From Anaerolineales bacterium (GTDB taxonomy: Bacteria > Chloroflexota > Anaerolineae > Anaerolineales > UBA11858): a DNA stretch of 64,000 nt. The DNA is taken from assembly GCA_016785015.1 (NCBI GenBank), contig JADHTJ010000007.1, forward strand, positions 4,615-68,614. The letters are read 5' to 3'. Both the position numbers and the translations under genes were made by a program. Positions within the stretch are counted from its first letter, which is position 1, and each line of letters opens with the position of its first letter. The notes under the pieces were generated by a model. That model had not been told where the DNA came from. It ran no database searches and saw nothing but the letters and a program-made list of their open reading frames with translations. This document shows positions 1 through 64,000 of the stretch, one piece after another.

Positions 1-2
1 TT

Positions 3-2018
3 TACCAGGATCTGATCAAACCTGCCCTCGTAGAAGCCGGTTTCGAGCCTTTTCGAGCTGATGAAGCGACAACCACTGGCGATATCCTCACCGACATGTT
101 CCAAGAACTTCTTCTGGCAGATTTGGCAATCTGCGATTTGAGCATCGATAATGCCAATGTATTCTACGAATTAGGCATTCGCCATGCCTTTCGCTCGCGC
201 GGCGTGGTGCATATCCAATCTGGGCGCGCCTACATGCCCTTCGATATTTTCAACGTGCGCACCATTCCCTACCATACCACTGATGAAGGTGTGCCCGATC
301 CCGAATTTCTAGAAAAAGATATTCAGGCAATTGCGCGGGTTTGCCGCGATACTTGGGCAACTGACCAGGATGCCATCCACAGCCCGGTCTTCAACCTGCT
401 TACAGGGCTTGAAGAGCCAGATCGAAAAACGTTGCGTACTCCTTTGGCGACCGGTTTTTGGCGTGAGTATAACGAGTGGAAAGAGCGCGTCACCATTTCT
501 CAACGCCAGAAGCGCATGGGCGATATTATGTTGCTCACTGAGGAGATCAGTAATCCATTAATCAAAGAGGAAGCTATTGGAGAGGCTGGTAAGGCACTAC
601 GTGGGATGGAACGCCATGAGTTAGCCTTGCAACAGTATCGGCAGGGGCTGGAGCTCAACTCCAAGAACACCGAATTCCGTCGACAAGAAGCTTTTCACTT
701 GAACCGACTTGGTCGTGTGGATGAAGCTATCGTTAAATTGGAGAGTTTGCTTGGTGATGAACCCAGCGATACTGAGGCGATAGCATATTTGGGACGCATC
801 TACAAAGATATGTGGACTGATTCCTGGCTGAATATTGGCGATGAAGGAATACGCCTAAAGGAAGCTTTTGAATCCTCTCACTGGTTGGTAAAGTCAATTG
901 TCACTTATCTCAAGGGGTTCTACTACGATCTGAATGAGTATTACCCTGGGATCAATGCACTCACCCTTGCAATTATTCTCGATCATTTGGCTGAACATTA
1001 TGACGAAGGTGATGATCCTGATGTTCAAGCTGTGCGCGATATTTTGCCAAATTTGAAAGGAACATTAGAATTCGCTCTAAAGAATATGGCACTGGATGAG
1101 GCCAGCGACTACTGGACTTTGGTTTCTTTAGCAGATTTGATGGTGATGACAGCAGACGAAGCTAAAATAGTCAAGCGAGCCTATAAGAAAGCCCTTACCG
1201 CGGCAAGGAAGAATATTTTCTTCTTACAATCATCAATCGACCAGCTGGGTATCCTCAGTTCTCTGTCATTACGACCAGAATTTGTGGAAGTGGGTGTCCA
1301 GGTTCTAAAAGATGAGATCCGTCGTATACGCAAAGAGCAACCTGAAGAAGAAAAACCCGAAGAAGAAGCAATAGTGGTCAAAGGCCAAGAATGGGTCATC
1401 TTGTTCACCGGGCATAAGATTGACAGAGAAGAACAAGAAGAAAAACGCTTCCTGCCTGAAATGGAGAAAGAGGCTCGAAAACGGATCGACGCTGCCCTAG
1501 ATAAATATAATATTGGAAAAGATGATTTGGGCGTCACTGCAGGAGCTGCATGTGGTGGAGAGATCATCTTCATTGAAGCTTGTCTTGAGCGCGATATGAA
1601 GGTCGAGGTGCATCTGCCCTTTAGTGAGCCCCAATATATCAAACGAAATGTCAGTTTTGCAGGGGATGAATGGGTGGAACGTTTTTATAATATCCGCAAC
1701 CACTCTGATGTCCAAATCAGCTTCCAGCTTGATCATGTAGGCAAAGTCAAAGCAGGTGATGATGCCTATGAGCGTAACAACCGTTGGTCGCTTTACTCCT
1801 CCATGATTCTTGGAATCGATCGCGTGCGCCTGATCGCTTTATGGGATGGAAAGACACAAGAAACCGATCGCGATGGCGCCCTCGTCAGTCACATGGTGGA
1901 AGAAATGCGTTATGTGGGTGGTTTTGTAGAGCATTTGAATACCACCAAGTTTGACTACTGGCAGGCCGGTGGCAAAGTCGGTGAGGCGTTAGACAAGCTT
2001 GCCTCTCTCGATTTATAA
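3..2018 (+). CDS. 5'-truncated DUF4071 (MAP3K TRAF-binding-like, TIR/deoxyribosyltransferase-like N-domain) / TPR protein with a C-terminal Rossmann-like (SLOG/LOG-type) domain
   Basis: The frame is open from the window edge (nt 3: YQDLIKPALVEAGFEPFRADE...), so the ORF-track Met at 96 is internal. The motif LLADLAICDLS..NANVFYELGIRHA is typical of the bacterial DUF4071 N-module. The middle is TPR-like helical (ALQQYRQGLELNSKN...AIAYLGRIYKDMW). The C-terminus reads GVTAGAACGGEIIFIEACLERDMKVEVHLPF...LIALWDGK. Confidence 0.55.
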   Translation, partial: YQDLIKPALVEAGFEPFRADEATTTGDILTDMFQELLLADLAICDLSIDNANVFYELGIRHAFRSRGVVHIQSGRAYMPFDIFNVRTIPYHTTDEGVPDPEFLEKDIQAIARVCRDTWATDQDAIHSPVFNLLTGLEEPDRKTLRTPLATGFWREYNEWKERVTISQRQKRMGDIMLLTEEISNPLIKEEAIGEAGKALRGMERHELALQQYRQGLELNSKNTEFRRQEAFHLNRLGRVDEAIVKLESLLGDEPSDTEAIAYLGRIYKDMWTDSWLNIGDEGIRLKEAFESSHWLVKSIVTYLKGFYYDLNEYYPGINALTLAIILDHLAEHYDEGDDPDVQAVRDILPNLKGTLEFALKNMALDEASDYWTLVSLADLMVMTADEAKIVKRAYKKALTAARKNIFFLQSSIDQLGILSSLSLRPEFVEVGVQVLKDEIRRIRKEQPEEEKPEEEAIVVKGQEWVILFTGHKIDREEQEEKRFLPEMEKEARKRIDAALDKYNIGKDDLGVTAGAACGGEIIFIEACLERDMKVEVHLPFSEPQYIKRNVSFAGDEWVERFYNIRNHSDVQISFQLDHVGKVKAGDDAYERNNRWSLYSSMILGIDRVRLIALWDGKTQETDRDGALVSHMVEEMRYVGGFVEHLNTTKFDYWQAGGKVGEALDKLASLDL

Positions 2019-2037
2019 TCACTCTTCACACGAACGC

Positions 2038-2068
2038 AAACAGGTCACCAATTTGGTGGCCTGTTTTT
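2038..2068 (+). terminator. Rho-independent terminator after the DUF4071/TPR gene
   Basis: 13-bp stem aaacaggtcacca / tggtggcctgttt (one G-U pair) followed by a T5 run, 20 nt after the stop codon. Confidence 0.65.
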
Positions 2069-2368
2069 CTTAACGCTTTGGCGTGTTGAGGGCGGAACCC
2101 CGAATTAGAAAACACCCGCTTTGCAAATGGAAACCGATGTATCCCAAACTTCGATACCACAGGCTTAACTTTGGGAACATATCAGTTTTCTTTCAATCTG
2201 GTCATGGAGTTGGACGTTATTGACTCAAAATGGAGTGAACCCGTTTTTAAGTTTTAGAAGTCGAGATTTCCAATCTCGCGTTCCCGCGTAACAATTGCGA
2301 ACGTAAGATTTATAAGAGTTTCAGGCGTCTGGAGAAGGAATCTAAAAGCCAAGGAAAGAAGATGTAAG

Positions 2369-2881
2369 ATGAATATTGAATTGAATAAACCACAACGCAT
2401 TGAACCGGGTCCGGGACAGGAATCAGTTTGGGATTTTCCGCGCCCGCCTCGAGTTGAACCTGTTGAAAAACTTGTCAAAGTGGTATTGAATGGTGTCACC
2501 ATCGCCGAAACTCGAAGTGCAAAGCGCGTCCTGGAGACAGCCAGCGCGCCCGTATACTATATTCCGCCTGAGGATATTCGTATGGATCTGCTTTCTCTTT
2601 CGCGAGGGGGCAGCACGCTCTGTGAGTGGAAAGGATATGCAGACTATATTGACGTGGAGGTCGAAGGAAAACGAGTCCCCAAGGCGGCCTGGTTCTACGC
2701 CAATCCCACTCAAGGGTATGAAAGTATTAAAGGTCACCTGGCTTTTTATGCCCAAAAGATGGATGCCTGTTACGTGGATGATGAAAGAGTCAGATCCCAG
2801 CCAGGCATATTTTATGGAGGTTGGGTGACCGATGATATTGTCGGACCGATCAAAGGTGAGCCAGGGTCCGAGGGGTGGTAG
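2369..2881 (+). CDS. DUF427 domain protein
   Basis: VWDFPRPPRVEP, APVYYIPPEDIRMDLL and CEWKGYADYIDV are the characteristic DUF427 motifs. Confidence 0.85.
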   Translation: MNIELNKPQRIEPGPGQESVWDFPRPPRVEPVEKLVKVVLNGVTIAETRSAKRVLETASAPVYYIPPEDIRMDLLSLSRGGSTLCEWKGYADYIDVEVEGKRVPKAAWFYANPTQGYESIKGHLAFYAQKMDACYVDDERVRSQPGIFYGGWVTDDIVGPIKGEPGSEGW

Positions 2882-2931
2882 GATTGTAGCATTTGGAGTA
2901 TTTACTCGGTAGGATGTCAAAGGAAAGTAGA

Positions 2932-4311
2932 ATGAAAAACCAATACGACATTTTCTGGATTGGAACCGGTCAGGCAACAGGTACCATTGTGCCGCGATTG
3001 GCTAAAGAGGGTAAAAAGGTTGCTTTGGCGGAGGGTGGCCGCTTTGGGGGCAGTTGCGTCAACTATGGCTGCACACCGACTAAGACCATCGTTGCCAGCG
3101 CTCGCGCAGCCCATATGGCGAGACGCGGGGCAGATTTTGGCGTGCAAACCGGTGAGATCAAAGTCGATTTTAGCAAAGTGATGCAGCGTCAAAACCATAT
3201 TCGCCATTCTACCAGTGAGGGTTTTGAGGGGTGGATGCGCGGTATGGAGAATGTTGATATTTACCCCCATTTTGCGGCCTTTGAAGATCCCCATACCGTT
3301 CGTGTGGGAGATGAGTCGATCCGGGCCGAAACCATTGTAATCAACGCTGGCGGACGCTCTAGGGTAGTGCCCATCGATGGCCTAGATCAGGTCGACTGGC
3401 TGGATAACGCCCGCCTGCTCGATTTGAAGGAACTGCCAGATCATTTGGTGATTGTCGGGGGCAGTTACATCAGTCTGGAATTTGCACAAGCCTTTCGCCG
3501 ACTGGGCAGCCAGGTTACAGTGCTTGAGGCCAGTTCGCAAATCATGTTCCGCGAAGATGAAGATATCGCTTTGGCTGCCCAAGAGATCTTGGAATCTGAG
3601 GGCATCAGCATCTATCTCAACGCCAGGGCTAAGCGGTTATCTCAAAACAGGCCGGGAGATATTGAGGTCCGTTTTGATCGTGACGGGCAAGATGTGCAAG
3701 TCAGAGGTAGCCATCTTTTGATGGCAGTAGGCCGTGTCCCTAACAGCGATCGCCTTAACCTGGACGCTGCAGGCGTGGAGGTTGATGAGCGCGGCTTTAT
3801 ACGCGTCAATGATGTCATGCAGACTAACCAACCGCATATCTTTGCTGTTGGCGATATTAACGGCGAAGGCGCTTTTACGCACACTTCGGTCAATGATGGC
3901 GAAATTTTCTGGGATTTTTACTCCGGCGCAGATGACCGCACCCTATCTCAGCGCATTCCTACGTACGCCATGTTCATCGACCCACCTTTGGGACGTGTGG
4001 GTATGAGCGAGAAAGAAGCCCGCCTCAGCGAACGCAATGTGCTCATGGCTACGCGATTGATGAAATCAATTTCTCGGGCGAAAGAAAAGGACGAAACTGC
4101 TGGCCTGATCAAGATTTTGGTGGATGCCGACACCGAGCAGTTCTTAGGCGCGACGATCCTGGGGGTGGGTGGGGATGAGATCGTCAACATGTTCACGCCA
4201 TTTATGTATGCCAAACAATCTTACAAACTCTTTCGTAAAGCCGTTTTAGCGCATCCCACCGTCGCCGAACTGATGCCCTGGATCTTGGATGATCTCAAAC
4301 CACTCATATGA
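2932..4311 (+). CDS. Class I pyridine nucleotide-disulfide oxidoreductase (MerA/Lpd-like flavoprotein)
   Basis: FAD fold YDIFWIGTGQATG; redox-active disulfide GGSCVNYGCTPTK; second Rossmann fold LVIVGGSYISLEFA; C-terminal dimerisation domain (HPTVAELM). The ORF-track start 2893 is a TTG. ATG 2932 with an upstream aggaaag places the FAD fold at the N-terminus. Confidence 0.85.
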   Translation: MKNQYDIFWIGTGQATGTIVPRLAKEGKKVALAEGGRFGGSCVNYGCTPTKTIVASARAAHMARRGADFGVQTGEIKVDFSKVMQRQNHIRHSTSEGFEGWMRGMENVDIYPHFAAFEDPHTVRVGDESIRAETIVINAGGRSRVVPIDGLDQVDWLDNARLLDLKELPDHLVIVGGSYISLEFAQAFRRLGSQVTVLEASSQIMFREDEDIALAAQEILESEGISIYLNARAKRLSQNRPGDIEVRFDRDGQDVQVRGSHLLMAVGRVPNSDRLNLDAAGVEVDERGFIRVNDVMQTNQPHIFAVGDINGEGAFTHTSVNDGEIFWDFYSGADDRTLSQRIPTYAMFIDPPLGRVGMSEKEARLSERNVLMATRLMKSISRAKEKDETAGLIKILVDADTEQFLGATILGVGGDEIVNMFTPFMYAKQSYKLFRKAVLAHPTVAELMPWILDDLKPLI

Positions 4312-4318
4312 AGATCAA

Positions 4319-4441
4319 TTAATTTAACTCATGTTACGCAACCTAAAGAGAAATATCCCTGAAAATAGGGGGTGGGGGCAAAACCCCCACCCCCTATTTT
4401 CAGGACTTTCCCGCTACGCGTGCGTAACATGAGTAATTTAA
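4319..4441. repeat. Nested palindromic intergenic element (outer arms ..ACTCATGTTACGCA / TGCGTAACATGAGT.., inner arms CCTGAAAATAGGGGGTGGGGG / CCCCCACCCCCTATTTTCAGG)
   Basis: Read directly in the sequence. It lies between convergent genes (reductase + and kinase -) and could act as a bidirectional terminator. Confidence 0.7.
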
Positions 4442-4646
4442 CACCGTTTACTTGACATTTTGAAATCTTGAACGCAGACAGCCGATATTTTGAGTTTGGT
4501 CAAAAAGGGGGATTAGCTATTACACTTGTCACGTTTGGGCTCTATGCCCGTCAGATCTAGGGCACAGTTGACATTCACATGCAGACGGCCAGATTGGCTT
4601 TGGAGATGTTTCCGAAAAAATGAACTTACAGCTCAGTTTTTGTTAT

Positions 4647-5939
4647 CTATTTGTCTGATTGCGGTATACCAACTTGCTCTACCAAATCAGTCAGGCTCTC
4701 TTGGGCCTCTTCGAACTCGTAGAGTGTGATCAGCCTTTGCAACTCTTTTAGTGCGGGCTGAAATTGTGGAGTTGGGATTTTCCCTCTCATATCTTTCAGA
4801 ATGCTCATGGCCAGGGAGTCTTTCTCTCCTAAATATTTAGACAGCTCTTGGAATAAAGGTGTTAATTCTTCGAGATCAAGGAACTTTTCTTTGGAGTTGG
4901 CAGGGGGATCGGGATCCTCTTCGGGAGTTTCAGAAAGCGCTTCCATGCCGGATTCTTCGGTAGGGTGCTCTTTGGAGACACGACCCAGTTCGAGCAGGAA
5001 AGAGAATGTACTGCCCTCACCCGGTTGGCTTTCCACAAGCATTTCCCCACCCATTTTCTTCACAATTTGCTTACTGAGGATCAACCCCATTCCCAGTCCG
5101 CCATACCTACGAGTTGCCGATCCGTCTATCTGAGTGAAAGGTTGAAATATACTCAAGAGTTCTTCTTCGGTCATGCCTATGCCCGTATCGCGGACAGCGA
5201 AGCTCAGGGTTACAGATTCATCTCCAACCTCAGCCATCTCAACAGAAACACTGATCTCCCCCTCAGTCGTGAATTTGATGGCATTTTCGGTCAGGTGGGT
5301 TAGTGCCTGTGACAGGCGCTCAGGGTCGCCTACTAATTTTCGGGGCACATTGGCTTCAGCAACGAAAGCGGCTTCCAGACCTTTCTCATAAGCTTTGGGG
5401 GCGTACTTCTCTGATAACGCATCTAACAGCTTATCAAGATTGAACGGGGTATTCACCAATTCAAGCTCGCCATTTTGCAAGCTGTTGAAATCCAGAATAG
5501 TATCAATGATGGATTTGAGCTTCCCTGTAGCAGATTTAAGTTGTCCCAATAATTCGGCGTCAAACGATGATAATTCAGATTCTTCGGCCAAGTAGATTAC
5601 ACTCATCAGCGCATTCAAGGGGGTGCGTAGTTCATGACTGACATTGGAGAGGAACTCTCTCTTGGCCTGATTAGCCAAGTCGGTTGCTGTGTGGGCTTCT
5701 TGGATAGATTTTTCAGCCCGCTTTTTCAGCCTAGTGCCGCGATTGCGCAGTAGCCCAAGGGCGAGCAGTAACGCCACTAGTGCGACTATGGCCCAAGGGG
5801 CGATATCGAGGAGATTTGGGCTTTTATATGAGATGGGAGAGCAGCCTGTTAGTGCAACTAATAAAAATGAGAGGACCAAGAATGGATGCAAACGACTTTG
5901 AAGAAGAACTTTTCGGAATGATACGAAATGAGTTTTCAT
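4647..5939 (-). CDS. Membrane sensor histidine kinase (HisKA + HATPase_c) with a ~100-aa C-terminal helical extension
   Basis: N-terminal TM segments; H-box FLSNVSHELRTPLNAL; G-boxes DTGIGM and GGLGMGLILSKQIV..GEGSTFSF. Confidence 0.9.
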   Translation of the reverse strand: MKTHFVSFRKVLLQSRLHPFLVLSFLLVALTGCSPISYKSPNLLDIAPWAIVALVALLLALGLLRNRGTRLKKRAEKSIQEAHTATDLANQAKREFLSNVSHELRTPLNALMSVIYLAEESELSSFDAELLGQLKSATGKLKSIIDTILDFNSLQNGELELVNTPFNLDKLLDALSEKYAPKAYEKGLEAAFVAEANVPRKLVGDPERLSQALTHLTENAIKFTTEGEISVSVEMAEVGDESVTLSFAVRDTGIGMTEEELLSIFQPFTQIDGSATRRYGGLGMGLILSKQIVKKMGGEMLVESQPGEGSTFSFLLELGRVSKEHPTEESGMEALSETPEEDPDPPANSKEKFLDLEELTPLFQELSKYLGEKDSLAMSILKDMRGKIPTPQFQPALKELQRLITLYEFEEAQESLTDLVEQVGIPQSDK

Positions 5940-6014
5940 AGAGTAACCATTTTAGCTTGTGCCGGTGTTTTTTTGTAGGGGTTCTATATTAAGGTTTCTT
6001 GGCTGAATCTGGCT

Positions 6015-6020
6015 TATAAT
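6015..6020 (+). promoter_or_regulatory. Possible -10 box (TATAAT) for the ABC exporter operon
   Basis: Perfect TATAAT about 40 nt upstream of ATG 6062. No convincing -35 box. Confidence 0.25.
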
Positions 6021-6061
6021 TGCTGCTGAAAATATAACAGACAATATCCAAGAGGAACACT

Positions 6062-6760
6062 ATGAGAATCGTAGAAACTGAAAATTTAACCCGAATATTT
6101 GGCAGCGGTGAGGCCCAAGTCACTGCCCTGGATGGCGTATCCTTGCATGTGGATACAGGTGAGTTTGTCGCTGTGATGGGCCCCAGCGGTTGCGGCAAGT
6201 CGACACTGTTGCACATGATTGGTGGGCTGGATCGCCCTACGGATGGGGTGGTTAAAATTGAAGGTAATGATCTGAATAGTATGGATGATGATGATCTGAC
6301 TGACTTGCGCCGAGAGCATATCGGGTTTATCTTTCAATTCTTCAATCTGATTCCGACACTTAGCGCACTAGATAATACGGCACTGCCATTGGTGTTGGGA
6401 GGTACAAAACCTGCCGATGCCCAGACCAAGGCTGAGGAATGGTTGAAGAAATTGGAAGTCGCCGACCGCAGCACGCACCGCCCCGACGAGCTTTCCGGCG
6501 GACAGCGTCAGCGGGTGGCCATCGCCCGGTCACTAGTAACCGATCCCACCCTGATCCTGGCTGACGAGCCAACGGGAAACCTCGATTCAAAGGCAACCCA
6601 AGAATTTGCCACGCTTCTGCGAGATATTGTCGACCGTTGGGAACGTAGTATTTTGCTGGTCACCCATGACCCCCGAATCTCCTCTTTTGCGGATCGCATC
6701 ATCCATATGGAAGATGGTCAAATTACAGAAGAGACCGATAACAATTTGAAGGAAGGTTAA
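6062..6760 (+). CDS. ABC transporter ATP-binding protein (MacB/LolD/FtsE-like)
   Basis: Walker A GPSGCGKST; signature LSGGQRQRVAIARSL; Walker B ILADEPTGNLD; H-loop VTHD. Confidence 0.95.
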   Translation: MRIVETENLTRIFGSGEAQVTALDGVSLHVDTGEFVAVMGPSGCGKSTLLHMIGGLDRPTDGVVKIEGNDLNSMDDDDLTDLRREHIGFIFQFFNLIPTLSALDNTALPLVLGGTKPADAQTKAEEWLKKLEVADRSTHRPDELSGGQRQRVAIARSLVTDPTLILADEPTGNLDSKATQEFATLLRDIVDRWERSILLVTHDPRISSFADRIIHMEDGQITEETDNNLKEG

Positions 6761-6762
6761 TC

Positions 6763-9318
6763 ATGCGCGAACTTCCTCTAGCTTGGAGTTATATCAAAGG
6801 CCGTCCCATCCGCACCACCATGACAATCCTGTCGATTGTGATTGGCGTGATGATGATGTTTGGTTTGAACGGTTTGGCCCCAGCGTTTCAAGACATGTTT
6901 GTTTCTAGTACTCAATCGATGGCGTTGTCGAACGTTGACCTGTATGTAACTCGCCGTGATGGTGGTTTTTTTCGGCAAGAATATCAGGGCAATGTAGGCT
7001 CGATAGCCGGGGTTGAGGCGACAGCCAGTTTGATCGCCCGTACAGTGGCTGCTCCACCCGATCACTACACGACTGCTGATGGTCGACCGATAAATACGAT
7101 TCAAGTATATGGCGTGGATTCTGCCAACACGGATGAATCTTTTAATATCGTCACAGCTGCTGGCCGTCGCTTGGCGGCCGGACGGCTTTTACAACCAGGC
7201 GATGGTCAGGTAGTGCTGATATCGGAGCTGTTTGCCGAGGGGTTGGGCGTCAGCGTTGGTGAAACTGTCCGGCTCCCAGGAGCCGGGGGCTGGATGAATT
7301 TCGAAGTTGTTGGTCTGTTGGCTGACCCCGGCATCATGCTAGGTAGTCAGCAAGTTTTTATGCCCCTCCAAGCAGCCCAAGATTTGCTAAACACCCCCAA
7401 TCGTGTCAACACGATTATGGGACGCTTTACCGAAGGTGCTGATGCCGTAGCCATTGAATCCGCAATGGAGGCGATGTTTGGACACGGTTATGAATATAGT
7501 CCATTAGAAGGTGGTTCCGATATCTGGGCCGCGCTGATGGAATTTGCATCCGTGATCTTTACTATGTTTGGCCTGCTCGCCTTAGCGATGGCCGGTATGA
7601 TCATGTTTAACACCTTCCGCACCAGTGTGGTGGAGCGCAAGCGAGATATCGGTATGCTGAGGGCTGTGGGAGCCAAGCGCAAAACAGTTATTCGTGCGAT
7701 CTTGGCTGAGGGCTTAATTTTGGCTGGGATGGGTACCGTGGTAGGTATGCTGCTCGGGGTCGGTTTTGGCTATGGTGCTAAGGCTACGCTGTCGGCAGTC
7801 TTCGAAAACCTGATGGGTAGACCGTTGGGTGATCCCAGATTTACCGTTTCGACATTCCTGGTAACGATTGCCTTTGGGTTAGGGATTCCCTTGCTCAGTG
7901 TATTGGTGCCCGCGCGCAGTGCCAGCACTATTACCCCCTTGGAAGCGATGCGCCCCGCAACAGTGGGGCAGGAAGCCGCCCTCAAGCGCAGCCGCCTGAT
8001 TGTTGGTTTTATCTGCTTGGTATTGGGTTTGGCCGGTTTGCTCAGCGGAATATTCCCATTGATGGCTTTAGGGAGTATATTATTCCTTTTGGCGCTAGGA
8101 CTTTTGGGTCCAATGCTGATCGGCCCTGTTACCAAGACGTTCAGCCGAATTCTGAATCTGGTCTTTGGTCAAGAGGGTGGAATCGCCGCTGGAAATATCG
8201 CTCGTCAGCCGCGCCGGGCTGCTATCACAGCCTCCTCGTTGATGATCGGCCTGGCGATCCTGATTGGTTTAGGCGGCATGCTAGCTTCAACATATGGGGG
8301 TGCGTTGCGTTTCTTGGATGCCAGCTTCCGCTCGGACTATATCATGATGCCCTCCCTGGTGGTCACTAACGATACTGTGGGTGCCGGTCCAGATCTGGCT
8401 GAAACCGTCAAGCGGATTCGGGGAGTGAAGGAGCTTACCACCATCCGGCAGATCGATATTTCAGATGCAGACGGCCTCGGTATCCGCCTGGTCGGCATTG
8501 ATCCGCTCAATTATGCCCGAATATCTGGTCTCTCCTTTTTAGAGGGAGATGAATCAGCCTATGCCGGAATGCAATCTGGTAATTCGGTCATCGTTAATGG
8601 CCGCTTTGCTTCTCAATATGGGACGATAATTGGGGATACGATCACCCTCGATGGTGATCATGGGCCGGTCAATGTTGAAGTCACTGCCATTGGTCTGGAT
8701 TACATCAATATGAAACTCCCCACCATTTTTGTCGAACAAACCACCCTGACCCGCGAATATGGGGTCCGCAATGACGTCTTCTTGATGGTCAACCACGAGT
8801 CTGGCGCCGATATGGAACAATTAGAAGAAGATCTCCAAGCGGCTACCCAAAACTATCCTGGTTTTGGGATTATTTCCCGAGAGCAGTTGTGGGAAAGTCA
8901 GAAACAGCTTACGGATGGAGCCACTGTTGGCGCGAATATCATGCTCTCATTGTTAGCCGCCCCGGCCCTGATCGGTCTGGCCAATGCCCTGGGCATCAAC
9001 GTCATCGAGCGCACCCGTGAAATTGGGATGCTGCGCGCTGTCGGAGCCAAGCGGCGTCAAATCCGCCGCATGGTGATCGCAGAGAGTTTACTGCTTTGTT
9101 TGATGGGCATCGCACTGGGGGTGGTCGCTGGCATTATGTTGAGTTTTGTGATGACCGGTGTCCTGGAATTTGCGGGGATGCGTATCCCTTACGAATTCCC
9201 TGGGATGGGTGTGCTCACCGCCGTCGCTGCAGGGTTGATCTGCGGTATCCTGGCCGCGCTAATCCCTGCTCGCCGCGCTTCTGACTTGCAAATTGTGGCT
9301 GCTTTGGCGTACGAATAA
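6763..9318 (+). CDS. ABC transporter permease with two FtsX/MacB-type domains
   Basis: 851 aa. Two copies of the FtsX-type motif (ERKRDIGMLRAVGAKRKTV and ERTREIGMLRAVGAKRRQI), each followed by TM helices, plus large extracytoplasmic loops. Starts 2 nt after the ATPase stop. Confidence 0.9.
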   Translation: MRELPLAWSYIKGRPIRTTMTILSIVIGVMMMFGLNGLAPAFQDMFVSSTQSMALSNVDLYVTRRDGGFFRQEYQGNVGSIAGVEATASLIARTVAAPPDHYTTADGRPINTIQVYGVDSANTDESFNIVTAAGRRLAAGRLLQPGDGQVVLISELFAEGLGVSVGETVRLPGAGGWMNFEVVGLLADPGIMLGSQQVFMPLQAAQDLLNTPNRVNTIMGRFTEGADAVAIESAMEAMFGHGYEYSPLEGGSDIWAALMEFASVIFTMFGLLALAMAGMIMFNTFRTSVVERKRDIGMLRAVGAKRKTVIRAILAEGLILAGMGTVVGMLLGVGFGYGAKATLSAVFENLMGRPLGDPRFTVSTFLVTIAFGLGIPLLSVLVPARSASTITPLEAMRPATVGQEAALKRSRLIVGFICLVLGLAGLLSGIFPLMALGSILFLLALGLLGPMLIGPVTKTFSRILNLVFGQEGGIAAGNIARQPRRAAITASSLMIGLAILIGLGGMLASTYGGALRFLDASFRSDYIMMPSLVVTNDTVGAGPDLAETVKRIRGVKELTTIRQIDISDADGLGIRLVGIDPLNYARISGLSFLEGDESAYAGMQSGNSVIVNGRFASQYGTIIGDTITLDGDHGPVNVEVTAIGLDYINMKLPTIFVEQTTLTREYGVRNDVFLMVNHESGADMEQLEEDLQAATQNYPGFGIISREQLWESQKQLTDGATVGANIMLSLLAAPALIGLANALGINVIERTREIGMLRAVGAKRRQIRRMVIAESLLLCLMGIALGVVAGIMLSFVMTGVLEFAGMRIPYEFPGMGVLTAVAAGLICGILAALIPARRASDLQIVAALAYE

Positions 9319-9350
9319 ACTAACACTCCTGAGTCCACTCTGTAGACAAG

Positions 9351-9395
9351 AAAAGAGCCGCTCGATTGATTATTCAGCCGAGCGGCTCTGTTTTG
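9351..9395. terminator. Bidirectional terminator between convergent genes
   Basis: Perfect 11-bp stem agagccgctcg / cgagcggctct flanked by A-run and T-run. Confidence 0.7.
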
Positions 9396-9445
9396 TATTA
9401 CTTCGAACTCTATTGGTCTGGATTCTTTGATATATAAAAGGGTTG

Positions 9446-11425
9446 TCAAACTTCTTGATCCCTCAGCCTAAACAAAATATGCCGGGTGTTGGTTATTAGC
9501 AACACCACCAATAGGAACAGGTAAAAACGGTTGCTGACGACTTCATTGAAGATGGTTTCGGGTTGCAGGTCAAAGCCCCGAAGAATGTAGACACCCGCCA
9601 ATATTCCAGCTGTAATTAATGTGATCAGCAGTACTCGGCCAATCAACCTGATAACCATAGATACAGTGAAAACCCACTTGCCTACCAGAGAACTGAAATT
9701 GAACATCGGAGAGCCAAGGAAGTTCTGGGTGCGGTAGAGCAATTTTTCACCTGTTTTAGCCACTTCCTCTAATCTCAGAAATATGGTGTCGTCCAGGCCG
9801 CGGCGGAACTGGTTTTCGATGCCCTTAATGACGCGTTTCTTGGCTTGTTTCTCTCGAAACTTGCGAAAGCGAAGATACTCGTCAAATCGGTTTACTTCTT
9901 TGCAGATACGAACAGCGACAGTGTCGTAAAGTAGGGTCGCCCGGATCATCCTTAGGGTGTGTATCGCCACAGGGATATTATGATCACGCGAGAACTTGAA
10001 AAAGCTCATCCACTGCCTGACGGAAGTTCGCTCCCACCATTCAGTATGTTCTAGTTTGCTTTTGAAAATCGTCAACACGCGAGTATATTCAGCTTCGGCT
10101 TGCTGAAAAAGTTCTTTTACATCTAGGGGTGGGAGCGGTTCGAAGAGTTTAAGTGTGCCGCGGGCCATACCTTCGGCATCGTTCTCTCCTGATGCCATCG
10201 CAGTTAATTCCAGGCCAAGTCGCTGCTCACGGTTGAATGATCCACAAGACCCAAAATCAATGAAAGTGAGTTTAGAGTTTCGGCGCACGATGACATTGGC
10301 CGGATGGGGGTCGGCATGAAAAATCAGGTTTTCCTGCATGCCCCAATAATTGACCCAAAGAAGTCGTTGCGCGACCTTCTGGGGATCAATGTTTAGTTCG
10401 CGCATTCTTGCAAGGGCTTGGATGTTCTTTTGTTCGACCCCAGCCATGATCTCCCAAAGCCATATTCCCGAGGTGTACTTTTGGACAATGACTTCTTGGC
10501 TGCTGAATTTGAAATAAACACGTGGAGCAGTGAAGAACCCCTTTTTCGTCTTTTTGGCGCTGCGCCGAAACATATCCTGGAAGCGCGCTTCCTGAACAAA
10601 ATCTAGCTCTTCTAATAATGTGTTTTGAAGTTCCCGCCTGATATTCTGGGTGTATCCTGGGCGGACCAGTGTTAGGAACTCAGCCAAATCCAATAGCCAA
10701 TCGAAGACTTTGAAGTCAGCCATGAATAGCTCACCAATGCCAGGTCGACGAACTTTGACAGCAACTTTTTCTCCGCTCTTTAAGATAGCTTGATAAACAT
10801 TTGCTATAGAGGCCGAACCGATAGGATCAGGGTCAAATATGGAAAATATATCTTCCCAAGCAAATCCCGTGGTTCGTTCAATAATTTCTAAAGCTTGCTC
10901 AATAGCAAAGGGGGGCACGCGGTCGAGCATTTTTGAGAGTTCAACTGTATAGGCCCATGGCAGCAGATCGATACGCATGGCCATCTGTTGGCCGAATTTG
11001 ATGAAGGTACCTCCTGCTCTCTCAAAAGCGCGTCTCAAACGTATTGCCCGACGAGTTTCACTATCGCGACGCCGCAAGCGATCCCATATGTTTCCCCCTA
11101 TGAAATAAAAGATCATCGAAAGCCAGATGAATAAACGCCCCAGGGCCTTGATGCGACTGGTTTTAAAAACTAATGGTTCTACAACGGGCAAAGATATATC
11201 ACTCGCCGACTGGGAACTGATCTCTCGCCGAGGTATCGTGCTGATAACATCTGTGTGACTGCGATCTTGTGGTTTTTTCCCTTCAGGTAGTATGACACCA
11301 GATCCATTTTTGCAGCTTCCGTTTTGCGCCCGAATCCCTTGCCAATTCTGGATGTTTTTCTTGATGGCTCGTTTTGTCCCTTTACGGAGCTTGATTTGGC
11401 GATTCTGGTCGTCTGAAGTACTCAT
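9446..11425 (-). CDS. ABC1/UbiB-family atypical protein kinase (paralog 2)
   Basis: GTFIKFGQQMAMRIDLLP, ASIANVYQA..VAVKVRRPGI and HADPHPANV motifs, plus C-terminal TM helices. Confidence 0.9.
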   Translation of the reverse strand: MSTSDDQNRQIKLRKGTKRAIKKNIQNWQGIRAQNGSCKNGSGVILPEGKKPQDRSHTDVISTIPRREISSQSASDISLPVVEPLVFKTSRIKALGRLFIWLSMIFYFIGGNIWDRLRRRDSETRRAIRLRRAFERAGGTFIKFGQQMAMRIDLLPWAYTVELSKMLDRVPPFAIEQALEIIERTTGFAWEDIFSIFDPDPIGSASIANVYQAILKSGEKVAVKVRRPGIGELFMADFKVFDWLLDLAEFLTLVRPGYTQNIRRELQNTLLEELDFVQEARFQDMFRRSAKKTKKGFFTAPRVYFKFSSQEVIVQKYTSGIWLWEIMAGVEQKNIQALARMRELNIDPQKVAQRLLWVNYWGMQENLIFHADPHPANVIVRRNSKLTFIDFGSCGSFNREQRLGLELTAMASGENDAEGMARGTLKLFEPLPPLDVKELFQQAEAEYTRVLTIFKSKLEHTEWWERTSVRQWMSFFKFSRDHNIPVAIHTLRMIRATLLYDTVAVRICKEVNRFDEYLRFRKFREKQAKKRVIKGIENQFRRGLDDTIFLRLEEVAKTGEKLLYRTQNFLGSPMFNFSSLVGKWVFTVSMVIRLIGRVLLITLITAGILAGVYILRGFDLQPETIFNEVVSNRFYLFLLVVLLITNTRHILFRLRDQEV

Positions 11426-11488
11426 TGTAAGTGTGATTTGTTCCCGAATATCTTTGTTTGGCTAAAAAGGGATGGGGCAGGGTTACGA

Positions 11489-13354
11489 TTAAATTTCTTT
11501 ATCACCTAAGCGAAAGAGAATTGTGCGGATATTGATGACCAATAAAAGCAGGATCACCATCAAATAAGTCCGACTGGAAATTATGCGCATAAATGCGTTG
11601 GCAAAATTGGTCAATTGCTGGCTCATCCTCCATTCCTTGGCATAAAAAATTCCCAGTGCTAATAAAGTGACGATGACAAGATGCCCCAATAATCTGAATA
11701 TGATCGCTAATGAATACACAGATTTGTCCAAAACAGCGTTGAACTTTAGCATAGGCGTTGCCAAAACCCGTTGTAGCTGGCGGAAAAGGCGTTCGCTGGT
11801 ATCTGCTAGTTCTTCAATTTGCAGATAGACTCGGCCATCTAATCCGTCTTGGAGCTGACTTGCCAGGCGTTCTTCCACGCGTTCTCGGGCGCGTTTGGCG
11901 CGATACTTGGTGAACTTCTGATACTCTCTGACATGGTCGATTCTGTTGCATAGTCGCGCCGCAATAGTGTCATTTAGCAGGCAGGCGCGAATTAAACGTA
12001 ATATGTGAATGCTCATAGCCACGCTGTGATCCCGGGCAACCTTCACAAAACCCAACCACAACCTGGCAGAAGTGCGTTCCCACCATTCAATATGCTTACT
12101 CTCGATAGCATATAAAAATTGCCAGTAATTCGACTCTAGATCTTTAGTAAATTTAATTGTGTCGATGGGGGGTAAAGGCTCTAATAGAACCATCGAGGCT
12201 TGCGCCATTTCGAGAGGATCCCGTTTCCAGGCGTAATACATAGCCTGCTGCATTGCCTGACGTTTTTCGCTGCTCATTGCGCCAACTGAACTGAAATCAA
12301 TGAAGGTCAGATGGCTATTTTCTCCAACGATAACCTCATCAGGATGCAGATCTGCCCGGAAGAGCAAATGCTCATCTAACCCCCAAAAATTGACCCACAT
12401 AAGCCGTTTGGCAACCAGTTTTGGATCGATATTCAGTTGATCTACTCGAGTTAAAGCTTCTTGATCGTCATGTTCAACGGCCGCCAGCAACTCCCAGAGC
12501 CACATCCCTTCTGTGAATTCTTGAACGGTGACCTCGTGACTGCATAGCTCGAAATATATGTGTGGTGCGTTAAAGAACTTTTTGCCAGATTTTTTTGCTT
12601 CGCTCCTGAACAGAGCCTGGTGGCGAGCTTCGAGCATGAAGTTCAATTCATCCTCGATGGCTTCGCGCAATTCTCTACGGATGTTTTGTGTGAATCCAGG
12701 GCGAATGATGCTCAGAAATTCTGCTGTGTCCAGCATCCAATCCAAGGCTTTGAGATCGGACATGAAAAGCTCACCGATTTTTGGACGACGGACTTTGACT
12801 GCTACTTTTACATCATTGTGCAGGATAGCTTGGTAAACACATGCTACTGAATTTGAGACAATCGGATCTGGGTCGAATTGAGCAAATACCTCTGCCAGAG
12901 GTTTGTTGGTGGCTTTTTCGATTACTTCTATCGCATCATCAACTGCGAATGGTTCAATTTCGTCGACAATTTTTGATAACTCAACGCAATATGCCCAAGG
13001 TAATATGTCAATGCGCATTGCCAATAGGCGACCGATCTTTTTGAAAGTTCCACCAGTGTTTTCAAAAATATGCCTTAATCGTTCTGCCCGCTTTGCTTCC
13101 GTATTGACCCCTCGCACTGCATTCCAAAAATTCCCTGCTGTGAAAGAGAATCCCGAGTAACACCAGACGGCCAAGCGCCTCAATACCTGAGAGTATCGAA
13201 TCGAGAAACCGGCTGTCTGCATCATTGGCGGAGTCACCTCTGTTGTCTCGGTGGTGATGAACTCACGCCGAGGCAAACTCGCCATAACCCCAGGCTGGTT
13301 TTTGCGCGGCCGCGGGTGCAGCGTTATCGGCTGATTAGTTTCTGTGCTTTTCAT
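11489..13354 (-). CDS. ABC1/UbiB-family atypical protein kinase (paralog 1)
   Basis: GTFKKIGRLLAMRIDILP, VAVKVRRPKI and RADLHPDEV motifs. Collinear with the neighbouring paralog, with C-terminal TM helices. Confidence 0.9.
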   Translation of the reverse strand: MKSTETNQPITLHPRPRKNQPGVMASLPRREFITTETTEVTPPMMQTAGFSIRYSQVLRRLAVWCYSGFSFTAGNFWNAVRGVNTEAKRAERLRHIFENTGGTFKKIGRLLAMRIDILPWAYCVELSKIVDEIEPFAVDDAIEVIEKATNKPLAEVFAQFDPDPIVSNSVACVYQAILHNDVKVAVKVRRPKIGELFMSDLKALDWMLDTAEFLSIIRPGFTQNIRRELREAIEDELNFMLEARHQALFRSEAKKSGKKFFNAPHIYFELCSHEVTVQEFTEGMWLWELLAAVEHDDQEALTRVDQLNIDPKLVAKRLMWVNFWGLDEHLLFRADLHPDEVIVGENSHLTFIDFSSVGAMSSEKRQAMQQAMYYAWKRDPLEMAQASMVLLEPLPPIDTIKFTKDLESNYWQFLYAIESKHIEWWERTSARLWLGFVKVARDHSVAMSIHILRLIRACLLNDTIAARLCNRIDHVREYQKFTKYRAKRARERVEERLASQLQDGLDGRVYLQIEELADTSERLFRQLQRVLATPMLKFNAVLDKSVYSLAIIFRLLGHLVIVTLLALGIFYAKEWRMSQQLTNFANAFMRIISSRTYLMVILLLLVINIRTILFRLGDKEI

Positions 13355-13366
13355 TCAAACCCATTT

Positions 13367-13450
13367 ATGGAAAATAGGGTGCAAGTTGGCGCATTCCGCT
13401 ACTTGCACCCTATTTTCCATTACACCCCCTCCCCCAATTTTGGGGAGGGG
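13367..13450. repeat. Two adjacent hairpin repeats (ATGGAAAATAGGGTGCAAGT...ACTTGCACCCTATTTTCCAT; CCCCTCCCCCAATTTTGGGGAGGGG)
   Basis: Read directly. Shares the GAAAATAGGG/CCCTATTTTC arm core with the element at 4319-4441. Confidence 0.65.
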
Positions 13451-13465
13451 TAAGGGGTGGAGTTA

Positions 13466-13882
13466 TTACCAGCGCCATCTCCGCAGCGTGCGCGATACAG
13501 ATCGAAGCTGACGGCGAAGTCGCTTCCTTGACTCTGGTGTGTTCATCGCCCGAGCCATATCATAGGGGATCGGGCTGGCTTCCTTCATCGCTCGCGTCAT
13601 CGCCAATCCTGAGTTTGGAAGGAAATCGCGAATCGCTCCATCCTGCTTCTTACGCGCAGATTGGCTGCTCCGTTTTCGGTACGTCGAAAGACCTTCCTCG
13701 ACGGCGCGGGCCATGCGATGCGTTGAGCGAGTTAGATGACGCTCCATGCGTTGAGCTTCTTCAAAACCCTTCGAGTAGCGCCTCTTTTTCTTGCTTTTCT
13801 TCTTTTCGAGCGTCAAAACGATAGGTTTTCCGAACGCCTCGGGTTGAGTCTCAAGGTGTTCTTCAGTAGTAGTCTCTGCCAT
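13466..13882 (-). CDS. Small highly basic hypothetical protein (138 aa)
   Basis: Strong RBS (gaggagg 7 nt upstream of the ATG). No recognisable domain. Shares the N-terminal motif P-I-[VI]-[LI]-x-L-x-K-x-KSK with the next gene. Confidence 0.6.
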   Translation of the reverse strand: MAETTTEEHLETQPEAFGKPIVLTLEKKKSKKKRRYSKGFEEAQRMERHLTRSTHRMARAVEEGLSTYRKRSSQSARKKQDGAIRDFLPNSGLAMTRAMKEASPIPYDMARAMNTPESRKRLRRQLRSVSRTLRRWRW

Positions 13883-13914
13883 ATCAAAACCTCCTCACAG
13901 AATTTTGAAAGTTG

Positions 13915-14175
13915 CTAAAATCCAAACATGCCCCGTTGCCGTTTGAGTTTGGGCCTTTTTCTGTAAACCAAAACCAACGGCACCAAGGTCTTGCCTTCGA
14001 GATCATCACCGAGCATAGAACCAACTTCTTCGATGACATCCTCAACTTCAAACCACAGTTTTCCGCGCCCTTCCATCAGGCGTTTGATTCTCTTGCTCTT
14101 CTGTTTTCCCAAATCAATGATAATGGGTTCGGTCACTTCGAGATCAACTTCTTTGGAATCATTTTCCTCTGCCAT
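13915..14175 (-). CDS. Small hypothetical protein (86 aa)
   Basis: RBS aaggag 7 nt upstream. Motif EPIIIDLGKQKSKRIKRL..GRGKL. No recognisable domain. Confidence 0.6.
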   Translation of the reverse strand: MAEENDSKEVDLEVTEPIIIDLGKQKSKRIKRLMEGRGKLWFEVEDVIEEVGSMLGDDLEGKTLVPLVLVYRKRPKLKRQRGMFGF

Positions 14176-14366
14176 GGCTATTCTCCTTTACTTCATCTTA
14201 CCTTAAAATTACACGCTAATCATAGCACAGTCCTATCATCTGCTACAATAATCTATAGGAATAATTGGTTCTATGGGAATTACCGAGAGAGACCTCCCAA
14301 ATGGCCCCCCCTTACCAACGGCGATTCCTAAAGATTTGAATAATTCTGAACTTTAAGGAGGTACTT

Positions 14367-15647
14367 GTGAAGAGAGCTTTGGGAAAATTTGAGACTGCCG
14401 CAGCCCTTTCAGGGGAGCATGCGGTATGGAATATTGTGGGGATGCTGCACTTAGACGGAATCCCGTCTCCAGACAATTTGCGCGCGGCTTTGGAAATCTT
14501 ACAAGCACGTCATCCCTTATTGAGAGTACGTTTGATCCTAGAGGGCGGCCGACATTATTTTGAATCTGGAGATGTGCCTGCAATACCAATGAATGTCCAC
14601 CAGCGCAGGGATGACGATCATTGGGTTGAGATTGTAGAAGATTACCTGAATTTCAAGTTTGAACATTCCCAAGGGCCGCTTCTCCAGTGCGCATTTTTGA
14701 CCGATGGACAGAAAAAGGGCGAAGTGATTTTAGCGGCCCAACATTCGATTGTTGATGGCCCTTCTGTTGAAAACTTGTTCCGAGAATTAATGACTTTGTG
14801 CGCGCTGATCGAATCCACGGCTGACATCGATAGTTTCGAGCCGCTGGCGCCCCTGCCGCCAGTGGAAGAATCCTTCCCGTCAGGTTTCCAAGGGTTTGAT
14901 CTCAAACGTAAAACCCTAGGTTATTTTGGATCTCAAATGGGGGATGAGTTTGCTTACCAAATGAAATTGCGCGGCAAAAGAAAACCTCCGATCCACCTTG
15001 ACGCCAGGGGGCGCGTTTTGCACATGCGCACTCCAGAAGAGCAGACGAAATCAATCGTGCGCCGCGCTCGCCAACAGCGAGTCACTCTGAATAGTGCCAT
15101 CAATGCTGCAGTGCTGTTGAGCGTGCAGAAACACCTTTACGCTGGCACGGAGATGCCCTTCCGTTTTATGTCTATGGCAGATTTACGACCATACATCGAG
15201 CCGCCCGCACCACCAGACCAGGTGGCTTGCTATATCTCCCCACTACGCTACACCGTTCAGGTTATGACAGATGATACGGTGTGGCCATTAGCCCGGCGTA
15301 TCAATGAGCAGATCTATGCTTCCACAAAACGGGGAGAGAAGTTTCTGGCCTCAGTAATGGGTGAGCAGTTCATGCGCATGACCTTTGGGATGAAGAAATT
15401 CCGCATGGCAACCACCGCGCTGAGTTATGGGGGGGCATCGAAGCTTGAGCCTGAATTTGGGCCATACAAGATCACCGGCGTGCACGGCTTCGTATCCAAT
15501 TTTGGCCTCGGCCCAGAGTTTTCTGGCCAGGTCAGTATTTTCAATGATGAGCTTTGGTGGGACATGCTCTATTTGGATACGGATATGGATCGCGAAATGG
15601 CCAACCAGATTTTTGATGAGATTCACAGCATTTTGGTAGAAGCCTAA
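14367..15647 (+). CDS. Condensation-domain-like acyltransferase (PapA5 / WS-DGAT superfamily)
   Basis: GTG start with an aaggagg RBS. Active-site-like motif AAQHSIVDGPS (variant of HHxxxDG). Size and N-terminal LRAALEILQARHPLLRVR resemble stand-alone C-domain transferases. Confidence 0.6.
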   Translation: MKRALGKFETAAALSGEHAVWNIVGMLHLDGIPSPDNLRAALEILQARHPLLRVRLILEGGRHYFESGDVPAIPMNVHQRRDDDHWVEIVEDYLNFKFEHSQGPLLQCAFLTDGQKKGEVILAAQHSIVDGPSVENLFRELMTLCALIESTADIDSFEPLAPLPPVEESFPSGFQGFDLKRKTLGYFGSQMGDEFAYQMKLRGKRKPPIHLDARGRVLHMRTPEEQTKSIVRRARQQRVTLNSAINAAVLLSVQKHLYAGTEMPFRFMSMADLRPYIEPPAPPDQVACYISPLRYTVQVMTDDTVWPLARRINEQIYASTKRGEKFLASVMGEQFMRMTFGMKKFRMATTALSYGGASKLEPEFGPYKITGVHGFVSNFGLGPEFSGQVSIFNDELWWDMLYLDTDMDREMANQIFDEIHSILVEA

Positions 15648-15728
15648 AAGAAGAGTTCCCCCGTCGCGATGCCACGGGATGCAAGCAAGGTCGCCTGCTA
15701 ACGGGGTTCGGTGACAATCAATTGAAAA

Positions 15729-15925
15729 AATTAACTTAAGTTGCTACCTTATGCAGTTATCCCGCGACTACGACGTCTAAATGCGAGAATAATAACAATA
15801 ACTGCCTGAGCGGACACTGAGCTGAATCCTGAGCCTGTCGAAGGGTGTCGAAGTGGTAGTCGAAGGCTGGATAAGGGCGTCTCCGCTCAGGATGTTGATC
15901 CGTTTGGTGGCAACTGGAGTTAATT
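15729..15925. repeat. MITE-like element, copy 1 (terminal inverted repeats AATTAACTTAAGTTGCTACC / GGTGGCAACTGGAGTTAATT)
   Basis: TIRs read directly. Internal GTCGAAGG x3 and CCTGAGCGGAC...GTCTCCGCTCAGG. A second copy lies at 23928-24094. Confidence 0.6.
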
Positions 15926-16175
15926 ACCTGAAAACTTCAATGATGAACACACTCACCACCAAGATTATCAAAGGTGCTCCAAGTATATAACCAATCAACC
16001 AGGCAACACCGCTTGGCTTTGCCATATTGATTGTTACGCCCATCCATGGAATACGCTTGGGGACCCAAGTTCGCGAATCCTTGTGACTGAAGTACATCGA
16101 AAGCCACTTCGGACCCGATGTCCAATTCTCAGGGGTTTCCCATTCCTTTTGGTCTATCTCATTTTGTGATATCAC
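15924..16175 (-). CDS. DUF5808-like small membrane protein
   Basis: W..MYFSHKDSRTWVPKRIPWMGVTINMAKP followed by a TM helix resembles DUF5808. The in-frame GTG at 16175 sits 2 nt after the upstream stop and avoids the 65-nt overlap implied by the ORF-track ATG at 16241. Confidence 0.5.
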   Translation of the reverse strand: MISQNEIDQKEWETPENWTSGPKWLSMYFSHKDSRTWVPKRIPWMGVTINMAKPSGVAWLIGYILGAPLIILVVSVFIIEVFR

Positions 16176-16176
16176 A

Positions 16177-16695
16177 TTATCCCTTTGTCTGGAGTTTCTC
16201 AGACCATTTTGTTGCCATTGAATCTGGGACTGCAAAGGCAAGATGCTTTTGATTGGGGGTCAGAAGATTAAATGTCCGTTTTCCCATTAAATATTTTCCT
16301 GATAACCATTTGCCTTCATGGATTTTTTGAATATCAGCTAACTGTACAATGCATTCATTGCCAACTATGGGTACTAGCCTTAGCGTTGTTTCTTCTAGAA
16401 TGGCGATACCCGGCGATTGGATATTTCCAATTTGCATCAAACTTTCACTGAACAAACCTTGATGATTGGGATATTTCTTGCTTAATGATTTTACTCTGCT
16501 GCCCACAAAGCCATAAATCAAACTAAAGATTATGCCAAAAGGAATCGCGATCAAGAGGAATAGAGATTCATTTCCAATTAATGGATATAGAATCATTATC
16601 CCTCCTAAAGCCAGTATCAATGGGATAAGAGTAAATAGCAAAACACTTTCTATATTCCAAGACCAATTCTCAATTAATCTACTGGGTTCATCCAT
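16177..16695 (-). CDS. Hypothetical membrane protein (3 TM helices + possible PH/GRAM-like C-domain)
   Basis: Hydrophobic N-terminal half. No confident family assignment. Confidence 0.5.
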   Translation of the reverse strand: MDEPSRLIENWSWNIESVLLFTLIPLILALGGIMILYPLIGNESLFLLIAIPFGIIFSLIYGFVGSRVKSLSKKYPNHQGLFSESLMQIGNIQSPGIAILEETTLRLVPIVGNECIVQLADIQKIHEGKWLSGKYLMGKRTFNLLTPNQKHLAFAVPDSMATKWSEKLQTKG

Positions 16696-16713
16696 TCTGT
16701 AATTCCAATTATT

Positions 16714-16839
16714 TCATGAGTTACGCAGTTGCCCCCCTAACCCCCCAACCTTGGGGGGAATCTTTGGGCATCTCCCCCCAGAATTGGGGGGCAGGGGGGC
16801 TTACTCCCGAATACTCTTTTATCTGCGTAACTCCTATGA
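16714..16839. repeat. Nested palindromic element (arms CATGAGTTACGCA / TGCGTAACTCCTATG; inner hairpins CCCCCCAACCTTGGGGGG and CCCCCCAGAATTGGGGGG)
   Basis: Read directly. Shares the GTTACGCA/TGCGTAAC arms with the element at 4319-4441. Generates the spurious ORF 16716..17012. Confidence 0.65.
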
Positions 16840-16906
16840 ATGATTTCAATGATGCTCTCTCACGGCACTTATCAGGTGCTTCACAAAAAGTTTTGCTATT
16901 TTGTGG

Positions 16907-19786
16907 CTATCTCCGATCCAAGCGCTTTACTAAAATTCCCGTAATGGTCAGTGAAATCACCGCCATGGCGATCAAGACTCCCCAGGATTGCAGTAACATA
17001 TCATCATCATAGGATAGCATCAGATCTTCGGTTGCATCTGGGTAATTGAAGCACAGCGTTTTTCCAGACTGGGACTGGGGTGCCTGTGGATTCTCAGGGA
17101 GTTCGCTGCACACAATTGTGGCTTCCACCTGCTCTTCCATATCAATGGTCACCCCCAGGGCAGTCAGCGACCAGCGAGTGGCAGTCAAGTAGGAGAGGGG
17201 TTCGGCGGCGTTATCGCGTAAATCAAAAACTGTCCCAGCGAAAAAGAACTGGAAGAATAGCAGGATCACCAAGACGTAAATGGCCATGTCGCTCGATTTG
17301 CTGATTGCCGAGACGATGAAACCAACTCCCATACTTGCTAGCATGGTCAAGAACAAAGTGATGAAGAATTCTACGGGGGCAGGCAGATACAGACCCTGTT
17401 CGGGGTAATTGACCCCAAAAGACAAGACCACTAAATACAAGAAGGTTTGGATGGCGGCGAATATGGTGAAGACAGCAATCTTGCTGGCGAGATAGGGCAT
17501 CACTTTCAGGTTGACCATGCGTTCCCGCAAATAGATCGTGCGCTCTTTAATTAATTCGTTCGAGGGCACATACATGCCCACCAACACCGCTTCTAAACCC
17601 ATCACGAACACAAAGGTGTTTAGATCGGCAAAGGGCGTATATCGTTCACTCATGGTTTTGGCTGCCGCTACAGGATCGGCCATAATCCCCGCATCTCCAT
17701 TCAGGATATCCGGGGTGGAAATGATCAATTGCAATGTGGCTGTAAGAGGGAACAGCAGCAGCATCAGCACCAATGTGAACCACTCGCTCTTCAATACTGA
17801 GAACGCTCTTTGGGTGAGTACATTGAGTTGTCGTAAGAAATCTCCAAGGCCAAAACGGATTTTCGGCAACTGTCGCTTAGAAGCTGTTGGCTTCGTATGT
17901 TGTCGTTCAGCGATGTATTGTTGGTGCAATTGGGGTTTCTCTTTATGGAAAACCCTGTGCCATTCATCACCATGACGTTCGATGCGTTGATAAATATCAG
18001 CGAAATCATCAACTTCGAAGAATTCCAAGGTGTCCTGGGATGGGCCGAAATATACCAATTTCCCTTGTGATAAGAAGGCCACATGATCGGTCTGTCGGAT
18101 GTTGTCAGTGGCGTGAGTAATCAAGATCACCGTGCGTCCTTCGTCGGCCATGCGGCGCAGGGTGTACATCATTTTTTTCTCTAAGCCGGGATCCAACCCA
18201 GAGGTAGCTTCATCGAGGTAGATCAGCTTAGGGTCTGCCAATAATTCGGCGGCTATGCTGACGCGCTTGCGCTGTCCACCAGAGAGGTTGCTGATGCGCG
18301 TGCTGCGGATGGTGTCTGTGTTCATACTGACGGTGTCTAAAACTTCACTGATGCGTTTTGATCTCTCTGCCTTGGAAATGTCTGAGGGCAGGCGTAATCT
18401 TGCCGCGTAATCGAGCGCCTTTTCGACTGTCAGCATTGAATGCAGGATATCCGATTGGGGTACATAGCCGAGTTGATGGCGGAAGTGTTCGTACTCCTTG
18501 TAAAAGTCATGCCCGTTGAGACGTACATCCCCTTCACCGGGCTTGAAGCCGATCAGGGCGTTCATGAAGGTGCTCTTCCCAGCTCCGCTGCCCCCAACTA
18601 CGGCAATGAATTCGCGCGGCAAAATCGTCATATCGATATTATGCAAGATGCGTAATGGACCACTGCGAGTTTTGACATCTTTGCTCAGATTAGTTACATC
18701 CACGCGCATGCCGTGGCTGTGGTATTCGGTTAATAGCCCATTTTGAAATAGTAGGACATTCTTCCCAATCTGGATTTGATCCCCTTCGAGGAGCTCTACG
18801 CGCGTGATGGCTTGTTGGTTTACGAATGTGCCGTTGGTGCTGCCTAAATCTTCGATCCAATAATTGTCACCAAGTTGGCGAATCCGGGCATGCTGCCGGG
18901 AAACATCTGCATCGCTGAGTACGATATCGCCATCATCGGCGCGACCGATGGAGATTTCCCGCAATTCAGTCACCATGGTTGGCTCTGCAAGTGTGGGGGA
19001 GAAGCCAGTTACGTCGATACCAAATTCCGTGGGGTTGTGGAATATCATGCCGATGGAGACGCCAAAACTTTCGTCACCGATGCGAATGACATTTTCGTGG
19101 GTAAGCGGTGTCGGAGTGCCGGGTTCCAACAAGTGATCGTTGAGTCGCGTGCCGTTGGTGCTATTCAGATCTGTGAGGGTATAGCCCTGATCAATGCACC
19201 GAATTTCGGCGTGTTTACTGGATACAAACCGTAGTCTCGAGGGAATCACGAGATCGCAATCAGCGCTGCGTCCTAGCAGAATGACATCTTTGGAAATATG
19301 AAATATCCCGGTTTGCCCGTTGGGCCAGTGGACATCTAGATAGGGATGGTCTGTGGGGGAGTGGGGTTGTATACTTATCGGTGTGGGCTCATCGACATCG
19401 GAGCTGGGTTCTTGCTCCTCAACAAGCACCTCCACGCCAAGATGGAAAGTCACCTGAACTAACTGCCCTAATTTTTCTAAGCCAATTTGGATCGTGTCGC
19501 CATCTTTGAGCAGGCTGCTCTGATTAACCCGGTTTCCATTTAGCAAGACTCCGTTTCTGCTGCCGAGGTCAACGACTCGATATTGAGCCCCATCTCGACG
19601 GATTTCCATGTGCTTTCTGGAGATTGAGTTATATTCACCGGGTGGGATGATGTCATTGTCTTTGCCCCTTCCAATGCGAACAATTTCCTGTTCTAGTGTA
19701 TAAGTTTGTTGTTCTCCAGATGGCCAGGCGATGATTAGCTTTGATCGCTGGTACATCATGGTATCCGCTGGGGTTGTTTGAGACAT
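16907..19786 (-). CDS. Triple-FHA-domain ABC transporter (ATPase + ABC-2/ABCG-type permease fused)
   Basis: Three FHA cores (IVRIGRGKDNDI..SRKHMEI..LGSRNGVLLNG; ILLGRSADCDL..SSKHAEI..LNSTNGTRLN; ISIGRADDGDI..SRQHARI..LGSTNGTFVN). Then Walker A GGSGAGKST, signature LSGGQRKRVSIA, Walker B LIYLDEATSGLD, then about 6 TM helices. Confidence 0.9.
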   Translation of the reverse strand: MSQTTPADTMMYQRSKLIIAWPSGEQQTYTLEQEIVRIGRGKDNDIIPPGEYNSISRKHMEIRRDGAQYRVVDLGSRNGVLLNGNRVNQSSLLKDGDTIQIGLEKLGQLVQVTFHLGVEVLVEEQEPSSDVDEPTPISIQPHSPTDHPYLDVHWPNGQTGIFHISKDVILLGRSADCDLVIPSRLRFVSSKHAEIRCIDQGYTLTDLNSTNGTRLNDHLLEPGTPTPLTHENVIRIGDESFGVSIGMIFHNPTEFGIDVTGFSPTLAEPTMVTELREISIGRADDGDIVLSDADVSRQHARIRQLGDNYWIEDLGSTNGTFVNQQAITRVELLEGDQIQIGKNVLLFQNGLLTEYHSHGMRVDVTNLSKDVKTRSGPLRILHNIDMTILPREFIAVVGGSGAGKSTFMNALIGFKPGEGDVRLNGHDFYKEYEHFRHQLGYVPQSDILHSMLTVEKALDYAARLRLPSDISKAERSKRISEVLDTVSMNTDTIRSTRISNLSGGQRKRVSIAAELLADPKLIYLDEATSGLDPGLEKKMMYTLRRMADEGRTVILITHATDNIRQTDHVAFLSQGKLVYFGPSQDTLEFFEVDDFADIYQRIERHGDEWHRVFHKEKPQLHQQYIAERQHTKPTASKRQLPKIRFGLGDFLRQLNVLTQRAFSVLKSEWFTLVLMLLLFPLTATLQLIISTPDILNGDAGIMADPVAAAKTMSERYTPFADLNTFVFVMGLEAVLVGMYVPSNELIKERTIYLRERMVNLKVMPYLASKIAVFTIFAAIQTFLYLVVLSFGVNYPEQGLYLPAPVEFFITLFLTMLASMGVGFIVSAISKSSDMAIYVLVILLFFQFFFAGTVFDLRDNAAEPLSYLTATRWSLTALGVTIDMEEQVEATIVCSELPENPQAPQSQSGKTLCFNYPDATEDLMLSYDDDMLLQSWGVLIAMAVISLTITGILVKRLDRR

Positions 19787-19870
19787 CTTATGCCCTCCGA
19801 AGAAAGATGACCGATGTTATTATTCCTGTACTCATTTATAACATAACATAGAATCAGAAGGTGTAAGAAT

Positions 19871-20098
19871 ATGACATTATCCATCGAAGAAATCAAACGC
19901 ATAATCTCGCTTCAATTGGGAACCAGGGATATCGGTGATGAGGATCGCTTCCTCGAGGATTTGGATGCCGAATCCGTTGACGTAATGAATATCGTTGTGG
20001 CCATCGAAGAGAAATATCAGATTGAGATTAGGGAATCCGAAATTCCTAACATTCTTACACCCATAGATTTGTATGGCTTAGTGAAAGATCGAATCTAG
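19871..20098 (+). CDS. Acyl carrier protein (stand-alone)
   Basis: 75 aa, acidic. Phosphopantetheine-site-like LEDLDAESVDVMNIVVAIEE. Confidence 0.7.
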   Translation: MTLSIEEIKRIISLQLGTRDIGDEDRFLEDLDAESVDVMNIVVAIEEKYQIEIRESEIPNILTPIDLYGLVKDRI

Positions 20099-20122
20099 AA
20101 CTTATCTCAAAAATACTCTATG

Positions 20123-20239
20123 GTCACTCTGAGAGAGCGTGCCGCGCATTGCGGCCCTTCGGGCAGGCAGGCCTGTGGCGAGCGAGCGAAGAGTCTCTTA
20201 TACTAAGATTTTCAGATCCTTCGCTGCGCTCAGGATGAC
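20123..20239. repeat. Palindromic repeat of the GTCATCCTGAGCGAAGCGAAGGATC family (interrupted left arm)
   Basis: Right arm GATCCTTCGCTGCGCTCAGGATGAC (20215-20239) is the reverse complement of the 25-mer at 25744-25768 with one mismatch. Left arm GTCACTCTGAGAGAGCG...GAGCGAGCGAAGAGTCTC. Confidence 0.6.
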
Positions 20240-20257
20240 AGCTAGGAAATTTAACTG

Positions 20258-21850
20258 ATGCTCACGAAAAATTTCAAAACTTTGATCGAAATGCTTGCTT
20301 ACAGGGCAAAAAATGACCCTGAGAAAGTAGCATTTACCTTTTTGGGCGAGCCATACACTTATGCTGGTATCTGGACTGAGATCAATCATTTTGGGGCATA
20401 TCTTCAGGAATTGGGGATATCTCATGGAGATCGGGTTGTTCTGGCTTTGCCCAACAGCGCTGAATTCTTTGGGGCGTTCTACGGCGTACAACGCGTTGGG
20501 GCAATTGCCGTACCCTTGTTCCCTGGCTCTGGCCCGAAGAGAATATTTTCTGTTGCCAAATTATGTGGAGCGAGAGTCATTGTTGCACCAAGCTCTATCC
20601 CTGGGCATCAGCTAGAACAGTACAAAACGATGGGAGAAGAACAGGGTTTGGATGTAGTCACCACCTTAGATAGTCAGCACGCAGCTCCACAACATTTCCC
20701 AACGATCAAGCCTGAAGATGTTGCATTTATTCAATTTACCTCGGGCAGTACCGGAAATCCCAAAGGTGTGCAGCTATCCCACGATAACCTGATCACCAAT
20801 GTGGTACAGATGATCATCGGTATGGAGATCACCAAAGACGAGATTTTTGTGAGTTGGCTGCCGGTATACCACGATATGGGCTTGATCCTGAAAACTATGG
20901 TGCCATTTTATTTGGGCGCAGAAGTGCACTTATTAGAAGCAAATTTGCGCAACATTCGTACCTGGTTGAACATCATTCAAAAGCAGCGGGCGACCTTTAC
21001 AGCCGCGCCAGATTTTGCTTATCGATTGTGTGTACGTCATGTGGACCCTGGAAATTATGACCTGAGCAGCCTGCGGGTGGCCCTCAATGCTGCTGAACCC
21101 GTTCGTGCTGAGACGATCCGTGATTTTGAAGATGCCTTTGGCTTGAAGGATGTGATGGTCGCAGGCTATGGATTGGCGGAAGCCACTGTGGGGGTCAGTA
21201 TGTGGAAACCTGGTTCTACGCCCAGGGTGGATGGGCGCGGATTCGTCTCTGTGGGCCTGCCATTCCCCGAAGTGGAAGTGAAGATCATAGAGAATGGGAA
21301 AGAATTACCTTCGGGAGAAATTGGCGAGATTGCCATTCGCAGCACAGCCAATTCGAGGGGATATTTGGACAACCCTGAAGAAACGGATCAGCTTTTTACA
21401 GGGGATGGCTTCTTGCTCTCTGGTGATCTAGGTTATCTGGATAAAGATGGATATCTCTACATCATCAGCCGCAAAAAGAATATCATCAAGCGAGCTGGAC
21501 AAACCATCTCACCGCATGAACTCGAGGAGATTGTTGACCGCCATGATGTCGTTCGTTATTCAGCAGCCATAGGCGTGGATAAAGGCGGCATCGAGGGGGA
21601 GCAAATCTATATTTTTGCGGAAATCCGCAATGTTGGAATACAATCAGAAGATGATTTATTCGATTTGACATTGAATCTGGTGGATTCGATACATGCTGAT
21701 ATGGGTTTTCGGCCAGGGAGGGTCTATCTGCTCAAGCGGCAGTCAATCCCCTTGACCCATAATGGGAAAATCCAGCACGCGCGCTTGAAGGCCAAATATT
21801 TAGAGGGGGATTTGCGAGTTTCTGGAGCAATTCTTTTCCCAGATTATTAG
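20258..21850 (+). CDS. AMP-dependent synthetase/ligase, fatty acyl-AMP ligase (FAAL)-like
   Basis: AMP-binding motif FIQFTSGSTGNPKGV, GYGLAEATV, and a FAAL-like N-terminus (LAYRAKNDPEKVAFTFL). Confidence 0.8.
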   Translation: MLTKNFKTLIEMLAYRAKNDPEKVAFTFLGEPYTYAGIWTEINHFGAYLQELGISHGDRVVLALPNSAEFFGAFYGVQRVGAIAVPLFPGSGPKRIFSVAKLCGARVIVAPSSIPGHQLEQYKTMGEEQGLDVVTTLDSQHAAPQHFPTIKPEDVAFIQFTSGSTGNPKGVQLSHDNLITNVVQMIIGMEITKDEIFVSWLPVYHDMGLILKTMVPFYLGAEVHLLEANLRNIRTWLNIIQKQRATFTAAPDFAYRLCVRHVDPGNYDLSSLRVALNAAEPVRAETIRDFEDAFGLKDVMVAGYGLAEATVGVSMWKPGSTPRVDGRGFVSVGLPFPEVEVKIIENGKELPSGEIGEIAIRSTANSRGYLDNPEETDQLFTGDGFLLSGDLGYLDKDGYLYIISRKKNIIKRAGQTISPHELEEIVDRHDVVRYSAAIGVDKGGIEGEQIYIFAEIRNVGIQSEDDLFDLTLNLVDSIHADMGFRPGRVYLLKRQSIPLTHNGKIQHARLKAKYLEGDLRVSGAILFPDY

Positions 21851-21952
21851 GAAATAAATGCCCGATATGGATTTTGCTATGTCGCCATAATTGCCACAAT
21901 CACCGTAATTCGGAAAATATTGTAAAAATACGACGAATTATTTTATATTATG

Positions 21953-21980
21953 TTGACATAATTGCGATATTCGTTACAAT
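21953..21980 (+). promoter_or_regulatory. Candidate sigma70-type promoter (TTGACA-16 nt-TACAAT) immediately upstream of the Lrp gene
   Basis: Read directly. The -10 box ends 6 nt before ATG 21987, which would imply a leaderless or very short-leader mRNA. Confidence 0.3.
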
Positions 21981-21986
21981 AAGGCT

Positions 21987-22478
21987 ATGCTAGATGATAT
22001 TGATCGTGCCATTATTGCGCATTTGCAATATGACGGCCGCGCCCCCTACACCAAGATCGCCAAAGAATTAGATATTACCGAGGGTTCGGTCAGGCGCAGG
22101 GTCAAACGGTTGGTTGACGAAGGGGTTATGCAAATTGTGGCTATTGTCGAGCCGCAAGAATTGGGTTGGCATGAAGCCGGCATGATCGGCATCAATGTGC
22201 AGGCACATCGCATTCAAGAAGTAGCTGATGCCATCGCCCAATTACCCGAAGTATCTTATCTTTTCCAGGCTGCCGGGGAGTTCGATCTCTTTGCAGAGGT
22301 CTATTGCAAAGATCGTCAACACTTTGTCTCTTTCTTGAATAACAAATTACAGAAAGTGTCCGGGGTGGAACGCACGCAATCATTCTTGATTCTCAAGATG
22401 CATAAATTATCCTATCGCTGGGGTGAAGCAGAGCCGCCCTTTGCCGAACATTTCCAAACCAACAATCCAACTGAATAG
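21987..22478 (+). CDS. Lrp/AsnC family transcriptional regulator
   Basis: HTH: LDDIDRAIIAHLQYDGRAPYTKIAKELDITEGSVRRRVKRL, plus a C-terminal RAM/AsnC_trans_reg domain. Confidence 0.9.
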   Translation: MLDDIDRAIIAHLQYDGRAPYTKIAKELDITEGSVRRRVKRLVDEGVMQIVAIVEPQELGWHEAGMIGINVQAHRIQEVADAIAQLPEVSYLFQAAGEFDLFAEVYCKDRQHFVSFLNNKLQKVSGVERTQSFLILKMHKLSYRWGEAEPPFAEHFQTNNPTE

Positions 22479-22501
22479 AATTATGGAGCAAGAAATCTTT
22501 G

Positions 22502-23926
22502 ATGCATTGGAATCAAACCTCTGACGAAATTGCTAATTTGGTTCATCGTAAATCCGTTGAAATCCTCTCCGAAGTTGGTTTCAGTGTGCCTGATTCCGAA
22601 ACACTGGCAAAATTGAAGTCTGCGGGATTTCTCGTAGATGATGAGTCTCAAATGGTTCGCATCACAAAGGATCTCTTGGATGAAGCCCTACATACCTTGC
22701 CGCAAAACGTCAAACTCTATCGGCGAGGCAGTCAAGTTGGTTTGGATTTCAAGAGCCGCTCGCATTTCATGGGCGCAGGCACTCCGGTGAATGTGCAAGA
22801 TTTGGATACCGGAGAACGCCGCGCCGCGACCCGTCAGGATGTGCGCGATTTTGTAACCCTGCAGGATGCCTTATTCCAGGTGGATATTGTGCGCCCTACC
22901 GTGACTGCTACGGACATGGGCGAAGGATCTGATCTAATCGAAATTGCCGAACTGTTGAGATTTACCCAGAAGCCGATTGTCCACCGCACTTTATCACCCG
23001 ATAGAGTGGATGCAGCGGTAGCGATGCTGGCAGCTGTTGCCGGGGGAGAGAAAAGCCTAAGGGAGTATCCAAATTTTGCTACCCTTTATTGCCCAATCAG
23101 CCCGGCCTATTTCACCGAGGAGAATATCCAGTGTATGCTGCGCTGGGCTCATCATGGTGTGCCGATCACCTTGCTTAGTATGGCTATGGGCGGTGCATCA
23201 GCCCCGGCGACTCTGTTGGGGGAGTTAGTCGTCATCAATTTAGAAATTTTGGCCTGGATGATTGTGCTGCAAATCTTGTTCCCTGGCACGCCGTTGTTGT
23301 ATGGCAGCGTCTCCAGCGTGCTGGACATGCGTACAGGCATATTGCCCCTGGGTGCCCCCGAAAGGGGTATGATCAACAGCGGCGCGGCAATTATGGCCAA
23401 TTTTTATGGCATTCCTTCGATGTGTGGTGGGCTGTCCACGGACGCCAAAGAAGTGGATGTGCAGGCTGGTTTTGAAAAATCGGTCACAGCATTTCCATTG
23501 TTGGTCGAGGGAGCAAGTATTATCTACGGGGTGGGGGCGGTGGATGCTGGGTCAGCGATTTCGTATTCCCAGATGGTCATGGACAACGAGTTGATTGCAG
23601 GATTGCGACGCATGATGGAAGGCATTACGGTTCATGATCTGGATGAGGAAATTGAGCTGATCAAGGCCAATATCCCGCGTGGCAATTTCTTGAAAGAGAA
23701 ACATACCCGCAGAAATTACAAACGGCATTGGCAGCCAGAACTACTGAATAAAGATGCCTATGAAACCTGGGTAGTAGATAGGGTGCAAGTTGCTGAGAAG
23801 AGCAGGCTGAAAGCTAAAGACATCCTGGTCTCTCACCAGCCACTTTGCTTGCCTGCAGAGGTAGAAGCGGAGATCGAACGGATATTACGTAAACATCTGG
23901 CACCAGATTTTGCCCTGAATAAATGA
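22502..23926 (+). CDS. MttB-superfamily (trimethylamine methyltransferase-like, non-Pyl) methyltransferase, divergent paralog
   Basis: COG5598-like architecture. N-terminal ..VEILSEVGFSV and C-terminal GNFLKEKHTRRNY motif. No in-frame TAG. Confidence 0.8.
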   Translation: MHWNQTSDEIANLVHRKSVEILSEVGFSVPDSETLAKLKSAGFLVDDESQMVRITKDLLDEALHTLPQNVKLYRRGSQVGLDFKSRSHFMGAGTPVNVQDLDTGERRAATRQDVRDFVTLQDALFQVDIVRPTVTATDMGEGSDLIEIAELLRFTQKPIVHRTLSPDRVDAAVAMLAAVAGGEKSLREYPNFATLYCPISPAYFTEENIQCMLRWAHHGVPITLLSMAMGGASAPATLLGELVVINLEILAWMIVLQILFPGTPLLYGSVSSVLDMRTGILPLGAPERGMINSGAAIMANFYGIPSMCGGLSTDAKEVDVQAGFEKSVTAFPLLVEGASIIYGVGAVDAGSAISYSQMVMDNELIAGLRRMMEGITVHDLDEEIELIKANIPRGNFLKEKHTRRNYKRHWQPELLNKDAYETWVVDRVQVAEKSRLKAKDILVSHQPLCLPAEVEAEIERILRKHLAPDFALNK

Positions 23927-23927
23927 A

Positions 23928-24094
23928 AATATTCAACTCCACGTTGCCACATGCTAAACCACCCTTCGACTGCGACGACTGAATTGATGGGTATCGACCT
24001 TTATTCCCTGAGCAGACCGAAGCATAGTCGAAGGGCAGTGATGAAGCGTCTCCGCTCAGGATCGAAAATTGAAAGTTGGCAGCTTGGAGCATTT
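23928..24094. repeat. MITE-like element, copy 2
   Basis: Arms ATTCAACTCCACGTTGCCAC / GTTGGCAGCTTGGAGCATTT. Shares GTCGAAGGG and GCGTCTCCGCTCAGGAT with copy 1 (15729-15925). Fills the gap between two mttB-like genes. Confidence 0.6.
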
Positions 24095-24119
24095 ACACGG
24101 ATAATTGAAGCGAGTGAAG

Positions 24120-25571
24120 ATGATTACCATTGAACCTATTCAATCAAAAATCCATCTTGAAGTTTTGACTCCCGATCAATTGGCGGAGATCAAAACGGCT
24201 ACGCTGCATGTTTTAGCCGAAGTTGGTGTGAAATTTCCTTCAGAGAAAGCGCTGAAAACCTTTGCCGAGCATGGCGCGCAGGTCGACTTCGAGAGCAGCA
24301 TCGTGCGCATGTCCCCAGAGTTTGTGTTGGATGCTATTACGAAAGCGCCGCGCCAATACCTTCTATCTGGGCGCGCAGAAGGAACGGATTTGCATCTTGG
24401 AAGCGGAAATTCGTATTTCGCCACGGATGGCTGTGGTCATGAAACCGTCGATTTCGAAACCGGAGAGCGGCGGCTTTCTTGCAAAGAAGATGTTGCCAAA
24501 ATGGCGCGTGTGTCCGATTATCTCTCCTCGATTGCATTCTTCTGGCCGATGGTCAGCGCTCAAGATTATGGGAAGTTAGCACCTCTTCATGAGATGGATG
24601 CCGCCTTCAATAATCTGACTAAGCACGTTCAGACTGAAACGGTCATGGGCGAGCCGATGGCTCGATACGCTGTTGAAATGGCTACGGTGATCGCTGGAGA
24701 CATGCAAACCCTCCGGGAACAGCCGCCCCTCTCGAGCCTGGTTTGTACCATAGCTCCATTGGGACAGGATAAAGAAGGCATTGAAGGTGCCATGGTGTTC
24801 GCAGCCGCAGGTATTCCCGTTGGCTTTATGGGCATGCCCAATATGGGCTCTACGGCTCCTGCAGTCCCGGGAGGGGCTTTGGTTGTCGGTAACGCTGAGG
24901 CTGTCAGTGCTATGGTGCTAATGCAGTTAGTCTCCCCGGGAGCACCAGTCTTCCAGGCCTTGTTAGTTTCAGGTATGAATCCCCAATCGGCGGATTATAT
25001 TGTCAGTTCGCCTGAGAAATATCTTTGCAATGCGGCTGCGGTACAGATGGCCCACGATTGGGGCGTGCCCTCTCTTGCTGGGACATTTGGAGTCGACGCC
25101 CCCGAGCCGGACACCTGGCAGTTGGGGCGGGACAGCGTCTATACCGCGTTGATGAGCGCCCTGTCAGGGACAGATATTACGATTGGATTGGGGATGCTGA
25201 AAGCCTCAACATTACTTGTCCCCGAACAAATCATCTTCGATGATGAGATCTATCACACCAACCGCATCCTGGGCCAGGGTTTGGATACCACTCCCAAGGG
25301 TTTGGGGTTGGATGTGATTGCTGCGGTCGGTTCCGATGAGCATTACCTGGCGCAGAAACATACCCGAAAACATCTTCGCCAGCGTTGGATTCCCAAATTG
25401 ACTCACCCTTTGCCATCGATGGATGCTTCCCCATTACCAGATATTCGCCAGCGAGCCAGAGCTGAATTTGATCGTATTTTGTCTGAACACCAACCTGAAC
25501 CCCTCAGCAGTAATCAACAGAAGGAATTAAATAAAATCTTGCAAGCGGCTGAAAAAGAACTTGGTACGTAA
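24120..25571 (+). CDS. MttB-superfamily (non-Pyl) substrate:corrinoid methyltransferase
   Basis: LTPDQLAEIKTATLHVLAEVGVKFPSEKALKTFAEHGAQVD, MARVSDYLSSIAFFWPMVSAQD and HYLAQKHTRKHL motifs. ATG 24120 aligns with the paralog N-termini (the ORF-track TTG at 24105 is less likely). Confidence 0.9.
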   Translation: MITIEPIQSKIHLEVLTPDQLAEIKTATLHVLAEVGVKFPSEKALKTFAEHGAQVDFESSIVRMSPEFVLDAITKAPRQYLLSGRAEGTDLHLGSGNSYFATDGCGHETVDFETGERRLSCKEDVAKMARVSDYLSSIAFFWPMVSAQDYGKLAPLHEMDAAFNNLTKHVQTETVMGEPMARYAVEMATVIAGDMQTLREQPPLSSLVCTIAPLGQDKEGIEGAMVFAAAGIPVGFMGMPNMGSTAPAVPGGALVVGNAEAVSAMVLMQLVSPGAPVFQALLVSGMNPQSADYIVSSPEKYLCNAAAVQMAHDWGVPSLAGTFGVDAPEPDTWQLGRDSVYTALMSALSGTDITIGLGMLKASTLLVPEQIIFDDEIYHTNRILGQGLDTTPKGLGLDVIAAVGSDEHYLAQKHTRKHLRQRWIPKLTHPLPSMDASPLPDIRQRARAEFDRILSEHQPEPLSSNQQKELNKILQAAEKELGT

Positions 25572-25581
25572 AACAAAATAA

Positions 25582-25614
25582 AAAGCTAAACTTCTTCAAG
25601 AAGTTTAGCTTTTC
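25582..25614. terminator. Bidirectional hairpin terminator
   Basis: aaaagctaaacttcttcaagaagtttagctttt: near-perfect palindrome with flanking A and T runs, 10 nt after the stop. Confidence 0.7.
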
Positions 25615-25743
25615 GATGGCCAGGTTTCCTTTTTTTGATCAGATATCCAATGCTTGATCATCGATTTTAGATGCACAAGAACAAAGGAAAACTTCGGAAG
25701 TCGCACCAAATTAATGCCATGAGTAATTATTTCTCTTAAGATT

Positions 25744-25797
25744 GTCATCCTGAGCGAAGCGAAGGATCTGGAACTCCGTATGGTTAGATTCTTCGCC
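25744..25797. repeat. GTCATCCTGAGCGAAGCGAAGGATC-family repeat with hairpin GCGAAGGATCT...AGATTCTTCGC
   Basis: Read directly. Related to the element at 20123-20239. Confidence 0.6.
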
Positions 25798-25871
25798 TTG
25801 GTGGAGCTCACGTCCTAGGCAGGTTGGTGCCCTTAATAAATTTTTTGAAGTACTTGCAAAACAGGCAATAA

Positions 25872-26213
25872 TTAACAGGCCATATAAACTTTGCGAATGG
25901 TTTCAATCACATGACTGGTGCCGCACCAGCCCTTGCGCAAATATAGGGCATCCCCGGCTTTAACCTCATATTCATCGCCTTCATCCCCGATCAGCTTCCA
26001 ATGCCCCTGCAAGATAAAGCAAAATTCGTCGCTTTCCCTTTCCATACGATATTTCCCTGGGGAGCACTGCCAAATCCCGGCATCGCGCCCGGCATCATCA
26101 GCAAATATCTCCATCCAGGCTGTTGATGGTGCTGTGTCTTCCAAGGCTTGGGGATGCACACCCGTATCTTCTAAAACTTGTTCCATGGCTTGTTTTATGA
26201 CAGGTAGTTTCAT
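25872..26213 (-). CDS. Cupin domain protein (DUF861/cupin_3-like)
   Basis: 113 aa. GIWQCSPGKY..ESDEFCFILQGHWKL..GDEYEVKAGDALYLRKGW is typical of small EutQ/DUF861 cupins. Confidence 0.65.
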   Translation of the reverse strand: MKLPVIKQAMEQVLEDTGVHPQALEDTAPSTAWMEIFADDAGRDAGIWQCSPGKYRMERESDEFCFILQGHWKLIGDEGDEYEVKAGDALYLRKGWCGTSHVIETIRKVYMAC

Positions 26214-26228
26214 GATCTTCTCCTAAGA

Positions 26229-27953
26229 TTATTCTGTTGAATGAACCAATTGCCCCTCAAAAAAGGTCATTTCAATTTGGGTAGTAGGTATCTCTTCGAT
26301 ATCGATCTCAAATAGATTTTGATCAAGAACGACCAGATCGGCCAATTTTCCCACCTCGATAGAACCGATGTCTTCATTGAGAAAATTCGCATAGGCGCCA
26401 TTTAGGGTCGAAGCCACAAGCATATCTTTGAGACTCGCCCGTTCATCAAGCGGTGGCAACACCCCTAAATCACCGGGTTTCAGTTCAGCATCAGGATCGG
26501 ATATCGAGCGATAGTTGGATTTCCCCCCATAATCCCGATCAAACACGAGCTGAGGCATTCTGCGGGTCATGCCACAATAAATCGCTACCAAGGGTTCTGG
26601 TTCGGTGACAAAGAAATCGCTGGCAATGGTTACGTTAACCCCAGCTTTGAATAGACTATTGAACGGATACTGTTGGTAAAAAGCCCGTTCGTGCCCCAGA
26701 TATGGCAGGTTCAATTTCCAGAAATAATCGTCGATGATCATCCAGTAGGGACTCGTGTGAACGCTGATGCCCAGGTCGCCCATGCGTTTAATGTCTTTCG
26801 GCCGCGCCAATTGCAGATGGGCGAATGAATGCCGCGCATCCCGCTTCCCATTCACATCTTGGGTGAATTCAAGCGCATCCAGGGTGTATTGCGCGGCAGC
26901 ATCTCCTATCACATGAACGTGGATCTGATACCCCGCAGAATCAATTTGCGAGAACGCATCTTGAAGAATATCATCACCCCAAACCTTGATGCCATACCAG
27001 TCATCGTCCCGGTGCGCGTATGGTTCCAGCAACAATCCGGTTTCTTCCTCGGTAACATGATCCGCAAAAAATTTGAAAGAATGCGCCTTGAAATGTGGGT
27101 GAGTAAATCTCTTGGACAGTGCTTTCCCCTGATCGATCTGTGCGGCAACGTCGCCTTCCGGTGAAATGTTCCAGGAGGCGCGATAGCGTACGGTCAACTT
27201 TCCATCTTGAGCGAGTTCATCATAAGCTTCAATGATATGGTGTTCCTCGATACCCAACATGGCCTCGTGGACAGTTGTGATCCCCTTTGCGTTAAGCCAT
27301 CCCTGTAGCCAAAGCAGCGAATTCTTGATTTGTTCCTTTGGAGGTTCTGGGATATGTTGGGCGACAAGGTTCATGGCCCCTGGTTCCTGGAGCAACCCAG
27401 ATGGCTCACTGGTTTTGGGGTCGTGTTTTATTACGCCTTCCTGGGGTTGTGGGGTGTCTTTGTCAATATTGGCGATTTCAAGAGCTTTCGAGTTGACCCA
27501 CATTGAGTGACCGTCTGTGGATGTAATGACAATCGGCCGCACAGAGTCAATCTCGTCCAGCCACTCTTTGCGAGGGCCAATTTCATCAAATGCAGAGCGC
27601 GAATAACCGCCGCCAACGATCCATGGCGCATCTGAATTCTTTGCGGCATATTGACGTACAGCGTTGAGATAGGCCTGGATTTGATCCTCGCCGGTTACAT
27701 CAAAGAGACCCAATCCGTACTGGTATATATGTGCGCTTTGGGCGGGGTGCATGTGGCTGTCCACAAAAGCTGGCAGAACCATTTTGCCATCCAGATCGAT
27801 CACAGTTGTATCCGGACCGATATATGCTTCGACATCAGTATTCGAACCGACAAAGAGTATTTTTCTATCGGCAATCGCAATGGCCTGAGCCCAACTGAGA
27901 TCTGAATCGACAGTGTAGACAGCAGCGTTTTTTAGAACCAGGTTTGCTTTCAT
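26229..27953 (-). CDS. Amidohydrolase family protein (Amidohydro_3 / YtcJ-like metal-dependent hydrolase)
   Basis: LKNAAVYTVD.., PAFVDSHMHP (HxH metal site), HVHVIGDAA, and a C-terminal GSIEVGKLADLVVLD. ATG 27953 lies 1 nt from the upstream stop. Confidence 0.85.
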   Translation of the reverse strand: MKANLVLKNAAVYTVDSDLSWAQAIAIADRKILFVGSNTDVEAYIGPDTTVIDLDGKMVLPAFVDSHMHPAQSAHIYQYGLGLFDVTGEDQIQAYLNAVRQYAAKNSDAPWIVGGGYSRSAFDEIGPRKEWLDEIDSVRPIVITSTDGHSMWVNSKALEIANIDKDTPQPQEGVIKHDPKTSEPSGLLQEPGAMNLVAQHIPEPPKEQIKNSLLWLQGWLNAKGITTVHEAMLGIEEHHIIEAYDELAQDGKLTVRYRASWNISPEGDVAAQIDQGKALSKRFTHPHFKAHSFKFFADHVTEEETGLLLEPYAHRDDDWYGIKVWGDDILQDAFSQIDSAGYQIHVHVIGDAAAQYTLDALEFTQDVNGKRDARHSFAHLQLARPKDIKRMGDLGISVHTSPYWMIIDDYFWKLNLPYLGHERAFYQQYPFNSLFKAGVNVTIASDFFVTEPEPLVAIYCGMTRRMPQLVFDRDYGGKSNYRSISDPDAELKPGDLGVLPPLDERASLKDMLVASTLNGAYANFLNEDIGSIEVGKLADLVVLDQNLFEIDIEEIPTTQIEMTFFEGQLVHSTE

Positions 27954-27954
27954 C

Positions 27955-28572
27955 CTATTCCCTTTCACCAACTACAAACACACCATCTTCTGGCTGTACC
28001 GTGACTGTTTCTTGACCCTCACTCAAAACGAGTAAGAAGCCACGCCGGCCATTATTAAGAAATTGGAGTGTGGCTTTTAACTCTGTCGCAGGAAGACGTT
28101 CATGCTGACTCTTGGCAACAAAGTGGCTGAACTCCTCGCACGGAGGGGCGAAACTGACAAAATCTAACAGCGCTCTTTGCCCGGTCTCCGCGCTCTCGAT
28201 GGCGATCTGCCCCCCGAGATCCTCCACCCAAACTTCCTCGGCATATTCGATAATGATGTTTTCACCGGCGCTACCATCGACCATGTGTTCCCCAAAACGT
28301 TCTCTCATTGCATCATAATGAGATGTAAAGCCAATGGATACAAGATCGTCATCATCATAGGCTTTATCAGGGTGGTTGATGTGGTGAATATCGAGTACAT
28401 GCTCTCCCTCAGGGGTGATTGCCTCGATGCCTAAGGATGAGATCAGCAAGCGTTCTACTTCGACGCGCCTGGTGACGTCGTAAAAGTAGCCTGAAGGTGT
28501 TTCAATGATCAACCCGTTCGGTTGCACTTGGACCATTTTCACGCTGCCAAGTTGGCGGTCATTTTCAGCCAT
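27955..28572 (-). CDS. MOSC-like beta-barrel domain protein (tentative)
   Basis: DGSAGENIIIEY...IAIES...FAPPCEEF resembles the MOSC GENl...PC pattern. Weak call. Confidence 0.4.
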   Translation of the reverse strand: MAENDRQLGSVKMVQVQPNGLIIETPSGYFYDVTRRVEVERLLISSLGIEAITPEGEHVLDIHHINHPDKAYDDDDLVSIGFTSHYDAMRERFGEHMVDGSAGENIIIEYAEEVWVEDLGGQIAIESAETGQRALLDFVSFAPPCEEFSHFVAKSQHERLPATELKATLQFLNNGRRGFLLVLSEGQETVTVQPEDGVFVVGERE

Positions 28573-28655
28573 TATTGATAATCCTTTCTTAATACAAGTC
28601 TGCCTAACTTTAAATAATTGGGCAGACTTGTTTCATTCTAAGCAACACGGCAATA

Positions 28656-29144
28656 TTAGCCCTTCCCCGATTCTTGCAAGGCTTTGATGATTTCGTCTTG
28701 GTGTTCTACAGCATGTTCGATCATATATTCAACCAATGTGGCGATGCTGCCGCGTTCATCCCCCCAAGGATAGAGCATATCTCCGGGAAACTGATCTTCG
28801 GGAATTTCCTGAACAGCTTTCTTCAATTCACCATGGGCTTGTTCCCACTCAGCTAAGATTTGCTGAGTAGATAACTTTTTCTGCTCTACAACAGCTCTTT
28901 CATTATATTCAGTTTCTTCCTCGTCTAGATCGGGGATTGAATATTCTGACCCTTCCTGATACGCGCGCAAGGATTTAGCTGTCTCCTGATCCCAAGTCGC
29001 AATATGCCCAATAATATCCCTGATCCTCCAACCCGAATCGGTGAATACGGGCATTTCCAGATCGACTTCATCCAAGGTTGCACGGGTCGCAATGTGGGCC
29101 TTGGCTAATAGTTTAATCAGGCGTTTCTTTTCTTCAGCTGACAT
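28656..29144 (-). CDS. DinB-superfamily four-helix-bundle protein
   Basis: WRIRDIIGHIATWDQE and EYMIEHAVEHQDEI are His-rich helices typical of DinB_2/ClbS-like proteins. Confidence 0.6.
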   Translation of the reverse strand: MSAEEKKRLIKLLAKAHIATRATLDEVDLEMPVFTDSGWRIRDIIGHIATWDQETAKSLRAYQEGSEYSIPDLDEEETEYNERAVVEQKKLSTQQILAEWEQAHGELKKAVQEIPEDQFPGDMLYPWGDERGSIATLVEYMIEHAVEHQDEIIKALQESGKG

Positions 29145-29219
29145 GTCTATCCTTCCTTATCTCTATAAACGAGCAAACATTGACTCCCAGTTGACAAACA
29201 AAATTAATAAGCTGCACAG

Positions 29220-29307
29220 TTTTTACCACTGGGACACGAAGTTTACGGAGTTTTCTCGGTGAAAACACAGAGATTCTCCGTGTTCTCTATGTCTCTGTGG
29301 TGAAAAA
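29220..29307. repeat. Palindromic repeat (arms TTTTTACCACTGGGACAC / GTCTCTGTGGTGAAAAA; inner ACGGAGTTTTCTCGGTG / CACAGAGATTCTCCGT)
   Basis: Read directly. A partial copy lies at 36151-36227. Confidence 0.6.
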
Positions 29308-29325
29308 TGCAGATTTGTCAGTCAA

Positions 29326-31806
29326 TCAGCAGCGGACCCTTAGAAGCTTGGGATCATACAATGGTCTGAGAGACACTTTTGCAGGATAGCGCACTCCCGC
29401 AATGTCAATTTCATAGGATCCGCTCTTGATGTAATCAACACTGACGGTTTCTCCCTCATTCTCAACCGGACCGACACCGACGGATGCACCTAATGTGTGG
29501 CCATAACCGCCTGCCATAATATAGCCGACGGGCACACTATCTCGGTAGATGATCTCACCGTAATACAGCATGGGTTCTGGATCCTCGAGCAGGAACTGCG
29601 GCATGCGATATCTGTAGCCGGATTCTTTCAGTTTCAGCAGCGCCTCTCGCCCAATGAACCCGCCGGGTTTATCGAAGTCCACGAAGTATCCTAAGCCAGC
29701 TTCCAAAGGCGTATCGGTATTATCGATATCGCCGCCATAATCGCGATAGGCTTTCTCTAAGCGCAGTGTATTGAGTGCCTGTAACCCAATGTGTTTGAGC
29801 CCGAAATCGGCTCCCGATTTCACGAGGGTGTCGAAAACATGCAATGAAAACTCTGTTGGGATGTAAAGCTCCCAACCCAATTCGCCCACATAGGTCACTC
29901 GGATAGCTTTGACAAGTGCGTAGCCGATGTCAATTTCTTGCATAGTGAGAAAAGGGAAGGCTTCATTGGATAAATCTGTATGCGTGATACTGCTCAAAAA
30001 TTCACGCGATTTAGGTCCCTGTATATTGAGCACGCTATATGCCGAAGAGATATTGGTTACGAAAGCGTGCGCATCCGCGGGGATGTGGCGTCTCAACCAG
30101 GCCAGCACTGCTGTCATGGTGCCATCCCCGGTTAGGATCAGAAATTGATCTTCGGCCAGGCGCGTGACGGTTAGATCGGCCTCTATGGTGCCAGTTTCAT
30201 TACACCATTGGGTGTAGACAACTTTGCCCACGGGTACGGCCACATTATTGGCACAGATGCGGTTGAGATATTTTTCTACATCGCGACCCTGTACCAGGAT
30301 TTTGCCCATCACCGAATAGTCCAGCATGGTGACGTTTTCACGAGTGGCATGATGCTCAGCAGCGCTGTACTCGAACCAGTTCTGCCGCCCCCAGGAATAT
30401 TCAACTTTAGGTTCAACCCCTTTGGGGGCGAACCAGTCCGGGTATTCCCAGCCGGCATATTCACCAAAGTAAGCGCCGGCTTCGACCAATCTGTTATGGA
30501 AGGCGGATTTGCGCACATTGCGGGCGGTTTTAAAGTGCTTATTTGGGTATCCATCTTCGAATATTAACCCAAGCAATTCCACTGCACGGTCTTTTAAATA
30601 TGTAGGTGTGTTTTGGTAAGGTAGCATACGGGCAATATCGATCTCGGTGACATCGACATCTGGCACACCATCGACAATCCACTGAGCCATCACTTTCCCA
30701 GCTCCGCCGCCCATGAGAATACCAAGGGAATTGAAGCCCGCCGCAACATAGAAATTATCTAATTCTGGCACCAATCCCATCATGGGGCCTAAATCTGGCG
30801 TAAAACTCTCTGGCCCGCAGAAGAATTTGTGAATACCAGCATTTTCCAGCGCTGGAATTCGCTGCATGGCTTCTTCAATATATGGCATCATGCGGTCCCA
30901 ATCGGGATTGATTTCGCCAAAAGTGAAGTTCTTTGGGATGCCATCCAGCGCCCATGGGGCTGCCACAGGCTCGAACAGGCCGAACAACACGCCCCCCACT
31001 TCTTCACGGTAGTAGGCGTATTTATCCAGGTCAACCAAAACGGGCAATTTCGGATTTATGCCCTCAATCGACTCGGTGATTAAGTAGTAATGTTCTGTGG
31101 GCTGCAAAGGAATATTGACACCCGCTAACTTGCCGATCTGGTGTGCCCACATCCCTGCACAATTGACTACATACTCGGCCTGGATCTCGCCCTTATCGGT
31201 GATGATTGCGGATACCCGCTGATCTTCTTTCGTGATGTCGGTAACAGTAGTTTCTTCGAAAATCTGGACGCCGCCCATGCGTGCGCCTCTGGCCAACGCC
31301 ATCGTTACATCGATGGGATTAACGCGGCCATCGCTGGGAGTATAGAAACCTGCCAGAATATCGTCAGTATAGGCTAGCGGCCAGATTTCCTTAATTTGAT
31401 TGGGGGTTATTTCTTCCATCGCAACGCCAAAATGGCGATCAAAAGCGGCAACCCGACGTAATTCTTCCAGCCTATCGGGCGAGGTGGCTAAATTAATCAT
31501 CCCCACATCTTTATAGCCCGTTGCCAATCCTGTTTCTTTTTCCAGAGAGCTATATAGATCCAGGGTATATTTTGCCATTTCAACCGAAGTTGCGTCGAAA
31601 AAGCCACCCGCCTCTACCAAGCCTGCTGCATGCCAGGTGGTTCCGGCGGTGAGCTGGGCGCGTTCTAAGAGGACAATCTCTTTCCAGCCGAGTTTTGCGA
31701 GATGGTAGGCAGTACTGCACCCAATCACACCACCGCCTATGATCACGACCCGAGCTTGCGAAGGAATTTTGCTATTCGTTCTTTCCTCTGTCTGTTTTTC
31801 CGGCAT
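29326..31806 (-). CDS. Dimethylglycine/sarcosine dehydrogenase-like flavoenzyme (DAO FAD domain + GcvT folate-binding domain)
   Basis: VVIIGGGVIGCSTAYHLAKLGW..GTTWHAAGL, with a C-terminal aminomethyltransferase-like region (TYVGELGWELYIP). 826 aa. Confidence 0.9.
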   Translation of the reverse strand: MPEKQTEERTNSKIPSQARVVIIGGGVIGCSTAYHLAKLGWKEIVLLERAQLTAGTTWHAAGLVEAGGFFDATSVEMAKYTLDLYSSLEKETGLATGYKDVGMINLATSPDRLEELRRVAAFDRHFGVAMEEITPNQIKEIWPLAYTDDILAGFYTPSDGRVNPIDVTMALARGARMGGVQIFEETTVTDITKEDQRVSAIITDKGEIQAEYVVNCAGMWAHQIGKLAGVNIPLQPTEHYYLITESIEGINPKLPVLVDLDKYAYYREEVGGVLFGLFEPVAAPWALDGIPKNFTFGEINPDWDRMMPYIEEAMQRIPALENAGIHKFFCGPESFTPDLGPMMGLVPELDNFYVAAGFNSLGILMGGGAGKVMAQWIVDGVPDVDVTEIDIARMLPYQNTPTYLKDRAVELLGLIFEDGYPNKHFKTARNVRKSAFHNRLVEAGAYFGEYAGWEYPDWFAPKGVEPKVEYSWGRQNWFEYSAAEHHATRENVTMLDYSVMGKILVQGRDVEKYLNRICANNVAVPVGKVVYTQWCNETGTIEADLTVTRLAEDQFLILTGDGTMTAVLAWLRRHIPADAHAFVTNISSAYSVLNIQGPKSREFLSSITHTDLSNEAFPFLTMQEIDIGYALVKAIRVTYVGELGWELYIPTEFSLHVFDTLVKSGADFGLKHIGLQALNTLRLEKAYRDYGGDIDNTDTPLEAGLGYFVDFDKPGGFIGREALLKLKESGYRYRMPQFLLEDPEPMLYYGEIIYRDSVPVGYIMAGGYGHTLGASVGVGPVENEGETVSVDYIKSGSYEIDIAGVRYPAKVSLRPLYDPKLLRVRC

Positions 31807-31807
31807 A

Positions 31808-33268
31808 TTAATCCTTTAGGTTTTTAGCCGCCTGGTCTGCTGACGCCAAGATCTTATCCATCTCTTTTAGTGCTTGATCGGGCAAAGGCTCAGGCTGGTG
31901 AGAATCATAGATCTTGTTGAATTCCTCAATTGCCATCTCACGAGGTTGCCACAAATTACCTTCCGCGTCGAGTTGGCGGAAGATAGGCGAAATGTGAAAA
32001 TCACGCAAATGCTTACGCGTATGTTTTTCGCGTAGGTAGTGGCCGCCTGGACCCACTGCTTTGATCACATTTAGGGAAACATCCAGATCTTTGAATTCAA
32101 ATTCTTTGTATGTATCATAAACATTCATAGCGATCTCGGCGTCGAGAATGATTTGTTCAGGGTAGATAATCATCGAAGAACCCATCAATCCCATATAGCC
32201 GCAAATCTCACCGCCGGCTAAAGGAATCTGTACTGAGCCAAAACCTGCTTCGAAGGCGGATTGCCAGCCGATATCAGAAGCATCACTGCTGAACGACCCA
32301 CCCCCCAAACTGGGCACATCCCAGGCGTGAGCAAGCTGAACTGCTATCAACGAAACTGGCAAGGGCACATCTCCGATATACCCGCCCGTACGCGGATCCA
32401 TCAGCGAAGTAATAATCGAGTGGAAAACCGGCGCACCTGGGGAAGCCAGTTGCATTAATACCATGGCACTGATGACTTCAGCATCGCCCATGACCAAAGC
32501 ACCGAGTACGGATGCAGGGGCTGTTGAACCCATATTGGGCATAGCCATAAAACTGGTCGGAATGCCTGCGTCCGCGTAAATCAACGCAGTTTCGATACCG
32601 TGACCATCTTGAGCTAACGGTGCGATAGTACAAATGTTGGCACAGACGGGTGGTCTGAGGCGTCTCTCGGTTTCACTTCCAGAAACTACGCTGGCCATTT
32701 CGACAATGGATGGAGCAAGCTCGGGATGAACAGTAGTGCCGCCGCGCACATGTTTCAAAGTATTGGTTAATCCGGCATGGCATTCGTGCAAAGGCGCGGC
32801 TTTTCCGAAATCTTGGGCGCTCACCATTGGCCAGAAAAAACTGACCATGGGTATGGCATCACTGACGCGCGCCATCATAGCAACATCTGCTTTTTGGGAA
32901 GCGCGTTTTTCGCGAGTCTTCGGGTCAATGACATGAACCCCACATCCATCGGTACAGAGATAAGAGTTCGAACCATCAAGTGTCAAGTCAAAGCGTTCTT
33001 CACGGCCGCCCAACACAAAACTGCGCGGTGCGGTCCCCATGGCCTTTTTTACCAAATCGGGCTGAATGCGTACAATCTTGGTGTCCCAATCCACGTTGGC
33101 CCCGTGATCAGCAAAGATCGTCAACGCTTTTTGGCTTGGGAAATATACACCTGTTTCCGATAAGAGCTGCAAGGTGCCATTCTTCAACGTCTCCAATTCT
33201 GACTTGCTCAGAACGTCGATTTTGTGGTGGGATGAGATCGAGATGATATCCGGCGTCTCAGAGTGCAT
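31808..33268 (-). CDS. MttB-superfamily (non-Pyl) substrate:corrinoid methyltransferase
   Basis: Start moved to ATG 33268 (RBS aggaga; MHSETPDIISISS.. aligns with the paralog at 43669). The ORF-track start 33409 overlaps the upstream ALDH gene. Motifs ADHGANVD, MARVSDAIPMVSFFWPMVSAQD, GHYLREKHTRKHL. Confidence 0.9.
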   Translation of the reverse strand: MHSETPDIISISSHHKIDVLSKSELETLKNGTLQLLSETGVYFPSQKALTIFADHGANVDWDTKIVRIQPDLVKKAMGTAPRSFVLGGREERFDLTLDGSNSYLCTDGCGVHVIDPKTREKRASQKADVAMMARVSDAIPMVSFFWPMVSAQDFGKAAPLHECHAGLTNTLKHVRGGTTVHPELAPSIVEMASVVSGSETERRLRPPVCANICTIAPLAQDGHGIETALIYADAGIPTSFMAMPNMGSTAPASVLGALVMGDAEVISAMVLMQLASPGAPVFHSIITSLMDPRTGGYIGDVPLPVSLIAVQLAHAWDVPSLGGGSFSSDASDIGWQSAFEAGFGSVQIPLAGGEICGYMGLMGSSMIIYPEQIILDAEIAMNVYDTYKEFEFKDLDVSLNVIKAVGPGGHYLREKHTRKHLRDFHISPIFRQLDAEGNLWQPREMAIEEFNKIYDSHQPEPLPDQALKEMDKILASADQAAKNLKD

Positions 33269-33287
33269 TATGTCTCCTTGATGTCTC

Positions 33288-34754
33288 CTAGAATTTTCGC
33301 GACCATTCCTTTGGCCAGCGCTCGATGACGACTTTCTTTTGGGTGAAGAATTCGACCGCGTCCATACCCTGGCCGTGCATATCGCCAAAGAATGATTCCT
33401 TCCAACCACTAAAGGGGAAGAATGCCATTGGAGCGGCTACGCCGATATTGATGCCCACATTGCCAGCCTCCACTTCATAGCGGAACTTGCGAGCCGCTGC
33501 CCCACTTGATGTGAATAGGCTGGCCTGATTGCCATATACATGACTGTTCGCCAGCTCAATAGCATCTTCGATTGTTTTCACGTGCATCATGCTCAACACT
33601 GGACCGAATATCTCCGTTTTCCAGATCTCACTATTGGGCTGCACATCGGAAAGCACGGTTGGGCGCACAAAGCTACCGCCTTCATATCCCTTGATCGTAG
33701 TCCCGCGCCCATCAACAAGCGCAGAAGCCCCCTCTGTGGTTCCCAGCCCGATCAATTGTTCAATGTTTTCTTTACTGCTCTGGTTGATGACTGGCCCCAT
33801 CTCTACCTCAGCATCAAGCCCATTGCCGACCACGCGGCTGGATGCCGCATCACAGATCATCTCGTTGAAGCTGTTGCGCGCTTCGCCAACCGTTACAGCC
33901 AACGATACCGCCAGGCAGCGCTGTCCTGCGCAGCCAAAAGCTGAATCGGCAACAATTTGGGTGGTCATTTCCATGTCGGCATCCGGTAGGATGATAACTG
34001 GATTCTTAGCTCCACCCTGAGCCTGAACCCGTTTGCCATTCTCCGCGGCGCGGCGATAAACGTACTTGGCTACATTGGTTGAACCAACAAAAGTGACCGC
34101 CCGAATTTCGGGATGATCAAGAATTGCATTTACCGCATCTTTCGAGCCATGCACCATGTTGACGACGCCCTTCGGGAAGCCGACCTGTTCGATCAGCTCG
34201 AAGATAAACTGCATGGTCATAGGGACTCTTTCGGAAGGCTTGACGATATACGTATTGCCCGTTGCCAGCGCATACGGCAGATACCAAAATGTGATCATGC
34301 CGGGGAAGTTGAATGGTGCGATGGTGGCACACACGCCCAAAGGTTGGCGCAGCATGATCTCGTCAATGCCTGGGGCAATATCTTCTGCAATTTCGCCCTT
34401 CATCATCATTGGCATTCCGCAGGCCACTTCCACGTTCTCGATGGCACGCACCATTTCGGCTTTGGCTTCACCGAAGGTCTTGCCACATTCAGTTGAGATA
34501 ATACGGCCAATCTCATCATGGTTAGCAATCAGCAAATCGCGCAACTTAAATAAATACTTGATGCGATCATTTACCGGGGTCTCCCGCCAGGCCGGGAATG
34601 CCTCGGTAGCAGCTTTGGTTGCTGCATCAACTTCCAATTTCCCGCACAGGGGTGTCTTGGTGATCACATCGCCCGTTGCCGGGTTGATGACATCTGCATA
34701 CTCACTTACCTTCGGTTCTACCCATTCACTATTAACGTAATTCAAAATCTTCAT
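33288..34754 (-). CDS. mmsA: CoA-acylating (methyl)malonate-semialdehyde dehydrogenase
   Basis: N-terminal [10 protein letters not shown]...[10 protein letters not shown]. Motifs [16 protein letters not shown] and catalytic CAGQRCLA. The hallmark C-terminal [17 protein letters not shown] matches my memory of MmsA/IolA. Confidence 0.8.
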
Positions 34755-34755
34755 A

Positions 34756-36093
34756 TTAATTCACCTTTCTATCTGATACTTCCAAAGCTTTTTCAACCAG
34801 AGTCAGGCCTTCATCAATTTGTTCTTTGGTGATGCATAGGGGGGGAACAACAAAAATCATTGTACCAATATCTTTCACCATAATGAATGTAAATAGGCCA
34901 TTATCCAGTAATGTCTTCTTTACATCAGCCATCACTGCGGCTGAGAAGGGTTTTTTCGTCTCACGATTTTCTACCAACTCGATTGTGGAGAACAGACCAA
35001 TGTAGCGCACATCGCCTACCGAAGAATGGCGCTCTTTAATATCTTCGAGCGCTTCACCCAAGTATTTGCCTAATGTTGTGGCATTTTCAAGTAAGCCATC
35101 CTCTGCATAGACATCAATCGTAGCCAGTGCGGCAGCACAGGCCAGCGCATGTCCGCTGTAGGTGAGGCCCGCATAAAGGTACTTATCTTCGAAGTGGTTG
35201 GCAATCTCTTCTGAGACGATCACAGCCCCCAGCGGCACATAGCCAGATGTAATCCCTTTTGCTGTTGTGATGATATCTGGTTCCACATCCCAGTTATCGA
35301 CCGCGAACCATTTGCCCGTGCGTCCCCAGCCGCTCATCACTTCGTCGGAGATCAGCAAAATACCGTATTTATCACAGAGCTCTCGAACAGCGGGCCAATA
35401 GTCATCGGGTGGGACGATCAGCCCATTGGAGCCGGTAACACCTTCCATGATGATGGCGGCGATCTTGTCCGGGCCTTCATATTGGATGATCTCTTCGACA
35501 TGGGAGATACATTCTCGTTTGCATGATTCTATCTTCTGCCCAAAAGGACAGCGGTAGCAATATGGATCGAGGAAATGAGCTGTCCCAGGCATGGCCGGTT
35601 CAACCGCATTACGGCGGTAGTCGCCGGTCAGCGCTACGGCTCCATGCGTGGCGCCATGATAGGAGCGGTAGCGCGCCAAAATCTTGTGGCGCCCGGTATA
35701 GAAGCGGGCGATCTTAATAGCATTTTCATTGGCTTCGGCACCACCCAGGGCAAAAAAGCTCTTCTTTAGTTTTCCAGGGGTTACTTCGGCCAGTTTCTTT
35801 CCCAGCAGGCCGCGGGGCCCCGTTGCGTTGCCTGGATGGACAAAACACAACTGCGCGGCCTGGTCCTGTATGGCCTTGACCACCTTGGGGTGCTGATTGC
35901 CGATATTTTGATTCATCAATTGGGAGGAAAAATCCAGGTATCGCTTTCCGTCTGCATCCCAAAAATAGACACCCTCGGACTTGGTTACAGGGATGGGATT
36001 GACCTGAGACTGAATCGCCCAGGAAAAGAAGGTGTATTCTTTACTGAGTTGAACGATTTCTTCAGCCGTCAGGGTGTTAATATCTTTGCTCAT
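34756..36093 (-). CDS. Class III (omega) aminotransferase, beta-alanine/taurine:pyruvate-type
   Basis: [54 protein letters not shown] (PLP lysine). Confidence 0.85.
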
Positions 36094-36150
36094 ATATTGC
36101 CTCGCTTTATATATTGGGGAACACCTTCAGTAGAGGAATTGTGTTCTTAT

Positions 36151-36227
36151 TTCACCACCGAGAGGTGGAGTTCGCGGAAATATTTTAAAAATGAAATGGT
36201 CTAAGATTCTCCGTGTTTTCTGTGGTT
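36151..36227. repeat. Degenerate copy of the 29220-29307 repeat (TTCACCACCGAGAG ... GATTCTCCGTGTTTTCTGTGGT)
   Basis: Read directly. Only partial similarity. Confidence 0.4.
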
Positions 36228-36257
36228 TATGATCACAGTGTTGAATATTTCATGGAA

Positions 36258-37247
36258 TCAAAACGGCAGCCAGCGACCCAGGCCCTTGGCTTTGGCTTTT
36301 CGGAAGACCTCCGGCAGGATAGCAGCATATTCGCCCCAAATGCCCAGTGCGATAAAGACGATGATCTCGTCATCGGATTCGCGTCCCGGTACTTTCCCGG
36401 CCACGATGTCGGGCCATTCGGCATAGACACTCTCCTGGCTAAATTTACCATCTTTAATCAATTGGATCACCTCAGGAATTCTAGGGCTGACGTACTTCCA
36501 GCGGTCTAAGACAACTTTATCGGCTCCGGTGATGACGTCAAATGCCACTTCTTGATAGGAACCTAAGCGGGCAACAAACGTTCCCGGTTTTAGCCAATCT
36601 AAATAAACAAGTTCTTGACTTCCCGTGGTCACCGTGAACACTATATCCGATTTTCTTACAGCAGCCTCTCTATCTTCCAGAGAGACAGCTTCGACAGAGA
36701 AGCCCAATTCCGCTTCAAGATCTGCCGCGCAAGATTGAGCAACTTCAGCAACAATATCCACAAAATAGGCTTGCTTGAGCCCAAAACGTTCAGCCAAAGC
36801 CTTCAGGTGAAGCCGGCCCAATGTTCCTGCTCCAAAAATCGTCACGGTGTCTGATTCTGGACGGGCTAGATAAGCTGTCGTCACGGCTGTTGATGATGCC
36901 GTCTTTAAGCCTGTTACCCAATCAGCCCCCATAAAGCACGCCGGGAGCCCTGTCTCATAGTCGACCAGGATAACTTGGGAGGCAGTGGTCGGCCGATTGT
37001 ATTTCTTCGGGTTGCCGGGGAAATAGCTGAAAGATTTGACAAAGGCATATTCCTCCCCTGCGATATAGCCAGAAAATGGTTTGATAAAGCCGTCGTCATT
37101 GACATTCATATAGAACTTGTCGCCCTCGACGTTGCCGGCAGCATCTTCCTTGATGCCTTTCTCTGCTAAATCGACTGCCTCGGCCACGGTCAAAGTTTGC
37201 TGGACATCGTCTTCGGTCAGGTAAAGAATTTCTTTGGGGATAGGCAT
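36258..37247 (-). CDS. Ornithine cyclodeaminase / mu-crystallin family protein
   Basis: Size 329 aa. N-terminal LYLTEDDVQQTLTVAEAVDLAEKG and Rossmann fold VTIFGAGTLGRLHLKAL. Confidence 0.75.
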   Translation of the reverse strand: MPIPKEILYLTEDDVQQTLTVAEAVDLAEKGIKEDAAGNVEGDKFYMNVNDDGFIKPFSGYIAGEEYAFVKSFSYFPGNPKKYNRPTTASQVILVDYETGLPACFMGADWVTGLKTASSTAVTTAYLARPESDTVTIFGAGTLGRLHLKALAERFGLKQAYFVDIVAEVAQSCAADLEAELGFSVEAVSLEDREAAVRKSDIVFTVTTGSQELVYLDWLKPGTFVARLGSYQEVAFDVITGADKVVLDRWKYVSPRIPEVIQLIKDGKFSQESVYAEWPDIVAGKVPGRESDDEIIVFIALGIWGEYAAILPEVFRKAKAKGLGRWLPF

Positions 37248-37362
37248 GGAAATAGCTCTCCTTTATTCAATTTCCGTATGTATAGGGTAAATATTCTGAC
37301 AAATTAAGCAAGCCAAAATGGATCTTTGGCATCTCCGCAAAGGTTTATTTTGATCAGATGAT

Positions 37363-37869
37363 TTATTCACCTCCATTGAGTTGGCTTTCTCCTAATTTCC
37401 CTGCCCAGCCATAATTCTCTTTGGCGATACGTAAGTACATAAATGTTTCAGCTTCTTTAACGCCCTCAACGGCATGAAGTTTTTTGGAAAGAAAATTCAA
37501 TAGGTGCGTTTTATCTCTGCAAACCACTTCGACATGTAGATCATAACTACCCGTTACCAATACCAAGTAGATTACTTCTTCAAATGCTGCTATCTCGTCA
37601 GCAATTTCTTCCAAGCGATTTACTTCTGCCTTGACACCAATCTGCGCCATGGTGGCAAATCCCATCAAAAGATGATTTGTGACAGCTACAATTTGGAGAA
37701 CACCTTCATTTACCAGGCGATGATATCGTTGACGGATTGTGCCAGTAGAAACCCCCAATTGTTTTGCTATTTGTGCAAATGGCGTTCTGCCGTCTTCACT
37801 TAATATTTTGATGATTTGAAGATCAACATCATCAATTTTTGCCTGCCCTTTGAGTTTGATATCTTGCAT
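37363..37869 (-). CDS. Lrp/AsnC family transcriptional regulator
   Basis: IDDVDLQIIKILSEDGRTPFAQIAKQLGVSTGTIRQRYHRL plus a RAM domain. Confidence 0.9.
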   Translation of the reverse strand: MQDIKLKGQAKIDDVDLQIIKILSEDGRTPFAQIAKQLGVSTGTIRQRYHRLVNEGVLQIVAVTNHLLMGFATMAQIGVKAEVNRLEEIADEIAAFEEVIYLVLVTGSYDLHVEVVCRDKTHLLNFLSKKLHAVEGVKEAETFMYLRIAKENYGWAGKLGESQLNGGE

Positions 37870-37966
37870 AACGCCCTCGATTTCGCAATTATTTGTGGCA
37901 ATATATCACAATCAGGAAGAAAAATCAAGAAAAAAATACCAAATCTGCATAAAAACACATTATTTA

Positions 37967-37997
37967 TTGCAAAATCGACATTTTTATATGGTATACT
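37967..37997 (+). promoter_or_regulatory. Candidate extended -10 promoter (TGgTATACT) in the divergent Lrp/DMGDH intergenic region
   Basis: TGGTATACT at 37989-37997. TTGCAA sits 19 nt upstream (suboptimal spacing). AT-rich region with repeated ATTATTT(N)TTGC motifs that could be Lrp sites. Confidence 0.3.
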
Positions 37998-38069
37998 GCT
38001 TCCAATTTCGAATCCGTGAATTTTCCAGCAACTCCGATAAAGAATATTCTGCCAACGCAGGAGGTATCC

Positions 38070-40550
38070 ATGACCATTAATCAATCATCATCAACCTTGT
38101 CAGGCAACCTTCCAACGCATGCACAAGTAGTGATCATCGGTGGGGGTGTGATTGGCTGCAGCGTTGCCTACCATCTGACAAAATTAGGGTGGAATGATGT
38201 CTTGCTCTTAGAACGTAAAGAACTCACCTCGGGGACCACCTGGCACGCCGCAGGTCTGGTCGTAACACCCAGCGGAGATGAACAATATATCGAGATGGTG
38301 ACCTACACCCGCGAATTAATAAAAAGTCTGGAGGCAGAGACCGGCCAATCCACAGGGTTTAAAGACATCGGATACTTACAGTTAGCCTGTACGCCTGATT
38401 GGTTGGAAGAAAGACGCCGGATGGCTGTTGCGGCACGAAAACACGGCATCAATTATCAAGAAATCTCACCAAAAGAAGTCAAAGAGATGTGGCCGCTGGC
38501 AGATACCAGCGATGTACTTGCCGGATTTTTTACGCCGGAAGACGGACGCGCTAACCCCGTTGACTTCACCATGGCTTTGGCGAAAGGCGCCCGTATGGGC
38601 GGCGCCAAGATTTTCGAAGATACCGAAGTCATCGGAATCAATAAAGAAAACGGACGCGTTACAGGTGTAGTCACAAATAAAGGTGTAATAGAGACAGAGT
38701 ACGTGGTCAATTGTGCCGGGATGTGGGGTCGTGAATTAGGCAAGCTGGCCGGGGTCAATGTGCCCTTACAGGCAGCAGAACACTATTATTTACTCACTGA
38801 ACCCATTGAAGGCGTGCACCCCGATTTGCCGATCATTGAAGATTTTGGCCGCTACTCGTATTTTAGGGAAGAGGTGGGGGGTCTGTTGGTCGGCTTTTTT
38901 GAGCCGGTCGCTGCTCCCTGGGGTATGGACGGCATCCCCAAGGACTTTTCCTTTGGAGAGATCAAACCAGATTGGGATCGCATGATGCCTTATATCGAGA
39001 TCGCCATGGAACGAATTCCCATCCTCAAGAATGCGGGCATCCATAAATTCTTCTGTGGACCGGAAAGCTTCACCCCCGATGGGGGTCCACTAATGGGAGA
39101 AGCGCCTGATTTGGAGAATTTCTACGTTGCGGCGGGTCTGAACTCTTTGGGTATTTTGCAAGGGGGTGGGGTAGGTAAGATTATGGCCCAATGGATTGTG
39201 GATGGTTATTGTCCAGTAGATTCTCTAGATTTCGATATCGCCCGCTGCTTCCCCTTCCAGAGCACGCAGAAATTCTTGACGGATCGCACGGTGGAAACCT
39301 TAGGGCTGCAGTACAAACTTTTTTATCCCAACACTGCACATGAAACGGCTAGGAATGTGCGCAGAACGGCGATCCACGATCAATTGGCCAAAGCGGGCGC
39401 TTTCTTTGTGGATGGCATGGGTTGGGAAATCCCCGACTGGTACGCGCCTCCTGGGGTTGAAGCTAAGATCGAAGAGTATTCTTGGGGGCGGCAGAACTGG
39501 TTTGAATATCATGCCGACGAGCATCGCGCCTGCCGCGAAGATGTGATCATCATGGATGTTACATCCATGTCGAAATTCCTGGTTCAAGGGAGGGACGCGG
39601 AGCGAGTGCTCAATAAAATCTGCGCCAATGATGTTGCAGTTCCCGAAGGCAAAGTCGTCTACACGCAGTGGCTGAATGAGCGCGGCGGGATGGAAGCGGA
39701 TCTAACCGTCACTCGCCTGGCCGAGGATAAGTATTTCATCGTCAGTGCCGGAGATTTCTACGGCCATGATCTGATGTGGCTGGACAAACATATCCCCAAA
39801 GATGCGCATGCGATTGTCACCGACGTAACGTCGGGGTACACGCTGATGAACATCCAGGGCCCCAAATCGCGCCAGCTTGTCAGTCGGTTGACGACGGCAA
39901 ATGTTTCCAAAGATGCTTTCCCCTACATGACGGCTCAAAATATTGATATCGGGTATGCTGTGGTTCAGGTCATGCGAGTGACCTATGAGGGCGAGTTGGG
40001 CTTCGAATTCTATGTACCAGCTGAATTCTCTGCGCATGTTTACGAAGCCGTCGTAGAAGCTGGTCAAGATTTGGGGTTGAGGCACGCTGGTTTTCAGGCG
40101 CTCAATTCTTTGAGGATTGAGAAGGCTTATCGTGAATACGGCCATGATATGGATAGTGAAGATACTCCCCTGGAGGCTGGTCTGGGTTGGGCAGTCAAAT
40201 TTGACAAGCCGGGGGGCTTCATTGGTAGAGAAGCGCTTTTGCGACACAAGCAAAGCGGTCCGCTCAAATATCGCATGGTTTTATTCCTGCTCGAAGACCC
40301 AGAGCCGCTGCTTTTCGGCAATGAGATCATCTACCGTGATGGGGAGTACGTTGGATACCTGCAAACCGGCGCCTATGGTTTTACGCTTGGCGGTGCTATG
40401 GGGATGGGTTTTGTCCATCATGAAGGCGGTGCGACAAATGATTTCATCAATAGTGGTTCATATGAAATCGATATCGCCGGCGAGCGCTTCCCCGCAAAGG
40501 CTTCCTTGCGCCCAATATATGACCCGAAGAATGAGAGAGTACGCAGCTAA
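38070..40550 (+). CDS. Dimethylglycine/sarcosine dehydrogenase-like flavoenzyme (DAO + GcvT domains), paralog of 29326-31806
   Basis: ATG 38070 preceded by aggagg. [31 protein letters not shown] and [13 protein letters not shown]. Confidence 0.9.
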   Translation: [826 protein letters not shown]

Positions 40551-40563
40551 AGGGAGTTGAGCG

Positions 40564-41928
40564 ATGAAATATTTTTCTCGTTTTCATAACCGGGGGCACA
40601 ATCTCAGACCACCTGACCTCTACGAATATTTTGTTGACAACTTCTGGTTCAAGACAATCGATCTGGAAAACCAGAAAATCAATCCGCCTCTACGCGGTAG
40701 CCACACTGCGGACGTAGTTATCGTCGGCGGGGGCTTTACCGGACTTTCTTCTGCGTATCATATTCGCCAAAGATTTCCTGACAAGAAAATTGTCATCCTT
40801 GAAGGAGCCAGCTGCGGCTATGGAGCCAGTGGGCGCAATGGCGGCTTCTGCGTAGCAACCAGCTTACTCGATTGGGAGCAACCAGACCCTGAAATTCGCC
40901 AGCAAAGTTTGGAAGTATCCTATTACGGTTTGAATTTCATCAAGAAAATGATTGCCGAATATGGCATCGATTGTGACTTGGAAGAAAACGGGATGTTGTC
41001 TGTTGCTTTAAATGAGAAGCAGACCAAAGATCTGGAAGAATACCGCGATTACCTGAAATTGTTTGAGTTGGATTCGACTATTCTCCAGGGGAAAGAGCTG
41101 AAGCAGGAAATCAAATCTCCGCTCTTTGTTGCGGGATTGACGGAGCCGCAAGGCGCCATTCTTAATCCAGCTAAACTTGCTCGCGGGATGAAGCAAATCG
41201 TCGAACAGAATAATATCGAAATCTTCGAGCGGTCCGTTGTCACTCGTATCACTCCGGGGAAAGATCACCATATCGATACAGAATTAGGTGAAATCCGTGC
41301 ACCTATCCTGGTTCTGGCTGTCAACGCCTATGCCCATAAACTGGGATTTTTCCAGAATCGGGTGTTTCCGGTGAATGTTTATCAGATTGCTACCGAACCG
41401 CTTAGTAAAGCACAATGGGAATCGATTGGTTGGGGGAACCGACAAGGATTATCCGATGAGAGAATTATGTATAGTTACAGTATTCCCACTGCCGATGGAC
41501 GCATACTGATGGGGGGAAGAGAATTTTCCTATTATGAAAATGATGCGATCAGCTCGGGAAACGATAAAACAGTTACATCGCGTGTCAAGGAAAACTTATT
41601 CTTGTTTTTCCCGCAATTGGAGGGATTGCGCATCGAACATGCTTGGGGTGGCACAAATGCCTTTACGATTGGAAAGGTGCCAACTGCGGGTGTGATGGGG
41701 GATCATAAGAATATCTATTACGGTTTTGGTATTAGTGAAGGCGTTCCCTCTACGCAAACGTTTGGTCGTATCATTGCAGATCTTTTGGTGGGTGAATCCA
41801 ACGAATTTACCAACCATTTTATTGTCAACCGGAAATTGCCGTATGCCGGCCCCAGGATCTTGCGCGGCATGTTTGGCCGAGGGGTCAAGTGGATGATAAA
41901 TAACCTGGGATTCTCACCCATCCATTAA
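40564..41928 (+). CDS. FAD-dependent oxidoreductase (DAO family, PuuB/OrdL-like amine oxidase)
   Basis: DVVIVGGGFTGLSSAYH..GASGRNGGF. Confidence 0.85.
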   Translation: MKYFSRFHNRGHNLRPPDLYEYFVDNFWFKTIDLENQKINPPLRGSHTADVVIVGGGFTGLSSAYHIRQRFPDKKIVILEGASCGYGASGRNGGFCVATSLLDWEQPDPEIRQQSLEVSYYGLNFIKKMIAEYGIDCDLEENGMLSVALNEKQTKDLEEYRDYLKLFELDSTILQGKELKQEIKSPLFVAGLTEPQGAILNPAKLARGMKQIVEQNNIEIFERSVVTRITPGKDHHIDTELGEIRAPILVLAVNAYAHKLGFFQNRVFPVNVYQIATEPLSKAQWESIGWGNRQGLSDERIMYSYSIPTADGRILMGGREFSYYENDAISSGNDKTVTSRVKENLFLFFPQLEGLRIEHAWGGTNAFTIGKVPTAGVMGDHKNIYYGFGISEGVPSTQTFGRIIADLLVGESNEFTNHFIVNRKLPYAGPRILRGMFGRGVKWMINNLGFSPIH

Positions 41929-41967
41929 TTTGATAAATGCGTTGTGAAATCGAAGTAGGAGGACTTT

Positions 41968-43329
41968 ATGAAATATTTTTCAAAATCAAATAATCGAAGT
42001 CGAAATCTCAGGCCGCCCGACCTGTATGAATATTATGTAGACAACTACTGGTTCAAAACTGTTGATCTTGATAACCAAAAAATCAATCAGCCGCTGAGGG
42101 GTAGCCATAAAGCAGACATAGTCATTGTGGGAGGTGGGTTTACTGGCCTTTCTTCAGCGTACCATATAAAGCAAAAATTCCCTGAAAAGCACATCGTATT
42201 GCTGGAAGGTGCTTGCTGTGGATATGGTGCCAGCGGGCGCAACGGTGGTTTTTGTATCGCGACAGATCTGCTGGGGGAAACAGGAAATGTTAATCCCGAA
42301 GTTCGCCAGAAAAATTTGGAAATTTCGTTTTACGGACTTAATTTTATTAAGAGAATGATCTCGGAGCATGGCGTTGAATGCGATTTGGAAGAGAACGGGA
42401 TGCTGGAAGTCGCATTTAATGAAAAACATATTCGAAAACTGGAAGAGTTTCAAAGCTGGCTGAATTCTTTTGGATTGGATTCGACTCTCCTTCAAAGCGA
42501 AGAGCTTAGAAATGAAATCAGATCCTCTCGTTTTATTGCTGGGCTGAATAACCCGCACGGCGCGATACTCAACCCGGCAAAACTTGCCCGTGAAATGAAA
42601 AGGGTAGTCGAAGAAGTTGGCGTTGAAGTTCGTGAAAGAACCGTTGTCACCCGCATTACGCCCGGTAAAACCAATCTTATTGATACCGAATTGGGGGATA
42701 TTCGTGCACCCATCCTGGTTATCGCCCTAAATGCTTATGCTCATAAACTGGGTTTCTTTAAGGACCGTGTTTTCCCCATCAGTGTTTTTCAAATTGCTAC
42801 GGAGCCTCTCAATGAAACACAACTAGAGTCCATCGGGTGGGGTAATCGACAGGGTTTATCCGACATGCGTACTATGTTTAGTTATTTGATTTTAAGCAGG
42901 GATAGTCGGATTATTATGGGTGGAGCGGGTGGTTTTGGGTATTATGACAACGATGCTTTATGCTCCGGCAACGATAAATCATTTACCCATTCCATCACTA
43001 AGGATCTCTTTACATCTTTTCCCCAGCTAGAAGGGTTAGGCATTGAGCATACCTGGGGAGGCACAACAGCTTATATGTTGGGAGACCGAAGCCCATCCGT
43101 GGGCGTGATGGGAGATCAAAAGAATATCTATTATGGCGTTGGCTTGAGTGAAGGGGTTCCAACCACGCAGACGTTTGGCCGCATCATCGCAGATCTGATG
43201 GCTGGCGAATCGAACGAGTTCACCGAACACTATGTTGTTAATTATCCGATTGCTTATGCTGGCCCAACGAGTCTGCGTGGAGTTTTTGGCAGAGGCGCCA
43301 GGTGGATATGGGAGAAACAAGATAATTGA
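41968..43329 (+). CDS. FAD-dependent oxidoreductase (DAO family), tandem paralog
   Basis: Collinear with the previous gene from MKYFS..NLRPPDLYEY..DNxWFKT onward. DIVIVGGGFTGLSSAYH. Confidence 0.85.
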   Translation: MKYFSKSNNRSRNLRPPDLYEYYVDNYWFKTVDLDNQKINQPLRGSHKADIVIVGGGFTGLSSAYHIKQKFPEKHIVLLEGACCGYGASGRNGGFCIATDLLGETGNVNPEVRQKNLEISFYGLNFIKRMISEHGVECDLEENGMLEVAFNEKHIRKLEEFQSWLNSFGLDSTLLQSEELRNEIRSSRFIAGLNNPHGAILNPAKLAREMKRVVEEVGVEVRERTVVTRITPGKTNLIDTELGDIRAPILVIALNAYAHKLGFFKDRVFPISVFQIATEPLNETQLESIGWGNRQGLSDMRTMFSYLILSRDSRIIMGGAGGFGYYDNDALCSGNDKSFTHSITKDLFTSFPQLEGLGIEHTWGGTTAYMLGDRSPSVGVMGDQKNIYYGVGLSEGVPTTQTFGRIIADLMAGESNEFTEHYVVNYPIAYAGPTSLRGVFGRGARWIWEKQDN

Positions 43330-43331
43330 TC

Positions 43332-43580
43332 ATGACCCCAGCTAAGGGAATCCGGAAAATAAAAAAACCGAACACTGCAATATGCCCGCTTTGTGGGGAA
43401 CCTAACCATTGCGCTGTCGCGGCCGACCCCAACGCCACAGAATGTTGGTGTGAATCGTTAGAATTTCCCCACGAATTGCTTGCACAGATTCCTGGCGATG
43501 CAGTCCGAAAAACCTGTGTTTGCCAAAAATGCCTCGCGGAATTTCAAGAATCTCACAGAGGATCTGAAGCTACATCATAG
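43332..43580 (+). CDS. Cysteine-rich CWC family protein
   Basis: CPLCGEPNHCA...ECWCE...CVCQKCL spacing is characteristic of Pfam Cys_rich_CWC. ATG 43332 lies 2 nt after the upstream stop. Confidence 0.75.
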   Translation: MTPAKGIRKIKKPNTAICPLCGEPNHCAVAADPNATECWCESLEFPHELLAQIPGDAVRKTCVCQKCLAEFQESHRGSEATS

Positions 43581-43668
43581 ACTCCACTGAAAAAACTACC
43601 AGACGAGGGAAACTTACTTGGTGGCTTTTTGCAGTAGAGTCATCATAGCAACGAATTAAGGAGATTTA

Positions 43669-45132
43669 ATGGTTACAAAAACTCCCGATATCATCCCATT
43701 TGTTTCTCCCATAAAGGCAGAAGTACTAACTCAAGCTGAACTTGAAACGTTGAAAGCTAAAACGCTGCTGCTCTTAAATGATGTTGGCGTGCATTTTCCT
43801 TCGTCCAAAGCTCTGGATATCTTTGCTGAGCATGGCGCACAAGTAGATAGAGAGAGTGAAATTGTGCGTCTCCAGCCTGAATTGGTGGAAAAAGCTATGG
43901 CTTCTGCGCCGCGCTCCTTCATCCTTGGAGGGCGCAAAGAGCGTTTTGACCTCTTCCTTGATGGAAAACGATCCTATCTCTGTACCGATGGCACCGGGGT
44001 ACATGTGATCGACCTGGAAACGCGCGCCAAGCGCGAATCTTGCAAGGATGATGTCGCCATGATGGCGCGTGTTTGCGATGCGCTCCCGTTGGTCAGCTTC
44101 TTCTGGCCGATGGTAAGCTCGAAGGAATATGGACGAACGGCACCATTACACAATTGTCATGCTGGCCTGATTAACACACTTAAACATGTGCGCGGGGGGA
44201 CGACGGTGCACCCGAGATTAGCTCCTTATATTGTAGAAATGGCCAGTGTTGTTGCCGGAAATACTGAAAACCGCATAAAGAGACCACCAATATGCGCCAA
44301 TATTTGCACAATATCTCCGCTAAGTCATGATAAACATGGCATCGAGGCTGCGCTTGTTTATGCTGAAGCGGGCATCCCAATCAGCTTCATGGCCATGCCC
44401 ACTATGGGATCCACTGCGCCGGCAACGCCTTTAGCCGCGCTGATTATGGGCGATGCGGAAGTGATTAGCGCCATGGTGCTTATCCAGCTTGCATTTCCGG
44501 GTGCGCCCGTGTTTCATGCCGTTTTCACATCGCTGATGGATCCTCGTTCTGGCGGGTATATCAGTGAGGTACCAACCCCCTCTTATATCATGGCGAAACA
44601 ACTCGCCCATGCCTGGAATTTACCCTGTCTTGGGGGTGCCCGGGTAAGTGGAGACGCACCTGAGCTGGGTTGGCAATCGGGTTATGAAGTTGGACTCGGG
44701 GCAGGGATGATCGCCATGGCTGGAGGGGATATATGTGGGTTGATGGGCTTGGTTGGCAGTGCGACCACGCTCTATCCCGAAGAGGTAATCCTCGATCATG
44801 ATAGCATCTTCCATGTCTATGAAATGATAAACAATAAAAGGTTTGATGAAATTGATTTGGCTTTGGATTTAATTCGAGATGTAGGGCCGCGCAGCCACTT
44901 CCTAGCACAGAAGCACACCCGAACGCATATCCGCAATTTCAGATTGCCAACGCTACTAAGAAATCGTGGAGAGGAAGGTCAACAGCGTGACCCACGCGAA
45001 ATTGCACTGGAAAAATTTAAACATATTGAAGCCACTCATCACCCACAACCGCTGCCCGATGATGTTATTGCAGAGTTGGATCATATTCTCGAAGCAGCCG
45101 AAATAGAGGCGGAAGCGATATTTGGGGAATGA
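43669..45132 (+). CDS. MttB-superfamily (non-Pyl) substrate:corrinoid methyltransferase
   Basis: RBS aaggag. AEHGAQVD, MARVCDALPLVSFFWPMVSSKE, SHFLAQKHTRTHI. Closest by eye to the paralog at 31808-33268. Confidence 0.9.
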   Translation: MVTKTPDIIPFVSPIKAEVLTQAELETLKAKTLLLLNDVGVHFPSSKALDIFAEHGAQVDRESEIVRLQPELVEKAMASAPRSFILGGRKERFDLFLDGKRSYLCTDGTGVHVIDLETRAKRESCKDDVAMMARVCDALPLVSFFWPMVSSKEYGRTAPLHNCHAGLINTLKHVRGGTTVHPRLAPYIVEMASVVAGNTENRIKRPPICANICTISPLSHDKHGIEAALVYAEAGIPISFMAMPTMGSTAPATPLAALIMGDAEVISAMVLIQLAFPGAPVFHAVFTSLMDPRSGGYISEVPTPSYIMAKQLAHAWNLPCLGGARVSGDAPELGWQSGYEVGLGAGMIAMAGGDICGLMGLVGSATTLYPEEVILDHDSIFHVYEMINNKRFDEIDLALDLIRDVGPRSHFLAQKHTRTHIRNFRLPTLLRNRGEEGQQRDPREIALEKFKHIEATHHPQPLPDDVIAELDHILEAAEIEAEAIFGE

Positions 45133-45135
45133 GAA

Positions 45136-46428
45136 TCAATGGGAGAGTCTGGGTTCTGTTACAAAGAAACGAATGATAACAAAGGCAATCATCGAAATGA
45201 TCAAGGCGGTCAAAAACATGATTGGGTATCCCCATAATTTTATCAATCCACCAGCGATAATCGGCGCGATCAATAAGATTGGTCCCGTGAGAGTTTTTGA
45301 CATCCCAATATAAGTTGGTCGTTCCCCTTCTTCCCCAAATTCCATGGCTATATTCTGATCTGCGATGTATTCTCCTGAGTGGGCAAAGCTAATGATTGCA
45401 AATGCGATGAACAGCCCCCATATAGATTTGACAAACAAGAGAATTAGCAAACCTAATATCAAAAAAAGATTGCAAAACTCTATGACGCGCTTATAGCCAT
45501 CTTTGTCACCAATGGTTCCCCAAATACCATAACCAACGATCTCGGAAGTTAGCATCACACCTGTAAAAATTGCAGAATAGGAAATTGGCAGATTAAATTT
45601 TTGCAAGCCATAAACGGTGACAAATCCTAATCCCATAAAACTTAAAAATACAACTCCCCGGTTGACCAAGTAGATTGCAAAATTTCTGTCTGCTCTAAAA
45701 ATTTCGATTATCCGCCCCCAAACAGTGGTGGTATTTGTTGAAGATTGTCGCTTTATCTCGGGTTCAATAGTAAGGCTTAGGAATATTAATGAAATTAGCA
45801 CACATACAAAACCGGCCAGAAACATAAATGCATAATTAGTAGGATAAGCAATATTGGAAAGCATCAATCCTGTGATGATCGCGCCCACCACGCCCAGTAG
45901 TTTCCCTAGAATTAATGCGAGTCCCCAATAGCGACCTCGATGGGATAAAGGTATAACCGTGGCTATCAACTCCTGCCAGGGTAATGCAACCAGCCCACCT
46001 GAGAAAACTTTTATCCCATAGATCAATAGAAATATTATGATGGCAGCTTTTGAGTCTATCTTGAGAATAAAAAATGTTCCTATAGCGAGGAGCAAAAAGG
46101 GAAGCCGGTCGAATATCCCCATTGTAAGCACCATCGGTAATCGTCGATTCTTACCCTCTATATGTTTGGCTAGGAATAATTGAGGCAAGAACCACCCTGC
46201 ACCTTCTAAGGCGGGTATCATGCCAATCAATATCGGTGAATCGGTTAATGTGCTCATAAATACAGGCATGATTGTATATGCCGCGGCAAAACTGTCACCT
46301 AAAAACCAGAATCCTGCATCCAACATATTCGCAAAAAAGTTACGTTTAAAGTGCTTCACAACCTCTGGATTGAGGGTATGTGAGTTGGGGATCGAAAAAA
46401 AGTTTCTCACATTTATTTTCCTGTACAA
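45136..46428 (-). CDS. MFS transporter
   Basis: About 12 predicted TM helices in a typical MFS layout. Converges on the mttB-like gene with only 3 nt between stops. Confidence 0.8.
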   Translation of the reverse strand: MYRKINVRNFFSIPNSHTLNPEVVKHFKRNFFANMLDAGFWFLGDSFAAAYTIMPVFMSTLTDSPILIGMIPALEGAGWFLPQLFLAKHIEGKNRRLPMVLTMGIFDRLPFLLLAIGTFFILKIDSKAAIIIFLLIYGIKVFSGGLVALPWQELIATVIPLSHRGRYWGLALILGKLLGVVGAIITGLMLSNIAYPTNYAFMFLAGFVCVLISLIFLSLTIEPEIKRQSSTNTTTVWGRIIEIFRADRNFAIYLVNRGVVFLSFMGLGFVTVYGLQKFNLPISYSAIFTGVMLTSEIVGYGIWGTIGDKDGYKRVIEFCNLFLILGLLILLFVKSIWGLFIAFAIISFAHSGEYIADQNIAMEFGEEGERPTYIGMSKTLTGPILLIAPIIAGGLIKLWGYPIMFLTALIISMIAFVIIRFFVTEPRLSH

Positions 46429-46724
46429 TGTACTTATTTGGGTGTTAGGGGAGTTGATTTCCCATCATATTGATGCATCCAACTAAATTCGTTAGGGAAA
46501 TTACGATGTTGTAAACCATTGTGCAGCTGATAGTTTTCGTGATACACGATGCTCAGAGTGAAACACGGTTACTATATCATCTGCATTATAGCATATCAGT
46601 TGCATTATATTCAGTAATAATCAAAAATTGTGTCGAATATGGTAATTATTTATGTTTAGTATTGACATTTTGGTAATAATCAGTTATTTTAGATGAAATA
46701 AACTAATAACATTGGTTGGGGCAT

Positions 46725-47204
46725 ATGGATAAACCAGATTGCACAGATTGGGAGATTATTGCGCTGTTGAACGAGGAAGGGCGCATGCCAAGTACCGAGA
46801 TTGCTCGGCGGCTGGGGAATGTGTCCGCACGTACAGTGACCAATCGAATCAACACCTTGACCGAAAAAGGCATCATCAATGTTCGAGCCATCGTGAACCC
46901 AGAGCCGGTTGGGTACAATGTGATGGCGGATGTTTTCATCGAAGTTGAACCGGGAAGGGTGCGCGAGGTGGCAAGAAAAACAGCCGAATTTCCCGAGGTC
47001 ACGTATGTTGCTTGTGCCACCGGAGCAACGGACGTCAGCATCTCATTACGGGTGCGCAGTATCGAAGAAATGTTCAACTTTGTATCGGAGAAGATAGGCA
47101 AGATACCCGGTGTGACCCGAACCCAATCCTATCTTTTGCCTCTGAAAATTAAGGATTTTGACACCTGGATGCCCCCAAATGTTCTAAAGCCCAGAGATGA
47201 GTGA
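46725..47204 (+). CDS. Lrp/AsnC family transcriptional regulator
   Basis: DWEIIALLNEEGRMPSTEIARRLGNVSARTVTNRINTL plus a RAM domain. ATG 46725 is preferred over the ORF-track TTG at 46716. Confidence 0.85.
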   Translation: MDKPDCTDWEIIALLNEEGRMPSTEIARRLGNVSARTVTNRINTLTEKGIINVRAIVNPEPVGYNVMADVFIEVEPGRVREVARKTAEFPEVTYVACATGATDVSISLRVRSIEEMFNFVSEKIGKIPGVTRTQSYLLPLKIKDFDTWMPPNVLKPRDE

Positions 47205-47385
47205 ATTGTTCTTCCTGGGTTTTTTATTTATTAAATAAAACTCTCCATTTTTTTGTTGGTGTATCACTTGGAATATTTGTGCGTTGCATCTCACCCAGAG
47301 GAGGCACAATTGGAAAATTGATTGTAAATCTGCAAACATGATTGAATGATATCGCTATTCTTATTTGTTAATAAGGAGGTTTTTT

Positions 47386-48033
47386 ATGTCAGATATGTTT
47401 GAGAAGTTGGCCCAGGCCGTGATTGATGGAGAGCCGGAAGATGCCGTCGCCCTTGCGACAGAGGCCCTCGATCAGGGTTTGGATCCTTTAGATTGCATCA
47501 CCAAAGGTTTAACAAAAGGGATCCAGAAAGTGGGTGAATTATTTGCCAGTGGCGAATACTATTTACCTGAACTGATCATCGGCGCTGATGCTATGAAGGA
47601 TGCCTTGGAAATTCTCGAGCCTGCCCTTGTCGGAGATCAGAAACGCGATGTTGTCGCTACTGTGGTTCTGGGAACGGTTCAAGGCGATTTGCATGAAATC
47701 GGTAAGACGCTGGTTGGAACCATGTTGACAGCGAACGGTTTCCGGGTCAAGGATATTGGCGTAGATCAGCCGGCATCGGCTTTTGTTGAAGCGGTAAAAG
47801 AAGTTGATGCAACTATCATCGGAGCGTCAGCACTGCTGACAACTACTATGCTGCAGCAAGAAAAACTCATCCAGGCTTTGGACGAAGCTGGCTTGAGACA
47901 AAAAGTAAAAGTTATGGTCGGAGGGGCACCTGTGACTGACGAATTTGCGAAGAGGATTGGCGCAGATGGATATGCTGAAGATGCCATCTCCGCCGTTAAT
48001 CTGGCTTATCGCCTGGCAGATGCTCCGGTATAA
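47386..48033 (+). CDS. Corrinoid (cobalamin-binding) methyl-carrier protein, MtgC/MttC-like
   Basis: B12-binding_2 helical cap followed by a Rossmann domain with GDLHEIGKTLVG (DxHxxG), SALLTTT (SxL) and MVGGAP (GG). ATG 47386 with an aaggagg RBS. Confidence 0.9.
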   Translation: MSDMFEKLAQAVIDGEPEDAVALATEALDQGLDPLDCITKGLTKGIQKVGELFASGEYYLPELIIGADAMKDALEILEPALVGDQKRDVVATVVLGTVQGDLHEIGKTLVGTMLTANGFRVKDIGVDQPASAFVEAVKEVDATIIGASALLTTTMLQQEKLIQALDEAGLRQKVKVMVGGAPVTDEFAKRIGADGYAEDAISAVNLAYRLADAPV

Positions 48034-48090
48034 ATTTTGGTGAAAAACCCTATTTTTATAGTTCATACACATACCTAAAGGAGGTTTCAG

Positions 48091-49818
48091 ATGAACTACA
48101 GTAAAAAATGGCTAAAAGGCTTGGTGTTTGGGCTTATCACGCTGATGATAATTGTTAGCGTTGTGAGCTGCGCGCCAAAGCCGGCGGCCGAAGAACCCGC
48201 TGCCGAAGAACCGGCTGCAGAAGAACCCGTCATGGAAAAGACCAGCATCACAATTATGATCCCAGACAATCCCGTAGCATTCAATGGTATTAATACCGAC
48301 ACGGGGTACGAACAGGCTTTGGGAGAACTGGTTATGCTCTCGCTGGCAGAAGTTGACCCCAATGGCAACCTCTATCCGGAATTGGCAGCCGAGATTCCCA
48401 CCGTCGAAAATGGCGGTGTGGTTGTCGATGAAGATGCCTGGACGATGACAGCCACCTGGAAGCTGCGCGCGGATGTCTACTGGGCAGATGGCGAGCAGGT
48501 CACGGCAGATGATGTCGTCTTTACCTGGAATGCCATGGTAGATGCCGGAGCATGGTACGCGCCGATGGATTACACAGATTCGGTTGAAAAGGTTGATGAC
48601 TTCACTGTCCTGGTTACCTTTAACACGGTATTTCCCGCTTACGATCTAATGTTTGGCGGAGAAGATGTCTTCATCTATGCCGAGCACTACTGTGACGCTG
48701 AGGCGGGTTTTTACGAGTGGAATTGTGATGATCAGCCTCTGAGCAGTGGCCCATATATCCTCGAAGAGTGGGTTGCCGATGATCACCTGACATTTGTCAG
48801 AAATGAGAACTATTACGAAGAGGGCAAACCGGCCATCGACCAGATCATCGTTCAGATTGTTCCTGAAGAACCCGTCAAACAAGCCATGTTGCTCGAAGGC
48901 GATGCCGATCTTCACTACTGGCCGGCAGAGCCTGCTTCTGATGTGTACAAAGAGGAAGGCAATGCCGCTAACTATGCAAAATCGCCCACGGAACGCTGGG
49001 TGATGAGATTGATCCCCAACATGTATGTCAAAGGGGATCGTGAAACCCCACACCCATTCCTCTCAGATGTAAACGTACGGCGCGCTATGCGCATGGCAGT
49101 TGATGTAGACACGATCATCGATGATATTTTCCTCGGTTACGGTGTACCGGTCTGGAACGACTTTTTCCGACCGCCTTTCAATGGATGTGATATCCCCAGG
49201 CCAGAATATGACCTGGAAGGCGCGGCCGCGCTGTTGAAGGAAGCCGGCTGGGAAGACACCGATGGTGATGGTATCAATGAGTGCCACGGCTGCCCCAACG
49301 CTGAAGAAGGCACGCTGATGACTATGGAATTCGCAATCTACGCTGAATATGGCGAACCCCTGGAATTGTCGCAGCAGCTCATCGCTGAAAGCTGGAAATC
49401 GATTGGAATTGCTACCGAACTGCAGATCATCGAAGGCGCTATCATGTGGGCTGAGGAAGAAGATGGCGGCACTGAAATTGCCGGCAACTTCGAACTCGAT
49501 ATGTGGGATGACGGCTATGCCGGCACCGACCCAGCCGACCAGATCTGGACTTTCTATTCTTCCGGAAGCGATTGGAATTACGGTTGGTGGGTAAACGAAG
49601 ATATGGATGCCTGGATCGATGAATTCTATTCGCTGGATGAAGAGTACCGGCTAGAAGTCGGCTGTGAAATGGCAGCTATTCTTGAAGCTGAACTGCCGCA
49701 GATTTTGCTCTTCTCAACACTGGAACAGCATGGCATTTCTTTACGGCTTAAAGGCGTGCTCCCCTCAGCCAATGATCCTGTGACCTGGAACATTGCAGAT
49801 TGGACGCTTGAAGAATAG
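48091..49818 (+). CDS. ABC transporter substrate-binding lipoprotein, family 5 (peptide/opine/nickel type)
   Basis: Signal peptide plus lipobox VVSC, an (AAEEP)x3 linker, then an SBP_bac_5-like body. Confidence 0.85.
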   Translation: MNYSKKWLKGLVFGLITLMIIVSVVSCAPKPAAEEPAAEEPAAEEPVMEKTSITIMIPDNPVAFNGINTDTGYEQALGELVMLSLAEVDPNGNLYPELAAEIPTVENGGVVVDEDAWTMTATWKLRADVYWADGEQVTADDVVFTWNAMVDAGAWYAPMDYTDSVEKVDDFTVLVTFNTVFPAYDLMFGGEDVFIYAEHYCDAEAGFYEWNCDDQPLSSGPYILEEWVADDHLTFVRNENYYEEGKPAIDQIIVQIVPEEPVKQAMLLEGDADLHYWPAEPASDVYKEEGNAANYAKSPTERWVMRLIPNMYVKGDRETPHPFLSDVNVRRAMRMAVDVDTIIDDIFLGYGVPVWNDFFRPPFNGCDIPRPEYDLEGAAALLKEAGWEDTDGDGINECHGCPNAEEGTLMTMEFAIYAEYGEPLELSQQLIAESWKSIGIATELQIIEGAIMWAEEEDGGTEIAGNFELDMWDDGYAGTDPADQIWTFYSSGSDWNYGWWVNEDMDAWIDEFYSLDEEYRLEVGCEMAAILEAELPQILLFSTLEQHGISLRLKGVLPSANDPVTWNIADWTLEE

Positions 49819-49846
49819 AACATAGAGACTATCGTTCGTTTAAATA

Positions 49847-49876
49847 GGGGGAGGTTCATTATTTGGACCTCCCCCC
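49847..49876 (+). promoter_or_regulatory. Intra-operon hairpin between the SBP and permease genes
   Basis: gggggaggt...acctccccc stem. It overlaps the ORF-track start 49863, which supports ATG 49893 as the permease start. Confidence 0.45.
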
Positions 49877-49892
49877 GTATATAGGAGTGAGT

Positions 49893-50933
49893 ATGGGAAC
49901 ATATATCATACGCCGTCTGCTTCAGGCCATCCCGATGTTGTTTTTAGTCAGCATTGTTCTTTTTGCGTTGGTCAACATCGCCCCAGGCGGACCAATGAGC
50001 GCTTACAGCCGCACAAATCGGATGCCTGAGGAGAAGAAAGAAGCCATCCGGCGGTCATTTGGCCTCGATAAACCATTGCCGGTTCAATATATAGTCTGGT
50101 TGGTGGGGAATGACTGGATGCAGATTGATACGGATGGAGATGACATCCCAGACGGCTATGGAACTCGTAGAGGTATCTTGCGCGGTGATTTTGGTTTTTC
50201 ATACAAGAATCGTGAACCTGTATTAGACCAAATTGCAGATCGGCTGCCCAACACGGTCTACTTGATGTTCTTCACATTGCTCTTCACCGGAATCGTCGCG
50301 ATTCCGATTGGCATTATTTCAGCAATCAAACAATATTCTGGCTTTGATATTACAGCCACAACCTTATCCTTTATGGGGCAGGCCATCCCTGAATTCTGGT
50401 TGGGCCTACTCCTAATCCTGATCTTTTACGCCACTCTAAACAATCCGTTCACTGGCGAAGCCCTACTACCTTCAGGTGGTATGTATACCCTGGGAGAAGA
50501 ATTCTCCATTTGGGACAGGGTCAAACATCTGATCCTTCCCGTTACCATGGGGATGGTGGGTTGGATCGCCTGGTATTCACGCTTCCTGCGCTCCAGCATG
50601 CTTGAAGTCATCAATCAAGATTACATCCGCACAGCACGTGCAAAGGGGCAACTCGAGCGAAAAGTACTCTATAAACATGCCCTCAGAAATGCACTTATCC
50701 CTTTAGTCACCATGTTTGCCTTAGATTTTCCATACATATTTACAGGTTCCCTTTATGCTGAGTTGCTCTTTTCCTGGCCGGGAATGGGGCGCTTGTTCTA
50801 TACCTCGGCGACATCTCGAGATTACCCCATTCTGTTGGCAATCTTGATCATTGGAGCTGGCATCGTTGTTCTGAGCAATTTAATGGCCGATATCGCTTAC
50901 GCATATTTAGATCCAAGAGTGCGTTACGAATAG
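49893..50933 (+). CDS. ABC transporter permease (DppB/OppB-like)
   Basis: MGTYIIRRLLQAIPMLFLVSIVLFAL N-terminus and an EAA-loop region (YIRTARAKG). Confidence 0.9.
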   Translation: MGTYIIRRLLQAIPMLFLVSIVLFALVNIAPGGPMSAYSRTNRMPEEKKEAIRRSFGLDKPLPVQYIVWLVGNDWMQIDTDGDDIPDGYGTRRGILRGDFGFSYKNREPVLDQIADRLPNTVYLMFFTLLFTGIVAIPIGIISAIKQYSGFDITATTLSFMGQAIPEFWLGLLLILIFYATLNNPFTGEALLPSGGMYTLGEEFSIWDRVKHLILPVTMGMVGWIAWYSRFLRSSMLEVINQDYIRTARAKGQLERKVLYKHALRNALIPLVTMFALDFPYIFTGSLYAELLFSWPGMGRLFYTSATSRDYPILLAILIIGAGIVVLSNLMADIAYAYLDPRVRYE

Positions 50934-50954
50934 TTGAGAGTTACAACAAACCTT

Positions 50955-51896
50955 ATGAACTCCAATGAAAAAAAACTCGAAATAAAAGGCGAAGCAAGCG
51001 CTGGAATGCGCCCTCCAGAAACAATGACCAGCATGGCCTGGAAGCGTTTCCGCCGCCACCCAGGAGCCATGATTGGGGCAGTTGTATTGGTAATCTTGAT
51101 CTTAGCAACCCTGTTTGCCGGTTTATCCCCCTATGATCCAGAAAAATCAGATATCAAGAACAGGTTCCAAGCACCTTCATGGGAACATCCTTTTGGAACT
51201 GATGGGTTAGGAAGAGATCTTTTGACCCGCACCCTCTTTGGAGGGCGGGTTTCTTTGTCCGTGGGACTGATGGTAGTCGGCATAACCTTGAGCATTGGAG
51301 TCCCCATCGGTTCGATAGCCGGTTTCTATGGTGGGTGGGTAGACGCCATCCTGATGCGGATTATTGATGCCACGCTCTCAATCCCTTCGTTGATGTTTCT
51401 AATTCTTTTGGCCGCCATCCTGCGTGAGACCGATCTGCCCTTTGTTAAAGGCAACAGCGTCATGACCATCGCAGTGGTTCTGGGAGTACTTACCTGGCCA
51501 ACCGTTGCCCGGTTGGTGCGGGCGGTTTTTCTCACCGTGCGGGAGTTGGAATATGTTAAGGCTGCCGAGGCTTTAGGCGCCTCGGACTTGAGGATTATCG
51601 TGAAAGAAGTATTACCCAATGGTTTTGGCCCCGTTATTGTTGAGTCTACTTTGGGTGTAGGCTATGCCATTATGGAGGAATCGGGCTTATCATTTTTGGG
51701 GTTTGGGATTATGCCGCCGACACCTAGCTGGGGCAATTTGCTCAATAATGCCCAAGAACATCTCATCCAATATCCCTGGTTGGCAATATTCCCCGGTATG
51801 ATGATCTTTTTTACCATCATTTCTGTTAATTATATTGGAGATGGACTACGAGATGCCTTAGACCCTTATAAAGTGCTTGCAGAAATTGGAGAATAA
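50955..51896 (+). CDS. ABC transporter permease (DppC/OppC-like)
   Basis: HPFGTDGLGRDLLTR motif, 6 TM helices, EAA-like YVKAAEALGAS. The start is uncertain (TTG 50934 or ATG 50955). Confidence 0.85.
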   Translation: MNSNEKKLEIKGEASAGMRPPETMTSMAWKRFRRHPGAMIGAVVLVILILATLFAGLSPYDPEKSDIKNRFQAPSWEHPFGTDGLGRDLLTRTLFGGRVSLSVGLMVVGITLSIGVPIGSIAGFYGGWVDAILMRIIDATLSIPSLMFLILLAAILRETDLPFVKGNSVMTIAVVLGVLTWPTVARLVRAVFLTVRELEYVKAAEALGASDLRIIVKEVLPNGFGPVIVESTLGVGYAIMEESGLSFLGFGIMPPTPSWGNLLNNAQEHLIQYPWLAIFPGMMIFFTIISVNYIGDGLRDALDPYKVLAEIGE

Positions 51897-51916
51897 AAAA
51901 AGTTAAATAGGACAAT

Positions 51917-53371
51917 ATGTCTACATCACAAACAATTATTACGCCAATTAAAACCGATTTGAAGCTTAACTGCCTGACGGATGAACAGCTCAGTCAGTTG
52001 CAGGAAGCCACACTCCAAATTTTGGAGACCGTGGGTGTGAAATTCCCTTCGGACAAAGCCATGGCCATATTCGAAGAGCATGGCGCTCAGGTTGACAGGG
52101 AGACTCAAATTGTCAGGATCCCGCGCGAGCTGGTCATGCAGGCCATGTCCACGGTGCCGCGTTATTTCACCTTAGGAGCTCGTAACCCTGAGCTCGACTT
52201 GCAATTGCAAGACGGTGTCACTTTCTTTACTAATGACGGCTGTGGTCACGATGTCGTTGATTCCAAAACAGGCGAACGACGAGCATCTACAAAAGCTGAC
52301 GTAGGTATGATGGCGCGGATCAATGATTACCTGTCATCTATGTCATTTAGTTGGACCATGGTTAGTGCTCAGGATTGTGGTGTTACCTCCCCCCTTCATG
52401 AGATAGATATTACCTGGAGAAACAATACAAAACACTATCAGAGTGTTACGATGATGGGTGAGGAGATTTGTCGCTACGGGGTGGAAATGGCAACTGTGCT
52501 GCGAGGAAGCATAGAAGAGGTGCGACAGCGTCCGCCAATATCATTAATTGTTTGCTCCATTGCACCTCTAGTTCAAGATAAAGAGGCAATTGAAGGGGCG
52601 CTGGTTTTAGGGGAAGCTGGAATCCCAATAGTGGTGATGTCTATGCCGACCATGGGAACAACGGCCCCTGCCACATACGCCGGAGCACTGGCAGTTGGGG
52701 ATGCAGAAGTTATCAGTGCCACAGTGTTGATGCAATTGGCCAATCCTGGAGCGCCCGTGTTTCATTCAATCTTGCACGCTTGGGCTGACCCCCGCACGGC
52801 TGCGTATGTTGGCTATCCATTGGATTCACGCGCCCGCTATGCTCCGGTTGAAATGGCTCATCATTGGGGAATGCCTGCTCTTGGCGGGGCGTTTGGTACT
52901 GAGAGCCCTGAGCTGGATAGTTGGCAATCGGCTGCCGAAGTCGCCACAGATCCGCTCCTGGTAGGATTGGCTGGGGCTGAAATCGTAACCGGTATTGGTT
53001 TGCGGGATTCTTATACATTGCTCTACCCTGAAGCTATCATCCTTGACGATGATCTTCTCCATCAGGCGCGTTATTCCTTGCTTAATATGGAAGTCAGTCC
53101 AGAAACCCTGGCCATCGATGTGATTTCTAAAGTTCAGCCGGGTGGGCACTTCTTGAGCCAAAAGCACACTCGCAAACACATGCGCACAGCAATGGTGCGC
53201 GGTGTATGCCACCAATTGGATTCAGAGGGAAAGTATCGTCATCCAGTTGAATACGCACGCGAGAAAGTTACATGGATATTAAAGAATCATCATCCGGAAA
53301 CACCCTCAGCAGAGGTGCAGAAAGAAATCAACCGGATTTTGGAAACAGCTGATAAAGAGCTAAAAGGGTAA
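51917..53371 (+). CDS. MttB-superfamily (non-Pyl) substrate:corrinoid methyltransferase
   Basis: EEHGAQVD, MARINDYLSSMSFSWTMVSAQD, GHFLSQKHTRKHM. Confidence 0.9.
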   Translation: MSTSQTIITPIKTDLKLNCLTDEQLSQLQEATLQILETVGVKFPSDKAMAIFEEHGAQVDRETQIVRIPRELVMQAMSTVPRYFTLGARNPELDLQLQDGVTFFTNDGCGHDVVDSKTGERRASTKADVGMMARINDYLSSMSFSWTMVSAQDCGVTSPLHEIDITWRNNTKHYQSVTMMGEEICRYGVEMATVLRGSIEEVRQRPPISLIVCSIAPLVQDKEAIEGALVLGEAGIPIVVMSMPTMGTTAPATYAGALAVGDAEVISATVLMQLANPGAPVFHSILHAWADPRTAAYVGYPLDSRARYAPVEMAHHWGMPALGGAFGTESPELDSWQSAAEVATDPLLVGLAGAEIVTGIGLRDSYTLLYPEAIILDDDLLHQARYSLLNMEVSPETLAIDVISKVQPGGHFLSQKHTRKHMRTAMVRGVCHQLDSEGKYRHPVEYAREKVTWILKNHHPETPSAEVQKEINRILETADKELKG

Positions 53372-53376
53372 TTCTC

Positions 53377-54768
53377 GTGTATTCATTGCAGTCAGCCTTA
53401 TCCGAAGGTGATGTCAAACGCATCCACGAGCACAGCCTGGATGTGCTTGAGAATGTTGGCATCGACTACAAGACTCCCAAGGCACTAGAAATCCTGGAAG
53501 AGCGGGGTTGTCGTGTTGACTATGACCGAAACTGGGTTTCTATCTCTCCAGACCTGGTAGAGTGGGCCATTGATCAGGCACCACGCGATGTGCTTCTTTC
53601 TGCCCGTGATCCTGAGCGCGATGTTCTGTTAGATGGAAAAAGCTCACACCATACAACCGACAGCCAGGGCACCCAGGCGACAGATTTTGAAACCGGTAAA
53701 GTCCATGATTCTGGCGCCGAGGACCTAAAGAAGATGCTGCTTGTCGCTGATGTGCTGGATAAGGTTGAAATCGTCAATGTGACTGTTTCAGCAAGCGACA
53801 TCCCTGCCCACTTACGTACGATTTATCACTTTGCCCAGGCATTTACCCTGACGAGTAAGCACGTGCGCACGGGGGTGCTCAATGCACAGCAAGTGCAATT
53901 CCTGGTTGAGCTTGTTAAGGCTGTGACTGGAAATGATGCCTTCAGACCGATCTTCTCCGTTGTAGATTGCACCATCTCTCCTTTAATGCACGATGGTCCC
54001 ATGACCGAAGCATGCATCGAATTGGCCAAGCTTAATGTCCCTATTATGGTTTATCCCATGCCTCTGGCTGGCGGAACTTCACCCGTCACGCTTGGGGGCA
54101 CTATGTTGATGCATAATATCGAATTCCTGAGTGGATTGGTACTCTTCCAATGTACCAACCCGGGTGCGCCGATAATTTATGGGACGGGCTCGTCACAGTT
54201 GGATATGAAGACGGGTCGCTACGGGGGCAGCGCCGATGGCTATGGGGTTGGGGCAGCATTGATCAATCTGGCCCGCCTCTATGATCTCCCAGCAAACCTG
54301 GGAGGCACATCGACCAAATCAAAACAGCTCGATGCTCAATATGGATATGAAGCTCTGGCGGCAACGATGCTGTCTTATCTGGCGGGTGCCGATGAAATCT
54401 ACAGCGTGGGGTTGTTGGGCGCGGCTCAAATCCTGTCATTGGACAAGATGGTTTTGGATAACCATATCATTCACCAGCTTGAAGCCATGTTGAGGCCTAT
54501 TAATTTGGATGAAGATCACCTTCAAGCAGAATTGATCAAGCAGGTTGGCATTGGAGGAGAATTTCTCACGCAGAGGGAAACCTTGAAATATACCCGCACA
54601 GAATATGTCCCCATTTGGCCGCCCCATGGAGTGGATTTGCTGGATATGATCCACGCCGAGGCGCAGGAAATCCTTGAGACTCATACCCCACCCCCTCTAC
54701 CAGATGGGGCAGAAACGCGCATTCAAGAAATTCTAGATGAAGCGGATAAGGCATTAGTTGACAAATGA
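53377..54768 (+). CDS. MttB-superfamily methyltransferase, divergent paralog
   Basis: GTG start. IHEHSLDVLENVGIDY and GGEFLTQRETLKYTR. Overall collinear with the MttB fold, with no in-frame TAG. Confidence 0.8.
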   Translation: MYSLQSALSEGDVKRIHEHSLDVLENVGIDYKTPKALEILEERGCRVDYDRNWVSISPDLVEWAIDQAPRDVLLSARDPERDVLLDGKSSHHTTDSQGTQATDFETGKVHDSGAEDLKKMLLVADVLDKVEIVNVTVSASDIPAHLRTIYHFAQAFTLTSKHVRTGVLNAQQVQFLVELVKAVTGNDAFRPIFSVVDCTISPLMHDGPMTEACIELAKLNVPIMVYPMPLAGGTSPVTLGGTMLMHNIEFLSGLVLFQCTNPGAPIIYGTGSSQLDMKTGRYGGSADGYGVGAALINLARLYDLPANLGGTSTKSKQLDAQYGYEALAATMLSYLAGADEIYSVGLLGAAQILSLDKMVLDNHIIHQLEAMLRPINLDEDHLQAELIKQVGIGGEFLTQRETLKYTRTEYVPIWPPHGVDLLDMIHAEAQEILETHTPPPLPDGAETRIQEILDEADKALVDK

Positions 54769-55895
54769 AGCATCAAAAGGCGAAAACCCCGCGTGAGTTA
54801 GGCTACACCATGCCTGCAGAATGGGAACCCCACGAGGGTACCTGGTTGATATGGCCGCATAGCGATACTCAAGAAGATTCACAATTCCAACTGGAGCATC
54901 TCTGGCTGGAGATGACGATGGTTCTGCATGAGCACGAAACTGTTCATATCATTGTTCCAGATGATCATCGCGAAGAACACCTGCATCATCAGTTAAGGTA
55001 TTACGGCTTGAAAGAGAGCAAAATTGATGTTCAGGTTATCCCCAATGATGATGTCTGGGTGCGAGATTGTGGCCCCGTTTTTTTGGTGAATGATCAAGGT
55101 GAGTTGGCTGTCACTGAATGGAATTTCAACGGTTGGGGGGAGAGATTTTCCTTCAAAAAGGACCGTTTAGTACCAGCAAGAGTTGCAGAGATAGTGTCGC
55201 TGCCTTTGTACTCGGCACCCATCATCCTGGAAGGAGGCGCGATTGAAGTCAATGGTCAAGGAACCCTGATTGCCACCCGCAGCTCGATTATCAATCCCAA
55301 TCGGAACCCCAGGTTTAGTCAGCAAGAGATAGAAGCTGCTATCAAAGATTATTTTGGCATTGAAAATATTATTTGGCTTTCGGGGGCATCACGGGAATTC
55401 TGTGATTTCGTTGGCAGTGATACAGATCTTCATGTGGATGGCTATGCCCGTTTCAGCGATGATTCCACAGTGCTGTATTCCTGGACAGACGATGAGGACA
55501 ATCATTTTTATCCGATTCTGAAACAACACCGGGATGAACTGAGAAATGCCCAGACTGAATCGGGGAAAAAATTGACATTGGTGTGCCTGCCGAAGCCTAA
55601 AAACGAGATGTACTCAACACTCACGTCTGCCACACGCCCGCCATTCGATAGTTTCCTGTCTTTGGGCACCTATGCAAATTTCTATATCGCTAACAATGTT
55701 GTGCTGGTTCCGGTATATGGCGATGTCAATGACGCTGTTGCAAAGAGTATCATCGCTGAACACTTCCCAACTCGAGAGATCATTGGCATTCCAGCTTGGC
55801 GTACAGCGGAACGAGGTGGCATGATGCATTGTGTAACTCAGCAGCAGCCTATGCCCTCACCCCAACCCCTCTCCCACGGTGAGAGGGGCTTATAA
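54765..55895 (+). CDS. aguA: Agmatine deiminase (PAD_porph family)
   Basis: GYTMPAEWEPHEGTWLIWPH, DVWVRDCGPVF, and catalytic Cys in GGMMHCVTQQQP. ATGA overlap with the upstream mttB-like gene. The last 13 aa are encoded by a hairpin repeat. Confidence 0.9.
   Translation: MKHQKAKTPRELGYTMPAEWEPHEGTWLIWPHSDTQEDSQFQLEHLWLEMTMVLHEHETVHIIVPDDHREEHLHHQLRYYGLKESKIDVQVIPNDDVWVRDCGPVFLVNDQGELAVTEWNFNGWGERFSFKKDRLVPARVAEIVSLPLYSAPIILEGGAIEVNGQGTLIATRSSIINPNRNPRFSQQEIEAAIKDYFGIENIIWLSGASREFCDFVGSDTDLHVDGYARFSDDSTVLYSWTDDEDNHFYPILKQHRDELRNAQTESGKKLTLVCLPKPKNEMYSTLTSATRPPFDSFLSLGTYANFYIANNVVLVPVYGDVNDAVAKSIIAEHFPTREIIGIPAWRTAERGGMMHCVTQQQPMPSPQPLSHGERGL
55866..55888. repeat. GC-rich hairpin repeat (CCCCTCTC-ccacggt-GAGAGGGG) forming the 3' end of aguA-1
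   Basis: Read directly. Same style as the C/G-run hairpins at 13426-13450 and 16741-16791. Confidence 0.55.
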
Positions 55896-55903
55896 AAGGC
55901 TCT

Positions 55904-56989
55904 ATGATAGCAAAGCATTTCAACCCTGCTGAATTCCGTATGCCCGCCGAATGGGAACCCCATGATGGCACCTGGCTGCAGTGGCCGCAGGACAAAGTTT
56001 ATGACGGCTATGAGTTGAAGCTGGAACGCATCTGGCTGCATATGGTCGACGCGCTCAACGATCACGAAAATGTACATATCATTGTCAACGGTGAGCGGCA
56101 GAGCGACCACATCGTGGATCAATTGGAATACTACAAAATTGGTTCGAAAAACGTGCACTTTTACGTCATTCCCACCAACGATGTTTGGGCACGCGATAAT
56201 GGGCCGATTTTTGTAATCAATGATGCTGGGCAGGTTGCTATCACCGACTGGGCTTTCAACGGTTGGGGCGATCGCTTCCCTTATGACTTGGATGATAAAG
56301 TTCCAGCGGCGATTGGCGAAGAGGTTGGAATTCCAGTCTTCAAGGTACCAATGGTTCTGGAAGGGGGTGCCGTTGGGGTCAATGGTAAAGGTACCTTCAT
56401 GGCCACAAAATCATCCATCATCGATACGTTTCGCAATCCGGGGAAGAGCCAGGCCGATATTGAAGGGGTTCTCAGTCAATACCTGGGTGTGACCCACTTC
56501 ATCTGGTTGACGGGTGCCGGACGGGATGAGTGCGGTTTATGGGGCGATGAAACCGACTCGCACATCGATATCGTCGCTCGCTTTTCTGATGAATCCACGG
56601 TGTTGTACAACTGGACGGATAATGAAAACGACCCCCGATATGGTATGCTGCGTAAATCTCTTCAGGAATTGAAGAACGCAACCACCGAGTCAGGTAAACC
56701 GATGACCCTGGTACCTTTACCTATGCCCGAGGTCTATCAAACTTCTGGGATGACGGACTGGCGCAGGAGTACCCTGACCGATGCGGCGTACAGCAATTAT
56801 CTGATTGCCAACGACATTGTCTTGGTACCTGTATATGGACATGCCCATGACAAGCGAGCATTAGCCATAATCGCCGAACATTTCCCTGGCAGAGAAGTTG
56901 TCGCTATTGAAGTGGTCGCCCTGATCGAGCATGGCGGCGCCATTGGGTGTGTCACCCAACCTCAACCTTTGGCTATGGTTGATGAATAG
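55904..56989 (+). CDS. aguA: Agmatine deiminase family protein, tandem paralog
   Basis: FRMPAEWEPHDGTWLQWPQ, DVWARDNGPIF, GGAIGCVTQPQP. Confidence 0.9.
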   Translation: MIAKHFNPAEFRMPAEWEPHDGTWLQWPQDKVYDGYELKLERIWLHMVDALNDHENVHIIVNGERQSDHIVDQLEYYKIGSKNVHFYVIPTNDVWARDNGPIFVINDAGQVAITDWAFNGWGDRFPYDLDDKVPAAIGEEVGIPVFKVPMVLEGGAVGVNGKGTFMATKSSIIDTFRNPGKSQADIEGVLSQYLGVTHFIWLTGAGRDECGLWGDETDSHIDIVARFSDESTVLYNWTDNENDPRYGMLRKSLQELKNATTESGKPMTLVPLPMPEVYQTSGMTDWRRSTLTDAAYSNYLIANDIVLVPVYGHAHDKRALAIIAEHFPGREVVAIEVVALIEHGGAIGCVTQPQPLAMVDE

Positions 56990-56998
56990 GAGCTTGCA

Positions 56999-57955
56999 GT
57001 GAGTAATATTGTCAACCTTGGTCTTATCCAGATGACCTGCTCCGATGATGTGCAGGCAAACTTCGAGAAAACGTTGGGCTATATTGAGCAGGCTGCCTCG
57101 GAAGGCGCTCAGATTATCTGTACCCAGGAGCTGTTCAAATCGCTTTACTTCTGCCAATCGGAAGATTTCGCTCATTATGATCTAGCGGAGGATGTTTCCC
57201 AAGATGGCTCAACAGTTCAAACGTTGAGTCAATTGGCAAAGGAATTACGAGTAGTGCTCATCGCCAGCCTGTTCGAAAAGCGAGCCCTGGGCCTTTACCA
57301 CAACACAACTGTGGTCATCGATGCCGATGGGGGCTACTTGGGTAAATATCGCAAGATGCATATCCCCGATGATCCGCATTATTATGAGAAGTTTTACTTC
57401 ACCCCCGGAGATTTGGGGTACAAAGTTTTTCATACCCAATACGCTGACATTGGTGTGTTGATCTGTTGGGATCAATGGTATCCCGAAGCGGCGCGCTTGC
57501 TGGGTTTGCAGGGGGCTGAAATCATCTTCATCCCTACTGCCATAGGTTACTCTATGCCAGAGGAAGGATCCACTTATGATCAGTCCTGGCAAATTGTCCA
57601 AAGGGGGCATGCGGTCGCCAATGCCTGCTACCTGGCTGCGGTCAACCGGGTGGGTTTTGAAGTGGACCCTTCGACTTCCCTCAGGGCAAGCCCTTCGATT
57701 GCACTGCCAGCATCTGATGACCATATGTCTGGCGTAGGACCCAATGGAGAGAGCGGCATCAATTTTTGGGGCCAGAGCTTCGTCGCTGACCCCGATGGGA
57801 GCATCGTGAAACAGGCTTCCAGAGATCGAGATGAGCTTGTCATTTGCCCCGTTGATTTAGCGCTGATTGAAGAAACCAAGAAACTGTATTCCTTCCCTTA
57901 TCGCGATCGACGAGTGGATAGCTATGGCGATCTGCTCAAGTTATATTCCGATTGA
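56999..57955 (+). CDS. aguB: N-carbamoylputrescine amidase (nitrilase/CN-hydrolase superfamily) with an internal insertion
   Basis: GTG start with an aggag RBS. Motifs LGLIQM, QELF (Glu), YRKMHIP (Lys), VLICWDQWYPE (Cys), AVNRVG...FWGQSF. Confidence 0.9.
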   Translation: MSNIVNLGLIQMTCSDDVQANFEKTLGYIEQAASEGAQIICTQELFKSLYFCQSEDFAHYDLAEDVSQDGSTVQTLSQLAKELRVVLIASLFEKRALGLYHNTTVVIDADGGYLGKYRKMHIPDDPHYYEKFYFTPGDLGYKVFHTQYADIGVLICWDQWYPEAARLLGLQGAEIIFIPTAIGYSMPEEGSTYDQSWQIVQRGHAVANACYLAAVNRVGFEVDPSTSLRASPSIALPASDDHMSGVGPNGESGINFWGQSFVADPDGSIVKQASRDRDELVICPVDLALIEETKKLYSFPYRDRRVDSYGDLLKLYSD

Positions 57956-57972
57956 ATTTGTATGGAGAAATA

Positions 57973-59421
57973 ATGGCCAACACAACACCTGCCATCGAAC
58001 CTATTGTTCCAGCCTATCGTATTCGTATCCTTAGCGATGATCAACTGGAAAAATTCAAAACGAACACCTTTGAAATTCTCCAAGAAGTTGGCATTCATTG
58101 CCCGTCGGAAAGGGCATTGAAGATATATGCAGAACATGGTGCCAATGTTGATTTCGAATCCAAAATTGTCAAAATGTCTCCGGACGTTGTCTTGGAAGCC
58201 CTCTCTCATGCACCTCGCTATTACACAATGGGAGGGCGTACAGAAGCTTTCGACCTGGATCTGTCAAAAGGCGTTACGTATGAAGCGACAGATGGAACCG
58301 GCACCACGACCATTGACTATGATACCGGTGAAAAGCGTTCATCGATCAAAGACGATGTGGCCAAGTCTGCCCGAATAGCAGATTATCTTTCATCGGTCAG
58401 CTTTTATTGGCCCATGGTCAGCGCGCAAGATCACCCAGCGACGCCTTCTCTTCACGAATTAGATGCCTCTTTCAATAATACGCTCAAGCACGTCCAAACC
58501 CCCACAGTTGTTGAGGAAGTAACAACGCGTTATGCAATCGAAATGGCCAAAGTCATCGCTGGGAATGAGGCCACAATGCGGGCGCGCCCGCCGCTCTCGC
58601 TGTTGATTTGCACGATTTCCCCATTAGCACAGGATGCTGAAAGCATGGATGCGGCCCTTGTCGCTGCAAAAGCAGGCATCCCGGTTGGCTTTATGGCCAT
58701 GCCCAACACCGGTTCCACATCGCCTGCTACCATCGAAGGCACAATTTCCGTAGGCGATGCGGAAATGGTATCGGCCATGGCGCTGATCCAGATGGCGTAT
58801 CCCGGCGCGCCAATCTATTATTCTTTCATGCCTGGGCTGACGCACCCACGCACTGGGGCCTATTTGGGCCACGAGGCTACCATATACGCTGTTGGCGTCG
58901 AGTTAGCGCATATGTGGGGCGTGCCCACGCTTGCGGGAACCTTTGGAGGGGGCGCAACATACCCAGGTTGGGAATCGACCATGGGGGGAGGCGTGGCATC
59001 CCTGCTATGCGCCTTATGTGGAGGAGAAACCGGTAGCGGTATGGGGCTGCTAAAAGGCAGCACGCTGCTTTATCCAGAAGGCCTGGTTTTGGATGCCGAG
59101 CTCTATCACAACGTACGGCACAATGCAGGCGGTGTAGATACCAGCTCAGATAAAATGGCGCTGGATGTGATCAAAGCAGTGGGGCAGAGAGGCCATTACC
59201 TGGGCCAGCGCCATACGCGTGATTTCATGCATAAATTTGATTTCTCGGATGTGGTTTATGTCCCCGAAAAGGATGGCGCTTACCGAGACCCCATTGAAGT
59301 GGCCAGGGAGAAAACCAATTGGATCCTGGAGAATCATCATCCTGAACCCCTCGAGCCTGAGAAAAAGGCTGAGTTGGATAAGATCCTTCAGAAAGCAGAT
59401 GCGGAGCTGGGAGGAAAATGA
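57973..59421 (+). CDS. MttB-superfamily (non-Pyl) substrate:corrinoid methyltransferase
   Basis: ATG 57973 aligns with the paralog N-termini. AEHGANVD, SARIADYLSSVSFYWPMVSAQD, GHYLGQRHTRDFM. Confidence 0.9.
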   Translation: MANTTPAIEPIVPAYRIRILSDDQLEKFKTNTFEILQEVGIHCPSERALKIYAEHGANVDFESKIVKMSPDVVLEALSHAPRYYTMGGRTEAFDLDLSKGVTYEATDGTGTTTIDYDTGEKRSSIKDDVAKSARIADYLSSVSFYWPMVSAQDHPATPSLHELDASFNNTLKHVQTPTVVEEVTTRYAIEMAKVIAGNEATMRARPPLSLLICTISPLAQDAESMDAALVAAKAGIPVGFMAMPNTGSTSPATIEGTISVGDAEMVSAMALIQMAYPGAPIYYSFMPGLTHPRTGAYLGHEATIYAVGVELAHMWGVPTLAGTFGGGATYPGWESTMGGGVASLLCALCGGETGSGMGLLKGSTLLYPEGLVLDAELYHNVRHNAGGVDTSSDKMALDVIKAVGQRGHYLGQRHTRDFMHKFDFSDVVYVPEKDGAYRDPIEVAREKTNWILENHHPEPLEPEKKAELDKILQKADAELGGK

Positions 59422-60857
59422 AAACTCAAATCCAGGTTCTTTCAGAGCAGGAAAAGCACCGGGTGCATGAATCCACCCTGAAAATTCTGGCCAATACTGG
59501 GGTCAGAGTTGAAACGGCGCTGGGTCGCAAGTACCTGGCTGATGCCGGCGCGCAGGTTGATGAATCTACCAGAATCGTCAAATTTCCGCGAGATTTCGTC
59601 GAAGAATGCCTCCAGCTCGCGCCTCGGGAGTACACCCTGGGTGCCCGCCGTCCTGGTTGGAATTTACAGATGAACACCGGTGAATGTGTGCTGATGATCG
59701 ATGGTTCGGCGCCTACAGTGTTGGATCATGGTCAGGTCGAATCGCGCCCCGGGCAATTTGATGATTGGCTCAACGCCACCAGGCTGACCGATGTCATGGA
59801 TGATTTTGGTGTTTATTGGGGGATGGTCGAGGCCAACGATAGCGGCGAAGGCATGGATGAGTTGGTCAATTATTGGCGGCATTTATTTAGCAATTTCTCC
59901 AAACACATTCAAGATGGCATCGAGGACAAAGATGCCGCGCCCTGGCTGCTGGAAGCGCTGCAGGTCGTCTTTGGCGATAAGGAAACCATTCGCCGCACGC
60001 ATCCTTATTCTTTCCTAATTTGCCCGCAATCACCGCTGACTATTGACGAAGTGTACACCGATGCCTATCTGGCATTGGTGGGCTATGACATCCCTGTGGC
60101 GATCATGCCCATGCCCTTGATGGGTGGCACCGCCCCGGGAAATATGATCTCCACCACCATTCAGGGCAACTGCGAAGTTATCTCCACCCTGTGCTTGCTC
60201 CAGGCCGCCGCCCCAATGACGCCCATCATCTACGCCCCCGCGCTGGCCACTATGGATCCCCGCACGGGATTATATGGCGCTGGCCGTATTGAGAATGGCA
60301 TCTTAAGCATGGCATGTGTGGAGATGGGTAAGTATTATGGTTTGCCAGTGGAAGGGTCTGGTGGGGGAACCGACCATTATATTCCCAGCATTCAAGCTGG
60401 ATATGAAAGAGCCATTTCGGCTGTGTTACCCATTTTATCCTGGCCGGATTTATTGGTGGGTGCCGGTTTGATGGGTGGTTCTATGGTTTTGAGCTTGGAG
60501 CAGTTAATCATTGATGTGGAAGTTTTTCGCATGAGCAAACACACCGCCAGGGGTATCGATTGCGCAGAAGAAGCCTGGCTGGACGACGTGATTGCGAACG
60601 TAGGCCCCGGCGGACATTACCTTGAGGAAGATTCAACCATCAAGGCCATGCGCGGGGGAGAGTATTATCACCCCCAAATTGGGCATCACGGCCCCTTCGA
60701 TTCCTGGCTGGATGGCGGGCAGCCTGATCTGTTAGAAGAAGCTCACCAGCGAGTTCAAACATTGTTAGCTGAACATAATCCCTTACCGCTTCCACCCGAT
60801 GTAGAAGCGGAGTTGATCCAACTGCAAGGACGGGCCGCAGAGTTAGCGGCAGCTTGA
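59418..60857 (+). CDS. MttB-superfamily methyltransferase, divergent paralog
   Basis: ATGA overlap with the upstream gene. VHESTLKILANTGVRV, ADAGAQVD, GGHYLEEDSTIKAMR. Confidence 0.8.
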   Translation: MKTQIQVLSEQEKHRVHESTLKILANTGVRVETALGRKYLADAGAQVDESTRIVKFPRDFVEECLQLAPREYTLGARRPGWNLQMNTGECVLMIDGSAPTVLDHGQVESRPGQFDDWLNATRLTDVMDDFGVYWGMVEANDSGEGMDELVNYWRHLFSNFSKHIQDGIEDKDAAPWLLEALQVVFGDKETIRRTHPYSFLICPQSPLTIDEVYTDAYLALVGYDIPVAIMPMPLMGGTAPGNMISTTIQGNCEVISTLCLLQAAAPMTPIIYAPALATMDPRTGLYGAGRIENGILSMACVEMGKYYGLPVEGSGGGTDHYIPSIQAGYERAISAVLPILSWPDLLVGAGLMGGSMVLSLEQLIIDVEVFRMSKHTARGIDCAEEAWLDDVIANVGPGGHYLEEDSTIKAMRGGEYYHPQIGHHGPFDSWLDGGQPDLLEEAHQRVQTLLAEHNPLPLPPDVEAELIQLQGRAAELAAA

Positions 60858-60869
60858 GGAGGAATCTCT

Positions 60870-62318
60870 ATGTACATCAATGGAGAATATACAACTGGTA
60901 AATCGACTGAACGCATCCCGATTATCAATCCGGCGACAGAAGAGATCTTGGAGGAAGTGCCGCGCGGTACGCCTGAAGATGCTGTCGCCGCAGTCGAAGC
61001 AGCGGGAGCAGCTTTCCAAATTTGGAAGCGGATGCCTGCCAACGAGCGTGCGGCTGCCTTGCATGAGGTGGCGACGAAAATCCGCGCCCACCATGATGAG
61101 ATCGTACGCCTGCTGACGCAAGAGGAAGGCAAGCCCATCCCTGAGCATGAGGAAGAGCTCTGGTGGGTGGAGGAGACATTCGATTATTATGCCGAATTAG
61201 CCCGCCACGAGCGCGGCCGGGTGATCCCTCCGGGAGAGACGGGCCAGTTTAACTTTGTGATCAAAGAGCCTTATGGCGTGGTGGCCTGCATTGTTCCCTG
61301 GAATTACCCGCTCTTGCTGCTGGCCTGGAAAATGGCCCCGGCACTGGCTGCTGGTAACACAATAGTGATTAAACCTTCCGAGCTGACACCGCTTGCCACA
61401 TTGAAGCTGGTCGAGGTGGCCTGCGACCACTTACCCCCTGGGGTTGTCAATGTGGTCACGGGCTTTGGTCCTGAGGTTGGCGAACCCTTAGTCACGCACC
61501 CTGATGTGCCGGTGATCGCCTTTACTGGCTCGCTGGCTGTGGGACAGAGAATTGCCTCGTTGACCGCGCCGATGATGAAGAAACTGCACCTGGAATTGGG
61601 CGGCAAAGACCCTATGGTCATCGCGCCCGATGTGGCCATGGATCAGGCGGTCAGCGGCTTGGCCTATTCGGCGCTGCTCAATACGGGGCAAGTCTGCACC
61701 AGCACAGAGCGGGTATATGTGCACGAGAGCATCATGCCCCAGTTCAGTGAAGAACTGGCCGATTTCGTCGGTAAATTGCGTTTGGGTAACGGCCTGGATG
61801 ATGACACAGATATCGGGCCGATGATCCGCGATAAGTTCCGCGTCAAGGTCGAGGAGCAGTTATCTGAGGCAGTTGCAGCGGGAGCAAAGACCCTCATTGG
61901 GGGGCAGCGACCACCCCAAATATCGAAAGGTTTCTTCCTGACTCCGGCTGTGGTGACTAACGTCGATCACAGTATGCGCTTGATGACCGAGGAGACCTTT
62001 GGGCCGGTCATCCCCCTGATGCCTTATAAAGATTTTGACGAGGCTATCCGTCTGGCGAATGACTGCAAATATGGTTTGGGCGCTTGCCTGATGACCTATG
62101 ATGCCCGGCTAGTCAAGCGTTTCTTCGAAGAGGTCAAAGCGGGCACCATCTGGATTAATGATCCCCTGACTGACAATTTTGCCGGACCCTTCGGTGGTAT
62201 GAAGATGAGCGGACTGGGACGAGAGCTTGGGCAGGAAGGCTTAGATGAATTCTACGAAGTTAAGCATGTTCATTGGGATATCGAAGGTGGCGTGAAAGAC
62301 TTCTGGTATCCGTATTAG
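60870..62318 (+). CDS. NAD(P)+-dependent aldehyde dehydrogenase (aminoaldehyde/betaine-aldehyde-type)
   Basis: RBS gaggagg. Motifs IVPWNYPLL, KPSELTPL, ELGGKDP and catalytic GQVCTSTER. Confidence 0.9.
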   Translation: MYINGEYTTGKSTERIPIINPATEEILEEVPRGTPEDAVAAVEAAGAAFQIWKRMPANERAAALHEVATKIRAHHDEIVRLLTQEEGKPIPEHEEELWWVEETFDYYAELARHERGRVIPPGETGQFNFVIKEPYGVVACIVPWNYPLLLLAWKMAPALAAGNTIVIKPSELTPLATLKLVEVACDHLPPGVVNVVTGFGPEVGEPLVTHPDVPVIAFTGSLAVGQRIASLTAPMMKKLHLELGGKDPMVIAPDVAMDQAVSGLAYSALLNTGQVCTSTERVYVHESIMPQFSEELADFVGKLRLGNGLDDDTDIGPMIRDKFRVKVEEQLSEAVAAGAKTLIGGQRPPQISKGFFLTPAVVTNVDHSMRLMTEETFGPVIPLMPYKDFDEAIRLANDCKYGLGACLMTYDARLVKRFFEEVKAGTIWINDPLTDNFAGPFGGMKMSGLGRELGQEGLDEFYEVKHVHWDIEGGVKDFWYPY

Positions 62319-62369
62319 CTTCAAGTCACAGAGTCACAAGTGGCAAGAGGCAAGTCACAAGTGGCAAGA
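62319..62369. repeat. Left inverted-repeat flank of the four-helix-bundle cassette (CAAGTCACAAGTGGCAAG iterations)
   Basis: Read directly. It is the reverse complement of motifs in 62784-62854. Confidence 0.55.
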
Positions 62370-62404
62370 TGTAGATGAAGTAGATTGGCTTCAAGGAGTT
62401 TTGA

Positions 62405-62788
62405 GTGGCGAGGGATTTTCGTAAAATCATTACCTGGCAGAAAGCTGATGATTTAGCCATGGATGTTTACAAATATTCTGCGCAATACTTTCCTGCCGAG
62501 GAAAAATTTGGATTGACATCTCAACTTCGCTCGGCACCTTTATCAGTTCCGGCTAATATCGCTGAAGGTTCTGTTAGAAATACGTTGAAGGATTTCTTGC
62601 GGTTCCTGTATTTCGCCCAGGGGTCACTTTCAGAAGTTGAATACTATTTGCACTTTGTAAAGCGGCTTGAATACATTGATCAAGATACCTACTCAAATTT
62701 GGAAGCACAGCGTGCAGAATTAGGCAGAACTCTAAACGGCTTCATCAATTCAATTAAAAACAAAGTCGCCAAAGGTGAAACAACTTGA
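62405..62788 (+). CDS. Four-helix-bundle protein (23S rRNA intervening-sequence protein / Avd-like, TIGR02436)
   Basis: ITWQKADDLAMDVYKYS..FP..EKFGLTSQLRSA..SVPANIAEG...FLYFAQGSLSEVEYYLHF is the classic family pattern. GTG start. Confidence 0.85.
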   Translation: MARDFRKIITWQKADDLAMDVYKYSAQYFPAEEKFGLTSQLRSAPLSVPANIAEGSVRNTLKDFLRFLYFAQGSLSEVEYYLHFVKRLEYIDQDTYSNLEAQRAELGRTLNGFINSIKNKVAKGETT

Positions 62789-62854
62789 GACTTGTGACTT
62801 GAGCCTTGAAACTTGAGACCTGAGACTTGCGACCTGAGACCTGAGACCTGAGAC
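62784..62854. repeat. Right inverted-repeat flank (CTTGAGACTTGTGACTTG..., GACCTGA iterations)
   Basis: Read directly. CTTGTGACTTG is the reverse complement of CAAGTCACAAG in the left flank. Overlaps the stop codon of the cassette gene. Confidence 0.55.
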
Positions 62855-62861
62855 ATGAACC

Positions 62862-64000
62862 ATGAAACTTACATCTTTTTGGACTGACGATTACCCTCGC
62901 CCTGACGATCTTCAGGTGGTTGAAGAACTTCCATCTGATACCAAAGTGGCTATCATTGGTGGTGGCTATACTGGACTGAGCGCGGCGCGCACCCTGGCCA
63001 AGAGCGGAGTCTCCGTGACGGTGCTCGAAAGCGAGACCATTGGTTGGGGGGCTTCCTCACGCAATGCCGGCATCACAGGCTGCAGCCTGAAACAGAAATC
63101 GCACAAGATATTTAAAATATATGGTGAAGAATACGGCCACATGTTTTGGGAAATTTCTTTGGATGCCCTGGAATTGATCAAGGAACTCGTTTACGAAGAG
63201 GGGATCGATTGCGATTGGCATCAGAATGGGGATATGTGTGTGTACTATAAACCTTCCCATTATGAAGAGAATCCGGAATGGAAACATTGGCATAAAGACA
63301 CATTGGATCATGAGTTGGAATTAGTCGCGCCTGAAGATCTGCGATCGGTTATTGGCAGTAATGCATATTACGGTGGATTGATCGATGAGCATGGCGCCGA
63401 TTTGCATCCGGCGAAACTGGTTTTTGGAATGGCGGAAGTTGCTGCCAAATACGGCGCCCTCTTATGTGAAAATGCAGCAGTAACCCGAATCGATAAACAA
63501 GCCAACGGATATCTTGTTCATACAGATCGAGGAAGCATACAAGCCGATCACGTTGTTGTTGCCACGAACGGTTATACCGATGGTGTGGTGCGAGGATTAC
63601 GATCCAGGGTCATCCCCGTAGGAAGCTACAGTATAGTCACTGAACCGTTGTCTGAAGAAATACAACAAGAAATCAGCCCGCGAGGTTTGACGTTCTGGGA
63701 TAGTAAATGGTTCTTGAATTATTTCCGCCTGACCCCCGATGGCCGCATGCTTTGGGGTGGTCGCAATAATTTGAGCACCACGCTTGATTTAGTGGGATCA
63801 GCGGAGATCCTGCGAAAAGAGATGGTGCGTGCTTTTCCGCAACTGAGAGATATCCCTGTCACCCATTCCTGGTCTGGTCAGCTTGGCTTGACCTTTGATT
63901 TGATGCCTCATATTGGGACTATCGACGGAATTTACTATGCCTTGGGTAATTGTGGGCATGGCTTGCATACGGCTATCTATCTGGGACGCGAAGTTGCACA
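62862..64000 (+). CDS. FAD-dependent oxidoreductase (DAO family, PuuB/OrdL-like), 3'-truncated by the window end
   Basis: Not in the ORF track because no stop falls in the window. My translation from ATG 62862 reads MKLTSFWTDDYPRP..KVAIIGGGYTGLSAARTLAKSG..GASSRNAG... and stays open to nt 64000. Confidence 0.85.
   Translation, partial: MKLTSFWTDDYPRPDDLQVVEELPSDTKVAIIGGGYTGLSAARTLAKSGVSVTVLESETIGWGASSRNAGITGCSLKQKSHKIFKIYGEEYGHMFWEISLDALELIKELVYEEGIDCDWHQNGDMCVYYKPSHYEENPEWKHWHKDTLDHELELVAPEDLRSVIGSNAYYGGLIDEHGADLHPAKLVFGMAEVAAKYGALLCENAAVTRIDKQANGYLVHTDRGSIQADHVVVATNGYTDGVVRGLRSRVIPVGSYSIVTEPLSEEIQQEISPRGLTFWDSKWFLNYFRLTPDGRMLWGGRNNLSTTLDLVGSAEILRKEMVRAFPQLRDIPVTHSWSGQLGLTFDLMPHIGTIDGIYYALGNCGHGLHTAIYLGREVA

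Follow-up and report, generated by a model that had tools for sequence, protein, structure and literature searches.

Systems in which many MttB paralogs depend on one corrinoid protein and the partner genes are scattered are already described in Eubacterium limosum and Ruegeria pomeroyi. E. limosum encodes 42 MttB paralogs, and the corrinoid protein MtqC is common to MtpB, MtcB and MtyB (PMC12155760). In R. pomeroyi the genes mtgB, mtgC, mtgD and ramA are scattered, with at most seven pfam06253 ORFs per genome, and the authors of the MtgBCD study propose that diverse methylated substrates are used (PMC12478193).

We analysed a stretch of 64,000 nucleotides (the window) from a marine Anaerolineales bacterium (Chloroflexota), in which eight diverged MttB-family genes (M1 to M8) lie in one amine-degrading gene island together with one corrinoid protein and three Lrp/AsnC regulators (Table 1). 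AFOR and POR genes are found near the loci, and the host is apparently anaerobic. Judging from sequence, the region probably (roughly 0.8) supplies half of a canonical corrinoid-dependent methyl-transfer system whose genes are distributed over the genome of this anaerobic marine bacterium. The remaining interest lies in the divergence of the paralogs, their conserved subfamilies, the absent MtgB pocket residues and the amine-catabolic gene setting.

Table 1. Genes of the island, with window coordinates, strand and supporting matches
Feature	Coordinates	Strand	Evidence and remarks
Lrp/AsnC regulator 1, heads M1-M2 pair	21987..22478	+	Pfam AsnC_trans_reg and HTH_AsnC-type
M1, divergent MttB paralog	22502..23926	+	PF06253 E=1.8e-74; PDB 7xcm/9yce E ~2e-63
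M2, core-group MttB paralog	24120..25571	+	PF06253 E=1.3e-63; PDB matches
Cupin_3, Amidohydro_3 (26229-27971), MOSC (27955-28572), DinB/MDMPI-like (28656-29144)	25872..29144	-	Pfam
DAO+FAO_M+GcvT fusion, dimethylglycine/sarcosine-dehydrogenase type	29326..31806	-	Pfam; NCBIfam GcvT/SoxA all below equivalog cut-offs
M3, core-group MttB paralog, 61% identical to M4	31808..33268	-	PF06253 E=6e-59
Aldehyde dehydrogenase; class-III aminotransferase	33288-34754; 34756-36093	-	Pfam
OCD/mu-crystallin family gene	36258-37247	-	Pfam; NCBIfam OCD below cut-offs
Lrp/AsnC regulator 2, heads minus-strand operon, divergent from 38016+	37363..37869	-	Pfam
Second DAO+GcvT fusion	38016/38070-40550	+	Pfam; NCBIfam weakly
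Two DAO-family amine oxidoreductases	40564-41928, 41968-43329	+	Pfam; NCBIfam weakly
Small Cys_rich_CWC protein, 82 aa	43332..43580	+	PF14375 on identical gene of GCA_014384465.1
M4, core-group MttB paralog	43669..45132	+	PF06253 E=6e-60
MFS transporter	45136..46428	-	Pfam MFS_1
Lrp/AsnC regulator 3, heads corrinoid operon	46725..47204	+	Pfam; 159 aa in public contigs
Corrinoid (cobalamin-binding) protein	47386..48033	+	B12-binding_2 and B12-binding; DLHEIG at residues 101-106 (DxHxxG)
ABC importer: SBP_bac_5 binding protein and two permeases	48091..51896	+	Pfam
M5, core-group MttB paralog	51917..53371	+	PF06253 E=7e-67
M6, divergent MttB paralog	53377..54768	+	PF06253 E=9e-78; PDB 7xcm 5e-62
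Two agmatine-deiminase-like genes	54765-55895, 55904-56989	+	PAD_porph; NCBIfam aguA 263 and 240 bits (cut-off 381.8)
N-carbamoylputrescine-amidase-like CN hydrolase	56999-57955	+	CN_hydrolase; aguB 305 bits (cut-off 410)
M7, core-group MttB paralog, 4-nt overlap with M8	57973..59421	+	PF06253 E=3e-52
M8, divergent MttB paralog	59418..60857	+	PF06253 E=5e-74; PDB 7xcl 6e-55
Aldehyde dehydrogenase, last of tight gene run	60870..62318	+	Aldedh E=5e-165
DAO-family oxidoreductase start, 423 aa, cut by window end	62862..64000	+	Extended on L019 contig

The profile PF06253 (MTTB) matches all eight paralogs over nearly its whole length (E 3e-52 to 9e-78), and M1, M2, M6 and M8 also match PDB entries for MttB and MtgB over approximately residues 6-485 (phmmer, E 1e-48 to 1e-63). 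All eight are full-length and, as the preliminary description had stated, uninterrupted, with zero internal stops. UAG is absent, and at the pyrrolysine position (Pyl334 in 7XCL) the eight align with Gly or Ser. Scores against TIGR02369 (Pyl TMA methyltransferase MttB) were 303-402 bits, below the cut-off of 525. The ATG starts assigned at 22502, 24120, 43669, 51917, 53377, 57973 and 59418 are right; the longest ORF for M3 (31808-33409, GTG) runs into the upstream aldehyde dehydrogenase, and alignment places its true start at the ATG at 33268. Identity of the eight to MtgB and Pyl-MttB is 24-32%. M2, M3, M4, M5 and M7 form a core group with 43-61% mutual identity, whereas M1, M6 and M8 are 24-31% identical to all others, in agreement with the proposed division into five similar and three divergent members. 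The motifs said to be shared by the five are present, with small deviations (DHGA in M3, VSSKE in M4, SAR in M7).

Every one of the eight represents a conserved orthologous subfamily across Anaerolineales, with orthologs at ≥60% identity. M1 has 36 such orthologs, M5 31 and M3 17, and those of M4 are 76-88% identical in 11 Anaerolineales/Chloroflexota MAGs. M5 orthologs lie downstream of permeases in 18-20 of 36 cases. As each paralog has its own ortholog set in many MAGs, the copies arose by ancient duplications and all of them have been retained.

The glycine-betaine-binding residues of MtgB (Y97, R312, H348 and F356) were compared with the eight by alignment, and none of the four is kept in any of them. 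The controls 4yyc and X13 correctly show Arg and His at the MtgB positions. X13, the one MtgB-like paralog of the genome, is 49% identical to MtgB, has kept Arg and His, and lies at a second locus. The eight are 24-29% identical to Desulfitobacterium hafniense MtgB, whereas 4yyc and X13 reach 46-49%. From M1 to M8 the Arg312 column reads M, L, L, L, L, N, L, E, and the residue is constant within subfamilies (Met in 36/37 M1, Asn in 15/15 M6 and Glu in 13/14 M8 orthologs). It is very improbable, then, that the eight are redundant isoenzymes with one specificity (glycine betaine, for example) amplified for dosage. Such a reading would accommodate their membership of one Pfam family and one island, but pairwise identity is just 24-61%, ortholog sets at ≥60% identity are separate across many Anaerolineales MAGs, pocket residues differ between subfamilies while remaining constant within them, and the glycine-betaine tetrad occurs in 0/8 paralogs. 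Identities and pocket residues likewise exclude a common cluster of all eight with one characterised enzyme. This divergence, and the absence of the MtgB glycine-betaine pocket from every paralog, back the idea that the region is a hub of methylated-amine catabolism in which MttB enzymes of several different specificities take part.

Both the pocket residues and the gene context speak somewhat against classical betaines as substrates. Arg312 is reported to be conserved in MtgB, MtcB, MtpB, MtyB and MthB (PMC13080624), and by this indirect comparison the eight differ from MtpB, MtcB, MtyB and MthB. We lean towards non-acidic, cationic amines as the substrates of the island enzymes, perhaps compounds akin to agmatine or of polyamine type instead of classical betaines. 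A less likely, though reasonable, alternative is that they are betaine-type demethylases in which the acid group is held by residues other than those equivalent to MtgB Arg312 and His348. All six characterised substrates of the family are acidic, or a pyrrolysine adduct is formed in MttB (PMC12155760); betaines are abundant marine osmolytes (PMC12478193); and DAO+GcvT dehydrogenases of the dimethylglycine/sarcosine kind adjoin M3 and lie upstream of M4. Against this, none of the eight has Arg312 (its place is taken by Leu, Met, Asn or Glu), these replacements are kept within each subfamily while the controls align correctly, the MtgB-like X13 belongs to the other locus, and the module around 54765..57955 centres on agmatine-deiminase-like and N-carbamoylputrescine-amidase-like genes rather than betaine genes.

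Six of the paralogs lie in pairs, each of one core-group and one divergent member, and the pairing recurs in relatives: M7 and M8 are adjacent for 14/14 M8 orthologs, M1 and M2 are neighbours in 17/22 M2 orthologs, and M5 and M6 are adjacent for 15/18 M6 orthologs. In the window the M7 and M8 reading frames share 4 nt, and 5 nt separate M5 from M6. The pairs could conceivably be heteromers with one non-catalytic or specificity-conferring member, giving about five activities instead of eight; MtgB is a dimer in which the C-terminal extension of each monomer lines the active-site cavity of its partner (PMC13080624). We regard this as rather unlikely, as adjacency may simply mean that the paired enzymes act one after the other on the same substrate or are regulated together. 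To our knowledge, all characterised members of the MttB family are homo-oligomers.

All three Lrp/AsnC genes noted earlier were confirmed, as were both DAO+GcvT fusions and the CWC ORF. The regulators head sub-modules, as had been suggested; Lrp adjoins M1 orthologs in 30/39 cases, and Lrp/AsnC ranks third among neighbour families in related loci. The DAO+GcvT and DAO genes at 38016..43329 are conserved beside M4 orthologs, and a trio of DinB, M2-like and MOSC genes recurs in relatives L013, L014 and L018. GcvT domains of dimethylglycine and sarcosine dehydrogenases take up formaldehyde-level C1 units that arise when amines are oxidised by the flavin-dependent reaction, and are not methylcobalamin-dependent methyltransferases. 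By their domain composition, the two fusions are predicted to be ordinary enzymes of this dehydrogenase type, serving later oxidative demethylation, and the product of 29326..31806 is a putative THF-dependent oxidative N-demethylase.

The corrinoid gene starts a tightly packed run of 12 genes, from 47386 to 62318, which also holds four of the MttB genes; the spacing of -4 to 57 nt is consistent with one operon. Its product matches 1y80 (2e-53) and MttC (7xcn_M, 2e-50) in the PDB. It scores 223 bits against NF047995 (MtgC, NCBIfam), below the cut-off of 310, and a borderline 214.6 bits against TIGR02370 (cut-off 215.3), and can thus be classed only broadly, as a predicted corrinoid partner of methyltransferases. 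Contig L019, which shares 11,596 identical nt with the window, shows that the island continues past the window end with two aminotransferases, an aldehyde:ferredoxin oxidoreductase, a saccharopine-DH-like gene and two ABC ATPases; the ATPases of the ABC importer (oligo_HPY) are encoded on this contig, roughly 10 kb downstream.

A six-frame tblastn of the window with this genome's own partner proteins recovered the eight MttB genes and the single corrinoid gene, with no further copy of either, and domain searches agreed on the single corrinoid protein. No pterin-binding methyltransferase, RamA, DUF1638 or URO-D-type gene was found in the window by the same search (all E > 0.4), nor were partner genes found in the 10 kb downstream. 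Genes for the pterin-binding methyltransferase, RamA and DUF1638 are present at a second locus of the two NCBI MAGs containing the island; this locus was seen on contigs from ENA and on contigs JACNFU010000095 and JACNFU010000345 of GCA_014384465.1. This locus holds five MttB genes, two corrinoid proteins, a methyl-THF-type methyltransferase (MT2), DUF1638 and a RamA-type activase, in the order Fer4 protein, MttB, racemase-like, MttB, MttB, Pterin_bind, GntR, corrinoid, MttB, corrinoid, DUF1638, MttB, hydantoinase-like, RamA. The MT2 (MBC8503573 / MBL6981063) matches PF00809 and scores 313 bits against NF005719 (methyl-THF:corrinoid methyltransferase; cut-off 259), and the activase (P0122, 527 aa; Fer2, Raco_middle and RACo_C_ter) is MBC8505697 / MBL6981055.

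The genes right after the window are MBC8505964/66 and MBL6980074-78, and those of the second locus MBC8503412-14, MBC8503573, MBC8505697-98 and MBL6981055-63; these accession series place both loci in the same two MAG submissions. The same-genome link is one of metagenome binning, backed by the two submissions, by the synteny of a relative and by similar coverage in ERZ24794644 (6.3 and 7.2 for the island contigs, 6.6 and 5.6 for the second-locus contigs). In that relative (L026), RamA, an unknown ORF and Pterin_bind lie divergently upstream of an Lrp-MttB-corrinoid-SBP5-permease-permease-MttB x3 array. Among 80 related corrinoid loci, 64 contain MttB (170 ORFs), seven Pterin_bind and four RamA; separation of the partners is therefore the norm in this lineage.

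The preliminary description of a single corrinoid protein with neither MT2 nor activase thus applies to the window but not to the genome, which has at least three corrinoid proteins, MT2, DUF1638 and RamA. Its suggestion that the partners are encoded elsewhere is borne out directly by the genome search it had called for; they seemed missing because of where the window ends. Its other suggestion, in which MT2 and activase are dispensable and the CWC protein or methyl-accepting GcvT flavoenzymes take their place, would fit the lack of partner genes in the 64-kb window and the 10 kb beyond. We consider it highly implausible: the complete MT2, DUF1638 and RamA set is present in the same MAGs, L026 has RamA and MT2 adjacent to a syntenic module, GcvT domains handle formaldehyde-level C1 units and not methylcobalamin, and the Cys-rich CWC ORF has no similarity to either function. 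With the helper enzymes found at a second place in the genome, the system is a normal one.

In the distributed system that we favour, each of the eight MttB proteins would be a substrate-specific methyltransferase (MT1), transferring a methyl group from a methylated amine to the Co(I) corrinoid protein. MT2 would hand the methyl group on to tetrahydrofolate, and the RamA-type ATP-dependent reductive activase, with the DUF1638 protein, would repair oxidised Co(II). MT2, RamA and DUF1638 would be supplied from the second locus, beside the five further MT1 and two corrinoid proteins. The window corrinoid protein, 44-47% identical to the second-locus pair, is assumed to cross-talk with the genome's single MT2. 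The demethylated skeletons would be broken down by the DAO+GcvT dehydrogenases, DAO oxidoreductases, agmatine-deiminase-like and amidase-like hydrolases, aminotransferases, and aldehyde dehydrogenases and oxidoreductases, with the three Lrp/AsnC proteins probably controlling sub-modules. The direction of methyl flow, the pairing of corrinoid protein with MT1 and the substrates are all inferred.

The island resembles D. hafniense MtgB/MtgC/MtgA (PDB 2QNE, 9YCE) in fold family and type of corrinoid partner, but all eight paralogs differ from MtgB in identity and in the four pocket residues. Methanosarcina barkeri MttB/MttC (7XCL/7XCN) belongs to the same family, and M1, M6 and M8 match it equally well as, or slightly better than, MtgB; unlike M. 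barkeri MttB, the eight lack a UAG/pyrrolysine codon and score below the TIGR02369 cut-off. As in R. pomeroyi and marine MtgBCD systems, the genes for MT1, corrinoid protein, MT2, RamA and DUF1638 are scattered (Mausz et al. 2025, PMC12478193), and dimethylglycine/sarcosine-dehydrogenase-type genes lie nearby. MtgBCD hosts, however, are aerobic Proteobacteria in which MtgC and MtgD are shared with a split methionine synthase (PMC12478193), whereas the present host is an apparently anaerobic member of the Chloroflexota. E. limosum likewise has many non-pyrrolysine MttB paralogs per genome (MtpB/MtcB/MtyB with MtqC, MtqA and RamQ; MthB/MthC/MthA), with a corrinoid protein, an MT2 and an activase each common to several MT1s, and three-component transfer to THF in an anaerobe (PMC12155760). 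It belongs to another phylum, and its enzymes are reported to conserve the Arg312 equivalent that all eight lack; here, unlike in E. limosum, the paralogs are set within operons for amine oxidoreductases, agmatine-deiminase-like proteins and aminotransferases, accompanied by Lrp regulators.

Every window ORF of 100 amino acids or more was scanned against Pfam. Eight proteins (M1 to M8) matched PF06253 (MTTB) over nearly the whole profile, with E values of 3e-52 to 9e-78, and none of the eight genes contained an internal stop, in agreement with the uninterrupted MttB genes of the preliminary description. The alignment places the start of M3 at the ATG at 33268; its longest ORF begins at a GTG overlapping the upstream aldehyde dehydrogenase. 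Pairwise identities were 43–61% among M2, M3, M4, M5 and M7 (the core group) and 24–31% between M1, M6 or M8 and all other paralogs, reproducing the division into five similar and three divergent members. The best solved-structure matches of the corrinoid protein are methyltransferase corrinoid proteins (1Y80, MttC 7XCN_M and MtmC 3EZX). Its gene is called from an ATG; an ORF from the TTG at 47365 is absent from the records.

Genes of the window and of loci in relatives or the same population (L-numbered)
Feature	Position	Strand	Domains or remarks
M1	22502-23926	+	PF06253
M2	24120-25571	+	PF06253
M3	31808-33268	-	PF06253
M4	43669-45132	+	PF06253
M5	51917-53371	+	PF06253
M6	53377-54768	+	PF06253
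M7	57973-59421	+	PF06253
M8	59418-60857	+	PF06253
Corrinoid protein	47386-48033	+	B12-binding_2 and B12-binding domains, DLHEIG motif
Two tandem ABC1 atypical-kinase genes	9446-13354	-	unrelated
FHA/ABC fusion gene	16907-19786	-	unrelated; 959 aa, three FHA domains, ABC ATPase and ABC-2 permease fused
DinB/MDMPI-like and MOSC genes	25872-29144		2.4 kb from M2
23S rRNA intervening sequence protein gene	62405-62788		127 aa, PF05635, weak bAvd similarity
TIR-domain and WD40-repeat protein	L019:20351 onward		955 aa
Hydantoinase/oxoprolinase-family gene	L147:7886-9889		667 aa, Hydant_A_N and Hydantoinase_A
ORF between Pterin_bind and RamA	L026:6006-6755	-	about 230–250 aa
ORF between Pterin_bind and RamA	L145:2029-2724		about 230–250 aa
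URO-D family gene	L018:18765-19811		MtaA/MtbA-like
URO-D family gene	L046:6919-7914		MtaA/MtbA-like
URO-D family gene	L051:7442-8503		MtaA/MtbA-like

The window was also searched in six frames by tblastn, using as queries the genome's own pterin-binding methyl-THF:corrinoid methyltransferase (MT2), DUF1638 protein, reductive activase (RamA) and second corrinoid protein, together with a URO-D protein from a relative. The search recovered eight MttB genes and one corrinoid gene, no more, and nothing with an E value below 0.4 was returned in the window for MT2, DUF1638, RamA or URO-D. The window thus holds one corrinoid protein and neither MT2 nor RamA, as had been described; the three Lrp/AsnC genes, two DAO+GcvT fusions and small CWC ORF were likewise found in place.

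The corrinoid protein of the window is encoded identically on contigs of GCA_014384465.1 and in several ENA and Logan assemblies, and over the 11,596 nt that were compared the window matches ENA contig NODE_767 at every base. MAGs of Anaerolineales, Anaerolineaceae and Chloroflexota carry M4 orthologs at 76–88% identity. Loci surrounding orthologs of the corrinoid gene, 80 in all, were retrieved and their ORFs clustered. MttB genes were present in 64 of these loci (170 ORFs in total) and Lrp genes in 44. A Pterin_bind gene was found in only 7 of the 80, and RamA (Raco_middle and RACo_C_ter) in only 4, so in this lineage the partner genes do not usually adjoin a given module of corrinoid protein and MttB-type methyltransferase (MT1). 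In one relative (L026), whose corrinoid protein is 86% identical to that of the window, RamA, an ORF and Pterin_bind lie divergently upstream of the series Lrp-MttB-corrinoid-SBP5-permease-permease-MttB-MttB-MttB-DAO. This locus is the window's module with its partners attached.

A homolog search with the L026 RamA, followed by matching of NCBI accession series, yielded a RamA homolog (P0122) deposited as MBC8505697.1 and MBL6981055.1. The aldehyde:ferredoxin oxidoreductase encoded just downstream of the window is deposited as MBC8505964.1 and MBL6980076.1, and the agreement of the two series (MBC85... and MBL698...) places both proteins in the same two MAG submissions. Contigs carrying P0122 and MT2 give the order of this second locus: a Fer4 protein, MttB (481 aa, opposite strand), a racemase-like gene, MttB (480 aa), MttB (476 aa, the MtgB-like paralog X13), Pterin_bind (291 aa), a GntR regulator, a corrinoid protein (211 aa), MttB (486 aa), a corrinoid protein (213 aa), DUF1638, MttB (500 aa), a hydantoinase-like gene and RamA (527 aa). 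Its genes are numbered consecutively from MBL6981055 to MBL6981063 in the second MAG, and in GCA_014384465.1 they are MBC8503412-14, MBC8503573 and MBC8505697-98. The Pterin_bind protein passes NCBIfam NF005719 (methyltetrahydrofolate:corrinoid methyltransferase) with 313 bits against a cut-off of 259 bits, and in ERZ24794644 the coverage of the island contigs (6.3 and 7.2) matches that of the second-locus contigs (6.6 and 5.6). As the window and the second locus belong to the same MAGs, the genome has at least 13 MttB paralogs, at least three corrinoid proteins, MT2, DUF1638 and RamA.

The absence of MT2 and activase on which the preliminary description dwelt therefore does not extend to the genome as a whole. 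Of its two explanations, partners encoded elsewhere was the right one, and their replacement by something unrecognised need not be invoked, since the genome encodes MT2 and RamA. The observation is real, and its central anomaly vanishes once the rest of the genome is seen.

A second RamA homolog (P0002), 85% identical to that of L026, was rejected as belonging to a different population near Ca. Desulfolinea, and ranking 120 RamA matches by identity to the RamA of relatives did not single out the genome's own copy. The locus search with the L026 RamA was keyed on exact 8-residue patterns and did not pick up the closest relatives or CP070708.1, a closed relative, so that a miss does not amount to absence. 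No cobalamin riboswitch or other RNA family was found by Rfam in the window or the second locus.

Several features of these loci were recorded alongside. The hydantoinase/oxoprolinase-family gene lies between MttB and RamA, an arrangement common to all contigs recovered for this population. The ORF between Pterin_bind and RamA is conserved in relatives (the two tabulated and five others) and ends in a CxxCxxxxxC motif. It had no Pfam match, and its assignment to DUF1638 was discarded, with no BLAST match and an hhalign probability of 0.1%; possibly it is an unrecognised accessory factor for the activase. URO-D genes near the corrinoid genes of three relatives suggest that some members of the lineage use another type of MT2. 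Corrinoid proteins 68–77% identical to that of the window were seen in MAGs assigned to other phyla (Zixibacteria, L038 and L100; Deltaproteobacteria, L073, a closed chromosome; Acidobacteriota, L092), which suggests either that the module has been transferred horizontally or that draft MAGs were mis-binned.

Reference sequences for MtgB of D. hafniense (9YCE), MttB of M. barkeri (7XCL) and the homolog 4YYC of S. meliloti were rebuilt from printed alignments and aligned with the 13 paralogs. M1–M8 are 24–32% identical to MtgB and the pyrrolysine-containing MttB, score 303–402 bits with TIGR02369, below its 525-bit cut-off, and have Gly or Ser at the pyrrolysine column. Glycine betaine is contacted in MtgB by Y97, R312, H348 and F356 (PMC13080624), which in the alignment are kept in none of the eight window paralogs. 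The R312 column, whose alignment is robust because it follows a conserved G-[VLIM]-P motif, holds Met in M1, Leu in M2, M3, M4, M5 and M7, Asn in M6 and Glu in M8. Two controls came out of this alignment as expected: 4YYC retains Y, R and H, and X13, which shares 49% identity with MtgB, retains R312 and H348 and has Tyr at F356, a change tolerated in MtgB (PMC13080624). Conservation of R312 is reported for MtcB, MtpB, MthB and MtyB too, in which it presumably binds the acidic group (PMC13080624), and the known substrates are all acidic quaternary amines except trimethylamine, handled as an adduct by the pyrrolysine-containing MttB (PMC12155760).

Orthologs at 60% identity or more were found in other Anaerolineales loci for M1 to M8 in numbers of 36, 22, 17, 14, 31, 15, 14 and 6, respectively. 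Within subfamilies the R312 column is Met in 36/37, Asn in 15/15 and Glu in 13/14, and it is Leu in all orthologs of M2, M3, M4 and M7. The eight do not all cluster with one enzyme and share one pocket, a case the preliminary description had raised against itself. Judged from these comparisons, M1–M8 represent eight subfamilies of long standing, each maintained on its own, rather than recent amplifications. The Glu of M8, conserved in its subfamily, is a charge reversal relative to the acid-binding Arg and would fit a substrate with a second cationic group.

Six of the paralogs form adjacent pairs, M1-M2 (22502-25571), M5-M6 (51917-54768) and M7-M8 (57973-60857), each of one core-group and one divergent member. 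M7-M8 is retained in 14/14 M8 orthologs and M1-M2 in 17/22, while M5 occurs with M6 or M3 in most. MtgB is a dimer in which the C-terminal arm of one monomer lines the partner's cavity (PMC13080624). This arm, the conserved adjacency and the 4-nt overlap of M7 and M8 make it conceivable that the pairs act as heteromers or in consecutive demethylation steps.

From the corrinoid gene (47386) to an aldehyde dehydrogenase (end 62318), twelve genes follow one another with gaps of -4 to 57 nt: corrinoid, SBP_bac_5, two permeases, M5, M6, two agmatine-deiminase-like genes, an N-carbamoylputrescine-amidase-like gene, M7, M8 and the aldehyde dehydrogenase. The deiminase-like proteins score 263 and 240 bits against an NCBIfam equivalog cut-off of 381.8, and the amidase-like protein 305 bits against 410; all three lie well under their cut-offs and are related to the agmatine pathway without constituting it. 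In the 10 kb past the window the island continues with a DAO oxidoreductase, two class-III aminotransferases, the aldehyde:ferredoxin oxidoreductase, a saccharopine-dehydrogenase-like gene and two ABC ATPases, those lacking from the in-window SBP_bac_5 and permease set. Around orthologs in relatives, saccharopine/carboxyspermidine-dehydrogenase-type enzymes, DAO oxidoreductases, class-III aminotransferases and aldehyde-oxidising enzymes recur. The DAO+GcvT fusions gave only GcvT and SoxA-family matches in NCBIfam, all below cut-offs; by established knowledge of such enzymes they are of the standard dimethylglycine/sarcosine-dehydrogenase type, acting after the first demethylation and not methylcobalamin-dependent. 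Pyruvate:ferredoxin oxidoreductase is encoded near the second locus and, with the aldehyde:ferredoxin oxidoreductase, points to a probably anaerobic host.

Other neighbours were noted. The PF05635 gene separates the aldehyde dehydrogenase gene from the DAO gene that follows, and the gene for the TIR-domain protein lies shortly after the ABC ATPase genes of the island. DinB/MDMPI-like and MOSC genes also flank M2 orthologs in several relatives (L013, L014, L018). In other systems, MOSC proteins reduce N-oxides and N-hydroxy compounds, so these genes could conceivably be connected with amine N-oxides.

M8 sits downstream of the agmatine-deiminase-like genes. This gene context, the loss of the acid-binding Arg and the conserved Glu of M8 lead us to suggest, tentatively and with considerable doubt, that at least the part of the island with the deiminase-like and amidase-like genes and M7-M8 handles cationic amines without an acidic group. 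More broadly, all eight subfamilies might demethylate methylated amines lacking an acidic group, with the core-plus-divergent pairs as heteromers or successive demethylases on one substrate; we put the probability of this at about one in four. A serious rival, which we regard as possible rather than probable, is that the island's substrates are betaines bound in a different way. If the amines do lack an acidic group, the candidates would be methylated cations of the agmatine or polyamine type, or onium compounds other than betaines. To our knowledge, this substrate class has not yet been shown for non-pyrrolysine MttB enzymes.

In marine sediments, Anaerolineales rank among the most abundant bacteria, and methylated amines are there the main substrates that methylotrophic methanogens use free of competition from sulfate reducers. 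With 13 or more MttB paralogs per genome, this lineage could be a large unrecognised sink for methylated amines, steering methyl groups away from methane. Only six substrates of the MttB superfamily are known (PMC12155760), and the eight conserved subfamilies that lack the acid-binding arginine, all of them in suggestive gene surroundings, provide a target list for new specificities. In full-text literature searches, neither an expansion of MttB in Anaerolineales or Chloroflexota nor a connection of MttB with agmatine deiminase came up in any paper.

What appears to be new is the lineage and its eight (13 genome-wide) uncharacterised conserved subfamilies, those of the window having a predicted pocket unlike that of any characterised member and a polyamine- or agmatine-like catabolic context. 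The arrangement itself is not unusual. In E. limosum there are 42 non-pyrrolysine MttB paralogs, and MtpB, MtcB and MtyB share a single corrinoid protein, MtqC, a single MT2, MtqA, and a single activase, RamQ (PMC12155760). Ruegeria pomeroyi has its MtgB, MtgC, MtgD, RamA and DUF1638 genes at scattered positions; a genome can hold up to seven pfam06253 ORFs, for which the authors propose diverse methylated substrates (PMC12478193). As in these cases, the system described here is canonical MT1/corrinoid/MT2/RamA methyl transfer, encoded over at least two loci.

Follow-up and report, generated by a model that had tools for sequence, protein, structure and literature searches.

Organization of the locus

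The window, the whole stretch of 64,000 nucleotides analysed here, belongs to a marine-sediment Anaerolineales bacterium (Chloroflexota) and carries an island of eight MttB paralogues with one corrinoid protein. According to the ORF list, four minus-strand genes at 29326-36093 encode an aminotransferase, a CoA-acylating (methyl)malonate-semialdehyde dehydrogenase (MMSDH), a non-pyrrolysine MttB homologue and a DMGDH-like flavoenzyme. These genes and the surrounding features are as follows.

34756..36093, minus strand: class-III (omega) aminotransferase of the PRK06062 subfamily (Pfam, NCBIfam), 445 aa, gene 1 of the operon
33288..34754, minus strand: CoA-acylating MMSDH, "type A", 488 aa, TIGR01722
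31808..33268, minus strand: MttB_X, non-pyrrolysine MttB-superfamily methyltransferase, 486 aa, Pfam MTTB
29326..31806, minus strand: DMGDH1, DMGDH/SARDH-family flavoenzyme, 826 aa, with DAO, FAO_M, GCV_T and GCV_T_C domains
36258..37247, minus strand: OCD/mu-crystallin family NAD(P) enzyme, 164 nt 5' of the operon
37363..37869, minus strand: Lrp/AsnC-type regulator (AsnC_trans_reg and HTH_AsnC-type, Pfam), divergent from the DMGDH2 operon
38016..40550, plus strand: DMGDH2, a second DMGDH-family paralogue with the four-domain architecture of DMGDH1, 62% identical to it
47365..48033, plus strand: corrinoid (B12-binding) protein, the only one in the window (Pfam B12-binding_2 and B12-binding)
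29215..29310, minus strand: long hairpin just 3' of DMGDH1, a copy of a ~90-nt repeat
36150..36235, minus strand: degenerate second copy of the repeat in the OCD-aminotransferase spacer, with a weak fold (z = -0.67)

The intergenic gaps of 1 nt (aminotransferase to MMSDH), 19 nt (MMSDH to MttB_X) and 1 nt (MttB_X to DMGDH1) indicate co-transcription of the four genes. A preliminary description of this DNA had reported four minus-strand genes with 1-19-nt spacers, which the ORF list and a check of the start codons bear out; its four family assignments all hold in Pfam and NCBIfam, and the OCD and Lrp genes that it placed just upstream are found there by Pfam on the same strand. For MttB_X the ORF list gives 31808-33409 with a GTG start, but the gene actually begins with the ATG at 33268, which has an AGGAG Shine-Dalgarno sequence 6 nt upstream; the reading frame contains no internal stop.

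The two repeat copies bracket the operon, with a 74% alignment between 29215-29310 and 36095-36257. The first folds into a hairpin of -35 kcal/mol (z = -5.6; none of 200 shuffles was equally stable), a possible transcript end or REP-like element. Both share the 14-nt core AACACGGAGAATCT, which occurs only at those two sites in the window and was not found in 146 related loci. The position of the second copy, the OCD-aminotransferase spacer, is occupied in the close relative L069 by the gene of a GSAM-like aminotransferase.

The OCD protein matches Pfam OCD_Mu_crystall with 135 bits, and no NCBIfam model reaches its own cut-off. Its solved relatives are SbnB (4m54, 124 bits), the Pyr2C reductase (6t3e, 120 bits) and an archaeal alanine dehydrogenase (1omo, 106 bits). 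Candidate functions are the regeneration of the amino acceptor, in the manner of an alanine dehydrogenase, and the oxidation of a secondary amine or imine. The Lrp/AsnC protein is a probable local regulator, and its orthologues (86-88% identity) occupy the same position in the related loci L004, L005 and L069.

The aminotransferase-MMSDH pair

The MMSDH scores 472 bits against Pfam Aldedh and 567 bits against TIGR01722 (NCBIfam cut-off 448.5), and its solved relatives include 9q0d (480 bits) and 1t90 (474 bits). The family hallmarks are kept: in GQRC an Arg precedes the catalytic Cys, another conserved Arg is present, and the C-terminal motif reads FPFSGWK; the 17-letter dehydrogenase motif quoted in the preliminary description is also present in the translation. 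Both Arg residues align with conserved Arg of the solved MMSDHs and presumably bind the carboxylate of the substrate.

The aminotransferase scores 342 bits against Pfam Aminotran_3 and 559 bits against PRK06062 (NCBIfam cut-off 472). Among solved structures it is closest to 6jix, a taurine:2-oxoglutarate aminotransferase from Bifidobacterium kashiwanohense, with 409 bits over the full length and a wide margin over the runner-up (296 bits). The operon might thus serve N-methylated taurines (taurobetaine, N,N-dimethyltaurine or N-methyltaurine), whose demethylation would yield taurine for conversion to sulfoacetaldehyde by the aminotransferase. The isosterism of taurine and beta-alanine also speaks for this reading. 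We nevertheless consider it very improbable, since the partner dehydrogenase is clearly an MMSDH, with its Arg residues aligned to those of the solved enzymes, and reaches only 224 bits against the model of the sulfoacetaldehyde dehydrogenase SafD (cut-off 700). In addition, SauS, the known sulfoacetaldehyde dehydrogenase of the acylating kind, carries the label of an acylating succinic semialdehyde dehydrogenase in a report that leaves the MMSDH family unmentioned (PMC10413351). No Xsc-like, isethionate or sulfite-export genes were seen among the window ORFs of at least 120 aa, and the aminotransferase orthogroup is nearly always paired with an MMSDH. The preliminary description had regarded a preference for taurine as speaking against its proposal; that point is touched by the closest characterised relative, which uses taurine, but the genomic context argues against taurine.

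An MMSDH lies directly 3' of the aminotransferase orthologues in 31 of the 38 informative Anaerolineales loci (aminotransferases at least 68% identical), which argues for a substrate of the beta-alanine or 3-aminoisobutyrate type. Most of these cassettes lack any MttB. Since the pair also occurs alone, it looks like an independent and widespread cassette, resembling a lower pathway of the beta-alanine type to which a module for demethylation has been added. On the 3' side of the cassette, the two loci annotated encode either an amino-acid permease or an ABC transporter of the PotA polyamine type.

The proposed demethylation module

MttB_X scores 197 bits against Pfam MTTB and 303 bits against TIGR02369, the pyrrolysine trimethylamine methyltransferase equivalog, well under the cut-off of 525. 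It forms a separate clade in a neighbor-joining tree, with more than 120 clusters at 78-91% identity. In the alignment, Tyr97, Arg312, His348 and Phe356 of MtgB correspond to Cys109, Leu321, Gly357 and Ser365, so that none of the four glycine-betaine-binding residues of MtgB is kept, as is likewise the case in all eight paralogues of the window. MttB_X and all orthologues examined have Leu at the position of the carboxylate-binding Arg. The authors of the MtgB study reported Arg312 as conserved among all characterised acidic-betaine members; an acidic betaine would therefore need another binding mode in MttB_X. Our literature search found no assignment of beta-alanine betaine to an MttB-family member, in agreement with the preliminary description, which knew of none.

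DMGDH1 has the mammalian DMGDH 4pab (516 bits) and the Arthrobacter dimethylglycine oxidase 1pj5 (377 bits) as best solved relatives. An orthologue of DMGDH2 lies 6-8.5 kb or less from MttB_X in seven related loci (L004, L005, L009, L011, L015, L019 and L061), another is found in L069 and a truncated one in L003; this conserved neighbour is the likelier third demethylase and a candidate for the demethylation step that remains. A paralogous MttB-DMGDH pair, each member 62% identical to its counterpart, is arranged divergently and has neither aminotransferase nor MMSDH, and would fit a duplicated demethylation module suited to a homologous substrate.

The corrinoid protein scores 223 bits against the MtgC-type NCBIfam model (cut-off 310) and 214.6 bits against TIGR02370 (cut-off 215.3), and presumably accepts the methyl groups from MttB_X as well as from the remaining MttB paralogues. 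Its orthologue shares a gene cluster with OCD to MttB_X in L001 and L009. An ABC importer of the Opp/Dpp (SBP_bac_5) type, atypical for betaine, stands in the same cluster as the corrinoid protein in relatives.

Conserved synteny

The proposed synteny check in other genomes showed that the same gene order recurs in related genomes, so the arrangement is no chance juxtaposition of this single genome. Our sample of the MttB_X clade comprised 24 loci, 20 of them informative for DMGDH1. In 17 of the 20, DMGDH1 is directly 3' of MttB_X, mostly with a 1-nt gap; the conserved core is MttB_X followed by DMGDH1. An MMSDH lies immediately 5' of MttB_X in 17 of the 24 loci. These MMSDHs belong to four lineages with a mutual identity of 39-60%, and one representative of each type passes TIGR01722 (567, 552, 498 and 564 bits against 448.5). 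G[EQ]RC is kept in all 18 sequences examined and FPF[SA]GxKxSFFG stands at the C-terminus of all 17 full-length ones. The presence of four distinct lineages beside MttB_X indicates that the enzyme function is conserved there, rather than one gene lineage. An MMSDH was never found beside X' and c (62-69% identical), the two paralogue clades closest to MttB_X. It is thus supported that the MttB_X clade is specifically and repeatedly tied to MMSDH genes, unlike its closest paralogue clades.

The remaining seven members of the clade have no adjacent MMSDH, and several of them have only a GSAM-like aminotransferase; MttB_X and DMGDH1 stand without an adjoining MMSDH in L003, L009, L013 and L019. 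Such loci, together with the aminotransferase-MMSDH cassettes that occur without MttB or DMGDH in 31 of 38 informative loci, may point to a juxtaposition of two independent modules. In that case glycine, or a similar end product, would arise from glycine betaine or some other common methylamine through MttB_X and DMGDH1, with DMGDH2, and the aminotransferase-MMSDH pair, not fed by the demethylated product, would be the cassette that Anaerolineales ordinarily use for beta-alanine, 3-aminoisobutyrate or polyamines. This agrees with the true dimethylglycine dehydrogenase as best solved relative of DMGDH1, with the MtgC-type models as the nearest to the corrinoid protein, and with marine glycine betaine catabolism, where MttB-family genes adjoin the genes of later demethylations (PMC12478193). 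We judge it rather unlikely, because the four MMSDH lineages occupy one position by MttB_X and never adjoin the closest paralogues, and because the short gaps point to one transcript; the lost MtgB contact residues also count against it, but being lost in all eight paralogues they discriminate poorly here.

OCD lies 5' of MttB_X in 14 of the 15 loci with sufficient flank, a conservation at least equal to that of the aminotransferase. Most relatives also have a GSAM-like aminotransferase, a saccharopine-dehydrogenase-like gene (Sacchrp_dh) and an AFOR gene; their fuller order is OCD, GSAM-like aminotransferase, Sacchrp_dh, aminotransferase, MMSDH, MttB_X and DMGDH1, while AFOR and DMGDH2 are encoded on the other strand. 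The window might accordingly be a reduced cluster for a larger or more basic N-methylated aminopropyl substrate, such as (3-aminopropyl)trimethylammonium, homocholine, N-methylated norspermidine or spermidine, or the methylated long-chain polyamines of diatoms. It would pass through beta-alanine betaine or beta-alanine, with C-N cleavage and aldehyde oxidation performed in the relatives by the GSAM-like aminotransferase, the Sacchrp_dh protein (resembling saccharopine or carboxyspermidine dehydrogenases), OCD and AFOR. The distant kinship of Sacchrp_dh to the carboxyspermidine dehydrogenase 8deb is in line with this, as are the third aminotransferase and PotA-type ABC transporter that follow the generic cassette, the co-occurrence of AT, Sdh, MMSDH, AT2 and AFOR without MttB in L128, and the missing carboxylate-binding Arg of MttB_X, which fits a non-acidic head group. 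Yet the window, L004 and L005 keep the four-gene block without GSAM-like aminotransferase, Sacchrp_dh and AFOR, all the enzyme assignments involved are distant and far under curated cut-offs, and such a pathway has no description, its sole basis being chemical plausibility; we hold it to be improbable.

Proposed route

Our tentative reading is that the two modules of the operon may be joined in the degradation of a three-carbon amine that carries N-methyl groups, for instance beta-alanine betaine, which would be the simplest substrate consistent with the reduced gene set of the window. The family memberships, the operon structure and the conserved synteny are observed; the functional coupling of the modules, the order of steps and the substrate are our inference. 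In the upper module, the corrinoid protein at 47365-48033 would receive a single methyl, through MttB_X, from an N-methyl amine that is quaternary or tertiary. DMGDH1, probably assisted by DMGDH2, would then remove further N-methyls oxidatively from the amine (tertiary and/or secondary), with tetrahydrofolate as acceptor of the C1 unit. From beta-alanine betaine, N,N-dimethyl-beta-alanine and N-methyl-beta-alanine would arise as intermediates. In the lower module, the class-III aminotransferase would convert the primary amine to malonate semialdehyde (or a 2-substituted analogue), from which the MMSDH would form acetyl-CoA (or propionyl-CoA) and CO2. The route assigns no role to OCD and leaves the GSAM-like aminotransferase, Sacchrp_dh and AFOR of the relatives unexplained.

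Of the beta-alanine-betaine route in the preliminary description, the family assignments and the linkage to MMSDH stand, and the substrate is an inference there as here. The claim that it runs entirely by this operon does not stand: the corrinoid protein is encoded ~11 kb away on the other strand, and no methyl-corrinoid:tetrahydrofolate methyltransferase or reductive activase was seen in the window.

Comparison with known systems

Toa (6jix), the closest characterised homologue of the aminotransferase, is reported to act together with a sulfoacetaldehyde reductase in assimilating the nitrogen of taurine (PMC6616044). In contrast, the partner here is an MMSDH, with no sulfonate genes seen among the window ORFs of at least 120 aa.

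In Desulfitobacterium hafniense, Methanolobus vulcani and Ruegeria pomeroyi, glycine betaine is demethylated by MtgB, MtgC and MtgD and then by dimethylglycine and sarcosine dehydrogenases (PMC13080624, PMC12478193). The operon resembles this system in combining a non-pyrrolysine MttB-superfamily methyltransferase and a small corrinoid protein with an adjacently encoded DMGDH-family enzyme for subsequent demethylations, in which the C1 units pass to tetrahydrofolate. However, MttB_X, which scores 145 bits with MtgB and 150 bits with true MttB, is about equidistant from the two and lacks the four MtgB residues. Neither an MtgD-like pterin-binding methyltransferase nor a RamA gene was seen in the window, and the aminotransferase and MMSDH of the operon are additions for which glycine betaine catabolism has no need.

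Eubacterium limosum possesses MtcB for carnitine, MtyB for gamma-butyrobetaine, MtpB for proline betaine and MthB for phosphocholine (PMC8604678, PMC12155760, PMC13080624). MttB_X shares their superfamily and their presumed chemistry, the transfer of a quaternary-amine methyl to Co(I), but has Leu in place of the conserved carboxylate-binding Arg and comes from another phylum, Chloroflexota. The E. limosum enzymes feed the methyls into acetogenesis and leave the demethylated product, whereas here the carbon skeleton is apparently fully catabolised.

The bauABCD genes of Pseudomonas aeruginosa, which include the omega-aminotransferase BauA and the MMSDH BauC, serve beta-alanine and polyamine utilisation, with beta-alanine converted via malonate semialdehyde to acetyl-CoA. 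As in bauABCD, an omega-aminotransferase gene adjoins a CoA-acylating MMSDH gene, and an amino-acid permease or polyamine-type ABC transporter occurs near the Anaerolineales cassette. The window differs from bauABCD in the subfamily of its aminotransferase (PRK06062, Toa-like), in its Lrp-type regulator and in the joining of the cassette to an MttB and DMGDH demethylation module.

Organization of the four-gene operon

The ORF listing places four minus-strand genes at 29326-36093, as in the preliminary description, and the family calls made there for all four are upheld by Pfam and NCBIfam; the OCD/mu-crystallin (OCD) and Lrp/AsnC genes likewise lie upstream on the same strand.

37363-37869, minus strand, Lrp/AsnC regulator, upstream of the operon
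36258-37247, minus strand, OCD/mu-crystallin gene, upstream of the operon
34756-36093, minus strand, aminotransferase (AT), Aminotran_3 and PRK06062
33288-34754, minus strand, aldehyde dehydrogenase (ALDH; MMSDH), TIGR01722
31808-33268, minus strand, MttB homologue (MttB_X), MTTB
29326-31806, minus strand, DAO+GcvT flavoenzyme (DMGDH1), DAO, FAO_M, GCV_T, and GCV_T_C

The ORF listing has MttB_X begin with a GTG (33409); an ATG at 33268, 19 nt beyond the ALDH stop codon, has an AGGAG 6 nt upstream, and with this start the spacers of the operon are 1, 19, and 1 nt. Consensus scans of 28500-38200 yielded 12 promoter-like sites, where 13.4 were expected, and 9 terminator-like sites, where 9.4 were expected; both counts are background and no guide to the operon boundaries.

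An imperfect direct repeat of ~90 nt (36150-36235 and 29215-29310, minus strand) flanks exactly the four-gene block; an alignment of the two spacers shows 74% identity, with a 14-nt exact core, AACACGGAGAATCT. The downstream copy (29215-29310) forms a long, very stable hairpin (-35 kcal/mol, z = -5.6), and the upstream copy (36150-36235) sits where L069, a close relative among the loci fetched for comparison (designated by L and a number), has the gene of a GSAM-like AT. The core occurs in the window at these two sites only and was not found in 146 related loci, so that it is unusable as a mobility marker. No family reached the gathering score in an Rfam scan of the whole window; hence, the repeat copy between OCD and AT does not belong to a known riboswitch or leader family. 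The operon is followed by Amidohydro_3, MOSC-domain, and DinB/MDMPI-like genes (26229-29144, minus strand), as it is in L004 and L005; in other loci, MttB_b and MttB_c too have DinB and MOSC genes near them.

The predicted demethylation pair

MttB_X matches Pfam MTTB with 197 bits over residues 15-471 of 486 and aligns at full length to the structures 7xcl and 2qne. Its ORF of 486 codons is uninterrupted, without an in-frame UAG (pyrrolysine) codon, its score against the pyrrolysine TMA-methyltransferase equivalog TIGR02369 is 303 bits (cut-off 525), and Phe/Ser stands opposite the pyrrolysine of 7xcl in the comparison. These results place MttB_X in the non-pyrrolysine branch of the MttB superfamily (PF06253), about as far from true MttB (150 bits) as from MtgB, the glycine betaine enzyme (145 bits). 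Its orthogroup covers >120 clusters with 78-91% identity.

MtgB contacts glycine betaine via Y97, R312, H348, and F356, and R312 is reported to be conserved in all characterised members, all of which use acidic quaternary amines (PMC13080624). The HMMER alignment maps these residues to C109, L321, G357, and S365 of MttB_X, at an identity of only ~27%, though with the VPS[R/L]xGG block aligned unambiguously. In a MAFFT alignment of 159 sequences, most MttB_X orthologues carry C/T at the Y97 position and L at the R312 position, and none of the eight window MttB paralogues has Arg at the latter. We rejected MtgB-type membership of MttB_X, as the Y97/R312/H348/F356 motif is missing; its absence, common to all eight paralogues, excludes membership of this type, not the use of glycine betaine. 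Judging from these residues, an acidic betaine would have to be held by another binding mode in MttB_X, or the head group would have to be non-acidic.

In DMGDH1, DAO, FAO_M, GCV_T, and GCV_T_C all exceed their Pfam cut-offs, and the protein aligns to mammalian DMGDH (4pab) over residues 16-818. End to end, it matches the dimethylglycine dehydrogenase of mammals with 516 bits and the dimethylglycine oxidase of Arthrobacter with 377 bits; no NCBIfam equivalog was over its cut-off, and the identity to true DMGDH is moderate. The four-domain architecture is that of the DMGDH/SARDH family, and the predicted substrate is an N-methyl amino acid.

The aminotransferase and the semialdehyde dehydrogenase

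The ALDH scores 567 bits against TIGR01722, the CoA-acylating MMSDH family (cut-off 448.5), and its second-best NCBIfam family reaches 353 bits, far under the cut-off of 770. Its top solved relatives are the MMSDHs 9q0d (480 bits) and 1t90 (474 bits), and in alignment with both it retains a GQRC motif, with an Arg immediately before the catalytic Cys, a second conserved Arg, and the C-terminal FPFSGWK motif. In work on B. subtilis, the two Arg residues reportedly bind the substrate carboxylate. By score and motifs, the protein is a predicted CoA-acylating (methyl)malonate-semialdehyde dehydrogenase of the TIGR01722 type. Roles as alpha-ketoglutarate semialdehyde dehydrogenase, SSADH, or betaine aldehyde dehydrogenase were rejected, with scores far under the cut-offs.

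The AT scores 342 bits against Aminotran_3 and 559 bits against PRK06062 (cut-off 472), which places it among the class-III aminotransferases of the PRK06062 subfamily, to which Toa also belongs. Of the characterised enzymes, the Bifidobacterium kashiwanohense taurine:2-oxoglutarate aminotransferase is much the closest to it (6jix, 409 bits vs. 296 for the next), and the PLP-lysine motif of the AT aligns with TFAKGVTCGY of 6jix. Methylated taurines as the substrate are nevertheless very improbable: the ALDH scores 224 bits against the SafD model (cut-off 700), and neither Xsc-like nor other sulfonate genes were seen among the window ORFs of at least 120 aa. SauS, a known acylating sulfoacetaldehyde dehydrogenase, is labelled as an acylating succinic semialdehyde dehydrogenase (PMC10413351); with this labelling and an ALDH that is not SafD-like, taurine was rejected as the main explanation.

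A scan for related AT genes returned 80 loci, 38 of them informative at an AT identity of at least 68%. MMSDH lies directly downstream of AT in 31 of the 38 and within 3.5 kb in four more, and MttB or DMGDH genes occur in a single one, L069 of Ca. Desulfolinea nitratireducens. The window's own AT and MMSDH most resemble this generic cassette, with 87% and 83% identity in L068. Such a pairing argues for the aldehyde product of the AT being the substrate of the MMSDH; the predicted product is then malonate or methylmalonate semialdehyde rather than sulfoacetaldehyde.

The generic Anaerolineales cassette (~31 loci within L068-L117) comprises Lrp, GSAM-like AT, Toa-like AT, and MMSDH genes without MttB, and lineages from freshwater, groundwater, and sludge have it as well. 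Annotation beyond it in two loci, L079 and L068, shows genes for a third aminotransferase and a PotA-type ABC transporter, preceded in L079 only by those for an amino-acid permease and a universal stress protein. The cassette has the look of a catabolic unit for beta-alanine or polyamines, as yet uncharacterised, and its wide distribution without MttB marks AT-MMSDH as a pre-existing module of the beta-alanine/polyamine type. In marine lineages, AT-MMSDH lies directly upstream of the demethylation pair.

Conservation of gene order around MttB_X

We fetched 67 loci around MttB_X, called their ORFs, and compared them with the window proteins. A neighbour-joining tree resolves three MttB clades: X-proper, X', and MttB_c. 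X-proper comprises the window and 22 loci, to which L069, fetched later, was added by identity and gene order; X' members sit in an operon of MttB_d, MttB_e, X', and agmatine-deiminase-like genes. Within X-proper, DMGDH1 directly follows MttB_X in 17 of the 20 loci with enough downstream sequence, MMSDH lies directly upstream of MttB_X in 17 of 24 loci, and OCD is present in 14 of the 15 with enough upstream flank. A Toa-like AT and a GSAM-like AT each occur in 14 of the 24 loci, and either one in 21.

The MMSDHs adjoining MttB_X fall into four types with mutual identities of only 39-60%: A (the window, L004, L005, and L069), B (ten loci), C (L010), and D (L011, L012, L061, and L067). One representative of each passes the TIGR01722 cut-off (567, 552, 498, and 564 bits), the Arg-Cys motif is present in all 18 MMSDHs examined, and the C-terminal motif in all 17 full-length ones. 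No MMSDH was found beside clade X' or c in the fetched loci, and in the neighbour-joining tree the window lineage with its type A MMSDH is nested among type B lineages. Four MMSDH lineages at one position indicate that the MMSDH function, not a single gene lineage, is kept beside the MttB_X clade. This pattern is our strongest argument for a putative functional coupling of the two modules, and it speaks against the rather unlikely alternative that two independent modules lie side by side. In favour of the latter, later-demethylation genes adjoining MttB-family genes are the pattern described for glycine betaine in marine bacteria (PMC12478193).

The clusters of relatives usually add OCD, a GSAM-like AT, a saccharopine-dehydrogenase-like protein, and AFOR. 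The GSAM-like AT, absent from the window, scores 570 bits against NF041362 and has GSA aminomutases as its best solved relatives; the saccharopine-dehydrogenase-like protein is distant kin of carboxyspermidine dehydrogenase, and searches for the identity of OCD and both of these proteins gave nothing closer than distant matches, so that no role was assigned to them. A tungsten-type AFOR recurs downstream of DMGDH1 on the opposite strand in L001, L003, L007-L009, L011, L013, L018, and L061, with none in the window; a small ThiS-like gene lies beside it in L001 and L003, the two loci annotated.

The window as a methylamine island

The window, whose sequence is also present in assembly GCA_014384465.1, is a methylamine island with eight non-pyrrolysine MttB paralogues, one corrinoid protein, three AsnC/Lrp regulators, and an Opp/Dpp-type ABC importer, together with DMGDH2, two DAO-family genes, and two agmatine-deiminase-like genes. 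Nearest homologues and loci all belong to Anaerolineales/Chloroflexota MAGs, some with names suggesting the Black Sea or marine sediment.

22499-23926, MttB paralogue
24105-25571, MttB paralogue
31808-33268, MttB paralogue (MttB_X)
38016-40550, plus strand, DMGDH2, paralogue of DMGDH1
43669-45132, plus strand, MttB paralogue (MttB_c)
47365-48033, plus strand, sole corrinoid-protein gene (B12-binding_2 and B12-binding)
51917-53371, MttB paralogue
53377-54768, MttB paralogue
57952-59421, MttB paralogue
59418-60857, MttB paralogue

The mutual identity of the MttB paralogues is 25-62%. MttB_c is the nearest to MttB_X (62%), and DMGDH1 and DMGDH2 are also 62% identical; this paralogy defines two sets of MttB and DMGDH, divergent around the Lrp gene. 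The divergent set (38016-45132, plus strand) consists of DMGDH2, DAO1, DAO2, and MttB_c, with the tandem DAOs 68% identical; their nearest model is TIGR03329, "putative aminophosphonate oxidoreductase" (212 bits, cut-off 633). Its logic may match that of the studied operon, with an oxidative deaminase replacing the aminotransferase.

A long operon (46716-62318, plus strand) contains AsnC, the corrinoid protein, an SBP_bac_5 ABC importer, MttB_d, MttB_e, two agmatine-deiminase-like genes, an N-carbamoylputrescine-amidase-like gene, MttB_f, MttB_g, and an ALDH, so that MttB enzymes are paired with guanidino-group hydrolases. Many Anaerolineae loci share this operon, often with an extra X'-clade MttB after MttB_e. 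The corrinoid protein is the candidate partner of MttB_X, and its orthologue lies in one gene cluster with OCD and MttB_X in L001 and L009. Among window ORFs of at least 120 aa, neither a pterin-binding methyl-corrinoid:THF methyltransferase nor a reductive activase was found; the window thus holds an incomplete methyl-transfer set of the MtgBCD type, and the missing parts may be encoded elsewhere in the genome.

Elsewhere, a 34-nt inverted repeat (20207-20240 / 25743-25776, 91% complementary, TGTCATCCTGAGCGAAGCGAAGGATC-type) flanks an AMP-dependent ligase, AsnC, MttB_a, and MttB_b. A 959-aa protein (16907-19786, minus strand) combines three FHA domains, an ABC ATPase, and an ABC-2 membrane domain, and two ABC1 atypical kinase genes (9446-13354) lie near it.

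Proposed route and substrate

From the observed families, operon structure, and synteny, we infer the functional coupling, step order, and substrate of a modular route in which the demethylation pair feeds AT-MMSDH. MttB_X and the corrinoid protein would remove the first methyl group, and DMGDH1, probably with DMGDH2, would pass the remaining ones to tetrahydrofolate; the AT would convert the resulting beta-amino acid to malonate semialdehyde, and the MMSDH would convert the latter to acetyl-CoA. For the reduced gene set of the window, the simplest natural substrate would be beta-alanine betaine; we advance this model as a whole tentatively, as somewhat short of even. The preliminary description had the route run entirely by this operon, and that claim does not stand: the route depends on a corrinoid protein encoded at a distance, on an electron acceptor to serve the flavoenzymes, and probably on DMGDH2, and the required methyl-corrinoid:THF methyltransferase and activase are absent from the window.

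Several points weaken the beta-alanine betaine reading: the reliance on parts outside the operon, the Opp/Dpp type of the linked importer, the absence of the MtgB contacts from MttB_X, the glycine betaine precedent for MttB-family genes beside those of later demethylations, and the extra genes of relatives (OCD, GSAM-like AT, saccharopine-dehydrogenase-like, and AFOR), which are superfluous to so simple a route. The fuller clusters suggest that a broader range of methylated aminopropyl compounds meets at the same intermediates. A larger aminopropyl or polyamine-type substrate for the window operon itself, which has neither the GSAM-like AT nor AFOR, seems improbable.

Comparison with known systems

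Our literature search turned up neither an MttB member with beta-alanine betaine as its assigned substrate nor a genetic route for the breakdown of this compound, and no publication on these Anaerolineales clusters or on Anaerolineae MttB genes. Older work on homocholine-degrading soil bacteria reportedly suggested that beta-alanine betaine is split at the C-N bond to give trimethylamine, and named no genes. This betaine is the nitrogen analogue of DMSP, and in the sea and its sediments methylated nitrogen osmolytes make up a large labile pool of carbon, nitrogen, and methyl groups, from which trimethylamine and methane also arise.

The characterised substrates of the MttB superfamily number only six, against eight uncharacterised paralogues in 64 kb of this genome; an operon tying an MttB enzyme to complete oxidation of a carbon skeleton offers a concrete substrate prediction for one of them, and points to a non-methanogenic betaine sink in abundant sediment Chloroflexota. 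A joint reading, on which we would place slightly less weight than on the modular route, sees here the first genetic blueprint of demethylative beta-alanine betaine catabolism, with a new MttB substrate class in a clade binding without the conserved Arg, and the operon as the reduced form of a larger cluster. If so, the larger OCD/GSAM-like AT/saccharopine-dehydrogenase-like/AFOR cluster may degrade methylated aminopropyl compounds in anoxic marine sediments, every C3 unit passing through malonate semialdehyde to acetyl-CoA.

The system is best classed as known parts in a new combination, with MttB and DMGDH demethylation joined to an AT and MMSDH lower pathway. It would illustrate pathway assembly, in that a demethylation module is grafted onto a pre-existing beta-alanine cassette, with four MMSDH lineages at one position. 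The comparable beta-alanine/polyamine module is BauA/BauC of Pseudomonas; like a bau-type unit, the cassette has an omega-aminotransferase and an MMSDH gene that are adjacent, co-oriented, and conserved across genomes, with a permease or a polyamine-type ABC transporter nearby.

Follow-up and report, generated by a model that had tools for sequence, protein, structure and literature searches.

The two enzyme systems that meet at this locus are already known, and it is their pairing that is so far undescribed. In aguBA of Pseudomonas aeruginosa, as in the plant AIH and CPA enzymes, AguA and AguB families work in tandem, and the roles of residues in catalysis, in the tunnel and in the acidic grip on the distal amine of agmatine have been assigned for AguA (PMC6447857), as have those of E48/K121/E132/C158 and the C4 tunnel for AguB (PMC4812014). 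AguA-family enzymes can occur as paralogs and also work on longer guanidino-polyamines (PMC13625781); in such agmatine-dependent polyamine routes, with their N1-aminopropylagmatine and bis(guanidino)homospermidine iminohydrolases, HSS/CASDH-related dehydrogenases belong to the same metabolic area. The second system comprises the non-pyrrolysine MttB-superfamily enzymes for quaternary amines, namely MtgBC of Desulfitobacterium hafniense and MtpB, MtcB, MtyB and MthB of Eubacterium limosum; Y97, R312, H348 and F356 are the glycine-betaine-binding residues of MtgB (PMC13080624). Several MttB-type methyltransferases per cluster are found in the glycine betaine/dimethylglycine clusters of 'Candidatus Formimonas warabiya' DCMF, for which stepwise demethylation has been proposed (PMC9768040).

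In the window, the 64,000-nucleotide stretch of Anaerolineales DNA analysed here, both systems lie in a single tightly packed, co-directional string on the plus strand (47365-62318). The ORFs and Pfam assignments agree with the originally predicted genes and gene order, including a corrinoid protein and an importer directly 5' of the MttB and Agu genes:

21987..25571, plus strand: AsnC regulator, MttB22 and MttB24 (Pfam)
46716..47204, plus strand: Lrp/AsnC-family regulator, directly 5' of the operon (Pfam PF01037/PF13412)
47365..48033, plus strand: corrinoid (cobalamin-binding) protein, MtgC-like, cognate (PF02310 and PF02607)
48091..49818, plus strand: substrate-binding protein of the peptide/opine/nickel family, SBP_bac_5 (PF00496)
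49863..51896, plus strand: two ABC permeases, 49863-50933 and 50934-51896 (PF00528)
51917..53371, plus strand: MttBa, non-pyrrolysine MttB-family methyltransferase, group I (PF06253, MTTB)
53377..54768, plus strand: MttBb, orphan MttB paralog, optional in the cluster (PF06253, MTTB)
54765..55895, plus strand: AguA1, agmatine-deiminase-family enzyme, core of the cassette (PF04371)
55904..56989, plus strand: AguA2, second deiminase paralog, optional (PF04371)
56999..57955, plus strand: AguB, N-carbamoylputrescine-amidase-like CN-hydrolase (PF00795, CN_hydrolase)
57952..59421, plus strand: MttBc, group-I MttB (PF06253, MTTB)
59418..60857, plus strand: MttBd, orphan MttB paralog (PF06253, MTTB)
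60870..62318, plus strand: aldehyde dehydrogenase (ALDH) of aminoaldehyde/betaine-aldehyde type, optional (PF00171)
62862..64000, plus strand: DAO-family FAD amine oxidoreductase, running past the window end (PF01266)

The prediction of one tightly coupled unit was borne out by the junctions, which comprise a 5-nt gap (MttBa/MttBb), an ATGA overlap of 4 nt (MttBb/AguA1), gaps of 8 nt (AguA1/AguA2) and 9 nt (AguA2/AguB), a TTGA overlap of 4 nt between the AguB stop and the MttBc start (or a 17-nt gap if MttBc starts at the ATG at 57973), a second ATGA overlap of 4 nt (MttBc/MttBd) and a 12-nt gap (MttBd/ALDH), giving three 4-nt overlaps in total. Promoter and terminator scans found no excess of promoter-like or terminator-like sites inside the string over shuffled sequence, and the region has its strongest promoter-like site at 46662-46690. 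Orthologs of the Lrp/AsnC regulator, 90-91% identical, are placed likewise in L005 and L013. The AsnC-MttB22-MttB24 group is 25 kb away from the operon here and directly 5' of the corrinoid gene and MttBa in relatives, as in L018 and L019 (AsnC-MttB22-MttB24-Corr-MttBa-MttBb-AguA1-AguA2-AguB-MttBc-MttBd).

Like the characterized quaternary-amine systems, the locus combines PF06253 proteins free of pyrrolysine (Pyl) with a DxHxxG corrinoid protein and an uptake system. The corrinoid protein carries this motif as GDLHEIGK, likely starts at the ATG at 47386, and scores 223 bits against the NCBIfam MtgC model (cutoff 310). Unlike those systems, three to seven MttB paralogs here share an operon with one corrinoid protein, a guanidino-hydrolysing cassette lies inside the operon, and no MT2 or RamQ-like activase is nearby; neither a methylcorrinoid:THF methyltransferase nor a reductive activase is encoded within the 64-kb window. 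The importer is of the Opp/Dpp peptide type rather than BCCT or OpuA, has no ATPase gene in the operon, and includes a binding protein with only distant PDB relatives (AppA, NikA, DppA and AccA); its arrangement recurs in L001-L003, L005, L013 and L052. The DCMF cluster belongs to another phylum, is betaine-specific, has its own MT2 and BCCT transporters, and lacks AguA/AguB.

The four operon MttBs match PF06253 with E-values of 3e-52 to 9e-78, and all eight MttBs of the window have Gly or Ser at the Pyl position. MttBa, the most conserved MttB of the cluster (orthologs 77-90% identical), has Gly there and C/L/T/Y at the four MtgB glycine-betaine-binding positions, while MttBb, found in about a third of the loci, has Ser and Q/N/Y/A. 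In MttBd, Glu occupies the position of Arg312, which binds the carboxylate in MtgB. None of the eight keeps the MtgB residues, which supports the view that the operon enzymes are probably not glycine betaine methyltransferases. The four had been predicted to form two conserved/divergent pairs; MttBa and MttBc instead fall into a single subfamily, sharing 44% identity with one another and 43-61% with three further window paralogs, and MttBb and MttBd are each orphans with no more than 31% identity to any other MttB. MttBc and MttBd nevertheless form a tight pair by position, adjacent in most loci. Relatives of MttBd also adjoin APC amino-acid/polyamine/organocation permeases and a trimethylamine-dehydrogenase-like enzyme, which would fit a quaternary-amine role independent of AguA/B.

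AguA1 and AguA2 match PF04371 with E-values of about 1e-98, and both keep the Cys/His/Asp catalytic set, the two tunnel Trp residues and the acidic residues for the distal amine of agmatine, as in the aguBA and plant enzymes. Among AguA1 orthologs, catalytic D94/H224/D226/C366, tunnel W91/W125 and amine-binding D89 are kept in 24 of 24, and D220 in 22. AguA2 is 48% identical to AguA1, and the residue preceding its catalytic Cys is Gly rather than His; the predicted motifs GGMMHCVTQ (AguA1) and GGAIGCVTQ (AguA2) are both present and replace the GGNIHC of the known enzymes with GGMMHC and GGAIGC. AguB, with 6mg6 and 5h8i as best PDB matches, retains the E48/K121/E132/C158 tetrad and the hydrophobic C4 tunnel in 37 of 37 orthologs. 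It differs from the plant enzyme in a 22-26-residue insertion and in the loss of Glu187, the distal-amine binder, which is Ser in the window, with Ser/Thr beside an aromatic residue in the ortholog comparison. All three proteins fall well below the NCBIfam equivalog cutoffs (AguA1, 263 bits against 381.8 for TIGR03380; AguB, 305 against 410 for TIGR03381). In further contrast to the known agmatine operons, these genes sit among MttB genes and a corrinoid protein, with an extra AguA paralog and without an AguR-type regulator or agmatine/putrescine antiporter. In Anaerolinea thermophila, putrescine comes from ornithine and the agmatine route is missing (PMC10407285), suggesting that AguA/B are not housekeeping enzymes in the class Anaerolineae.

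The linkage is real and recurrent in uncultured Anaerolineales. In Chloroflexota species genomes, AguA1 relatives were placed among MttB genes in 29 of 29 cases, and the arrangement also occurs in no fewer than 12 independent metagenome contigs drawn from many samples. It appears as a six-gene module amid housekeeping genes in L006 and persists through local reshuffling of gene order in L020, L021 and L023. That the genes lie together by chance, in one genome only, or through an error of assembly or annotation is refuted by this recurrence and must be considered extremely improbable; no evidence for it was found. The linkage is also optional. In about nine metagenome contigs the MttBa/MttBc/MttBd string occurs with neither AguA nor AguB, MttBc-MttBd and neighbours being kept (L052, L061, L090, L046, L057, L103, L050, L062 and L074), and in the MttBc tree these clusters nest among cassette-bearing ones. 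One of them, L052, even keeps the transporter of the window (binding protein 84% identical). Such clusters show that the MttB part can do without the AguA/AguB cassette.

We weighed how the two parts might relate. The reading that we prefer, at a probability slightly short of even, is that of a composite catabolic operon by which uncultured Anaerolineales would scavenge cationic, nitrogen-rich small molecules, the guanidino-to-amine cassette being a facultative add-on to a quaternary-amine demethylase battery. The core would be MttBa, MttBc and MttBd, with MttBb optional, each passing a methyl group to the one shared MtgC-like corrinoid protein from a quaternary-type amine with a permanent positive charge, in no case glycine betaine. 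AguA1, with or without AguA2, and AguB, lying between MttBa/b and MttBc, would deiminate and then decarbamoylate agmatine or closely related guanidino-(poly)amines, releasing a free amine of the putrescine type, two NH3 and CO2. We infer that the cassette and the MttB part have different substrates; the cassette would borrow the promoter and regulator that drive the MttB operon, and the MttB part would work independently of it. Several observations count against this composite reading: no member of the AguA1 clade was found outside an MttB cluster (29/29), while an independent agmatine pathway might sit elsewhere in some genomes; the start/stop overlaps at both cassette borders suggest long co-evolution rather than a loose add-on; there is a single importer, whose binding protein is neither betaine-type nor polyamine-type; AguA1, AguA2 and AguB score below the equivalog cutoffs; and the window lacks the methyltransferase and activase named above.

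Some of these same features would suit one linked pathway for imported dicationic N-methylated C4-type amines, a widened form of the original prediction that we regard as possible and, on balance, doubtful. AguA/AguB would then be a feeder that releases the free amine from a guanidino-capped form (such as an agmatine that is quaternary or N-methylated, or a guanidino-polyamine), the MttBs would strip N-methyl groups, possibly stepwise as proposed for DCMF (PMC9768040), and the ALDH, DAO, aminotransferase and saccharopine-dehydrogenase-like (SDH-like) enzymes would degrade the diamine or polyamine. The asymmetric dependence, with AguA1 always in MttB clusters and an MttB core that can stand alone, is the pattern of a feeder module, and the overlapping borders and single importer agree with it, as do the Ser/Thr beside an aromatic residue in AguB, the Glu of MttBd, which fits a second cationic group, the AguA homologs that take N1-aminopropylagmatine and bis(guanidino)homospermidine (PMC13625781), and downstream saccharopine-dehydrogenase-like pairs (PF03435) most similar to carboxyspermidine dehydrogenase. 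However, losses of the cassette are repeated, and L052 retains the same importer and MttBs without it; AguA1 and AguA2 keep the acidic residues that hydrogen-bond a primary amine; and known non-Pyl MttBs take off one methyl only, from quaternary amines only. In full-text searches, a natural methylated agmatine or guanidino betaine turned up only as a passing mention in lists of plant metabolites, and natural trimethylputrescine was not found in the searchable literature. As originally supposed, no paper was found that describes the AguA/AguB-MttB linkage; nor was one found on a methylated guanidino-amine metabolite of the proposed kind. The coupling, the recurrence and the non-betaine character of the MttBs stand in favour of the single pathway, while the dispensable cassette and the plain-agmatine residues do not; the proposal that two AguA paralogs handle successive intermediates is weakened by the presence of AguA2 in only about 10 of 29 genome loci. 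The agmatine-dependent polyamine routes differ further in that they are biosynthetic and their genes cluster with those for SpeY, SpeE or decarboxylases, which this locus does not contain, whereas the present cluster, with its importer, oxidases and ALDH, looks catabolic.

The peptide family of the binding protein and the Lrp/AsnC-type regulators raise another, unlikely explanation, that the substrates are protein-derived methylated basic amino acids or short peptides (trimethyllysine, methylarginines, N-terminally trimethylated peptides) entering through a Dpp/Opp-type importer. The MttBs would act on trimethylammonium groups, the AguA-like enzymes on arginine/homoarginine-type guanidino groups and AguB on citrulline/homocitrulline-type ureido groups. 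APC amino-acid permeases beside MttBd relatives are consistent with this, as are nearby enzymes reminiscent of lysine and ornithine catabolism (saccharopine-dehydrogenase-like proteins, the pipecolate-oxidase-like DAO, an OCD-family gene and class-III aminotransferases). Yet the narrow Trp/Trp tunnel with two acidic residues in AguA and the unbranched hydrophobic tunnel in AguB, both conserved, are suited to a C4 chain that has been decarboxylated and speak against an alpha-carboxylate; the PF03435 pair does not match the two saccharopine-pathway enzymes; and the accessory hydrolases that might speak for peptides, an S15 X-Pro dipeptidyl peptidase (L023) and an amidase (L021), are confined to single loci.

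In the composite operon, the aminoaldehyde-type ALDH and the DAO flavoenzyme would oxidise the amine products, a role that may fall in relatives to class-III aminotransferases, aldehyde:ferredoxin oxidoreductase and saccharopine/carboxyspermidine-dehydrogenase-like enzymes. The ALDH scores best against the NCBIfam models for aminobutyraldehyde dehydrogenase (453 bits, cutoff 615) and BADH (442, cutoff 669), and lies directly 3' of MttBd only in cassette-bearing loci (L002, L027, L043, L072, L081 and L088). The oxidase had been called PuuB-like; it is a DAO-family protein with pipecolate-oxidase-like and sarcosine-oxidase-like best NCBIfam matches, far below cutoff. In clusters without the cassette it remains beside the MttB core, following MttBd in L052, which also weighs against a single pathway. 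Between the ALDH and DAO genes of the window, a 23S-rRNA-IVS-protein gene has been inserted, the only local peculiarity.

From the ORF list of the window, it is clear that every gene of the operon has the coordinates and the Pfam family expected. The original prediction had described two agmatine deiminase-like genes (AguA1, AguA2) and an N-carbamoylputrescine amidase-like gene (AguB) set among four MttB-family genes in one tightly coupled string, and this gene observation proved correct, since ORFs, Pfam families, junctions, promoter/terminator scan and Rfam scan all agree with it. The features are listed below, together with four further MttB paralogs of the window.

Features of the operon, its 5′ genes and the further MttB paralogs
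22499-23926, further MttB gene (MttB22)
24105-25571, further MttB gene (MttB24)
31808-33409, minus strand, further MttB gene (MttB31)
43669-45132, further MttB gene (MttB43)
47365-48033, MtgC-like corrinoid protein, B12-binding, with the DxHxxG motif as GDLHEIGK
48091-51896, Opp/Dpp-type importer, one SBP_bac_5 binding protein and two permeases
51917-53371, MttBa, PF06253
53377-54768, MttBb, PF06253
54765-55895, AguA1, PF04371, whole profile
55904-56989, AguA2, PF04371, whole profile
56999-57955, AguB, PF00795
57952-59421, MttBc, PF06253
59418-60857, MttBd, PF06253
60870-62318, aldehyde dehydrogenase (ALDH), PF00171

The successive junctions from MttBa to ALDH measure 5, −4, 8, 9, −4, −4 and 12 nt, the AguB/MttBc value of −4 applying to a TTG start and changing to +17 with the ATG at 57973 as start. 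Promoter- and terminator-like matches within the gene string show no excess over the shuffled expectation. A riboswitch or other RNA control was rejected, as the Rfam scan of the window gave no match at the gathering score; the window also has no tRNA gene. Immediately 5′ of MttBa lie an Lrp/AsnC regulator, the corrinoid protein, the SBP_bac_5 binding protein and the two permeases, and the true 5′ end of the unit is the corrinoid gene (47365, or 47386). Since the importer comes without an ABC ATPase gene both here and in the related loci L001-L003, L005, L013 and L052, its ATPases must be shared or encoded elsewhere. The operon is a real unit, old within its lineage, and its genes are almost certainly co-expressed.

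Between ALDH and the FAD amine oxidoreductase that starts at 62862 (DAO), in the region 62321-62873, lies a 23S-rRNA-intervening-sequence (IVS) protein gene (PF05635, 62405-62788). Imperfect inverted repeats of 40 nt (62333-62372 and 62780-62819) border it, and a 7/14-nt repeat run (GAGACCT...) at the insertion is found nowhere else in the window. All related loci lack such a gene at this position, so it looks like a small genome-specific insertion.

Scanning with AguA1, at one genome per species, returned 31 loci, 29 of which belong to Anaerolineales/Chloroflexota metagenome-assembled genomes (61-87% identity). MttB genes flank the cassette, i.e. AguA1, optional AguA2 and AguB, in all 29 of these, and the question of whether the linkage recurs in other genomes was thereby answered positively. 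A juxtaposition by chance, or one confined to a single genome, is excluded by this recurrence in relatives. Outside the Chloroflexota, the only hits were two AguA2-like alphaproteobacterial genes (42-45% identity) with no MttB nearby. The recurrent 5′ part reads AsnC-MttB22-(MttB24)-corrinoid protein, or corrinoid protein-binding protein-permeases, followed by MttBa, and the order from there is MttBa-(MttBb and/or MttB31-like)-AguA1-(AguA2)-AguB-MttBc-MttBd, with AguA2 present in about 10 of the 29 loci. Marine, estuarine and soil metagenomes show the cluster to be widespread among uncultured Anaerolineales.

Membership of the module outlasts reshuffling, which argues that the linkage is not mere inherited synteny. 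In the complete chromosome L006, the six-gene module is isolated, with GreA, an aminoacyl-tRNA synthetase and RtcB around it; in L020 and L021 an MttB gene separates AguA1 from AguA2/AguB; and in L023 an S15 peptidase gene lies between AguB and MttBc. The 3′ partners vary as well, being ALDH and DAO in the window, L002 and L027, a saccharopine-dehydrogenase-like (SDH-like) gene pair and DAO in L007, L009, L017 and L018, and a class-III aminotransferase, an aldehyde:ferredoxin oxidoreductase and an SDH-like gene in L012 and L015. Such SDH-like pairs (PF03435 + PF16653), absent from the window, directly follow MttBd in the same four loci and in L061, L063 and others, and L079 carries a triplet. 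These proteins have no NCBIfam match, and their nearest solved relative, carboxyspermidine dehydrogenase 8deb, is distant (E 6e-19).

We have also searched metagenome contigs in the reverse direction with an alignment of MttBd orthologs, which retrieved 80 loci, only close relatives at 58-65% identity. MttBc and MttBd form a tight pair, with AguB directly 5′ of it in at least 12 contigs. About nine contigs (L052, L061, L090, L046, L057, L103, L050, L062 and L074) carry the string minus AguA/AguB. L052, for example, reads AsnC-MttB22-corrinoid protein-binding protein-permease-permease-MttBa-MttBc-MttBd-DAO-SDH, and its binding protein is 84% identical to that of the window. A neighbour-joining tree built from MttBc places the clusters that lack the cassette among those that have it, which points to several independent losses. 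Dependence is therefore asymmetric: the AguA clade is seen only within MttB clusters, whereas an MttB core exists without AguA/AguB. L079 (7089-8399) has AguA1, and no AguB was detected between its MttBa and MttBc, so that this locus either holds a decaying cassette or relies on another decarbamoylating enzyme. In another 19 contigs an MttBd-like gene occurs in a different setting, followed by an APC amino-acid/polyamine/organocation permease (for example L037, L039, L049 and L055). In L049 a second permease and a trimethylamine-dehydrogenase-like enzyme (OYE + Pyr_redox_2) also lie 3′ of this gene, and in L039 a large protein with a B12-binding domain is found in the same setting.

Because the MttB core, the importer and DAO are also found where the cassette is missing, we rank first, tentatively and at slightly less than an even chance, the reading that the cassette would be a facultative add-on, placed under the same regulation as a quaternary-amine demethylation battery. 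Judging from its conserved residues, the cassette would convert the guanidino end of an unbranched, cation-tailed chain into a primary amine, and the MttB enzymes, judging from their family, would take methyl groups off permanently cationic amines and pass them to the corrinoid protein. Ranked second, and rather unlikely, is one chemically linked pathway, in which methylated guanidino-amines or guanidino-polyamines would reach the MttB core by way of the cassette. The exclusive embedding of the AguA clade in MttB clusters, the overlaps at the cassette borders and the single importer of the operon speak for such a link; however, the cassette is dispensable to the MttB core. The mechanism proposed originally, degradation of an N-methylated guanidino-amine or polyamine by the whole operon, thus stands as one of two live options but is weakened by this dispensability.

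Both AguA proteins match the PF04371 pentein fold over its full length (332 bits for AguA1 and 331 bits for AguA2, profile positions 1-321 of 321), with 1xkn, 2ewo, 2jer and 1vkp as closest PDB relatives. Their residues were compared by alignment with AtAIH, EfAgDI and 1xkn, using AtAIH/MtAIH numbering and the roles described previously (PMC6447857). The catalytic Cys366, His224 and Asp226, together with Asp94, are kept in both window proteins, in 24/24 AguA1 orthologs and in the Anaerolineales AguA2 orthologs. Trp91 and Trp125, which form the tunnel, and Asp89, which with Asp/Glu220 binds the distal amine of agmatine (PMC6447857), are invariant in the AguA proteins aligned; position 220 is Asp in 22 of 24 AguA1 orthologs and Glu in 8 of 10 AguA2-group sequences. 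The conserved residues thus suggest that AguA keeps a binding site for plain agmatine, which is a second reason for favouring the add-on reading. Conservation of the long Trp tunnel and of the acidic residues that bind the substrate tail speaks against creatine or guanidinoacetate as substrate.

Neither protein reaches the TIGR03380 equivalog cutoff of 381.8 (AguA1 263.4 bits, AguA2 239.9 bits), and the GGNIHC motif is replaced by GGMMHC in 24/24 AguA1 orthologs and by GGAIGC in AguA2, the latter bearing out the Gly-for-His change before the catalytic Cys that had been noted earlier. Low score and altered motif weaken the assignment as agmatine deiminases without overturning it, since the proven Helicobacter and Campylobacter enzymes diverge even more. 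Guanidino-polyamines are real AguA substrates as well, since AguA homologs that deiminate bis(guanidino)homospermidine occur in many phyla, and N1-aminopropylagmatine iminohydrolases are also known among AguA homologs (PMC13625781).

AguB is closest to 6mg6 (E 1e-76) and MtCPA 5h8i (E 7e-69) in the PDB, and scores 304.8 bits against a TIGR03381 cutoff of 410. The CN-hydrolase catalytic residues E48, K121, E132 and C158 are conserved in 37/37 orthologs, which also keep most residues of the C4 tunnel (Y54, P125, Y130, W159, W162, A183 and I184), position 130 being Tyr in 36 and Phe in one. In MtCPA, Glu187 at the tunnel entrance hydrogen-bonds the distal amine and is reported to fix substrate charge and length (PMC4812014). 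In contrast, 32 of the 37 orthologs carry Ser and 3 carry Thr at the aligned site, which falls in a loop where the alignment is less reliable; a variable acidic residue follows three positions later (Glu in 21/37). The missing Glu187 counts in favour of the linked pathway. Most orthologs have an insertion of 22-26 residues after the NRVGFE strand (DPS...GVGPNGE, about 223-248 in the window AguB), which is absent from the L080/L091/L111 branch, MtCPA and 6mg6.

Among the unassigned methyltransferase genes of anoxic environments, those of the MttB family are some of the most numerous, and to our knowledge only about six substrates of the family are known. All eight MttB paralogs of the window, four in the operon and four outside, are nearly full-length PF06253 TIM barrels with no in-frame UAG, and the Pyl-aligned residue is Gly or Ser in each. 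MttBa, MttBc, MttB24, MttB31 and MttB43 form one group (group I; pairwise identity 43-61%), and MttBb, MttBd and MttB22 are orphans that share no more than 31% identity with any other in the pairwise comparison. Strict pairs of one conserved and one divergent MttB, as supposed in the original prediction, or heterodimers of this kind are not supported, since MttBb is often missing or replaced by a group-I paralog.

Reported substrates of non-Pyl MttB enzymes include glycine betaine, proline betaine, carnitine, gamma-butyrobetaine and phosphocholine, and MtgB binds glycine betaine through Y97, R312, H348 and F356 (PMC13080624). At these four positions MttBa has C/L/T/Y, MttBb Q/N/Y/A, MttBc T/L/S/S and MttBd S(E)/E/V/S, and the other four paralogs also deviate. 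None of the eight keeps the MtgB residues, which rules out that all are glycine betaine enzymes. The Glu of MttBd at the Arg312 position is a further point for the linked pathway. It has been proposed, not proven, that several MttB-type enzymes act in successive demethylation steps (PMC9768040). A DxHxxG corrinoid gene is adjacent in most loci and absent beside the module in L006. The ORFs of the 64-kb window yielded no methylcorrinoid:THF (or CoM) methyltransferase or reductive activase (PF00809, PF01208, RamA-type); MT2-type methyltransferase and activase genes may be encoded elsewhere in the genome. ALDH is closest to aminobutyraldehyde and betaine-aldehyde dehydrogenases, both below cutoff, and DAO weakly resembles the pipecolate-oxidase and sarcosine-oxidase types.

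The AgDI pathway of lactic acid bacteria places putrescine carbamoyltransferase, carbamate kinase and an agmatine/putrescine antiporter beside AguA, whereas none of these genes occurs in the window or the loci examined, where the CN-hydrolase AguB follows AguA instead; this energy pathway is ruled out. Housekeeping polyamine biosynthesis is disfavoured, since the cassette lies among an importer, oxidases and ALDH with no decarboxylase, SpeE or SpeY, and since Anaerolinea thermophila obtains its putrescine through ornithine decarboxylation, with no agmatine route in its genome (PMC10407285). The claim that the two chemistries had not been linked in any described pathway held, as the literature searched contained no paper joining MttB with agmatine deiminase. 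Searches for methylated agmatine, trimethylputrescine and guanidino betaines gave incidental mentions only, and nothing useful emerged on a known metabolite combining both chemistries, a third reason for placing the add-on reading first.

The linkage is thus undescribed and readily testable, and does not yet amount to evidence of new chemistry. The cluster offers up to seven MttB paralogs with one corrinoid protein, none a glycine betaine enzyme, and the AguA/AguB cassette hints at the substrate class, cationic C4-type amines, which gives a short list of testable candidates. Methylated basic amino acids or peptides are improbable substrates. If the link is chemical, MttB enzymes would gain a new substrate class and guanidino-amines a new sink; if it is only regulatory, the cluster would still be a clear case of a catabolic operon carrying a facultative cassette as a passenger. 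A bolder proposal, which we regard as unlikely, sees in the operon a hitherto unrecognised anaerobic pathway whose substrates would be dicationic N-methylated amines, whether free or carrying a guanidino cap (as in methylated or quaternary agmatine and guanidino-polyamines). The MttB enzymes would then take doubly charged substrates, and AguA/AguB would act as the uncapping feeder. This would add a new substrate class to the MttB superfamily and imply an undescribed metabolite pool in anoxic sediments and soils. The cluster would also illustrate how the Anaerolineales, abundant necromass scavengers, gain nitrogen and methyl groups jointly.

Besides its eight MttB genes, the window encodes two dimethylglycine-dehydrogenase-like fusions, three DAO flavoenzymes, a second ALDH, a class-III aminotransferase, an OCD-family gene and three AsnC regulators, and from this gene content the 20-64 kb part is a methylated-amine catabolism island. 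A second apparent operon (29326-37247, minus strand) comprises an OCD/mu-crystallin-family gene, the class-III aminotransferase, an ALDH, MttB31 and a dimethylglycine-dehydrogenase-like fusion. The ORFs of MttB31 and ALDH share 122 nt, and the Pfam match of MttB31 begins at residue 34, so the true start codon of MttB31 probably lies downstream of the ORF start. Unrelated to the operon, a 959-aa protein (16907-19786, minus strand) carries three FHA domains together with an ABC ATPase and an ABC-2 membrane domain.
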